Counted from the stretch's first letter, positions 1-58,306 are shown. The stretch: DNA of 58,306 nucleotides from Neoconidiobolus thromboides FSU 785 (GCA_025603075.1 MU626388.1:1-58306), one strand, 5' to 3'. Notes: generated from the letters alone by a model not told the origin. Made by a program: numbers and translations.

Positions 1-1
1 A

Positions 2-292
2 GCTGATATTGATGCCGATGTTTTAAGTAAAAAAGGATTAGTTGATGCTAAAGTCAAAGCTGATGTTGCCAAAGGCAGCAATGGACAATCTTTAGTATCA
101 GCTGATGTCGATGCACATGTATTGAATAAAGACGGATTAGCTCAAGCTAAAGTTAAAGCTGATGTTGCCAAAGATGGACGTGGTAACTCTTTAGTATCAG
201 CCGATGTCGATGCTGATGTATTAGGTACTAAGAATGGACCTCATCTTGCAAACGTCGATGCTGATGTTGAAGTATTGAAACACAAAAATTAA
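2..292 (+). CDS. 3' end of a tandem-repeat protein (33-aa units ADVDADVLxKxGLxxAKVKADVAKxxxGxSLVS); 5' part outside window
   Basis: Open frame from base 2 to TAA at 290-292; 99-bp units at 2-100 and 101-199 and a partial third from 200, with codon-like divergence; absent from ORF track because there is no start codon in the window. Confidence 0.8.
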   Translation, partial: ADIDADVLSKKGLVDAKVKADVAKGSNGQSLVSADVDAHVLNKDGLAQAKVKADVAKDGRGNSLVSADVDADVLGTKNGPHLANVDADVEVLKHKN

Positions 293-963
293 TTCATATA
301 ACTCCTTAACTTTTTGCCTCTCACCTTTCATAATGGCTCTAATGCTTGTTAAATATCGTTCCAGTTATTTACTATAGTTGAAGCATATTAATATCATTTA
401 AAGGCTGAAATTTTAATTAATCAATAAAGTATAGTGTAATTTAATATATATTCTGTTTTTTGTTCATCTGTGTTTATAAGATATTCAAAGCAAAAAATGC
501 ATCAATAAGAACTATTTACATTTAATAGGCTTTTCATTATAATTATCGCCACTTTTTATTTTTATCTATTTTAAACTATTATTTTTAATATTGTAGTTTA
601 TGACTAATTTGTGATTTTATTTTTTTACTTAAAATCTTACAAAAACAGTAAATTTTATTATAATGATTTTTTAGTATACTATATTTATATACCTTTAGTA
701 ATAACCTTTGATTGATTTATAAGGTGGGTACCCTAATCACTTAGATATTTAAAAATAATGATAAAGACTAATGGGGAATCAATGAGTCTCCAGTCCAGAT
801 CTTGTATAAGTAGCACATTTCTGATAACAATATAAATACAGACTTTTATTGAGCTAAGGTGGACTCAAGAAAGCCTAAAAGTAGATAGCAGAATTTAAAA
901 AAATAATCTATCTAAAAGTGTCTTTCCGTATTTCAGTATTTGCACTAATTTTTTAAATCTTAT

Positions 964-1062
964 GGGGATGTATTTTTGTATTTAAGAATTTTACCAACAA
1001 ATTTTCCACTCAAATAGCGCTTAAAAAATGGAAAAAATAATGAAGTCAAAAAAAACACTCCC
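964..1062 (+). mobile_element. ~98-bp MITE (Sola-like non-autonomous element)
   Basis: GGGGATG...CACTCCC ends; perfect 4-bp TSD TTAT. Confidence 0.9.
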
Positions 1063-1111
1063 TTATGCTATAAAATGGACAAATAGTCAATTAGAAATTA
1101 TGAATCTATAT

Positions 1112-1208
1112 GAGGATGTTTTTTTGATTTCATTACTTTTCCATTTTTTAAGCGCTATTTAAGTAAAAAAATTGTTGGTAAAATTCTTGAACACAAAAAT
1201 ACATCCCT
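1112..1208 (-). mobile_element. MITE copy, inverted relative to 964-1062
   Basis: GAGGATG...CATCCCT; ATAT on both sides. Confidence 0.9.
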
Positions 1209-1715
1209 ATATGTAAAACCACTTGAACTAACATTAATATAGAATAGTTAGCCTTTAGTAGAAGAAGAATAAGTGAGTTGATAGGGAGATGAGTGGATTT
1301 TTTTAATTTTTCGGAGTTATAGATAGTCTATAAGTTTTATAAACTACAAACAAAAACAATGATAACAGTCAAAGTTAGATTTAAGTTAGGTATATACCTA
1401 ATTTATAAGCTTCTATTAATAAAGGTTTTTTTGGCAGCTTCAAAAATTAAAGTCAGCATCCACTATGTTTAAATATGTTCTGTCAACTATACAGCTAGCT
1501 ATACACTTAATAAATTAAAAAATAAAATGTTTTTAAAAAGTTCGACTTGAAATTTAATTTTAAGCTAATTTGGTATAATAAATTCCAGAGCTTGATCATA
1601 GCTTCAAATAAAATAAAAAATTGTAGTAACTATTATTTGTCTTATCGAATTCGACAAAGACAACTTGCGTTTCATTTTAAATGGTTGGGAGTATAAGCAA
1701 TATGGTATTATATAG

Positions 1716-2105
1716 TTACAAAGTTGATGGTATTCTTGTGTTATCTTCTCTAGGCTCTGAAAGATGGCGAAGGGTAGTCTCATTAACTTAACAATTCCCT
1801 TGATTGACCATATGGGGATGTTTTTTTGGTTTGATTACTTTTTTTGTTTTTTAAGCACTATTTGGGCGGAAATATTATTAGTAAAATTTCTAAATAAAAA
1901 AATACATCCACATATTCATATTTCCTATTTGATTCAGGTTTAAATTACCAGTTAGACTAACGTTATTACCATTCATTTTATAACAATATGAAAAAGTATC
2001 ACCGTTGTCACTATTGTTATTGTTATCCAAATGAACGTCTAGGTCAATAAAAGTTAGACTAGTAACAGTATTCGGAGGTTTTCTCTTTTCAATCTATCTT
2101 TGGAG
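1716..2105 (-). pseudogene. Fragment (cytoplasmic tail only) of the kelch-like membrane protein family, interrupted by a MITE
   Basis: Reverse complement aligns by eye with the 3' ends of 20105-21583 and 46341-46580; ends ...EDNTRIPSTL* versus EDYTRVPPIM*. Confidence 0.75.
1814..1911 (-). mobile_element. MITE copy inside kelch-family fragment
   Basis: ATAT TSD; homologous empty site at about 46430 has a single 4-bp equivalent. Confidence 0.9.
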
Positions 2106-2682
2106 TATATGGGGTTGTCTGAATTAGTTTCATTATTTTATCCAATTTTTGAAAAGAATTGTATTTTAAAAACTTCGCTTAAAATTCTATAAAATCAAAT
2201 TTTTTATTAAAACAAAAGTACCTAAACACAGTTCTAAATCATTCTATTATAGTTCATACTGTAAGTTAGTTGAATTTCTACTAGATCTTAAATACATGTT
2301 CTTATAAAGCTTAATTGAGAAATATTTATTATCAACTGCTTTATAACCAACATCGTAGATTTATTATCAAATAAATAAACTATTTTAATGTTATAATTAC
2401 TTACTAATATATTGCCAAGTTAATAAATAGCTGCATGGGAGGGAGTGGTCAGCCCCAAAACTATAATTAACCATCCCTATATAGTACAAGTGATAATAGT
2501 TTTTACATATTATTACAGTTACTTGTTCTTTGACTATTTATTAACTTAGCTATTAATAACTTAAGTAATCTTAACATTTAACAATCTATTTCTATCATTC
2601 AACAGACTACTTGCTTAGTAAATATCGAAAATTTTAAATTCTCTGTCATCTTCGTAAGATAAGCTGGGATTGATCTTTTAAT

Positions 2683-2724
2683 TTTTCTATTTTCTATTTT
2701 CTATTTTCTATTTTCTATTTTCTA
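2683..2724. repeat. (TTTTCTA)6 microsatellite
   Basis: Direct reading. Confidence 0.95.
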
Positions 2725-2763
2725 TAGACTCTATAACTCTAATTGGAACTATATTGCTTTTTT

Positions 2764-4194
2764 TTATGTATCAAATACTGGACAACAATGTAATTTATTG
2801 TTATATTTAATAAATTGTAAATACTTCTTAATACCTTGCATCTATGTTATTCTTTTTGTGTTTTTGTTTCTTTCATACTTTTTAAAAATTGTATCTGTTT
2901 TCCCATTATTAACAGTCGAGTTATTAATTTCATCATGCTCGCAAATAAAAGTCTTAAATCTTGAAATTAGTTGATTGATATCTTCTATTTTACCTAACAT
3001 TTCAAAATTACTTTTCCATTTTGAAAGGTTTCCAAAATGTTCATCAACTATACTTTTTCCATGATTCTCAGCAAAGAAATTAAGATTAACATTCAAACTA
3101 CTATTTATTTTGTGGATTTCTTTAAACACATAATGTAGGAACTCCTGGGATTTAAAATGATTTTCTGTATCTCCCCATATATTAGTTTTTGTAAACTTTT
3201 TAAATAAAAGCTCTGTAGAGATTAAATCGATTAAACAATCTCCTGCATACGCTGAATCATAATTCAATATTCCAGATAAATAACCAAAGTAAACTTCCCC
3301 TATTGTTTTATCATCTTTTAAATATAAAACGCCAAAACCTAATGCCGATATAGCTTGTTTATTATAATGATATAAATTTATTAAATCTAGTCTTGCTCCT
3401 ATTTCCATATTTTGTTTAAAATCTAAAACTATTATACAACTTTTATTATTTAGTTTCTTAATAGTTTTGTTAAATGTGTTTTTTTGAGTATCAACACAGA
3501 ATTTGTGTAATTTGTATAATCTTTCTTCACTGAAAATTTCTTTTATCTCTGCTTTGTTTTTTATTGCTGCATTTATTTTATTTTCGAATAACTTTTTTCT
3601 AACTGCATACTGGGTACATATATTACATTAATCCGTTTTTCTTGCTGGATTTTTGAAACTACTTGGTATATATTTAAAAAACGTTGACCTAGCTACTGCT
3701 TTATCTCTTAGATCATTAAAATATTTACTGTGTATCATTCTTCTACTTTTACTTACTATCATCATTTTTTTATTAAATGGGGATGTATTTCTGTATTTAA
3801 GAATTTTACTAACAATTTTTCCACCCAAATAACGCTTAAAAGATGGAAAAAGTAGTGAAGCCAAAAAAAACAGCCCCAAATCTTGATGAAATAGTTGAAT
3901 CATTTAGTAAATATTGTATAATAGTTTCAATTTGGTCATCTTCAATTTTTTTTTGTATTTTTAATAATAGGTTGTAATGTTGATATTTTACTACTGTTAT
4001 TACTTATTTTTGAATAATCATATTGATAATAACGCTACTTGTTGATCTTTATTTCCTGTTTCCCTTAGAGCACTAATTTTATACATTGCTTGATTAAGTT
4101 TATTATTATCGATAGTAAACTTTGATAATATATCTTTTCTTTGTTTTGTTTTATTATAAAATTCCATAAATCTTGGGTTGTTATAAGTAGCTCT
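2764..4194 (-). mobile_element. Decayed Sola-like DDD/E DNA-transposon transposase gene
   Basis: Joining the frames (removing MITE 3779-3877, reading through stops at 3628 and 2842) gives PARKTD*CNIC...HKFC...CIIVLDFKQN...YHY...IWGDTENHFKS...FFAENHGKSIVDEHFG...GIKKYLQF; 3627-3409 is in frame with the 188-aa ORF. Confidence 0.7.
3779..3877 (+). mobile_element. MITE copy inserted in the transposase gene
   Basis: Perfect AAAT TSD; the paralogous copy at about 57990 has the empty site with a single ATTT. Confidence 0.95.
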
Positions 4195-4659
4195 TGTGAA
4201 ATATCGCTTTGTCAGTCCCATGGTTAACTATAGCATAACAATCGCCTAAGCTGTTGTATTCTTGAGTTCAGAGAAAATCAATCCCACGTTCTTAGTTTGA
4301 TTTGTTATGAGAATTTCTAGCTCCATCCCAAAGAATATTATCTTCTCATTTTGATATTTATACTTTTCAGAGTATAAAAGAGATTTTAGAGTATAGTAGT
4401 TCGAGGCTTTTTAACTGAATTATTCCCTGATATCTCGAACATTTAATAAAGCCAGTAAGTTTACTTAATAGTATTTTACATAGATTTTACATTAGTATTG
4501 TCTATTCTATTTGTTTTGTATAGCATGTAGCCTATCACATGCTGTTCTTCATAATCTAAGTCTATCTTAGTCACATAAACTAAGACCTTTCGACTTATAG
4601 TGTAGTCAATCAGATAATAGCTGTTTTTTGGCTCCAAACACTAAGTACCAGATTTCACA
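4195..4659 (+). mobile_element. ~465-bp solo-LTR-like repeat
   Basis: TGTGAAAT...ATTTCACA inverted ends, internal TATAAAAG then AATAAA; second copy at 25794-26260; no clear TSD. Confidence 0.55.
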
Positions 4660-4961
4660 TATTTGAATTTATAAGATTATTTAAAATATTTAAATTTATT
4701 ATCTTCATTATTAAGTTTATGGAACTTGATTTATTATTTAATTTTGGTAAAATCAAATAAAGTATGTACTAATTTAAGTATTATTTAACAAGTAGCAGTA
4801 TAAAATACTGATTTTGAAAAAGATGATTAAATTTAAAACATTGCGACTTTTAGAAAAATTCTCATTTAATCTTTTAATAGTTTAATGGCTACTATATTTA
4901 ACATGAATTGGTTTAAGAGATTTCCTTTTTAGTGATTTAGTATAGCTTTGGTTATTCTCTT

Positions 4962-6107
4962 CTAATTCTTTACCTTCTGATTTTTATCCTCTAACTGATG
5001 CTTCTCACCTTCCAAAGGTTGCTTTAAACTTTCGTCTATCCCATATTTTGAACAATTAATATCACCATAACCAATACACTTATCACCACTAGCAAAATCT
5101 TGAACCCAAAATTCATGATCCCTACCATAGCCAAAGCATTGATAATCCGTCATCATAATTTTGAAGTGATTTGGGGAATTTTTCCAGCAATTCAAAACAT
5201 CTACAATATTACCAGAACCTTGACAAATATTTTCACCACCTGCACCACCTTTGTAGCCTTCAAGATGAATTCGATCCATAAACCCTTTGGTTTCTGGAGT
5301 AAAACCTTCATGCGACAAGGTTTGATGTTGTTTCATTGCTTCAGCATGTTTTTGTGCTGCAAGCATTATACGATGATCTAAAAGCACATCCCTTTTACCA
5401 TTTTCTCGACGCAAAGCATTCAATCGACAGATCATCTCTTTTCCTTCTTCATTTAGGCTGCTGTTGTTTGGAGTTGTTGTATTCAGCTCCTTTCCCAGTT
5501 TTTTATCTTCAGGTTTCTCCTCCTCAGGCTTCTTATCCCCAGGTTGGGATCCGTCACCTTCAACAGTTTGTTTTAAACCTTCATCGATCCCGTATTTAGT
5601 ACAATCAATATCACCGTAACCTTGACAGGCTTCGCCGCTGGCAAAATCCTGAACAGAATAAATATCTTCTCTTCCATAGCCAAAACAATCACTATCACCC
5701 ATCATATTTTCAAAGTGCCCAGGGGAGTTTTTCCAACATTTAATGGTATCAGCTGCATTTTTTGCGCCTTGACAAACATTTTCAGCACCAGCGCCACCTT
5801 TGTAGCCTTCAAGATGAATTCGATCCATAAACCCTTTGGTTTCTGGAGTAAAACCTTCATGCGACAAGGTTTGATGTTGTTTCATTGCTTCAGCATGTTT
5901 TTGGGCTGCTGCTGTAATACGGTAGTCAAGTAGCATATTTTTTTTGCCATTTTCTCGACGCAAAGCATTCAATCGACAGATCATCTCATTTCCTTCCTCA
6001 TTCAGCTCACGGAACTCTTCATCTCTTTTAAGTAACCTGTTACTTGGATAAGCAAAGATATCGCTTACTAAAGTAGATAATAATAGTAAAGTAAGGTAAG
6101 AATTCAT
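4962..6107 (-). CDS. Secreted protein with two tandem CAP (SCP/PR-1/allergen V5) domains
   Basis: Signal peptide, KR site, two repeats of LN.LRRENG...AAQKHAE.M...LSH...R....GY...ENV/IC...W.NSP.HF..M....FGYG...VQDF. Confidence 0.9.
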   Translation of the reverse strand: MNSYLTLLLLSTLVSDIFAYPSNRLLKRDEEFRELNEEGNEMICRLNALRRENGKKNMLLDYRITAAAQKHAEAMKQHQTLSHEGFTPETKGFMDRIHLEGYKGGAGAENVCQGAKNAADTIKCWKNSPGHFENMMGDSDCFGYGREDIYSVQDFASGEACQGYGDIDCTKYGIDEGLKQTVEGDGSQPGDKKPEEEKPEDKKLGKELNTTTPNNSSLNEEGKEMICRLNALRRENGKRDVLLDHRIMLAAQKHAEAMKQHQTLSHEGFTPETKGFMDRIHLEGYKGGAGGENICQGSGNIVDVLNCWKNSPNHFKIMMTDYQCFGYGRDHEFWVQDFASGDKCIGYGDINCSKYGIDESLKQPLEGEKHQLEDKNQKVKN

Positions 6108-7502
6108 TGCAGTTGGATTAAATTTATTTGGTTTTTTTACAATAGAATTATATTTTAGATTCGATTTATACTGTTTTAATAATTCTTTGTTTCACGATAT
6201 TCCTTGTAAATTAGTTGAGTTTTAGTCATTGGAGAAATATAAATTTAAAATGTTACTATTTCATGTATGATTTTTATTGAAGAGCACTATTTTGACTATA
6301 TTCTACTGCATAATAAGTAATATGAGTTAAATTTTATTTATTTCCACTTTTACATGTCTCACAGAATTGTAAAATAAATCTAGTTTCACTTTCACTTTTT
6401 AAGTTCTATGCAAAATAAAAATCACATTGTTTATTTATAATTCTTTTAATTAAAATAATAAATCTAAATATTATAAATTTATGTCATTGGCATTTTATTT
6501 TATAGCAATACGAATTACTTTTAACTTCACAATCATAAAATTGAATCATATTAAAATGATATTCTCAACTTTAATATATTAAATTAATCATAATATTCGC
6601 TATCAGTTCTCCATACTTCAAAGCTATATTCAATGAATAAATCATTGCCTCACCTCCTGGTAAAACTATGTGTAAACCGTAGGGGCTTTGAAGTCACTAA
6701 GCTTAGTGATGTATCAACTGATAAATCGATAAAGGTAATACAAGATAAGCTCAATCCTTAATCAACAGTAATAAGAAGTTCTGAAGCCTTCCTGGACAAA
6801 TGTAAAGTAAATATTATACTATCAATTAAATTATATCAATGCGACTGATAAGATTTAAAAGCAAAGTTTTATTTTCTAAAATAAATAAACTTTCAATAAA
6901 AAAGTATTTTATAGGAAGAGTTCCAATCATTTATGTACTTTCCATGAGTGTAAAATCCATTGATTAGCTCCACCTTGTATTCAACTTAATATATATCATC
7001 AAAATTACCAACAACTTTGGTATTGATCTTTATAATAGTTTTCAAAAAGCGTTCAACCTGCATTGAATCTCGGCTAATTAGAGTATTAGATTTGATTAAT
7101 GGTCCTGACAACTTCTTTATACCTAAGGTAGAAAAACCTATCTTTATTGAATTTATGTATATTTTTAACTACTTCCATATATCTCGAAGTGCGATCTCTA
7201 CTAGAAATTTTACTAAACTTTTTAGGATACAGAACTTATAATAGTAAGCCTATTTTATGAAAATTTAAAAACTTTATCCTATTTAAATTCTCTTCGACTG
7301 TTAATTAACTGAATTTCTTTTCTGCAAATAAGACACAAACCCTTGATAGCCTTGAGTTCTAAAAATGATCAATTAGTTAAATCCGATTTCTTTGAAATTT
7401 GTTATAGTTCTAATTAGAAAAGATGCCAGCTATAAGTCCCTTTGAACATTGAACTGATTTTAAAAATTGCTATAATTAACTTTACATAACATTAAAAATA
7501 TC

Positions 7503-7556
7503 AAAAATAAAAATAAAAATAAAAATAAAAATAAAAATAAAATAAAAATAAAAATA
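7503..7556. repeat. (AAAAAT)n microsatellite just downstream of the gamma-tubulin stop
   Basis: Direct reading. Confidence 0.9.
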
Positions 7557-7577
7557 ATATGCCAAATAAACTAATAA

Positions 7578-9714
7578 TTATTCGTAAGAACCTCTATAAC
7601 TAATAGGTCGACTAGAGCTAGTTGGTGTAGGAACAGGGGTTGATTGCTAATAAAAGAAATAAAAATTAATCAAATAATGGAATGATAAACTTAGACAAAA
7701 ACTTACCCTTGAAACAAAATCAGGAGATTCACAAGCATGATATTCATTCATTAAATCTAATACCACCTCTCTATTATAATGATAAATAAATTGAATTTAT
7801 ACATATCAAATAGAAATTAAAAGAATAAATTGTTAATATTACCTTGACGAATCAAACTCTTCAAATCCATCTGAAAATATAGGATATTTTTTATAATTAT
7901 CAATGTAAGCTTTACGACTCATTAATCTAGTATATTGGTCCAAGGTTCTTTTAAATAACTAAAAAAAACAATTCGAGATAAATTCTAATACAAAACCAAA
8001 TAATTACTTGTGTTATGGATGTATGGTTGGCTAACATTAACCCAGATACTTTGTGACTCGTTTGTACATAAGGTGATTTCTGCGTTAAGGCTACTTGGAT
8101 ACTGGCTGGCCCCCATGGAATAAATTGGGCTAATCTACGTTCTCGAATACGTATTAGGGATTTATGAACCTTTAATGAAAAATTTAAATCAATTAAATTG
8201 TGCTTAACAAAAGAGAATATGGGGATGTATTTTTCTGTTTAACAATTTTACCAACAGCCTTTCCATTCGAATAGCGCTTAAAAATGGAAAAACTGATGAA
8301 ATCAAAAAAACATCCCCACATAATATAATATATAACATACTTCCGTTGGATCTGCTTCCCCTTGAATTATATTCAATAAAGAAATATAACATGATTTTTT
8401 AGTTGGATTAGTTGTCACCATTTTATTACTTGGTTGTAATAACCGACGCATTACATCTAAAACAGTTGTTTTTCTTACTGACTATAGAAATTTAAATATT
8501 AAATTTAGTTTTATAAATTGATTGATAATATATTCAAAAAATTACTGCTGCTACTCCATCAGCTACAAATGGAGTATAAGAAGTCATTAAATAATGACAT
8601 TTTGGTGTTGGTATCAATGATGCAATTAATCCAACTAAATCATTATTCATATAACCCGGGTACCTTAAAGTGGTAGTAGAGGCAGACATAACAGTTGATA
8701 TCTAGTTTATATTTTAATATAAAACAAATAAAACTTTAGCTTCAATATTTGGATTTACCAAATGATTAGTTTGTTGAAAAGTAGGGTTTTGAATATGTAA
8801 TCTATCAGTAGCAATTCTTTCTAGTGCACCATTATCCAAAACAACCTACACATAAATTCGTTTATAAATAAAACTTATTCAATAAAAATATAATAATCTA
8901 CCTACAACAGAATCTGCGTTTTGAGTTAATCTTTTCAAAGATAATAAAGAATTATATGGTCCAACGACAACGTCAGAAGATTTTTCATTATTTGGAAATA
9001 CAGAATACGTTTGTATGATCTTTTTTGGATATCGATCATTTAAATTTTCTAAAAAAAAGGAACCTAATCCACTGCCGGTACCCCCTGCAATCGAATGTAA
9101 TAACATAAAACCCTATTATTCATTTAGTATTCATAAATTACTTATCTATTAAATTTAAAACAATGTCTTTTACCTCTAATGAATCTGATCCATCTGCTTC
9201 TCTATCGGTCATATCAATAAAATTTTCTAATACACTATCCCCTTGCTCATAACCATGAGCCCAAATATTACCAGCCCCACCCCCATCTTCCCCGATAAAC
9301 ATATTTTCTGGGTTATATAATTTCGAATATGCTGAATTATTAATCGTTTGTATAACCCTTGGTTCTAAATCAACTAGTATTGCTCGTGGAATATATTGCT
9401 CATCATCTGCCTATAGATGAAAGTTAATATCCTGGGTTGGATGCGACTTTAGGTTAGAAGATTATCAGCTTCATATTTCAACTTACTTGATAAAAAAATA
9501 CATCCTTCCTATCTCCTGCGTTATTTGTTGCATAAGGTTCTAATATTCCATCTGGACTGATTCCATGCTCGGCACATAATTGCTCCCAAAATACTTGACC
9601 AACTAATCGATAATTTTAATAATCAATTCGTTTTTGTTTTATTTTGTTTTATTGAAATTAATTACTTTGATTTCCACATTGTCCTGCTTGTACTGTTATT
9701 ATTTCCCTAGGCAT
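7578..9714 (-). CDS. TUB4: Gamma-tubulin, about 11 exons
   Basis: Spliced by hand: [18 protein letters not shown]...DRKDVFFYQ...[15 protein letters not shown]...[11 protein letters not shown]...[13 protein letters not shown]...[11 protein letters not shown]...[16 protein letters not shown]...[13 protein letters not shown]; GT-AG introns; last exon (QSTPV...GSYE*) less certain. Confidence 0.95.
8221..8317 (+). mobile_element. MITE copy inside gamma-tubulin intron (8170-8340)
   Basis: GGGGATG...CATCCCC; ATAT/ACAT flanks. Confidence 0.9.
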
Positions 9715-10010
9715 ACTTAGTTGAAAATTGAATTTGGGATAAAATAGTTAAAGAAATGACGTTTAATAATTTTTGATCTTCATGCTTGAAGTTCAAGCTT
9801 TATTGGTAAAGAAAGTAATCTTTAACAATATTACTATAAAAAGAATAAAACTAAAAGATAATAATAATTAGATTTGAACTTAATAACAACAATCGAATTC
9901 TCATCATATAAAACAGCTATTAAATAACTCATCAAATAACGTAGCAATCAAAATATCTATTTATTTGGTACTTTTTTATAAAACATATCTCTTTAAACCG
10001 AATATCTTAT

Positions 10011-12140
10011 TTATTTGTTCTTTTTCAAAAAGCTAAAGATACCTACTTTTTTCTCTTCAGGTTTAGATGGTGGTGCAAGAGATTTACCTTGGAATCCGCC
10101 ATGCTGGAAGCCACCATGTTGAGAGCCACCTTGTTGAAAGCCGCCTTGTTGAAAGCCACCATGTTGAAAGCCACCTTGTTGAAAGCCACCTTGTTGAAAG
10201 CCACCTTGTTGAAAGCCACCTTGTTGCATACTAAATCCGCCTTGTTGACTTTGTTGGAAGCCGCCATGTTGTATACCAAATCCACCTTGAGATCCGCCTT
10301 GCATACCCCCTTGGCTACCGCCTGTAAACTGAGCAGCATTTTCGGGTGTAATTTCTGTCATTCCAGCTTGTCCTTGTGAACTGCCACTGGCTCCTGCTTG
10401 GCTTCCAAATTGACCACCAAAGGTTCCTCCTTGCATACTTCCTTGTGATCCACTGAATTGGCCACCTTGGATACCACCAGCTTGGCCACTAAAGGATCCT
10501 CCAAAAGACCCACCTTGATGACCGCCAAATTGGATCCCCTGAGATCCTCCTTGTTGGCCACCTTGCATACCGCCAAAGGTTCCTCCTTGCATACCACCAA
10601 AGGTTCCTCCTTGCATACCACCAAAGGTTCCTCCTTGCATACCTCCTTGGGATCCGCCAAATTGTCCTCCGAATTGACCGCCTTGAGAACCCCCTTTATT
10701 ACCACCTGTAAATTGTGCTTGATTCTCTGGTGTCACTTCTATATCACCGGATGATCCTTGAGATCCTCCAAATTGTGCTCCAAAAGATCCCCCTTGCATA
10801 CTTCCTTGTTGTCCTCCGAATTGTCCTCCGAAAGGCCCTCCTTGTTGACCATCAAAAGATCCCCCTTGCATATCACCAAATTGTCCTCCCTGTTGTCCTC
10901 CAAACTGACCGCCGAATTGACCACCTTGCGAACCTCCTTGTTGTCCTCCAAATTGTCCTCCTTGTTGACCATCAAAAGATCCACCTTGCATATCACCAAA
11001 TTGGCCTCCAAATAATCCTCCTTGTTGTCCTCCGAATTGCCCTCCTTGTTGTCCTCCAAATGATCCTCCCTGTTGTCCTCCAAACTGACCACCGAATTGA
11101 CCACCTTGTGAACCACCTTGTTGACCATCATTTGACCAAACTGGAGAGTCAACATCACATTCAGGATCAAAATTAGAACCAGTAACAGCACCAATATCTC
11201 TTTGGCTATCTGAGTTACTATTGCTGCTACTTTCATTAGGAGTTAAAGATAAATCGGGTAAATCATCAATTGAATTAACTGGTTGTGGGCTAATTTGCAA
11301 ATCCTTATCTAATGGATTTTTAATTCGAACTTCATATTGGCCATTTTTTCTTTCACATTCAATATTATTATCTCCTGAACAAATTTTCAAAGGTCCATTG
11401 GCACCTGGAACAATGACACATTTTCTTCCATTTTTATTAATGATAATATTTTTATTAATATTAACATTAAAAACAATCGGACGTCCATTAAAATCTACAT
11501 TACAAATTTGTGGCGGACAAGTAATTACACCACACGATGGTCCAACACAAGGTACTGGACATAATGGCCCTGGGCAAGGTACTGGGCAATTGGGCCCTGG
11601 ACAACGAATTGGACATCTTGGTCCTGGGCATATTTTTGGACATAATGGACCTGGACAAACATAAGGACATCTTGGTCCTGGACAATTTGGATTAGGACAT
11701 AACGGACCTGGACATGGTGGTGGTGGACAACCAGGTTCATTTCCAGTCAAACATTTTATGGGACAATTAGGACCTGGACATGGTATACATTGTCCAACGG
11801 TTCCTCCAATACAACAACCGTCATTATCTTTACCATAACAACAATTTTCTTTACCAAGATCTTTACATTTGGCAAAATGTTTTTTGTAAAATAGATAGCC
11901 TAAATACCAAATAATGGGACCTCGTGAATTATCTTGTTTTAGTTCAACACCAGTATCAAAATCAGCAAAATCTACACCTGGAATGGGTTCTTCTGTTAAG
12001 GTTGTATTTCCTTTTGGAGCGTTGTCTATTGATTTTGATTCATAATCTTTCTTTTCCTCACTTTGTTCGTTTTTATTTAATACGGATGCATTTAATACGC
12101 TCCATGATAACGAAATTAAAGTTATTGTATTTAATTTCAT
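10011..12140 (-). CDS. Secreted Cys/Pro-repeat (CPGPxCPxx)n protein with long Gly/Gln/Phe-rich C-terminal region, 709 aa
   Basis: Intact ORF, signal peptide, CCYGxDxxGCC motif, about 7 tandem 9-mers, FNVNINKNIIIN strand, then GGQ/GGFQQ repeats; paralogs at 33681 and 37717. Confidence 0.9.
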   Translation of the reverse strand: MKLNTITLISLSWSVLNASVLNKNEQSEEKKDYESKSIDNAPKGNTTLTEEPIPGVDFADFDTGVELKQDNSRGPIIWYLGYLFYKKHFAKCKDLGKENCCYGKDNDGCCIGGTVGQCIPCPGPNCPIKCLTGNEPGCPPPPCPGPLCPNPNCPGPRCPYVCPGPLCPKICPGPRCPIRCPGPNCPVPCPGPLCPVPCVGPSCGVITCPPQICNVDFNGRPIVFNVNINKNIIINKNGRKCVIVPGANGPLKICSGDNNIECERKNGQYEVRIKNPLDKDLQISPQPVNSIDDLPDLSLTPNESSSNSNSDSQRDIGAVTGSNFDPECDVDSPVWSNDGQQGGSQGGQFGGQFGGQQGGSFGGQQGGQFGGQQGGLFGGQFGDMQGGSFDGQQGGQFGGQQGGSQGGQFGGQFGGQQGGQFGDMQGGSFDGQQGGPFGGQFGGQQGSMQGGSFGAQFGGSQGSSGDIEVTPENQAQFTGGNKGGSQGGQFGGQFGGSQGGMQGGTFGGMQGGTFGGMQGGTFGGMQGGQQGGSQGIQFGGHQGGSFGGSFSGQAGGIQGGQFSGSQGSMQGGTFGGQFGSQAGASGSSQGQAGMTEITPENAAQFTGGSQGGMQGGSQGGFGIQHGGFQQSQQGGFSMQQGGFQQGGFQQGGFQQGGFQHGGFQQGGFQQGGSQHGGFQHGGFQGKSLAPPSKPEEKKVGIFSFLKKNK

Positions 12141-13003
12141 TATGTATATGTTAGTATAATTATATTTTTAATATAGACCGGCTACTAAAGTTTTATTAAA
12201 GATTAAAAAAAGCAAAGAGAAAGTGGCAAGTATTTTATTTTTATAATAATTAAAGTGTCATATTTGTTATAGTTGATTGTTTTTACTAGTTTTTCAAGTA
12301 TTTTGGAATATCTTTCTCTTTTTGCTGTTATCTTCTTGTCCATCATTTTTGGTTGCTTTTATTACTTTTTACCTTTTTTATTAATATTTATTTTTTTGAA
12401 TTTAAATTTTCATTAGGCGTTTTATATATTGTAAGATACATTGTACATTATATTTTATAGAAAATAATGTAAAAAATATGTAAAAAATATACACAATGGT
12501 TATTATCTTATTTATTTATTAAATAATTATTACAATTTATTAACCTTGTAATTATTATTGTTTACTTAATTTCACCTAATGACGATCATGGACTCAATTT
12601 TTTATTTAATTAAAATTAACTTAAATTGGCCCCTTAAAATTTTAACTTTCAAATTAACAAAATATGAAACTTTTAAGTTATCTACATAATATCCAAAGCT
12701 ATTATTATTTGTACTAAAATATAACATTAACAACTAATCTACATGTAATAAAAAAATCTGATTTTTATTTTGGAAAATAAAGAATTTAAGATAAGCTAAG
12801 TATCCGCTAGCCAACGTGCTATTAAAATTGTTAAATAAAAGGCCGTTACAATAAAGCAATAGTTATAAAAAATTCATTTTTTTATTAATACCAAAATAGG
12901 ATGAAAGAGAGAAGGGAAAAGGGAGAGAAATAATACAAATTCTAATAGTTGAAATCCAGTACTGAAACAAGCTCTTTTAGTCTATTTAAGAGTATAATAA
13001 AGC

Positions 13004-13543
13004 CTAGTATTTAATAGACTTAAGAAGCGCTGATGAAGGATGATGGGTACCAGCTTTAGTTAGTAACGCTGATTTAACTTTAGAACCGATCATAAACCTT
13101 GATAATACTCTCTTAGCAACAGCAGCAAAATAAGCTTGCTTACCAAATAAAGTACCAATAGTAACCAACATCAAACACCAAGAAGGTGGTGATAAAGTTA
13201 AATGAGCAGCACGATATGTCCATGGGCCATCTTTAAAATTACCTTGAATACCCACAAAATTTAAACTTGGTTGTACTAATTTTAAACTTAAGGAGCCGGT
13301 AATTGAGAATACAGTACCTACTATCAAGACATCTTTCCACCATAGCATGGTGTATTTGGGTTGAGTTGTAAAATGAGGTTTACCTGGGTTAGCACGGGCA
13401 CCAATAGTGACTTTATTTAATAATGTCTTTGGCTGAGGATTACTTAATTTGTTCAAGTAATGATGATTACTAAAGATAGATTCTTTAATATGATTCAATT
13501 TCATATTTTTTAAAGTTTGAGGTAAAGCGTGGATATGTATCAT
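13004..13543 (-). CDS. Small membrane protein, DUF6787-like (tentative)
   Basis: Basic N-terminal extension then VFSITGSLSLKLVQP...GPW.YR...PP.W.LMLVTIGTLFGKQAYF..V.KR.LSRF, recalled as resembling a bacterial uncharacterised membrane family. Confidence 0.55.
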   Translation of the reverse strand: MIHIHALPQTLKNMKLNHIKESIFSNHHYLNKLSNPQPKTLLNKVTIGARANPGKPHFTTQPKYTMLWWKDVLIVGTVFSITGSLSLKLVQPSLNFVGIQGNFKDGPWTYRAAHLTLSPPSWCLMLVTIGTLFGKQAYFAAVAKRVLSRFMIGSKVKSALLTKAGTHHPSSALLKSIKY

Positions 13544-15355
13544 TTTTTTATATAGTTTATAAGTTGAAAAGTTTGATTTTATTTTATATAAGGTGACTTT
13601 TTGTTGTTTATTTATACTTTATTTTCTCTTATTTTTTCCACCCTCTTTATTATACTATTTTTTATCTTTGTATTCTCTATACACCCTTAATCTTAGTTAT
13701 TTGACAATTAATCCTCGTTTCAGCTGATTGTAAGTTTAAGCTAATAGTTGTTGACTTAGCCAACAATGACATAATTGTATTTTTGATTAACTTAATTTAG
13801 TTAAAGTTTATTAATTTAATATTAATTTATAATAAAAAAGTAATAAAAATGCAATATCAAATATTAAAACTAACTTCAAATAGAAGATAAGCAATAATGA
13901 TAATAAATACTAATATTATCCGAATCTTTTTTACATAGTTTTATTTTTCTTTTATATTCATTTAATAGTAGTACTATAATAAGAAAGGTGAATACTTAAT
14001 TGGTTATTCCTCTTACTCCACTTTTAATGTTTTATTAACATAATTATTAACATCCACCCTTAATCTGGAATTATCCTTAATCGCTGCAAATTTTTTAAAA
14101 TGATAATTTTTTGAATCTTTGATTAAACACTACAAATTATATTATTATTCCTGCCCTCTCTAAAGTTTAAGGTTGTAAATAATACTTTTGATTTTTATTA
14201 AAGTAGTATAGTAAGTTTCTGACAACTGTTAGTTTAAATAAGGAATTTCTAACTAATCTATATTCGGATCAGCCATCATTTTTAATTATCAAACAATATT
14301 TGATAAAATTGTTATTTGTTTTAATAGTTTTATTTATAGTAAAATTAGCTATTTAGTATTTAAGCTTGTTGGCTGTTACTTTATTTACTTTATTGTAAGC
14401 ATTTAATATAACTTATCTATTACGATTATATAATTTTAATTTTAAAAAAGTTGCTATTATCGAACAAAGACGCATTTTTAAAAATAATGACAATAATTTT
14501 TAATACACCATTCTAATTTAATAAAATACTTGCCCATTTTTGGTGTAAGAAATTACAACCAAAGCAACACGAATGTTTCTCTTACTTTTATATTTAACTA
14601 CTACTTTTTAACTTATAATGCATAAAAAATGGACAAAATATCAAAAAAGGGCATTTCTTGTTATAATCTAATAAAATCCAGGTTACAATTATTTAAGCTT
14701 ATCGAATTTTGAGAAGCAACTGATTCTGACCATTCGATGAATGTAAATATTTCCATGTCTGATTTAAACATAAGGTTATTACTCATCAGAGCATGAAGGA
14801 TTCCTTTATTAGATTTGATTGAAGACAATATATTGTCTACTAGTTAAATTTACTACGAAATTTAGCATGGGAACTTGAGGATTAAGCCTTAGAGCCCAGG
14901 GGTTGATGGTAGTAATTATATCAAATGTGCCAAGCAACCCCAAAATAGCTGTTTTGAATGAAAATATAAACCATTTTTTTTTACTTTTTAAAAATTATAG
15001 AATCAGGATAGTAGCTTTAATACTAATATTTGAATAAACACTATTATTATTTTATTATCTTGTTGTCTTATTTTATTATTTTTAAGTAGAAGTTAAAACT
15101 GAAATCATATCATAATATGATATATCATAGTTAATATCAATAAGTTATAAAATTACAATATTGGGATGACGTTTTTTTGTTTTAACAAATTTTAATTTTA
15201 TAGTAAATAAAAAATGATCAACTGAACAAAAAACATTCATAACTAAGTTAGTTTTTCAAACCATTTTATTACGATTAATACAATACAAAATTTAAGAAAA
15301 TGAAGTTGATAGTGATGAACTTAATGAAAACGTCTAATTTTAGGTAACTAAAAGT

Positions 15356-16293
15356 ATGAGAACAATCAGGTGATAGATAATATTCATTTTTTATAGCACT
15401 TTAGTTCCAGCTCTGTCTCAGATTAAAATTTACACCAAAACTGGTGATAAAGGTGATGATTAATAATAGTTAAACGATTATGTAGTTAAATAAAAAATCA
15501 AGGTAAAAGTTCCTTATTTAATGGAGAGAGAAGAGAAAAAGACGATATAGTGTTTGAAGCATTAGGAACAACGGATGAATTAAGTTCGATATTAGGGTAA
15601 ATCTTCAGTTCACTGTTTCATTTAGATTTAAATTTATTTTATATTTAGTTTAGCGAGAGAGTATTGTCAAGAGGAAAATAATGGATTGAATGAACCTTTA
15701 AAAAAAGTAGTATTTATTAGCAATATTTATATAATATTTTAATAGTTAGATTCAAAGTACTTTATTAGACATTGGTGCTCACATAGCTACACCAAGGAAT
15801 AATACAATTCATGAAAAAAGAATAGGTAAATTTAGCCTTAGCTCATATAATGATTAATGAGAATTTTTTTTAGAATTGACAAAATTTGATCAAGAAAATA
15901 ATTTAGTAAAAGAAATGGAACAGCATATTGATCAATTATCTGCTGATTTACCTCCATTAAAGAACTTCATCTTACCTGTAAATAGGATTACATGAAAAGT
16001 TATTAATATTATTAACAGTTATTAATATTTAGTCTGGAGGTAAAGCCAGTTCAACATTGCATATAGCTAGGTCATTAACACGCCGAGCTGAGCGCAGAGT
16101 GATACCACTAATAAAAGAAGGACAAGTGGATAACAATATAGGGATTTATTTGAACAGGTAAAATTTAAAATTTAGAACTTAAAATTAGTTTTATTTAATT
16201 TTAATTAGACTAAGTGACTATTTTTTTGTAATGGCACGATACAGTGCTCATTTAGGAAAATATCAAGAGTTGATTTACACTAAGAGGGGATAA
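15356..16293 (+). CDS. MMAB: ATP:cob(I)alamin adenosyltransferase (PduO/MMAB type), 8 exons
   Basis: Hand-spliced: [39 protein letters not shown]...[15 protein letters not shown]...[13 protein letters not shown]...HIARS..RRAER...[15 protein letters not shown]; 7 GT-AG introns; missed by ORF track. Confidence 0.93.
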
Positions 16294-17832
16294 CTTGAAT
16301 CGAATCTTTGGTATTAAATAAAGTGGAGGTATCCATATTCCATTTCATTTGATATAACTTTTTTATGACGTCGTTTAACTTATGCTCGTTTTTTATACTG
16401 TTGTAGTCATCTATACTATTTATATTTCCCTTATTGTTGTTATAACTATTATTATTTAACTCTAAATAATAATAGTAATAAATTAAATAATAGGCTTTAA
16501 ATTTAGTTTCATTATCGATATTAGTTGCCAAAAATAAGTAAAATTGCTTATCATTCTTAGTAATAAAAAAATGATTTTGATTTAAATACTTAATCATTGT
16601 TTCAGCGGGTAATTCAAATTTAATATTACTTAAAGAAGGATTAACATCAACAAAGTTACCATAAATCTTGGATTTATATTTCAAAAAGTAACTTTCTTTA
16701 TCTGCAATCTGACTAGGTGATAACAACTTGTGTTCTTTAAAATAATTATCTAACAATAAATCAATTCTTTCTAAATTAAAATTTTTAGTAATAACACATT
16801 GATTCGCTTTGTGAATGGAATATAAACTTAAATAAGAAAAGGGCAAAAACCCCAATACTAAGTTAGGTAACTCATTTCCTATAAGTGGTGTGATCACTAC
16901 CCCCAACATCGTACCTAAAACTGCAGCTAAAGTACTTTGACTACCACTTTTGGCCGTTATGTCTCCTAAGCTAAACTTTTATTTAGTACTTGTTAATTAA
17001 TCTTCCTTTAAGTTTAACACTTACTTATCTTTCAATGCAAAGCTTGAGTTCATTTGAGCTCTATAAAAGTAAATATTAGCTAAAACAGAGCACAATAGAC
17101 TGCAACTTTACCTAGTAGCTGATGCGGCCAACCAAGAAATGTTTTTACCTAATTCAAAACTATTACAAAACTAAAAAAATAAAAAATAAAAAAAGTACCA
17201 ATATTAGAAACGGAAGCCAAAGGTAAGAATAAATGAGGAACACAAGGAGAAAACAGTTCTAAAAGAGAAGCTAATTGCATAGAAATTGCGGACCACATAC
17301 GATGCCTTTTTGGGTTTGAGTCAAACTTGTTATTCATTAAACTTACATAGATAACCCCACCTAGTTGGCCTAAACCATCTTTTATGATCCAGTTTAAGGC
17401 TGCTGCCATCTATTTTTAGGCTCTTTTAGTTTGTTGGTTGGTAGTTTTATATTTTTCTTACCGGTATACTACCAGCACCTAAACCCATAGCATATAATAA
17501 ACTTTGGGTTGATAGAACTAAATATGAGTTCAAGAATCAAATTATACCTTATTCAAATTGATTTTCTTACCACCTGTCACTGTACTTGTAACATTATGTA
17601 AAATTTGCCATTGGGAATACTTCAAATACCCAATGTCCACAGTGGTTGGATATCCCTTTGGTAAAAATAAATCAATCATTCTAGCTTTGAAGTTTTGTTT
17701 CATAGTCAACAGACTTTTTCCAGCATTATTTGAGGTCTTACTTGGTAAGAGTTTTAATTTCCTATTGTATATGTTTTTATTTTGCTGTATCTTATAATGA
17801 AATCTTCTTATATTTGGGTTATTAGCTAACAT
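16280..17832 (-). CDS. RUS1/DUF647 (root-UVB-sensitive, RUSF1-like) family protein, multi-exon
   Basis: LFLPKGYP..V..GYLKYSQW, AAALNWIIKDGLGQLGG, FDSNPKRHR, LGDITAKSGSQSTLA motifs across exons. Confidence 0.88.
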
Positions 17833-18135
17833 TTTGTAAAAATAAAGGTATTCGGCTAATTTGTAATTTTTTTTAGTAAGCAGTCATTGCTATTTAATTG
17901 GTTGAAGTTAGCATCTGCTCACAAATCACAGTTGCTATGGTTCAAGGCTTTATCCCAACACAATTTTTTAAAAATTGCTATTAATGAAAGTGTTTTGAAG
18001 ATAAGAAAGTTTTAGCTTTTAATTTTTCATTAAAAAGGCTATTAACTATTAAAGAATTTAACATTTTATTACAAAGTAAACATTTGAATCATATATACCG
18101 TATATACTTTAATTCTCTAGTATAATTTATTATAT

Positions 18136-18232
18136 GAGAGTATTTTCTTGACTTCATTACTTTTTCTATCTTAAGCACTATTTCAGCGGGAAAATTACTA
18201 GCAAAATTCTTAAACACAAAAACACATCCCCC
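18136..18232 (-). mobile_element. MITE copy
   Basis: ATAT TSD, family core sequence. Confidence 0.85.
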
Positions 18233-18577
18233 ATATTGAATTAATTTGTCATTAAAAAATACTATAAAAACATCACTTAGTTTAAAAGGCTCCAGTTCAT
18301 CGCCAGTTGATTAGAATTTCCTGATTTATATTCCTTTTTATGTAATAGTATAAGGAATTTATTATATCAAGGCGCTATCTGTAATGTTAATACTTTAAAA
18401 GCCATTAAAGTTACTTCAATTCTGTGACTGCTTTGTTTATTATATAAACTTTGTTCTAATAAAATATTTACAATTGTGAAGTAAATTTCTATAGAATAAC
18501 TTTAAAGTCGATAATAATTCTTACTAAAGTGAACGAAAATTTCTTTAAGTTTAATATAACAGCTTAGAAAAATATAC

Positions 18578-18667
18578 AGGGATGTATTTTTTAAGAATTT
18601 TACTACAATCTTTCCACTCAAATAGCGCTTAAAAAATGGAAAAATAACAAAACCAAAAAAAAGTCTC
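18578..18667 (+). mobile_element. MITE copy
   Basis: Perfect ATAC TSD. Confidence 0.85.
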
Positions 18668-18970
18668 ATACAGTATTGTATCATATTAGATTTTATAGTA
18701 TAAAAATAAGATAAAAAAAATGAAATGAGATAAACGATGTAGCTTTACTTTATTCATCAAATTTTCAAAATAACACAAATGAGCAGGAAACAATAGATTA
18801 ATACTTGGTATGAGAGCACACTTCTCTATTTCAGTATTAATTAATAGTATTTAAGTTTTTATTGTATAAAAAATGAGATGAGATATTACCCTATCATAGA
18901 AATATTCTAACAAATTTACTCGGAAGGATAGTTAAGGGTATTAAAATGAAGAAAGCAATTTATAATCTAT

Positions 18971-19068
18971 GGGGATGTGTTTTTGTATTTAAGAATTTTA
19001 CTAGCAATTTTCCGCTTAAATAGCGCTTAAAAAATGAAAAAAATAATGAAATCAAAAAAAACAGTCCC
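18971..19068 (+). mobile_element. MITE copy
   Basis: Full family sequence; flanks CTAT/ATTT do not match. Confidence 0.85.
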
Positions 19069-19897
19069 ATTTAATAAAAATTAAAATGCTTTTATAAATA
19101 TTTTTTAATAATTAGCTGTGAAGCAAAATAGTTAACTGCAAGAAATTTAAATATCTTTATTTTATTTTTATTTTTACTTACAGTGAAGAGTAAATTGCTT
19201 TGTCATCTAAATCTTCTTTTTTTAAATATTGAGCAAAAAACACAGATACATGAAAGCAAGAATCAAAGGATTGAAAAACATTTAAAGAAACTCAAATAAA
19301 ATAATTATAAATTATGAAAAGTATTATCAAATGTCTATCTAAAAGTTTAATCTGAGAAGATTGAGTCCCAAACTAAAGGAATTGTACTTTTTCAATATAC
19401 TTTGTAATAATATGTTTAAGAGTAAATTTCCAATATAATTTTTCTCTAAAATCTTAGAATTAAAACTATCGTTTAGCTATAAAATAAATAATAATACATG
19501 CTTAACGGGAAATTGCATTATAAAATTTAAAGCAAAAACACTCTCTTTAAATATCAAAACTGACAAAAGTAATATTTTTGAAGTTATCTGAACCTTTTTT
19601 GATAATAATAGTCATTGGGTTATTTAAAGTTTAATACTGAGCTATAGCTATAAATCATATTTAAAATTAAATCAAAACTATCTAAAAACTCTGTGCTTAA
19701 TATTCAAGTTATGATATGTATTAAACACCTTGTTTTTTAATACAGGAAATCAGATATATAGTAAATTAAACAATTCATGTCGATAAATAAAACACCAACT
19801 CCTATGTTAATCATATGATACTAAGTTTTAAAATTTTGACTTTTTATTCAAGGTTTAACAAAAATGCTATTAAAATGAAAGCAACACAGGAACGTAT

Positions 19898-19986
19898 GGG
19901 GTGTTTTTTGGCTTCATTTTATCTATCTTTTAAGCGCTATTTGAGCGAAAAAATTGTAAAATTCTCAAACACAAAAATATATCCCC
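19898..19986 (-). mobile_element. MITE copy about 120 bp upstream of the kelch-like gene
   Basis: GGGGTG...ATCCCC, family core. Confidence 0.8.
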
Positions 19987-20104
19987 AAATCAAGAACATA
20001 ATACTATCTTCTCCAAAATTTGTACAAGGTCTAAGTGGGACACAAATCTAAATTATAGGTAAATTAGTATAAATAGAAAATATAGAAGCATTGCTTTATT
20101 CAAA

Positions 20105-21583
20105 ATGAATTTATTTTTATTAATTTTATTTTTACTAATAGATAAAATAAGCGCGCGATCTCCAAGAGTAAATGGTGGTGGATGTATACAAATAAAAGAT
20201 GAATTATATTACATAGGTGGGTCCATAACGCTTCCAAATATAAATATAGTACCAGAAATGAACAAGGAAATTTTGAAACTTGATTTTAAAAAAGGAGTAG
20301 CCTTATACAATAATGTGGTATCATGGGAAAGATATAATGCTACTAATGCACCTGAATTTTTTGTTGGCTCAATGCCCTTTTATACTGACAACTTTAATCA
20401 AAAAAATACAATTATTAATTTCTATAGTGGTAATTATGGCACAGCTATAAATGTTCATTATTTTGATATTGATAAATATGAGTGGTATGACAAATATTTA
20501 ATTAATGAGATTTCTTATGAACCAGAAATAAAAAGTATTAAGAATCACTATGCCGAATACTCAATCCTTCAAAGTGAAACTAATCCGAAACAATTTTATA
20601 TATCTGGATATTTTTACAATGTTGAATTAAAAAAAGATATGACTTATCAAATAAAACTATTTGATATCGAATCAAGAGAAATCCAATCAATTTATAAATC
20701 ACCAAAAGAAACAAAGTTTAAATTAATATTTGTACTAACTGACAAATTGTATTACTTTGAAGTAATAATAAAAGATGGTAAAGAGAATATTGTCTATAAC
20801 ACATTATATGAATTGAGTTTATCAACGTTTGAGATAATATCCCATAAGATTCCTTTCAGAAATTATGGTGAAATTCGATTTGTAAAAGTCAATCAGTTAA
20901 TGTATTTTATTGGATCTGATAAATATGATGATGAGTTAACTGATGTATTTAAAATAACTTCAGAGCCATTTACATTTAACAAAGTAAATGAAATAGTTAA
21001 AATAGGCACTTGGGGATGTTTTACTAACTATAAAAATTATATAATAAATTCCTTTGGTCTTAAATTTGTTGACTATCGTGGTGGCAAGCTTCCAGAAAGT
21101 TCAGATAAAACACAAATGATAGACACACAGACTTGGGAAAATGTTGAAAGTTTACCTCCACTATTAAAAGGAAACACCACCACAAGCAATGATTCAAATG
21201 ATTATGTTGGCAACAATAACCTTGGAGCTATCATAGGCGGTAGTATAGGAGGAATAGTTGGATTTCTACTTTTATTTGGCATATTTTTTATATTTTACAG
21301 AAGTAAATTAAAAAAAGAAAAGCCCCCGAGTATCATCACTGATCCCATTTTTATCAATCCAAACATTCATTTAGATAGTAACAACAATAATAACAACAGT
21401 GATATTTTCTCTCATTCTCATATAATCAATGAGAATAATACCGGATTGATTGAAAATTTGAATTTAAATCAAATAGGAAATATGGCTATGATTAATCAAG
21501 AGAGTCGCTCAGTTAATGAGACTATCCTCGGACATACTGGAGAGTCTAATGAAGACTATACAAGAGTACCACCAATTATGTAG
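20105..21583 (+). CDS. Type-I membrane protein with kelch/beta-propeller-like ectodomain
   Basis: Signal peptide, kelch-like GGGC..I.DELYYIGG and LMYFIGS blades, Ser/Thr/Asn stalk, GxxxG-rich TM LGAIIGGSIGGIVGFLLLFGIFFIFY, basic stop-transfer RSKLKK. Confidence 0.8.
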   Translation: MNLFLLILFLLIDKISARSPRVNGGGCIQIKDELYYIGGSITLPNINIVPEMNKEILKLDFKKGVALYNNVVSWERYNATNAPEFFVGSMPFYTDNFNQKNTIINFYSGNYGTAINVHYFDIDKYEWYDKYLINEISYEPEIKSIKNHYAEYSILQSETNPKQFYISGYFYNVELKKDMTYQIKLFDIESREIQSIYKSPKETKFKLIFVLTDKLYYFEVIIKDGKENIVYNTLYELSLSTFEIISHKIPFRNYGEIRFVKVNQLMYFIGSDKYDDELTDVFKITSEPFTFNKVNEIVKIGTWGCFTNYKNYIINSFGLKFVDYRGGKLPESSDKTQMIDTQTWENVESLPPLLKGNTTTSNDSNDYVGNNNLGAIIGGSIGGIVGFLLLFGIFFIFYRSKLKKEKPPSIITDPIFINPNIHLDSNNNNNNSDIFSHSHIINENNTGLIENLNLNQIGNMAMINQESRSVNETILGHTGESNEDYTRVPPIM

Positions 21584-22290
21584 TTGCCTGGTATTATAAC
21601 AATCATATTTGAAATCATATAAAGTAAACTGCAGACTATTTTGTTAATTTAAATAAATATTGGAACTATTTATTTATTTATTTTACATTAAGGCTTAAAG
21701 TTACAATTTATATCTGTAATAAACTAAATAACATTAAACAAATTTTTTGACAGTACTTTACTTTTTAATTATTATGTATAATGCTTTATTTAATTTCAAT
21801 TAAGTTACTATAAAGGAAATAACTATATTCGCTTAACCATCAGTATCGTTACAATAATTATAGCAGAGATGAATTATTTAAATAATAAATAATAGTAATA
21901 ATTGTAGACATGTACCACTTTTCAATAAACCATTGGTTTATTTAATGTTTAATATTAAATACGAATTCAAACTTATAAAATAAATTTTGATCAATAGTAT
22001 AAATTATAAATATTTCTAATCTTTTAATTATAGATACAGTGTTTTAAAATACATCTAAATATTATTTAAAATTAGGGCATATGAAAATATTTAGTACGCT
22101 ATTTCAAGTAATGTAACTTTGTAACAAATTAACGATATTTAAACTTTGTGATTATAAACTTAAAGAATAATGATCAGAAAGCTGTAATTAACATAAGGAC
22201 CTATTGAGAACACATTACTAACGTCTTTAGACTTAACAGGTGATTAAATCTTAAAGTACTCTAATCGTAGCTATATTGTAATATAAATAT

Positions 22291-22374
22291 GATAATTTTT
22301 TAACAGTTTTACTAACTTTTCTGTTCAAATAGTGCCCAAAAAATGGAAAAAGCGAAACCAAGAAAAACATCCCC
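22291..22374 (+). mobile_element. 5'-eroded MITE copy
   Basis: Family core and CATCCCC 3' end. Confidence 0.65.
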
Positions 22375-22407
22375 AAATACCAAATTGAAAATCTTTTTCT
22401 ACTTAAA

Positions 22408-23980
22408 ATGTTTTTGCTTTTGCCAATTTTGTTTTTTTAATAAATAGTATATATGCAATGCTCGCAAGAGCATTTGGAGGTGGATGTATAGAAATAAGGG
22501 ATGAATTGTATTATATAGGTGGGTTAATAACACTTTCAAACTCAAACAATATAACTTTGCCAAATAACGAAGCTTTTAAATTAGATTTTAAAAAGGGGGT
22601 GACCATCTCTAATGTGGTATTGTGCGAAAGATATAATATTAATAACGTGGTTGGGTTGCCATAGAGTTAGAGTTATTTTACATTGAAAACTTCAACAAAA
22701 AAAATTTAATGATCACTTTTTTGACGGATCCTACCGAAGCATCTCTAGAAACACATTACCTTGATATTGATAAGCTTGATTGATATGATAAATATTCAGT
22801 TAAATAGATCTCGTACGAGCAACGAATAAAAACCACTGAAGCTAGTAACATAGGATACTCAATAATACAAAGCAAAAGAAATCCAAAACAATCCTACATA
22901 TCAGAGTATTTTTATGATATCAGATCAAAGAAAGATATAACTTATCAAATAAAATTATTTGATATTGAATTAAGGAAAATTAAGCCTTTACAAACCAACC
23001 AAAAAAACAAGATTTGAGAATGTATTTTTGTGTTTAAGAATTTTACTAACAAATTTTTCACTTAAATAGCGCTTAAAAAATGGAAAAAGTAATGAAATCA
23101 AAAAAACACTCTCATTTAATTTATTATTTGTTTTAAACAACAAATTATACTATTTTGAAGTATTAGTAAAGGGTAATGTACCGGACATTAATTATGTAAA
23201 TTAGATTCATCAACATTCGAAATAACGCCGCATAAGATTCCTTTTAAATATTATCTACATATTTAGTTTGTAAAATTTGATCAAATTGTATACTTTATTG
23301 GATCAGATATAAATGAAAAAACCGATTTGGTTGTTGTATTTAAATTAGACTTACAATCATTTACATTTAATAAAATAAATGAAATAGTTAAAATAGGCAC
23401 TTGAGGATGTTTTACTAACTATAGGGATTATATGATAAATCCCTTTGGTTTTAGATTTGTCAACTATTCAGATACAATGGCTCTTCTAGAAAGCTCAGAT
23501 AAAACACAAATGATAGACACACAGACTTGGGAAAATGTTGAAAGTTTACCTCCACTATTAAAAGGAAACACCACCACAAGCAATGATTCAAATGATTATG
23601 TTGGCAACAATAACCTTGGAGCTATCATAGGCGGTAGTATAGGAGGAATAGTTGGATTTCTACTTTTATTTGGCATATTTTTTATATTTTATAGGGGTAA
23701 ATTGAAAAAGGAAAGGCTTCCAAGTATTATCACTGATCCTATTTTTATTGATACAAATATTCATTTGGATAGCACTAACAAATATCGCAGCAACAAGGTC
23801 TTTCCTTACTTTCAACAAGCCGATGGTAGTACCGCTAGATTAACTGGCAATTTGAACTTAACTCAGATGATAAATATGGACATGATTAAATAAGAGAATC
23901 ATTCGGTTGATGAAACTACTTTTAATCAGCCTTCAAAATAGCGAGAACGTTACATAATAATACTATCGACTATGTTGTTA
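22408..23980 (+). pseudogene. Tandem pseudogene paralog of the kelch-like membrane protein
   Basis: Colinear with 20105-21583; frameshift in signal-peptide poly-T, several stops (including TGG to TGA and CAA to TAA), MITE at 23016. Confidence 0.85.
23016..23113 (+). mobile_element. MITE copy inside kelch pseudogene
   Basis: GAG...CTC ends, perfect ATTT TSD; intact paralog lacks it. Confidence 0.92.
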
Positions 23981-24066
23981 TTAAATATTTTAATAATAAT
24001 AATAATCAAAGTCTAATAAAATGAATGACGTATGAAAATAATATGATAAAATTCGAATTATTATAT

Positions 24067-24172
24067 AGGGATGTTTTTTTGATTTCATTACTCTATTTTT
24101 TAAGCGCTATTTGAGTGGAAAAATTGTTAGTAAAATTGTTAGTAAAATCCTTAAACACAAAAATATAGCCCC
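24067..24172 (-). mobile_element. MITE copy with a short internal tandem duplication
   Basis: aaattgttagta repeated in tandem inside the element. Confidence 0.85.
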
Positions 24173-24577
24173 AAATCCAAATACATAAATGCCATAGAAA
24201 ATATTACTGCTGTTTTGATCAATAAAATACCATTGAAGTAATTTAAAGGCAGTTAAACTCTTTAGTTCGTTGTTTTTATCTGAAAATTTGTTAGTAATCA
24301 TAAAGGATTTTATGACTAAAATCTTGAATAAGAAAAGTAACGTACTAAAAAGTTTGGTCACGTTTAGACTACATTAGTAAATCTTTATGGTAATGGTAAT
24401 AGAATCTAAAAATAGTTAATTAGTAAAACAAAATACTCACTTTTTATTAAATGCTAATGTTAAAATTAGAAAACTACGTAATGTTCAATTATACTGAACT
24501 TTAAAAATAACTTTATTTGATCATGTGGAAATGGTGAATATAAAAAGACTAAATTTTCTTATGTTCTATGGTTTGTA

Positions 24578-25147
24578 ATGAAGTTTTTATTTTTTATAGC
24601 GTTTATAACATCACTTAAAAGTGAAGAGATCAATTCATTTGAACAAAAGGGTTGTAATGCAACACATGAAGGAGGTTTAAAAAATCATCAAACGACACTT
24701 TCTAGAAAATGCTTTATATCTAGTTTACCAGGTAACTGTTTAGGATATTATAGAAGTTATCATTATGATCCAGAGATATCTGGCTGTGTACTATCGTCGT
24801 TTGGAGGATGTAATGATGGGTGTATGGCCTTTAAATCTAGAGCTGAATGTGAAAAAGCTTGTATTAAAGGAAAAGCAGTGAAGTTAAATAAGACAGAACC
24901 TTTTGCTCAAAAAGGTTGTGAGCTTAGTATCACTGCTAAATATATATCAGTTTTTGATGATTTACCGGCTAAATGCTTTATTGCTTCTAAAAAAGGGGAC
25001 TGTATCATTACCAAACCATCTTACCATTTTGATTATATTAAATCTAAATGTGTTTCTTCTATTTTTGGCGGATGCGATGATGGCTGTTTAGCGTTCAAAA
25101 CGAAGTTGGAATGTGAGAAAAGTTGTATAAAATCAGACACAGAATAA
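24578..25147 (+). CDS. Secreted double Kunitz/BPTI-like protease inhibitor
   Basis: Signal peptide; two C-x8-C-x15-C-x7-C-x12-C-x3-C domains with YHY/F and FGGC. Confidence 0.85.
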   Translation: MKFLFFIAFITSLKSEEINSFEQKGCNATHEGGLKNHQTTLSRKCFISSLPGNCLGYYRSYHYDPEISGCVLSSFGGCNDGCMAFKSRAECEKACIKGKAVKLNKTEPFAQKGCELSITAKYISVFDDLPAKCFIASKKGDCIITKPSYHFDYIKSKCVSSIFGGCDDGCLAFKTKLECEKSCIKSDTE

Positions 25148-25459
25148 CTTTAATTAATAAATTGTTTGATATTGTCATATAAATCATTAACTTATTATTG
25201 TATTTATATTTAACTTAAATGACTATTCCCACAAATTCCTATAAGTTTATATGAAAAAATCTCAATACAGTGAAAATCTTATAAAGATGGGATTTCATAG
25301 GCTTCAAAAAAGAGACCATTTACACAAATTGCTCTTAAAAGATCACTTAATGTTGATACATATAGCTTTAAAGATTGCTTGAACTGGTTATACCTTTAAA
25401 AAATTTGGCGTTTTTATCCACCACATTTAAAGTATCAGACTTATCAAATTCGAAGATAT

Positions 25460-25557
25460 GGAGATGTTTTTTTGGTTTCATCGCTTTTTCCATTTTTTAA
25501 GCACTATTTGGGTAGAAAGATTGTTAGTAAAATCCTTAGACAAAAAAATACATCCGC
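25460..25557 (-). mobile_element. MITE copy
   Basis: Family sequence; ATAT/ATGT flanks. Confidence 0.85.
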
Positions 25558-25793
25558 ATGTAATGAATATTTGCTTTCAGGTAAAAATTTGTAAAATTAA
25601 ATAATATTATTAATAAAAATACTATGAAAGTCATTAATTATATAATATGGTACCTATACTATTTATAGAATTTACTATAATATCGCAAACTGCTATGTAA
25701 CTAAATTGTATTTTTTAGACTATATGATTATAGTTTAGATTCAATATAAATTTTATTTTATTTGTATACTATGATGTATTATACAAAATACCA

Positions 25794-26260
25794 TGTCACG
25801 AAATATCGCTTTGTCAGCCCCATGGTTAATTATAGCATAACAATCGCCTAAACTGTTGTGTTCTCGAGTTTAGAGACAATCAATCCCACGCTCTTAGTTT
25901 GATTTGCTGTGAGAATTCCTAGCTCCATCCCAAAGAATATTATCTTCTCATTTTGATATTTATACTTTTCAGAGTATAAAAGAGATTTTAGAGTATAATA
26001 GCTCGAGGCTTTTTAACTGAATTATTTACTGATATCTCGAACACTTAATAAAGTCCCTAAGTTTACTTAATAGTATTTTACGTAGATTCTACATTAGTAT
26101 TGTCTATTCTATTTGTTTCGCATAACATATAGCCTATCGCATGCTATTCTTCATAATCTAAGTCTATCCTAGTCACATAAACTAAGAACTTTCGACTTAT
26201 AGTATAGTCAACCAGACAATAGCTGTTTTTGACCCTAATCACTGAGTACCAGATTTCACA
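25794..26260 (+). mobile_element. Second copy of the ~465-bp solo-LTR-like repeat
   Basis: TGTCACGAAATATCGC...GATTTCACA; colinear and highly similar to 4195-4659. Confidence 0.6.
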
Positions 26261-26413
26261 CATGTTTTATCATTAAAAATTTAAACTTTTATATTGTCAT
26301 ACATAGCTAAATACGATCACTAACAAAGTCTTAAATAGAAACAATATACAATTATATCAAGTTAGAAAAACAATTAAATATATTTTATCGTTCGAGGCAA
26401 ATATTCTCTATAT

Positions 26414-26502
26414 GAGGATGTATTGTGTTTAAGAATTTTACTAACAAATTTTCCGTTCAGATAGCACTTAAAAGATAGTAATGAAGTCAAAAAAACATCC
26501 CC
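26414..26502 (+). mobile_element. MITE copy
   Basis: GAGGATG...CATCCCC. Confidence 0.85.
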
Positions 26503-26801
26503 GTATATTCACATATTTAAGAAATAAATAAATTTAAAATAAACCAATCGTTTTAGTTTAAATAACTGTAAATTAGCAATATTTTAAAAAATCTATAACT
26601 TGATATAGATAATATTGTGTTATATTTATATCTATTTATATCTATTTTAAAAACAAATCAAATACTATCAGTAACCTAAAAATTAAGCGGAGGCTATTCA
26701 TTATAAAAATCAAAAAATAATACTATAATGAAATATTGTTATTATATTTATAAAGGTATTTCATGTATATAAATTTAGTTATTTACTTTAAATAAGCATG
26801 T

Positions 26802-27003
26802 GGGGATGCTTTTTTTGATTTCATTACTTTTTCCATTTTAAGTGCTGTTTGAACGAGAAATTTGCTAGTAAAATTCTTAAACACAAAAATACAGTTCCAT
26901 ATGGAGGAGATGTGTTCTTTTGCCTAACAATTTTACTAACAATTTTCTGCTCAAATATTACTTAAAAAATGGAAAAAGTAATGAAGTCAAAAAAAACATC
27001 CCC
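26802..27003. mobile_element. Two abutting inverted MITE copies (26802-26898 minus, 26903-27003 plus) separated by ATAT
   Basis: Direct reading; forms a ~200-bp imperfect palindrome. Confidence 0.85.
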
Positions 27004-28202
27004 ATATATTTAATTTCATAATATTAAAGCTCATTAGATAGTTTAATTATATAAACCGTAACTATTGTTAACAAAATTTATAAAAATAAATAAATTTTAT
27101 TTTTTAATTGTCATTTCAATAGTAAAAACATCTTAATCTTCAATAAATATATTTAATAGAATCACTAAACAATGTCTTATATTATTTATATATAATAAAA
27201 AAGAAGTACATATATTCACAATTTTAATAATAAAACGATTTTAGCTCGATAGAAATAATGCTTATTAGCCCAGTTGAGTTTTTTTAAATTTGTTGAGTTG
27301 GTTTATGGGTTTATTTTACCTGATATGTTTTAAAAAAATATGCACAGCTAGGCTTCGCGCAGTATACATTTCTTCTATTTTGGTTTTAAATAAAATATGG
27401 ATCTATACCAAAACTATTTAACAATATTCAGCTTATATTATTATATTTAAAACAAAGCTATATTAAACATGAATACTTTTATCAGCTTGTTTTATAGTCG
27501 AAAATTTTTGACAGGTTTATGATTACAATATCACTCCTGGTTTAAAAGTTAAATTAAATCATTTAAGTGAACTCACATGTACTCTTCTACTAACTCGATG
27601 TTAAGGAGCTTGGTAGCCATTAGGGAAGGTGCGCTATAATATATAGTAAGAGTCTTTAACATAATATCAAGTATGTATTTATATCTTTTAATCGAACTAT
27701 TATTGTAAGAACATCTTTAAAGAATAACATTTTAAGGGAGAGATAAAGTAAATAAAACAAGTAACTTTATGGAATGATCCTAAAATTAAGCCAATTAAAT
27801 ATCATTCATTTGAAACAAACAAATCATCCCATCCAAAAATACAAGGTTTTTTTAAAAGGTGACTGCTTTATGACCCCAGAGTTTTGTAAAATAAGCAAAT
27901 GAAAAACATTCACAAAATAGTTATACCCAATCATATGCTATACTCGTCTTTTACTTGGGATATAAGTTTCAAAATCCAAGTCTTTGACTTATGAAACAAG
28001 TTAAAATACTCTAAAAAAGGATAAACATATCATAGAAATCAAACTGATTTTCGCTTAGTAAAAGTGCTACGTAATCAGCTTTCCCCACACCATTCCCACC
28101 CCACAACTACTGACTACTATATATAATCACAGCATTGCACGGCGAAAGTACTTTTAAACTTCAAAATTCAGAACTTACCCTAGCTTTAAATTTTATTAAA
28201 AT

Positions 28203-30728
28203 ATGGTGAATTTTACTGTAGAACAAATTCGTGCTATGATGGACAAGGCATCTAATGTCCGTAACATGTCTGTCATAGCACACGTTGATCATGGAAAATC
28301 TACTTTGACTGATTCTTTAGTATCAAAGGCCGGTATTATTTCAGCTTCCAACGCTGGTAACGCTCGTTATACCGATACCCGTCAAGATGAACAAGATCGT
28401 TGTATTACTATTAAGTCCACTGCCATTTCTATGTTCTTTGAGCTCCCAAAAGAAAGTATGGAAGATGTCAAGCAAAAAACGGATGGTAGTGAGTTCTTGA
28501 TTAATCTTATCGACTCACCCGGGCATGTTGATTTCTCATCAGAAGTGACTGCTGCACTTCGTGTTACTGACGGTGCTTTGGTTGTTGTAGATTGTGTTGA
28601 TGGTGTATGTGTCCAAACCGAAACCGTCTTACGTCAAGCTCTTACTGAAAAGATCAAGCCTGTAGTAATCATTAATAAAGTAGATCGTGCTTTGTTAGAA
28701 CTTCAGATTGAAAAAGATGCTCTTTACCAATCTTTCTGTCGTACAATTGAATCTGTTAATGTCATCGTCTCTACTTATGTTGACGACGCATTAGGTGATG
28801 TTCAAGTTTATCCAGAGAAAGGTACAGTTGCTTTTGGTTCTGGTCTTCATGGATGGGGTTTTACTCTTCGTCAATTTGCTGATCGTTACGCTAAGAAATT
28901 TGGAGTTGATAAAGAAAAGATGATGAAGCGCCTTTGGGGTGAGAATTATTTCAACCCAAAGACTAAGAAATGGACCACCAAACCTACTGATACCGATGGC
29001 AATTCTTTGGAACGTGCTTTTAATTTATTTGTTTTGGATCCTATTTTTCGTATTTTTGATTCAATCATGAATTTCAAGCAAGATGAAGTAACTAAGGTAT
29101 TAGAAAAATTGGATATCCAACTTAAGCCTGAAGAGAAAGAGTTGACCGGTAAGGCTTTGCTTAAGATTGTTATGCGTAGGTTTTTACCTGCTGCTGACGC
29201 CTTACTTGAGATGATTGTTATCCATCTTCCATCCCCTATTACTGCACAAAGGTATCGTGCTGCGGCTCTTTATGAAGGGCCAGCCGATGATGAATCTTGT
29301 ACTGCTATTAGCAACTGTGATCCAAATGGGCCTCTTATGCTTTATGTGTCTAAGATGGTACCTACTTCAGATAAAGGTCGTTTCTATGCCTTTGGTCGTG
29401 TCTTTGCTGGTACTGTCAAAGCTGGTGTAAAAGTTCGCATCCAAGGTCCTAATTACGTCCCAGGTAAGAAAGATGATCTCTTTGTTAAATCTATTCAACG
29501 TACTGTTCTTATGATGGGACGTTACATTGAACCAATTGAGGATTGTCCAGCTGGCAATATCATTGGCCTTGTTGGTGTTGATCAATTCCTTCTTAAATCT
29601 GGTACTATTACTACTTCAGAAACTGCACATAACATGAAGGTCATGAAGTTCTCTGTCTCCCCTGTAGTGCGAATTGCTGTTGAGGTCAAGAATGCCAACG
29701 ACCTACCAAAATTAGTCGAAGGTCTTAAACGCTTATCAAAGTCCGATCCATGTGTACAATGCTACACTTCTGACTCTGGTGAACATGTTGTTGCCGGTGC
29801 TGGTGAACTGCATCTTGAGATTTGTCTTAAAGACCTTGAAGAAGATCATGCCGGTGTACCAATTAAGACTGGTGATCCAGTCGTACAATATCGTGAGACA
29901 GTTCAAGCTGAGTCTGATATCACTTGCTTATCTAAATCTCCAAATAAGCATAACCGTATCTTCATGAAAGCACAACCATTGGACATGGACCTTGCATTGG
30001 AAATCGAAGAAGGAAAGATTAACCCAAGAGATGATGTCAAAATTCGTGCCCGTCATCTTGCTGAGAAATACAGTTGGGATGTCAATGATGGCCGTAAAAT
30101 TTGGTGCTTTGGTCCAGAGACTACTGGTCCTAACCTTTTGGTTGATCAAACCAAGGCTGTACAATACCTCAATGAAATCAAAGATTCATGTGTTGCTGCT
30201 TTCCAGTGGGCAACTAAAGAAGGTGTGTTATGTGAGGAGAACATGCGCGCCACACGCTATAACATCCTTGATGTTACTTTGCATGCTGATGCTATTCATC
30301 GTGGTGGTGGCCAAATTATTCCAACTTGCCGTCGTGTTATTTATGCGTCACAGCTTACTGCCAATCCAACATTGCTTGAGCCTGTCTATTTAGTAGAAAT
30401 TGCAGCTCCAGAAAACGTTTTAGGAGGTATTTACTCAGTAGTATCACAGCGACGTGGCCAAGTAATCGAAGAGGCTCAACGTCCAGGTACACCCATGTAC
30501 ACTGTTAAAGCTTACCTTCCCGTAAATGAGTCGTTCGGTTTCACTTCAGCTTTACGTTCCCAAACTGGTGGTCAGGCTTTCCCACAAGCTGTTTTTGATC
30601 ATTGGGAGCTAATGGCAGGCAATGCACTTCAAGAAGGTAAAATCAATAAACTTATCACTGATGTACGTAAGCGTAAGGGCCTAAAGGCAGAGATTCCAGC
30701 GTTGGATAGCTACTTTGATAAATTATAA
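28203..30728 (+). CDS. EFT2: Translation elongation factor 2, intronless
   Basis: [23 protein letters not shown], diphthamide motif [15 protein letters not shown]; full-length 841 aa. Confidence 0.99.
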
Positions 30729-32213
30729 GCAGGCTTCAATCATCTATTTGTAATCGCATCTTTATAAACTATCCTATAGGTTGTACTATATATCTTATGA
30801 ATAAAAGTTCTACAACTTTTGCTCAAGTTAATTTTTATTCGTTAGATTTAGATTTTTATTTAAAAGTGTATTATTGTTTATAGGTGCTTGGATGCGCAAT
30901 ATCTCGAGAAACCTAATATTAAGATTAAACTTTGAACCGAATAGAGGTGTTTTTTTAGCTTTGTGATATAGAACTAATTAAACCTTAAAACTTACTGTGT
31001 TCTGGAAATTTGATTATAGTTTTTCAAACGAATATGATTAGTATATAAAACGTTTAATTTGAAGGAGCCAATTTTTACAAGTAAAAAATACATAAGAAAA
31101 GGTTTGATGGTACAAAGAGTTTATGGATTAATAATAAGGAAATAGCCGTTTATCTGCCAAATATATCACTATCAAGGTATGACCCGGATAAATGCTATGG
31201 GTTCATAAGGTACATAAATTTTACTTAACTTTTTAATTAACGTTATAGCTGAAATTAGTAATGAATATTATATTAGCATTATAGAACATATCCTGGCTTA
31301 TGATATTTAATGGACAGGCACATACAATAAACGTATCAACGAATCACTTTTATGTAATCAAGAAATAGATATTTCAAAGAAGATTTAAAAATATTAGCTA
31401 TTAATTAAAACCAACACACTATAATCTTTTTGGAATCTTGAAGAGGCTAAAGGTCCAAAGTGATTTATTTTGCGATTATAAAGAGTTGAAGTGTTCAGTT
31501 GGGGCATGAGGTGAATGATCTGTGGATAAGGTAGGTGTAAAGTTGTAAGCGAAGGATGGCATTACTTATTTTAAGAGAGAGATTTTAAGGAAAGAGCTCT
31601 TTGCCTTAACATAAGATTTTTTCTATTTAGCGACTTTGACTTCTACATCACTTGAATTTACCTAGATGTGAAATAAAGAGGTGGTATTGGATGGGAGTAG
31701 GGAATTGTCGTCTAGAGTTTTAGATAAAAGGAGCGAATGGTCCAAAACCCTATAGCAACCATATTAAACTTCAAGTTGAATTTTAGCCATTTTTGATTAT
31801 TAGAAGGACTGGATAATGAACAGCCATACCTTCTAATGATAAAAACTCATCCTGTATCATATATTAATTTAAGTAAATAAAGGCTTTAGATCTATGAAAT
31901 TTAGTGTTAGTCATTCAATTGATACTGATATATGTGATAAAGAGCTTCTTTTAAATTTTGTTTTAGTTATTTTATAAAACTTAGTATCAATAAAGTATTG
32001 AATCATTTTTTGCTTCATTTGAAATAACTAAAACAATTAATTATGCAAGTTGGTGTAATCGAAACAGAATAAAAGTTAAATAGCCTTGAAAAGTAACTTA
32101 GCTTTAAGTGCTGATAAAACTAAATTTAAATCCCATAGTAAATAACAATCCAAAAAATAAAATAACATCAAAAATTAAGTAAAAGTAAAAACTACATCTA
32201 GAATTTATTTGCA

Positions 32214-32624
32214 ATGAATCGATTAACAACAATAATAAAAAGCAACTACATAAGAAGCGGATTAAAGAATATAAAATTGGAACAATTGAGATATTTTCAA
32301 AGTGCAACAACTGGAGAAAAGTTTAACTATCCAAAGGAGACAAGTCCATTTTTAACTATTCCAACTCAAAAATGTACATTACCCTATTTTGTACGTCGTA
32401 CTAAGTACCTCTCATTACCGGTTTATTCGGAATTCAAAAACGGAAACACTCGCAAGTTGACTATTGTTCGTAGAATTCAAGGAGATTTAACTCAACTTAA
32501 AACGGACTTATTGACCCAATTCCCAGAATGGACTATTTCTATTTCACAAATCAACTCTCAAATTGTTATTAAAGGTCAAAAATGCCATGAGGTTAGAGAT
32601 TGGTTATCCAATAAAGGATTTTAG
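32214..32624 (+). CDS. IMG2: Mitochondrial large-subunit ribosomal protein mL49 (Img2)
   Basis: Basic presequence; YFVRRT...LPVY...GN.RKLTIVRRIQGD...IVIKG...V..WL..KGF. Confidence 0.85.
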   Translation: MNRLTTIIKSNYIRSGLKNIKLEQLRYFQSATTGEKFNYPKETSPFLTIPTQKCTLPYFVRRTKYLSLPVYSEFKNGNTRKLTIVRRIQGDLTQLKTDLLTQFPEWTISISQINSQIVIKGQKCHEVRDWLSNKGF

Positions 32625-33680
32625 ATTCAGTTGTTATAAAAATAAATTTATTTTAAAAGGAGAATCGGGGCACTATTGAATAAATACATTTCGCATTAAT
32701 CCACATTTTTATTCATTCCATACATTGAATTAATCCTATAACGCTTCATAATAATATAGAGGAACTTTTTAATAATTTTATCTTTTTATAAATTTTCATT
32801 CTTTTATATTTACTTGACTTTATTTTTTAGCTTAATAAGTGCATCAAAATATTCAATAGTGTTATTTTCATAACTTTTTATTCAAAATAGAATCAGTATT
32901 AAAATCGTTTATTCACTTTATTATGTAGACAAAATGGCTATCCTATTTTTGTTTTTAATATTCGATTTTATATTTAGCATTTCAACCGATCTCAGTTGTC
33001 TCAGAGAAAAAACAGCAAACGAGTTAGCTAAATTGGTTTAATTATTTTTTAACTGAACTGTATGGTTAAAATTAGATGTTAAACCATCTAAGATAAAACT
33101 TTTACTAAACTATTAAAATACCATCAAATGATGAAAAGCTTTTGCATAGCACTATCTTAGTTAAAGGCTAACTGGGAGCTTGACTTCAACTATAAATTAC
33201 TCAGCCTTGTTAAGATTCATAAAATAATCTCACAGCTTTGAGTAAGTAAAATATGATAGAAGTTAATAACTACAACATCATAAAAAAATTGCTCAAATTC
33301 TTTTGGAGATAAATGATACTCACTGTTACAACTAGTGATTTGCTTTTTTATAGAGATGAGTTTAAATTTTCTATTAACTTATTAATTTCAAACTATCAAT
33401 CAATAAAATAAATGTGAAAAATATTCTCTGCTAAATAAGCAATAAAAAAGGCAACTAGATCAAACAGAACAAATCCTATTAATGAGATACAGTAAAAGAT
33501 CAACTTAATTAGTAAATTAATATTCAATAAATATAGAAAAGAAAATTGATAATCAACAAATTATAAAATCAAGTATTTAAAGATCATCTTAAAAAGATTG
33601 ACGGCAAAGCTTATATAAAAGAGACATTTTTGTACTTAATAGTTATTATTATTTCTTCTGTGAAGAGTATTTTATAAAAG

Positions 33681-34535
33681 ATGAAATTAAGTTATGCTTT
33701 GACAGTTTTGATTAGTATGCTACTAATGTCTAGTAGCGTGTTTGCTCAAGAAGATTCAGTGGGAGGAGATAATGAAATGCCAAAAAACGGATCAATGGTA
33801 ATAAATGGAGCTGAATTTGCTAGCTTTGAAACCCCAGGTGAAATTGGTAAAAAATCCGAACGTACCATTATTCCAATCATTTTATTGTTGAACCATATCT
33901 TTAAACAACATCAACCACCAAAACCACAATGTCCAACCACTAATTGCTGTTATGGAGTAGATTCTAACGGCTGCTGTATTGGTGGTTCTGGTAATTGTAA
34001 TCCATGTCCTGGTCCAAATTGCCCATGGCCATGTCCACCCGGAAATCCTAACTGCTTCCAATGCCCACCAGGATGGACCGGATGTAGGAATCCATGCCCA
34101 GGACCATATTGTCCATACCAGTGCCCAGGTCCTAACTGCCCATATATTTGTCCAGGTCCATATTGTGGCAACGTTTGCCCAGGTCCTAACTGCCCTATTC
34201 GTTGCCCAGGTCCAAACTGTCCAGTAGCATGCCCAGGTCCTTATTGCCCACAACCATGCTTTGGACCATATTGTGGATCTGTTATTTGCCCACCTCAAAT
34301 TTGTAATATCAATTACCCATACCGTCCAATTATTTTCAACATTAATATTAATCAAAATATTATTATTAATGGAGACCAACCAAACTACGTTTGCATTAGA
34401 GTTCCTAACCAATTTGGCGGGTATTACAGAGTTTGTGGTCCAAGAGATAATCTCAAATGCTATTTAACTCCAGAAAATCAATACCAAGTACGTATTATGG
34501 ATCCAACCGATAACAGAATTTCTATTTCACAATAA
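33681..34535 (+). CDS. Secreted (CPGPxCPxx)n Cys/Pro/Tyr-rich protein, 284 aa
   Basis: Signal peptide; same architecture as 10011-12140 without the Gly/Gln tail. Confidence 0.9.
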   Translation: MKLSYALTVLISMLLMSSSVFAQEDSVGGDNEMPKNGSMVINGAEFASFETPGEIGKKSERTIIPIILLLNHIFKQHQPPKPQCPTTNCCYGVDSNGCCIGGSGNCNPCPGPNCPWPCPPGNPNCFQCPPGWTGCRNPCPGPYCPYQCPGPNCPYICPGPYCGNVCPGPNCPIRCPGPNCPVACPGPYCPQPCFGPYCGSVICPPQICNINYPYRPIIFNININQNIIINGDQPNYVCIRVPNQFGGYYRVCGPRDNLKCYLTPENQYQVRIMDPTDNRISISQ

Positions 34536-34611
34536 ATTAACTTTGTGTAGCCAATATTAGTATTTTTCATATTTGTTACATTTTAACTTTAGCACTAATA
34601 ATATAGCATAT

Positions 34612-34710
34612 GGGGGTGTATTTTTGTATTTAAGAATTTTACTAACAAATTTTCCGCTTAAATAGTGCTTAAAAAATGGAAGAAATAATGAAGTCAAAAA
34701 AAACACTCCC
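34612..34710 (+). mobile_element. MITE copy 76 bp after the CPGP gene stop
   Basis: ATAT TSD. Confidence 0.9.
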
Positions 34711-35610
34711 ATATAATGTTTGGTATTACGAACTACTAACTATTACAAACAAATGGCTAGGCAACTAGTATAGTACAAAAACTGTATATAAAGTATTAGT
34801 AAATGACTAACTCAATAGTAAAGTGCTACAACATTTATACAAGCCTTTTGAGGCATTTTTTGATTAGATTGCCTTTATCCTAATATGATTAATTTATTAA
34901 GCTAATCCACTACTTATAGAGCGTTAAACTTAAAAAATACTGTTCCACAAAAACATCTAACATCTAAGAATTGTAAGTTACTTTATTGCAAACCCGCTCT
35001 CTGATTATGGCATATAATTTATTTAATACATTAGACTTAGGCCATTATTCTTGTTCCTTCTGTTTAATTAATTTGCTGAGTGGAAGCCTCATTGGTTAAA
35101 CAAGCTGCTGCTGCTTCAGATGGAGATGCTTAAATTGAAAAATGTTGAACTAATTCAACCTGGTTCTGCTTTAAATCGTGTTAGAATAGAAGATACCTTG
35201 TTTGGTTATTATAAACTTTATGGCGATAAGTCACTGTTTAATTTTCTATGTTAAACAAGTTAGATAAAAATTGTTTATGAATAAAGCATTTAAGCTGGAA
35301 CATCAATTTGTGTATGACATTTATAAAAAATAATTTTGTGTGAAAACGGGTGGAATTTAAAAAAGGATATAAGGTTTTGCCAGGTATCCAAATATCCATC
35401 CTGAAGGTGTCATCAAAGCTTTACCTAAAAAAGAGAGTATGCTTTATGGCTATAATTAAGAGCTAAACCCAGAAACGGATCAATTAAGTAAGTTTATAGC
35501 TAGATTCTGGGTCGTGAATTACATTATCCATCAACCAAAATTAGTAATAAAGATAGCTATTGTCAAATAAAATCAGATATAAAGTAAACAAATGATTAAA
35601 ATAACCATAT

Positions 35611-35708
35611 GGGGATGTATTTTTGTATTTAAGAATTTTACTGACAATTTTTCCACATAAATAGCGCTTAAAAAATGGAAAAATAATGAAACTAAAAAAA
35701 ACAGCCCC
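35611..35708 (+). mobile_element. MITE copy
   Basis: ATAT TSD. Confidence 0.9.
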
Positions 35709-36637
35709 ATATTATAATATTGTTATTTTACTTTTGTTTCTTGAACTGTCGAAGATTTCAAATTTCTACAGTCATACTAATGTAATACAGAGAGCTTTGA
35801 GAAATTAAGTTATAAACAAGTTAATCTTTTCAAATTACTTAGGACTAATGATTTACTAAAATGATGACAGACATGAAAGCACCAATTATAGTTAAGAGTC
35901 CAGAATACTAATAAAAATTTATTCAAATTTTTAAATTGGCAAACTGTGAAAAATGATGGGATAAAAAATTACATAACTATAGCAACGCATTAAGGCCAAA
36001 TGAGTCCTGAAATTAGTTTGAATACGGTCAAATCAAGGGAAAAGCTGTATCTGGGACTATTAAAGGAAATAAAGTGGCCTCAGTAATCATGGAAGTATAA
36101 TAAACGTTATACGTGAGGACATGATATAAAATAAGCAACTACTCTAAAAAGAGTATAAAAACATGGAAGCTAAGTTAAATGAAATATTAAACTACCATTT
36201 TAGATTTTCAAAATTACTTGTCAAGTCTTAAAATATATGGAAATAATTTACCAATAACGATATAGCTAAATCCTACCCATTTTTATTTTATTTATATACT
36301 TGATAACCAAATGTAGGACCAACATTATATTTTTCTCAAAAAGAAGACAACAACATGCTTAAAGAGGAATCCAAGAAGGCTTTGAAATTTTTTTAGATAA
36401 TACAGAATAGCTATATTCTCATATTACAAAGCTTGTGCTTGAAACTTAAAAAAATCATATATAAGGTAGTCTCAAAAAATGAAATCAAGTTACACTTTAG
36501 TGATTTTGATTAGTATGCTATTAATATATAGTAATTTATTTGCTCAAAGTAGCCTGATAAATGATATTTTAGATGATTTTAAAAGTAATAGTAATGTGAA
36601 TAACAATACGACAATGATGGTGAACACAATAGAATAT

Positions 36638-36734
36638 GGGAAGTATTTTTTTGATTTTACTGCTTTTTTCTATTTTTTAAGTACTATTTGAGTGAAAGGC
36701 CATTAGTAAAATTCTTGAGTAAAAAAACTATCCC
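36638..36734 (-). mobile_element. MITE copy in CPGP pseudogene
   Basis: ATAT TSD; empty homologous site gaATTTgct at about 33813. Confidence 0.88.
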
Positions 36735-36977
36735 ATATGCTGGCTTTGAGACACCAAGAAGATCTAATATTGTTCATGAACTTTATGTTATTAGCGCTCT
36801 ATCATATAAACTCTTTAAGCAATATAATCTAGCGCCTAGATCCTCAACTTCCAACTACTACCATAGAATGGATAACAATGGATATTGTATTCATGGAATT
36901 GAGTTGATGGCAACTGTCCTTTATGATCAGGGCCAAATTGTACAATACGCTGCTTAACTGGTATGGGAATTAGATAT

Positions 36978-37075
36978 GAGGATGTATTTTTTTGTTTAAG
37001 AATTTTGGTAACAATCTTACCACTCAAATAGCGCTTAAAAAACGAAGAAGTAATGAAATTAAAAAAAACATCCCC
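36978..37075 (+). mobile_element. MITE copy in CPGP pseudogene
   Basis: ATAT/ACAT flanks; removal restores colinearity with the CLTG...CPPP region of paralogs. Confidence 0.88.
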
Positions 37076-37716
37076 ACATCTTCTTCTTTTATGCTCGGAT
37101 TCAAAATGCCCATACCTATGTTCTGGCCCCAGATGTCCTTATATTTACCTACGACCATTATACTTGGAACTATGTCCAGGTCCAAAACGTCATATTCGTT
37201 CCTCAGGCCTAAATTGTCTAGTACCATGCTCTAGACCAAATTGTGGAACTCATGTTTATTCGCCTCAAATTTGAAATGCTAGTTACCCATATAGACCAAT
37301 TATCTTTAATATTGATATCAGAAAAAACATTTTTTACCCAGCAGATAAGTGAGATTTTATTTATTCTATTCTTCTTGAGATGATGCAACTTAGAAAATTG
37401 TGGACCAAGTGGAAATGTTGGACTTCAAAAGACTCTAAGTCAATATCAAATACGAATCAATGATTCAACTGATAGTGATATTATTGTTTCATAATTCGAA
37501 TAAATAGAATAGCAAAAATAACTAATTGTTTTTTTTGAGACTTTTTCATCATATTTATTTAGTTGGCTTGTTATATTTTACGCTTGTTTTATAAAAATAA
37601 ATAAACTAAAATTATATCATTGAAATAAATCGTTAATCATTAGAATTATTAAAACTATTAAAATTTAGGTGCAATTTAAATTATTATTAAAAGTTTAAAT
37701 TGAAAAATCACTTATT

Positions 37717-38544
37717 TTATTGTTGATCTAATGGAGTAATTGATAATCTGTCATCGGTAGGCTTTAAAATCTTGACTTGGTATTGATTATTTGGTAAACG
37801 GTCACAACGTAAGCAATCATCAGGTCCACAGATTTTAATTGGCTTAAGTCCTTCATAAATGATTATACATTTCCCTTTACTATTGTTATTAATGATAATA
37901 TTTTGATTAATATTAACATTAAAGATAATGGGTCTTCCGTTAAATCCAATATTACATACCTGTGGAGGGCAAATAATATTTCCACAATTTGGTCCATAGC
38001 ATGGAACTGGGCATAAGGGCCCTGGACATGGCACTGGACAATTTGGACCTGGACAAACAATTGGACATCTTGGACCTGGACATAATTTTGGACATAATGG
38101 GCCAGGGCAGATATATGGACAATTAGGTCCTGGACATGGGTATGGACAATTAGGCCCTGGGCATATAGGAGGAGGACAACCAGGTTCTCTGCCAGTCAAG
38201 CAAGGTATTGGACAATTAAGGCCTTGGCATGGTGGACATTGGTTATTTCCACCTCCGAGACAGCATCCATTGGTATCTTTTCCATAACAACATCCCTCTC
38301 TTCCAAATTTACATTTGCCAAAATGATTTTTGTAAAACAAATAACCTAAATACCAGATAACTGGACCACGAGATTTACCCTGTTTCAGCTCGACTCCAGT
38401 ATCAAATACTGCATAATCAAGTCCAGGTTGTGGATCACTTAATGTGTTATTCCCACTAGCATTGGAATCAGAATCTTCAGCAAAGGCTATCCCAGATAGA
38501 CTTAATATAGTTAAGACGCTTGCGATTGTAGATAAAAATTTCAT
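37717..38544 (-). CDS. Secreted (CPGPxCPxx)n Cys/Pro-rich protein, 275 aa
   Basis: Signal peptide; closest to 10011-12140 (DTGVELKQ..SRGP.IWYLGYLFYK.HF). Confidence 0.9.
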   Translation of the reverse strand: MKFLSTIASVLTILSLSGIAFAEDSDSNASGNNTLSDPQPGLDYAVFDTGVELKQGKSRGPVIWYLGYLFYKNHFGKCKFGREGCCYGKDTNGCCLGGGNNQCPPCQGLNCPIPCLTGREPGCPPPICPGPNCPYPCPGPNCPYICPGPLCPKLCPGPRCPIVCPGPNCPVPCPGPLCPVPCYGPNCGNIICPPQVCNIGFNGRPIIFNVNINQNIIINNNSKGKCIIIYEGLKPIKICGPDDCLRCDRLPNNQYQVKILKPTDDRLSITPLDQQ

Positions 38545-39070
38545 AATATAAGTGTTTATAGCTCAGCTATAGTAAACAATAGAAAACATCAACTTGCTTT
38601 TAAAAGGGAGAGTTTTTATTTTTGCTAGCTGATCTCAATTTTCAATCTACAGCATTTTATGTTGATCTTTAGTTGAAGTTTTGTCTAAATAAATTTAGCA
38701 TAATTATATACCACCCCATTTTAATGATAAAATTCTATTTTTATGAATGTCAAATTGATTTAGTATATCATATTTCTTTAGCCACATCTATTTAAATAGA
38801 CTTTTTGAATAAATAAATAAATGATAAAATAAATAAAGCTATTTTACTTTGATATGTCTGATCTCTTACTAAAATAAAGAAAATCTAAGAATAATGAAAG
38901 GATAGAGCTTTTTTGAGTTAAATAAAAATAGGCAAAAATTCAACTTAATCAAAAAAACACATGTCAATTATAATAAAAAAATAGCAATTGCTGGGAGGAA
39001 TTAAAAGTAATATAAAAATACAATAATATCAAAACATAAAATAAAAAACGTAGATTAACATTATATCGAA

Positions 39071-39646
39071 ATGAATTTCTTAATAGTACTTTTATGCTTT
39101 AACCTTAACTTATTGGGAGAAGTTTATAGCCAAAAGGACCCATTTAGTCAAACTGGATGTATACCAAAATATAGCGGAAGTTTAAATAAGGAGCAGCAAA
39201 AACAAAACTTAAGATGTTATACACCTACTGTAACTGGAAAATGTTTTGCTTACTTTAAAAGCTATCATTATGATCCAAAAAGCAATCAATGTATATCAGG
39301 AGTATACGGGGGTTGTGATGATGGCTGTCAAGCATTTAATACTGTAGAAGAATGTAATTCAGCGTGTACTTCAAAGCCAAAAGATGATATCATTGATCCT
39401 TTTGATGGGTTTAGTCAATTAAAGTGTACTGTTACTGCTGACCGACTAGGTCAAGATAAATATAAGCATCTTCCGATCACATGTTTCGTTCAAAGTAAAA
39501 TGGGGACATGCCGTATGAGCATACCTTCTTTCCATTTCGATCCTGTAACTAATTCTTGTGTTTCGACTACTTTTGGTGGGTGCTCTGACGGCTGTAGAGC
39601 TTTCGAATCTATGCTAGATTGCCAAAATGCATGCTTGCCCTCTTGA
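39071..39646 (+). CDS. Secreted double Kunitz/BPTI-like protease inhibitor
   Basis: Signal peptide; two domains with canonical Kunitz Cys spacing plus extra Cys pair. Confidence 0.85.
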   Translation: MNFLIVLLCFNLNLLGEVYSQKDPFSQTGCIPKYSGSLNKEQQKQNLRCYTPTVTGKCFAYFKSYHYDPKSNQCISGVYGGCDDGCQAFNTVEECNSACTSKPKDDIIDPFDGFSQLKCTVTADRLGQDKYKHLPITCFVQSKMGTCRMSIPSFHFDPVTNSCVSTTFGGCSDGCRAFESMLDCQNACLPS

Positions 39647-39908
39647 ATTTTTTGATTATTATATATTTATGAATTTTAATAAATTGCTCTTTAATTACAA
39701 TTGAGGTGTTTGTTTAGAATGAGAGATATGACTTTTTTAAAGCAATAAATAATTTTTTGTTAATTTAACTATCAATTATTATTCTCAGTATTATGTTTAA
39801 TTTGTAAAATAATAAAATATTCAATTAATAAGCCAATTATGAATTTCTATTTTTCTAATCTAAATCAAAAATTTATTTTTATCTTTCAACTTTTTTAGTT
39901 TAAATAGA

Positions 39909-41139
39909 ATGGTAAAACAATATACATTAAATTAATTCAACTAATACATTAAATAAGAGCACTAAAAACAAAAGTAAGAAAGGGAGTGGTAATTGGGAAA
40001 ACCTGAAAAAAGTAAGCACACGATTGTTAGGATTAAGAAAGAAATATGTTAATACAGGATTAGGAATTGCTTGGGAAAGAAAAGGTAGCTAAAAGGAAAA
40101 AGAATGAAAATGCTGAAGATAAAGAAAGTGTTAAGAGTGTTAAAGTACAAAAAGAAAGTATACGATTAAAAAAGAACAAGAATATTAAAGATGTCGGGGT
40201 AAAAGAAGAAATAACGAAGAACAAAATAAAGATCAATAATAAAATTCAAATTGAAGATAAAACTAAAATTGTAAAAAGCAAAGTAATAAAAGAAACGGAA
40301 CAAAGTAAGTATAATTTTATTTTTTATATAATTGATCATAAAATATAACTTTGCTCAAAGAAAGTAATAAACTGGAAATCGTAAAACAAGATGAAAGGTA
40401 AGTTATAAAACATAATTTTAAATTATTTAGTAATTAAGCATTAGTAGTTTGAAATCGGGTGAAGACATCAGCGATCATTTAAAAAAACTATTATTAGGAG
40501 AATTCAAAGCCAATATTAGTTTAGTGACTAAGTAAATTACATAAATATAATTAGAAAATAAGATTTATTTTGTTAGAATAGGTAAAATATTAGCTATAGA
40601 CTGTGAAATGGTAGGAGTAGGCGTAAATGCAAGTGAAAGTGCATTGGCACGTGTATCAATAGTAAATTATTATGGGATAGTAATTTATGATACGCATGTA
40701 AAAGTCGATAAAATAGTAACTGATTTTCGTACTTGGGTATCTGGGATTTTACCTAAACATTTGAAAGATGCTCCGAGTTTTGAAGAAGTACAAATTAAAG
40801 TATTAGAATTATTAAAAAATAGAATATTAGTTGGACATAGTATAAAAAATGATCTAAAAGCATTAAAAATTCAGCATCCAGAAAGAAATATTAGAGATAC
40901 TGCTAAATACTATCCTTTAAAGCAAATAAATAATAATAAGGCACCTTCTTTAAAGAAATTATGCACTAACTTATTAGGTATCGATATCCAAGGCGCTTCT
41001 CATTCCTCAGTAACTTTCATAAGCATTGATTGAATTTTTTTATTTATTTATTTTATAGGTTGAAGATGCACAAGCTACTATGGCAATTTATAGACGATTT
41101 GAAACCTATTGGGAACAATCACTTAGAGCCAATAAATAA
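39909..41139 (+). CDS. REX4: RNA exonuclease 4 (DEDDh), multi-exon
   Basis: SGNWENLKK N-terminal motif, Lys-rich region, AIDCEMVGVG..LARVSIVN...DFRTWVSGI...LVGHSIKNDL...HSSVEDAQATM; 5' exon structure inferred. Confidence 0.88.
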
Positions 41140-43051
41140 TTATAGAATTTTGTTATAGTTAAATTAGTTTATATTAATTGTAAATAATCTATGTAATTAA
41201 GTTATTTATTTTTGGGTAAATTTATTTATATTTATTCTATTTTATTTTATTAGATAACTAAGCTATAATGCTAACATTTTAACCAGTTCATTATTTTATT
41301 TAATAAAATAACAATTAAATTAATATCGTAAACATTTTAAAAAAAAACCAGCTTATTATTTACTAATACTATATCTCAATTATTGTTAGAAGTTTAAAAT
41401 TCTTATACCTTTTTTATAATTATATTCAGTTATAAGCTATTAAATTCGTGTGATAAGAATCCGATGGTCTTCATAAAACCTAATAACTTAATAAAATAAA
41501 TATTATAAAAACCAAGTAAATGGTATATAACAAAATCAAAGATCAATAATCGGTAAAAGATTAATGTATAGATTTTTCAAAACAGTAACTTGGATTAAGT
41601 TTGGTGTTTTCATTATAGTATATATATGTTATATTATACTTATATAAACAAAGGATAGCTTATAATAACAACATTTATTTTTAGTAAATATTCAATAGAA
41701 GTGTACGATATATAAGTTGCTATTTACGAAAGCACTTTTAATATTGCAAAGTTGGTGTAAAATTTGCAATGCAGGATAATGTGATTTTATTAAGAATTTT
41801 TTAAGAATTTTTTTGAAATATAAACTGCTTAAGCAAATGAGGTATGGAAGTAAGGAGACATTTCTAATATAGAACTCACGCTTTTCTATTAAATATCCTC
41901 TAGTATGGGTTATTTAAATATGACGGATCCCATCCCTCAAGATGCCATATTACACCTAGAAGTACAATTATACTAAACAGTATATAATTTAATTAGTAAT
42001 ATTACACTATAACTTATAAAATTATCAAACCTATTATTAGAAAATTTACTATTGATAGTCTTTTTATTTTATCTATGGTTAAGAATTTGAGTTTGAGCAC
42101 GGGATTAAAACTTAGCCAATGGAGCAAGTATTTTATTTTGTATAGAACCCAAGCTAAAAACAGGTAGACCATAATATGGTTGTGAAATAACGGTAGATAA
42201 ATTTTGTCAGGCTTTGACATTTAAAATTTTGTATTCATTTTTGAAAAGTCAATTGGGAAGTCTAAGTTAATACTATCTAATTTCATTTATTAAGTACTAA
42301 AGGCTTTTAAAATTGTAGGTTACTTAAAGTTAAATGCAAATGTAATTGTAAGATAAAATACATTCTATAATGAATAAGCATTAATGTTTAATTAAATTTG
42401 TGTCATTATAATAAGTTTAAAGTTCTTCTATCTTTTATGAATAATAATATTTTATAGTCATTTTTAACTTAAATTTAATAAAAATAGTCAAGTTACTTTT
42501 TATACAAAGCTTAGTTAAAGAATAAATTATCATCAGAAAAATAGCATTAAACCAAAACCAGAAAATGTTTCAAATTTTTATTTAATTAATGCTTTAATAC
42601 ACATTAACTACTATATGCAACACTGGTATATTTTTACTTAACTACTTGGTGAGCGTAAATATTTTGCAGAATCAATATCCTAATATGATCTAAATAGGTA
42701 ACTTAATGTTTTTATATATGTTGTTGAGCATATATCAAGGGAGTAATAATACTTATATTCATAACTTTTGGTTCATTTTTTAATTTGTATTTAATATAAA
42801 GGCGAGAAATTTATTGGTCCTAGCTATTTTTATGATGAGGTTTAATCAAGTGATCACGTTAGAACCTTACAGCCAATAAAATAAGGTGAATAAAACTTAA
42901 ATTTCGGTTCAGTAAAAAGTTTACTTATTATATTACCAAATTAAGGAATCTGCCACCTTATATTAATATAATTTATTTGATGTTAATTTTTGAAGAACTG
43001 ATATAAATAGAAAGGCTGAAGAAATTAAAAAATTATCTTTTTTTATTTAAG

Positions 43052-44731
43052 ATGAAAGTTTCTATTTTAATTACTTCATTATTATCTTTAGTCGTAGCTC
43101 ATCCCGATGCTATCTGGCCAAAAGTCGCAAAGTATACCGCCGGTAACTCAACCTTAATTGTTGGTGATAACTTTAAAATCACCGCCAACACCAGTTGTGA
43201 CAGATTAAATCGTGTCATTGGTCGTTATCAAAATTTGGTTATCACTGAAAAATGGGTCCCAGTTGTACCAACTTTCCGTGGTAGCTTAGATTCCCGTGCT
43301 CTTCCATCTATCAGTGAACTTAAAGTCAATGTAAAGGATACTAACAATGAGTACGATGACAAGACTGATGAACAATATACTTTAACTATTAATGATAAAG
43401 GTGCCTCTATTAATGCTCAAACTGTTTATGGTGCCATCCGTGGTTTGGAATCCTTTACTCAATTAGTAGAATGGAACAAAAATCATGGTTTACATTTCGT
43501 TACCCACACTCCATTAACTATTGAAGATGCTCCTAAGTTTTCTCACCGTGGTTTATTATTAGATAGCAGTCGTAACTTTTTCCCAATCAAGGATATCAAA
43601 CGTACCATTGATGCTCTCTCTTACAACAAAATGAATGTATTACACTGGCATTTAACTGATTCCCACTCTTGGCCATTTAAATCAGAGAAACATCCAAAAT
43701 TATGGCAAACTGGAGCTATTTTCCCAGATCAAACTTATTCATTTGCTGAAATTGCAGAACTTATCGAATATGGTTTAGATCGTGGTGTACGTATTATCCC
43801 AGAATTAGAAGCCCCAGCTCACTCATATGCTATTGGTAAAGCTTATCCTGAAGTTGCTGTATGTATGGATGACTTAGAATGGGATGTTGTAGCTGCCCAA
43901 CCAGTATCTGGTCAAATTGATCCAACTAATCCTAAATCTGTTGCTATTGTTAATGATCTTATTGATGAATTCTCTAAGGTATTCAAAGATAAATATTTAC
44001 ATTTATCAGGTGATGAAGTCAATTATAAATGCTGGAATACTTCTGAAAAGATTCGTAACTATGTTAGAGACAACAAGGTTACTTTAGAAAGTCTTCTCAA
44101 TGTATTCGCTGAAGGTATGCACAAACGTGCAATTGAAAACAAGAAATCTATCATGGTATGGGAAGAAATTATTTTACAACATAATGTTACTTTACCAAAA
44201 GATTCTTTAGTTCAAGTTTGGTTGGGTGCTGAAGATACTAAGAAGGTTATTGAACGTGGTTACCGTGTTGTTGCTTCATCTTATCAATACTGGTATCTTG
44301 ACTGTGGTCGTGGTACCTGGGTAGGTGATGCTCCATCTGGTGGTTCTTGGTGTGATCCTTTCAAACACTGGCAAATGGTTTATACTTATGATCTTCTTAA
44401 GAACCTTAATGCTGATCAACAAAAATTAGTAGCTGGTGGTGAAGTAACTGTATGGTCTGAACAAGTCGATGAAGTCAATCTTGATCGTTTTGCCTGGCCA
44501 CGTACTTCAGCTGCTGCTGAAGTTCTTTGGTCTGGTAACCGTGATGCCAGCGGTAAGGTCGTACGTACCAAACCAGTTGTCCCACGTTTCAATAACTTCC
44601 GTTTCAAGATGGTATCTCGTGGTATCAATGCTGATGCTACTCAACCATTATGGTGTGTCGTTAACCCAGGACGTTGTGACTCCACCTCTTCTTTAAAGCA
44701 ATGGACTTTACCATATGAACCTAAAGCCTAA
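43052..44731 (+). CDS. Secreted beta-N-acetylhexosaminidase (GH20)
   Basis: HRGLLLDSSRNF, NKMNVLHWHLTDSHSWP, HLSGDEV catalytic DE, WYLDCG, GGEVTVWSEQVD, AWPRTSAAAEVLWSG. Confidence 0.97.
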   Translation: MKVSILITSLLSLVVAHPDAIWPKVAKYTAGNSTLIVGDNFKITANTSCDRLNRVIGRYQNLVITEKWVPVVPTFRGSLDSRALPSISELKVNVKDTNNEYDDKTDEQYTLTINDKGASINAQTVYGAIRGLESFTQLVEWNKNHGLHFVTHTPLTIEDAPKFSHRGLLLDSSRNFFPIKDIKRTIDALSYNKMNVLHWHLTDSHSWPFKSEKHPKLWQTGAIFPDQTYSFAEIAELIEYGLDRGVRIIPELEAPAHSYAIGKAYPEVAVCMDDLEWDVVAAQPVSGQIDPTNPKSVAIVNDLIDEFSKVFKDKYLHLSGDEVNYKCWNTSEKIRNYVRDNKVTLESLLNVFAEGMHKRAIENKKSIMVWEEIILQHNVTLPKDSLVQVWLGAEDTKKVIERGYRVVASSYQYWYLDCGRGTWVGDAPSGGSWCDPFKHWQMVYTYDLLKNLNADQQKLVAGGEVTVWSEQVDEVNLDRFAWPRTSAAAEVLWSGNRDASGKVVRTKPVVPRFNNFRFKMVSRGINADATQPLWCVVNPGRCDSTSSLKQWTLPYEPKA

Positions 44732-46091
44732 TTTCAAAATTTGCTATTACATTAAATAAATAATATTTAAACATTTCATTAAAACTAAGAATTTTTAATT
44801 TATTAAACAACTCTTTTTAAAAATAAAATTTCTTTAAATAGCAAATACGATTTTCCACATAATATATATCACTATCAATATTAAAACTAACTTCGTTTAG
44901 TATACTAATATTAATATGTAAGGGTTGTCATTATTTATATATTTTTATACTTTTATATGTCATACAATTATGTCTCAAAAGCTCTAAAAACCTCTCTTTA
45001 CAAATTCCAATTTTATCTCTAAGATGCAAAAGTCTTTAAGTACAAGGATTGATTTTTGCTTTTAGTAATAGTAAACTTATCAATAACCAGCTTTTTGAAT
45101 TATATCATCATAGTTTCTCGTATCAGTTCTATACATTGCTTCTTTCACAATTAATATCCCTCTACTTTTCCCACCTTTACACTTCTAAGCTTATAAGCCT
45201 TGAGAGTGTTCTATATTGAAGTGCTTTAAAAAAATACTCCGAAAAAAAATAAGGTATCAAAGGCTTTGCAGACATTTTGAGAAGCACTGGTAATAAAACT
45301 ATCTATGGTTTGTTATTCTTATAAATCATTATACGTATTAGACAAAAGGCAAAAGGGATATAGGAAGTAAACTGGCTGAAAATGATAGTATCTTAAATTT
45401 TTTTAGTAATAACAAAATAGGTTACCTTTTTAGGTAGAATGTCTTAAAAATTTATTAACAATGCTATTACATAATCTAATACTAGTAGTCCAGGTTGCTA
45501 TTTTTAAAGGAGAACCTATCTAGGTTAAGCTGTCTTAAAGCGTTTTTTTAAAAATCCTTCAGAATTCAAAAGGCAGAATGGTTTACTTGAATACTGAAAT
45601 ACTAAAAAAATAACAAAGACAAGGGTAATAACAAAAAGGGGAAACATAATGGCTTTGAAGCTTTATAAAGGATTAATAATTTATCTATGTTAGTGTATGG
45701 TAATGTTCTTTTCAATTATTGTTTATTTTTAGATTTCAAAATTTTAAAAAGTATCGGTCAAATTTTGCAACAAAAAAACATGTTTTTTGAAAAAATTCAA
45801 AAATAACACGGAGGATGTTTTTTAGCAATCATCTTTTTGCTATTTTTGCTATTTTTAAAATCTAGAAATTGATTAGCTAGTCCATTGCTTAAGCTTGGAT
45901 GATGGTAGCTAAACTATTCATTTTAAAATAAAAACTAAATTAACAAGTCTTAAACCAGAATAATAGAACAAATAGTTGGTTATAAAATTGATCATTTATC
46001 GGCACACATTTGAACTTAAACAGTTGTATTGTTTAATTTGGATTTTAAAAAAACACTTAATGAAGGTAATAGGTAAAAAACATTTCCATAT

Positions 46092-46190
46092 GGGGATGCA
46101 TTTTTATATTTAAGAATTTCAGTGATAGTTTTTCCACTTAAATAACGCTTAAAAGATAGAAAAAGTAATGAGGCCAAAAAAAACACCCCC
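46092..46190 (+). mobile_element. MITE copy
   Basis: ATAT TSD. Confidence 0.9.
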
Positions 46191-46340
46191 ATATATTGAA
46201 AATTTGGTTTTATTAAAAATTGGCACTTATTTTCCTTATTAGTTATATAGTCATTATTTTTTTGTTATTAGATAAAATAGATGAAAATTCCTATTAATAT
46301 TTTGTGTAGCTTTTATCCTACTCTTTATAATAGCGAATAA

Positions 46341-47770
46341 CTATATAATTGATGGTATTCTTGTATGATATTCTCTAGATTCTGAAGAATGACCAAGGAC
46401 AGTTTCATTGATTGAGCAATTCTCTTGATTAATCATGTTCATGTTTCCTATTTGATTCAAGTATAAACTCCCAGTTAATCCGGTATTGTTATCATCGTTT
46501 TATGAGGATAGGAAAAAATGGCACTGATATTGCTGTCGTTGCTATCTAAATGAATGCTTGGGTTGATAAAAATAGGGCCAATAATGATACTTGAAAGCTT
46601 TTCTTTTTTCAATTTATGTCTATAGAACATTAAAAATATACCCGATAAAACTATAAGTCCAATTATTCCTCCTATAGTGCCAGTAACTATAGCTCTAAGG
46701 TTACTATTATCGGTGGAATCATTTGTATTGCTATTGATATCACTACTTTCTTTTAATAACGAAGGTAAACTTTCAATATCTTGCCAAGTTTGTGTGTCTA
46801 ATGTTTGTGTTTTATCTGAACTTTTGGGAACCCACCCTAGCCTATCTGAAGATTGAGAAAATCCATTATTGAATGAATTTATTACATAATTATCATAATT
46901 AACAAAGCAGCCCCAAGCACTTATTCTAACAACCTTATCTACTTTAGTAAATGAAAATAGTTGTTTTTAATTCAAACACTTTGATTGAGTTGTCCTCTAT
47001 AAACCAGATCCCAAAAAATGGATTGATTGGTTAAATTTTATAAGTCGAATTTCCCAAAACTTTTATGAGGAATTTCATGAGAAGCTAGCTCAAATGACGA
47101 TAAATCCAATTCATGTAATATACTACAATTGACGCCTATTAGAATACTTTCTATTGAGACTTTAAAGTAATATAACCTATTATTTGAAATAAATGATAGC
47201 TCAGTCTTCATTTTACTTGGTGCTTCACAGATTGTTTTGGTTTCCTTTGATTCAATATCAAATAACTTTATTTAATAATTTATACCTTTATCTAATCAGA
47301 AATTATGAAAAAACTCAGATAAGTAGAACTATTTTACATTGCACTCACCATGTACAATTGTATATTTTTTAGAGTAATCCATAAAGCTTCCTATCTCTGG
47401 CTGATAAGATATCTCTTTAACCAAATGTTTATCATACCGTCCGTCTTTATCAATATCAAGCTAATTTATTTTTACAGATGAGCCTAGTTTGCCAAAAAAG
47501 AAGCCAACCGTTGTATTCTTTTAATTAGAGTCTTCAATATAAAAAAGGTTTGGATATATGGAATATTTTGGGGTTATTAATGGTATATACCTTTCCCGCG
47601 ATGCCACATTGTTGTATAAAGTTGCTCCCCTTTTAAAATTTAGTTTGAAAAAGTAAAAGCCCTTTGAGAAAAATGTTTACTTTACGATTTATACCAGTAT
47701 AATTATAATTAAGAATCGCGTCCTTTACTAGAGTTGTACCAAATTTTTCATAAGATAACATCGCATTCTT
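46341..47770 (-). pseudogene. Decayed paralog of the kelch-like membrane protein
   Basis: KLNFKRGATLYNNVASRERY, AWGCFVNYDNY, SDKTQTLDTQTWQDIESLPSLL, TM GTIGGIIG, C-terminal YHTRIPSII*; many stops and frameshifts; 5' limit approximate. Confidence 0.8.
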
Positions 47771-48000
47771 AATATATTAAATTACTAAAGATGTAAAGTT
47801 ATATAAAAAAGTATAAAGTTATAAGTGAATTATAGATCATCAACTTGATAAAATTAAAATAATGTTAATAGATAACTGTATATAAAGCTTTTTTTTTTTA
47901 TTATGTTTTTTAGAAAGAACAATAACTTTTAGTAAATGTAAACTAATAGAAATAATAAAATTTTAATTTTTTAATTTTTTAATTTATTTAATTAGGATAC

Positions 48001-48098
48001 AGAGATATATTTTCTTGTTTAAGAATTTTACTAACAACCTTTCCACTCAAATAACACTTAAAAAATGGAAAAGTAATGAAATCAAAAAAAACACCCTC
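48001..48098 (+). mobile_element. MITE copy
   Basis: Perfect ATAC TSD. Confidence 0.88.
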
Positions 48099-48396
48099 AT
48101 ACACTACTAATTTAGTATTAAATTATAATTTTCAAGTATATTGTATTATATGATGTGACAGATTTAATTTGCAAATAGCATTAATCTATAATCATAAATT
48201 TATGGATTGGTTTTATTTGTATATTATATGGTTTATTAAAATATTTTTATCATTTTTCAATTATAATAGTTAAAAATTACAAACCAAATAATAGTCTAAT
48301 AATTTTAATATAATTTAAAGCCAAGATGTAAGCACGTAATCTTCAAAAGTTTTACACTTCTAAGTAATAGAAGTATAAGCTGCTTGTTTTATATAG

Positions 48397-58306: not shown

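What the first reader, a model, noticed from the sequence alone, without database searches (positions are those of the whole stretch)
10011..38544. Family of secreted (CPGPxCPxx)n proteins: a candidate minicollagen-like disulfide-network structural system
Seen: three intact genes (10011-12140, 33681-34535, 37717-38544) and one pseudogene share one layout. It is signal peptide, acidic spacer, basic site (SRG/SERT), aromatic helix (PIIWYLGYLFYK), CCYGxDxxGCCxGG, about 6-7 tandem 9-mers with alternating C-x4-C-x3 spacing, CPPQ(I/V)CN, an amyloid-like FN(V/I)NIN(Q/K)NIIIN strand, and a small Cys beta domain. I recognise no named fungal family for it. Knowledge: regularly spaced Cys plus polyproline is how cnidarian minicollagens/NOWA and coccidian oocyst-wall proteins polymerise by disulfide exchange. 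Inference: this may be a convergent wall, adhesive or spore-discharge polymer, with the Tyr-rich paralog allowing dityrosine links.
Basis: partly seen in the sequence, partly recalled or inferred. Interest (0 to 1): 0.82.

Follow-up and report, generated by a model that had tools for sequence, protein, structure and literature searches.

The report
Orphan secreted cysteine-proline repeat proteins
An insect-pathogenic fungus (probably Conidiobolus coronatus) has three transcribed genes and one dead copy for secreted proteins built on a fixed ladder of nine-residue cysteine-proline repeats; the family has no relatives elsewhere, probably forms a disulfide-braced extracellular material, and has an unproven function.

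Summary
Three intact intronless genes (10011-12140 -, 33681-34535 +, 37717-38544 -) and one pseudogene hit by two MITEs (about 36479-37420 +) share one layout. It runs: signal peptide, acidic spacer, aromatic segment, CC-x7-CC knot, a fixed array of CPGPxCPxx 9-mers, CPPQxC, an Asn/Ile strand, and a small Cys beta domain.

The paralogs are old (dS above 1) and under purifying selection (array dN/dS 0.15). All three are transcribed.

No Pfam, PDB or Atlas match exists. Among about 15 billion proteins, only the window's own genes have the full architecture. EF2 places the host in Entomophthoromycotina, probably Conidiobolus coronatus.

Two partial relatives turned up:
- Gene B's C-terminal motif is 72% identical to rare small secreted Streptomyces proteins.
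- The same 9-residue period (Cys 1, Gly 3, Cys 6) occurs in uncharacterised surface proteins of loricate choanoflagellates.

The proteins are not minicollagens: there is no Gly-X-Y, no CRD pattern and no sequence similarity. The structural reading is still the best one. Cys parity is always even in the array, each repeat unit keeps its own residues, and gene A carries a 369-aa Gly/Gln/Phe tail. It is inference only, and both AlphaFold runs failed. Interest is moderate.

The parts
10011..12140 (-). Gene A, 709 aa: the CPGP module (aa 1-300), a linker, and a Gly/Gln/Phe tail
   Evidence: ORF and alignment. RNA-run contigs hold 0.42 and 0.38 of the sampled words of its 5' module. The exact protein is not in the public protein collection.
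11502..11843 (-). Gene A CC-x7-CC knot plus the 9-mer Cys/Pro array, ending in CPPQIC
   Evidence: Motif scan, Cys spacing, dN/dS 0.15.
11271..11501 (-). Gene A C-terminal domain: an Asn/Ile strand and a beta domain with 3 Cys
   Evidence: Alignments.
10014..11120 (-). Gene A low-complexity tail of 369 aa: 38% Gly, 22% Gln, 11% Phe, nearly uncharged. Two ...TPEN.AQFTGG punctuation motifs divide it into three blocks.
   Evidence: Composition; DNA tandem repeats of period 12, 15, 24 and 60.
33681..34535 (+). Gene B, 284 aa: the Tyr-rich paralog (15 Tyr) with 31 Cys
   Evidence: ORF. One 936-nt RNA-run contig covers 33547-34482 without gaps or mismatches while the flanking intergenic DNA is uncovered, so the gene is transcribed and has no intron across the covered stretch (33547-34482).
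33945..34304 (+). Gene B knot plus array. It has a two-Cys insertion (CFQC...GC) in the irregular part.
34305..34532 (+). Gene B C-terminal domain, 72% identical to small secreted proteins of Streptomyces
36479..37420 (+). Pseudogene of the family. It has stops, lost Cys codons and two MITE insertions (about 36639-36740 inverted, 36974-37079 direct). It is left as found.
   Evidence: DNA alignment, repeats, no RNA-contig coverage outside the MITE parts.
37717..38544 (-). Gene C, 275 aa, 30 Cys
   Evidence: ORF. RNA-run contigs from four runs match pieces of it with no mismatch.
37954..38292 (-). Gene C knot plus array
37720..37953 (-). Gene C C-terminal domain with 4 Cys

Best explanation
These are secreted extracellular-matrix proteins (conidial or hyphal wall, or adhesive) of an entomophthoralean fungus, probably Conidiobolus coronatus.

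Proposed mechanism:
- The signal peptide takes the protein into the ER.
- There the CC-x7-CC knot and the fixed array of CPGPxCPxx units oxidise into a closed, intramolecular disulfide ladder. With Pro at 3-4 of every 9 positions, this can only be a stiff, turn- or polyproline-II-type rod about 110-120 residues long, not helix or sheet.
- The C-terminal module is an amphipathic Asn/Ile strand plus a small beta domain closed by a C-x13-C disulfide. It is the assembly end. It pairs with like strands, and in genes A and B it offers an odd, unpaired Cys for an intermolecular disulfide.
- Gene A adds a 369-aa uncharged Gly/Gln/Phe tail that would act as a cohesive gel or elastomer.

Status of each part:
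- Shown: the anatomy, conservation, transcription, secretion signal, and absence from all other known genomes.
- Inferred: disulfide topology, rod shape, self-assembly, and location in the wall or mucilage.
For: - Typical signal peptides are present in genes B and C, and a weaker one in gene A.
- Composition is 15-16% Pro and 10-11% Cys, and the array is nearly uncharged.
- The strongest purifying selection falls on the knot plus array: dN/dS is 0.15-0.17, against 0.23-0.69 for the N-terminus and 0.28-0.53 for the C-terminus.
- The Cys count from the first Cys to CPPQxC is 26, 28 and 26. It is always even, and gene B's insertion brings exactly two Cys. The C-terminal domains have 3, 3 and 4 Cys, which leaves an odd Cys in genes A and B.
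- Unit number and length are fixed. The three variable residues of each unit are 46% identical between same-position units of different paralogs, against 13% for other unit pairs (permutation p < 1e-4). This means a defined structure, not a slippery repeat.
- Gene A's tail is 38% Gly, 22% Gln and 11% Phe. This is the composition class of elastomeric and gel proteins. It is joined to a Cys/Pro module, as in cnidoin (PMC4321713).
- The same 9-residue period (Cys 1, Gly 3, Cys 6) recurs in extracellular proteins of loricate choanoflagellates and marine protists. Some have a predicted C-terminal membrane-spanning segment (read by eye, not tested). There it sits like a stalk, in one case carrying a Cu/Zn SOD domain.
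- All three genes are transcribed and the pseudogene is not.
Against: - There is no localisation, proteomic or biochemical datum of any kind.
- AlphaFold gave no usable model: pLDDT was 35.8 for whole gene C and 37.8 for the array with a 29-row alignment. Rod shape and disulfide topology are therefore untested.
- Word depth in RNA-run contigs is low, about 2-9. That is not what one expects of a bulk wall protein in those samples, though the stage sampled is unknown.
- The genes lie among secreted Kunitz inhibitors, a double CAP protein and a GH20 hexosaminidase. They are lineage-restricted and show birth and death. This is the usual profile of host-interaction effectors.
- No GPI signal or known wall-anchoring motif is present in any of the three proteins (read by eye, no predictor run).
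Confidence: 0.4

Rival explanations
1. They are host-directed secreted effectors or toxins. The disulfide-braced proteins would be released during insect infection to bind or disable a host target such as cuticle, haemocytes or immune proteases. The fixed array would act as a protease-resistant scaffold.
For: - The genes lie in a stretch rich in secreted host-interaction-type genes: three tandem-Kunitz genes, a double CAP gene, a GH20 and a secreted hydrolase.
- The family is an orphan with a pseudogene.
- N- and C-terminal regions evolve faster than the array.
- Exact-match transcripts occur in RNA runs filed under several other organisms, which could be infected hosts.
- CAP proteins are expanded in C. 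coronatus, and secreted insecticidal proteins are reported from it (PMC12387763).
Against: - No region shows dN/dS above 1.
- There is no similarity to any toxin or effector family in Pfam or PDB.
- A 369-aa Gly/Gln/Phe tail on gene A is hard to reconcile with a diffusible effector.
- The identity of the other 'organisms' is coded, so expression in a host is not established.
Confidence: 0.25
2. They are antimicrobial or competition proteins. A Cys/Pro 9-mer protein would act on bacterial membranes, as reported for mammalian SPRR proteins.
For: - There is a weak sub-threshold Pfam hit to SPRR2 over the array (15.8 bits, cut-off 32.2).
- SPRR1 and SPRR2 are reported as bactericidal (PMC8912919).
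- The C-terminal motif is shared with soil Streptomyces, so there has been ecological contact.
Against: - The mature proteins are not cationic: pI is 5.3, 7.3 and 8.1, and the array is almost uncharged.
- SPRRs have no signal peptide and no disulfide knot.
- The similarity is one of period and composition only.
Confidence: 0.08
3. They are an extracellular redox or metal buffer. The many Cys would bind Cu or Zn or scavenge oxidants outside the cell.
For: About 30 Cys per 250 residues. The host genome is reported to hold many tyrosinases, which are copper enzymes (PMC12387763).
Against: - Proteins that pass through the ER are normally oxidised.
- The parity-preserving gain of Cys points to disulfides.
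- There are no C-x-C or CxxC metal-type motifs; the spacing is 5,4 throughout.
Confidence: 0.04

Closest known systems
Cnidarian nematocyst wall proteins: minicollagens, NOWA, CPP-1 and cnidoin (Cys-rich domains, CRDs)
   Same: Both are secreted and have an N-terminal pro-region. Both have short Cys/Pro-rich modules with Cys every 4-5 residues. In cnidoin, as in gene A, such modules are joined to a long Gly/Gln-rich low-complexity elastic domain (PMC4321713, PMC6989532). Both hosts fire a projectile from a pressurised cell (own knowledge for Conidiobolus).
   Different: These proteins have no collagen Gly-X-Y and no CX3CX3CX3CX3CC pattern. There is one long fixed array of 26-28 Cys instead of 6-Cys end domains. 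They show no sequence similarity to solved CRDs. Cnidoin's propeptide ends in Lys-Arg, and no dibasic site is conserved here. The resemblance is convergent at most.
Small proline-rich proteins (SPRR2, Pfam PF14820) of the mammalian cornified envelope
   Same: Both have a nonapeptide repeat with two Cys and several Pro, and so the same 4/5 Cys period (own knowledge). SPRR2 is the only Pfam model that touches the array.
   Different: The score is 15.8 bits against a cut-off of 32.2. SPRRs are cytosolic, have 3 or so repeats, and are cross-linked by transglutaminase through Gln/Lys-rich ends. The proteins here have a signal peptide, a CC knot and a beta domain.
Uncharacterised C-x-G-x-x-C-x-x-x arrays of loricate choanoflagellates (Helgoeca nana, Bicosta minor) and marine metatranscriptomes
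   Same: Both have a period of 9 with Cys at 1 and 6 and Gly at 3, in arrays of 4-19 units within secreted or membrane-anchored proteins. Profile E-values reach 4e-16.
   Different: Those arrays are Pro-poor, with an 18-residue G/A super-repeat. Their flanking domains are unrelated, and neither the N-terminal knot nor the C-terminal domain is shared. Homology and convergence cannot be told apart. They have no Pfam family and no known function.
Rare small secreted Streptomyces proteins (S. syringium 86 aa; Streptomyces sp. NPDC002324 74 aa; two from Logan assemblies)
   Same: The gene B C-terminal domain is 72% identical to the S. syringium protein, including the Asn/Ile strand and the C-x13-C loop. 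The core motif YVCIRVPN..GG.YRVCGPRDNL..LTP is shared by all of them.
   Different: The bacterial proteins are this mini-domain alone behind a Sec signal peptide. They lack the third Cys and the last strand. They lie in mobile, variable regions with no conserved neighbours, and are absent from 185,579 species-representative genomes. Their function is unknown too.
Gly-rich elastomers and gels (abductin, FG-repeat hydrogels, glycine-loop proteins such as loricrin), for gene A's tail only
   Same: Both are uncharged Gly-rich repeats punctuated by Phe or Met every 4-8 residues (comparison from own knowledge).
   Different: There is no sequence homology, and the comparison is by composition only. 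The mechanical behaviour is untested.

Membership tests
Minicollagen / NOWA / cnidoin CRD proteins | Central collagen Gly-X-Y triple-helix segment (minicollagens) | tested here: not met
   No run of 5 or more G-x-x triplets in any CPGP module. The definition is taken from PMC6989532.
Minicollagen / NOWA / cnidoin CRD proteins | Cys-rich domain with the pattern CX3CX3CX3CX3CC | tested here: not met
   The regex is absent in all three proteins. The spacing here is 5,4,5,4.
Minicollagen / NOWA / cnidoin CRD proteins | Sequence similarity to solved CRD structures | tested here: not met
   A profile of the family against all PDB chains gave no hit even at E <= 10.
Minicollagen / NOWA / cnidoin CRD proteins | Switch from intramolecular to intermolecular disulfides that builds an insoluble polymer | not testable with these tools
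   This needs non-reducing gels and disulfide mapping. Only Cys parity is available: even in the array, odd in the C-terminal domains of genes A and B.
SPRR2 (PF14820) | Pfam score at or above the gathering threshold | tested here: not met
   15.8 bits against 32.2.
SPRR2 (PF14820) | Cytosolic protein with Gln/Lys-rich ends for transglutaminase cross-linking | tested here: not met
   Signal peptides are present. The ends of genes B and C are not Gln/Lys-rich. Only gene A has a Gln-rich tail, and it is Lys-poor.
Fungal hydrophobins | Eight-Cys pattern C-CC-C-C-CC-C and a Pfam hydrophobin hit | tested here: not met
   The pattern is absent, and there is no Pfam hit at E <= 1.
Coccidian oocyst-wall proteins and any other curated Cys-rich wall family in Pfam | Match to the family model | tested here: not met
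   No Pfam family at E <= 1, apart from two sub-threshold chance-level hits.
9-residue two-Cys arrays (C-x-G-x-x-C-x-x-x) of choanoflagellate and marine protist surface proteins (unnamed) | Period 9 with Cys at positions 1 and 6 and Gly at 3, in tandem | tested here: met
   An ungapped in-phase alignment of 29 arrays has Cys invariant and Gly at 90% or more in two units. Profile hits run from 4e-16 to 1e-3.
9-residue two-Cys arrays (C-x-G-x-x-C-x-x-x) of choanoflagellate and marine protist surface proteins (unnamed) | Shared flanking domains, which would be evidence of common descent | tested here: not met
   The matches cover only profile positions about 110-200. The flanks are unrelated.
Streptomyces small secreted YVCIRVPNGNGGSYRVCGP proteins (unnamed) | Core motif with a C-x13-C loop | tested here: met
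   Gene B: BLASTP E = 8e-13, 72% identity, and whole-library E = 8.5e-11. Genes A and C keep the two Cys and the strand but only 36-47% identity.

The most novel reading that the evidence does not exclude
The CPGP proteins, together with gene A's Gly/Gln/Phe tail, would be the disulfide-cross-linked, elastic wall material that stores and releases energy when Conidiobolus shoots its conidia, or that forms the hairs of villose conidia. This would be a fungal system convergent with the minicollagen-cnidoin copolymer of cnidarian stinging capsules. Its assembly domain would have been exchanged with soil Streptomyces.
Probability: 0.1. Interest if true: 0.85.

Novelty: new variant of a known kind. 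Interest (0 to 1): 0.5.

Why it matters
If the structural reading is right, this is an independent invention of the 'Cys/Pro cross-link module plus Gly/Gln elastomer' design. So far that design is known from cnidarian stinging capsules and, more loosely, from cornified skin. Here it would occur in a fungus that launches its spores ballistically.

It would give a genetically simple system (three genes in 28 kb) for studying disulfide-braced polyproline rods as biomaterials. It would also give a candidate for the unknown protein basis of conidial wall elasticity or adhesion in Entomophthorales.

Two side results stand regardless of function:
- A 9-residue two-Cys repeat (Cys 1, Gly 3, Cys 6) recurs in unrelated eukaryotic surface proteins and has no Pfam family or solved structure.
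- A mini-domain is shared at about 70% identity between a fungus and a few Streptomyces strains, which is a likely cross-kingdom transfer.

If the genes turn out to be effectors, they are one more orphan secreted family of an opportunistic pathogen. That would be of local interest only.

Tried and rejected
- **Pfam:** the three proteins gave only sub-threshold hits (SPRR2, LIFR_N).
- **PDB sequence and profile searches:** the whole family and the C-terminal domain gave no hit at E <= 10.
- **ESM Atlas:** the whole protein, the C-terminal part and the N-terminal part all scored 0.63 or less, which is noise level.
- **AlphaFold2:**
  - Gene C with a 4-row alignment gave pLDDT 35.8.
  - The array with a 29-row in-phase alignment, including the choanoflagellate arrays, gave pLDDT 37.8.
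  - Both models were unusable, so no fold search was run.
- **Word-index search of the 5.8-billion-cluster library:** it found only the window's own proteins, plus one N-rich Logan protein that shares the repeat alone.
- **JGI metagenome scans:** neither peptide patterns nor a DNA pattern for the Asn/Ile strand found relatives. Nine DNA hits were chance matches in AT-rich DNA.
- **Scans of 185,579 bacterial and archaeal species genomes for the C-terminal motif:** two scans found nothing.
- **Arbuscular mycorrhizal host:** this was my first guess, because RNA runs of many 'organisms' hold exact transcripts. I rejected it because EF2 is closest to Massospora (84%) and Entomophthora (83%), and its 90% cluster has a single member.
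- **Antimicrobial reading:** weakened by neutral or acidic pI.
- **Kex2-type processing at the 'basic site':** no conserved dibasic site exists.
- **Literature searches:** searches for CPGP repeats and for Conidiobolus secretome or wall data found nothing on this family.
- **Gene neighbourhoods of the Streptomyces relatives:** no conserved partner was found.


Full report
**What is there**

The window is AT-rich (about 22-43% GC per 2 kb). At the stated coordinates there are three intact ORFs: gene A at 10011-12140 (-), 709 aa; gene B at 33681-34535 (+), 284 aa; and gene C at 37717-38544 (-), 275 aa.

They align end to end over the shared 275-300 residues at 50-65% identity. Every Cys of the N-terminal knot and of the repeat array is invariant. 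A six-frame motif scan finds the diagnostic motifs only in these genes, plus one remnant at 37119.

That remnant belongs to a fourth copy at about 36479-37420 (+). It aligns to gene B at DNA level but has stops, lost Cys codons and two insertions of about 100 bp. The insertions are copies of a 106-nt MITE also present at 34608-34713 and 35607-35712. I described this pseudogene and did not mend it.

**Anatomy**

From N- to C-terminus the layout is:
- a signal peptide (typical in genes B and C, weaker in gene A);
- an acidic spacer with a conserved [DE][FY]A.F[DE]T motif;
- a short aromatic segment, well kept in genes A and C and aliphatic in gene B;
- a C-x(4-7)-CC-YG.D..G-CC-.GG knot;
- an irregular Cys/Pro stretch;
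- six regular CPGPxCPxx units plus a degenerate seventh, with strict 5,4 Cys spacing;
- CPPQ[IV]CN;
- RPI[IV]FN[VI]NIN[QK]NIIIN;
- a domain of about 50 residues that AlphaFold draws as beta strands.

Gene A continues with a linker and a 369-aa tail of 38% Gly, 22% Gln and 11% Phe. The tail is almost uncharged and falls into three blocks.

**Is it real and constrained?**

Yes. Synonymous divergence between the paralogs is saturated (dS 1.2-1.9). dN/dS is 0.15-0.17 in the knot plus array, 0.23-0.69 in the N-terminal region and 0.28-0.53 in the C-terminal domain.

The array does not evolve in concert. The three variable residues of a unit are 46% identical between same-position units of different paralogs, against 13% for other unit pairs (p < 1e-4). 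Unit number is the same in all three genes.

Cys counts from the first Cys to CPPQxC are 26, 28 and 26. Gene B's extra insertion brings exactly two Cys. The C-terminal domains have 3, 3 and 4 Cys, so genes A and B carry an odd Cys there.

**Transcription**

- In four RNA-labelled public runs, contigs match genes B and C without a mismatch.
- One 936-nt contig spans 33547-34482 colinearly, so gene B has no intron across the stretch that contig covers.
- Intergenic DNA and the pseudogene are uncovered apart from the MITE copies.
- Gene A's 5' module is held by RNA runs at 0.42 and 0.38 of sampled words.
- Depths are low, and the run identities are coded. Stage and host therefore cannot be read.

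**Whose genome?**

The window's EF2 is fungal. Its best matches are Massospora cicadina at 84%, Entomophthora muscae at 83% and Neoconidiobolus thromboides at 81%. No protein is 90% or more identical.

Published figures for Conidiobolus coronatus fit the window: 27.5-27.65% GC, 39.9-44.2 Mb, and a 2016 reference assembly of 1050 scaffolds (PMC12387763). I infer C. coronatus or a very close relative. This is an inference. My earlier guess of an arbuscular mycorrhizal fungus was wrong.

**Relatives**

There is no Pfam family, no PDB sequence match even at E <= 10, and nothing meaningful in the ESM Atlas.

The word-index search of 5.8 billion clusters returned only the window's own two proteins, plus one Logan protein that shares the repeat alone. 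An exhaustive profile search of 1.84 billion representatives gave 37 hits. Only the window's own proteins cover the whole profile. The other hits are of two kinds.

1. **Repeat-only hits.**
   - The proteins that were retrieved and read are mostly C-x-G-x-x-C-x-x-x arrays of 4-19 units, in secreted proteins or proteins with a predicted C-terminal membrane segment; the rest are unrelated short Pro/Cys repeats.
   - Some come from the loricate choanoflagellates Helgoeca nana and Bicosta minor, and some from marine metatranscriptomes.
   - They align in phase with the fungal array.
   - They have no Pfam family, and one carries a Cu/Zn SOD domain.

2. **A C-terminal-only hit.**
   - An 86-aa Streptomyces syringium protein has a Sec signal peptide followed by the Asn/Ile strand and the C-x13-C loop.
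   - It is 72% identical to gene B, which is closer than gene B is to genes A or C.
   - Three further small Streptomyces proteins share the loop core only.
   - These genes lie in mobile, variable regions without conserved neighbours.
   - The S. syringium gene has the lowest GC3 of its neighbourhood: 0.69, against 0.90-0.98 for core genes.
   - The motif is absent from 185,579 species-representative genomes.

An Asn/Ile/Phe-only strand is compositionally alien to a 70% GC genome, and the bacterial proteins sit nearest one fungal paralog. I therefore lean towards fungus-to-bacterium transfer, but about 55 residues cannot settle the direction. JGI metagenomes hold no relative.

**How it most likely works**

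With Pro at 3-4 of 9 positions, the array cannot be helix or regular sheet. The following points suggest a closed, intramolecular disulfide ladder that forms a stiff module of fixed length:
- invariant Cys;
- Cys gained only in pairs;
- position-specific variable residues;
- fixed unit number.

The C-terminal module exists on its own as a secreted bacterial protein. It is therefore an autonomous domain, and its alternating Asn/Ile strand is the obvious candidate for strand-to-strand assembly. The odd Cys in genes A and B could make an intermolecular bond.

Gene A's uncharged Gly/Gln/Phe tail belongs to the composition class of cohesive gels and elastomers. Its fusion to a Cys/Pro module mirrors cnidoin, which has a Gly/Gln-rich elastic domain flanked by minicollagen CRDs and lies behind a signal peptide and a propeptide (PMC4321713).

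I therefore rank an extracellular structural or adhesive role first, at about 0.4. All mechanistic steps beyond the sequence features are inference.

**Rivals**

- **Host-directed effector or toxin (about 0.25).** The genes lie among tandem-Kunitz, double-CAP, GH20 and secreted hydrolase genes. The family is an orphan with a pseudogene, and its ends evolve faster than the array. Against this, there is no positive selection, no toxin-family similarity, and gene A's tail is an awkward fit.
- **SPRR-like antimicrobial role.** This is weakened by neutral or acidic pI (PMC8912919).
- **Metal or redox buffering.** This is unlikely given ER passage and parity-preserving Cys gains.

**Comparison with the known**

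These proteins are not minicollagens. They have no Gly-X-Y, no CX3CX3CX3CX3CC and no similarity to solved CRDs (definition in PMC6989532). They are not SPRRs (15.8 bits against a 32.2 cut-off, and SPRRs are cytosolic) and not hydrophobins. The minicollagen/cnidoin comparison stands only as a functional analogy.

**Verdict**

The family is a genuine, transcribed, strongly constrained orphan family, confined as far as public data show to this 28-kb stretch of one fungal lineage. Two unexpected partial relatives, in Streptomyces and in choanoflagellates, add interest.

I rate the interest at 0.5 and the novelty as a new variant of a known kind (disulfide/proline repeat extracellular proteins).

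Noticed in passing
L002:10001-10261 (Streptomyces syringium, JBFASJ010000006.1), compared with window 34305-34532: An 86-aa secreted Streptomyces protein is 72% identical to gene B's C-terminal domain. It lies between a phage-portal-like gene, an HNH endonuclease and a large serine recombinase, and has the lowest GC3 (0.69) of its neighbourhood. This is a likely cross-kingdom transfer whose direction is unresolved. Three more Streptomyces proteins share the loop core only.
   Followed up: partly
window 34608-34713, 35607-35712, 36974-37079 (direct); 36639-36697 (inverted): A MITE family of about 106 nt. Two copies sit inside the CPGP pseudogene and one lies just downstream of gene B. In one RNA run, contigs that contain it reach word depths in the thousands, so it is present in many transcripts.
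   Followed up: partly
window 24578-25147, 39071-39646, 55115-55726 (+); 4962-6107 (-); 43052-44731 (+); 51015-51869 (+): The CPGP genes sit in a stretch rich in secreted-protein genes. There are three tandem-Kunitz/BPTI genes (rare in fungi), a double CAP-domain gene, a GH20 hexosaminidase and an alpha/beta hydrolase. It looks like a secretome island.
   Followed up: partly
P0012, P0025, P0026 (Helgoeca nana, Bicosta minor); P0005, P0011, P0016 (marine metagenomes): Long tandem arrays of a 9-residue C-x-G-x-x-C-[GA]-x-x unit (18-residue super-repeat) occur in surface proteins of loricate choanoflagellates and marine protists. They have no Pfam family and no solved structure. P0012 joins such an array to a Cu/Zn superoxide dismutase domain.
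   Followed up: partly
L001:15-1052 (Logan SRR15182417): A 345-aa Asn-rich protein from an unknown AT-rich organism carries nearly the same CPGPxCPxP 9-mers as the fungal family. Its flanks are unrelated and it has no evident signal peptide. This is either independent origin of the repeat or a very old module.
   Followed up: no
window 10011-12140 (-): The exact 709-aa product of gene A is not in the 15-billion-protein collection, although genes B and C are. The public annotation probably models this gene differently, for example with a spurious intron in the repetitive tail, or omits it.
   Followed up: no
window 28203-30728 (+): An intronless EF2 gene has no relative at 90% identity or more in public data. 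Its nearest relatives are Massospora at 84% and Entomophthora at 83%. This shows how isolated the lineage is in sequence databases.
   Followed up: yes
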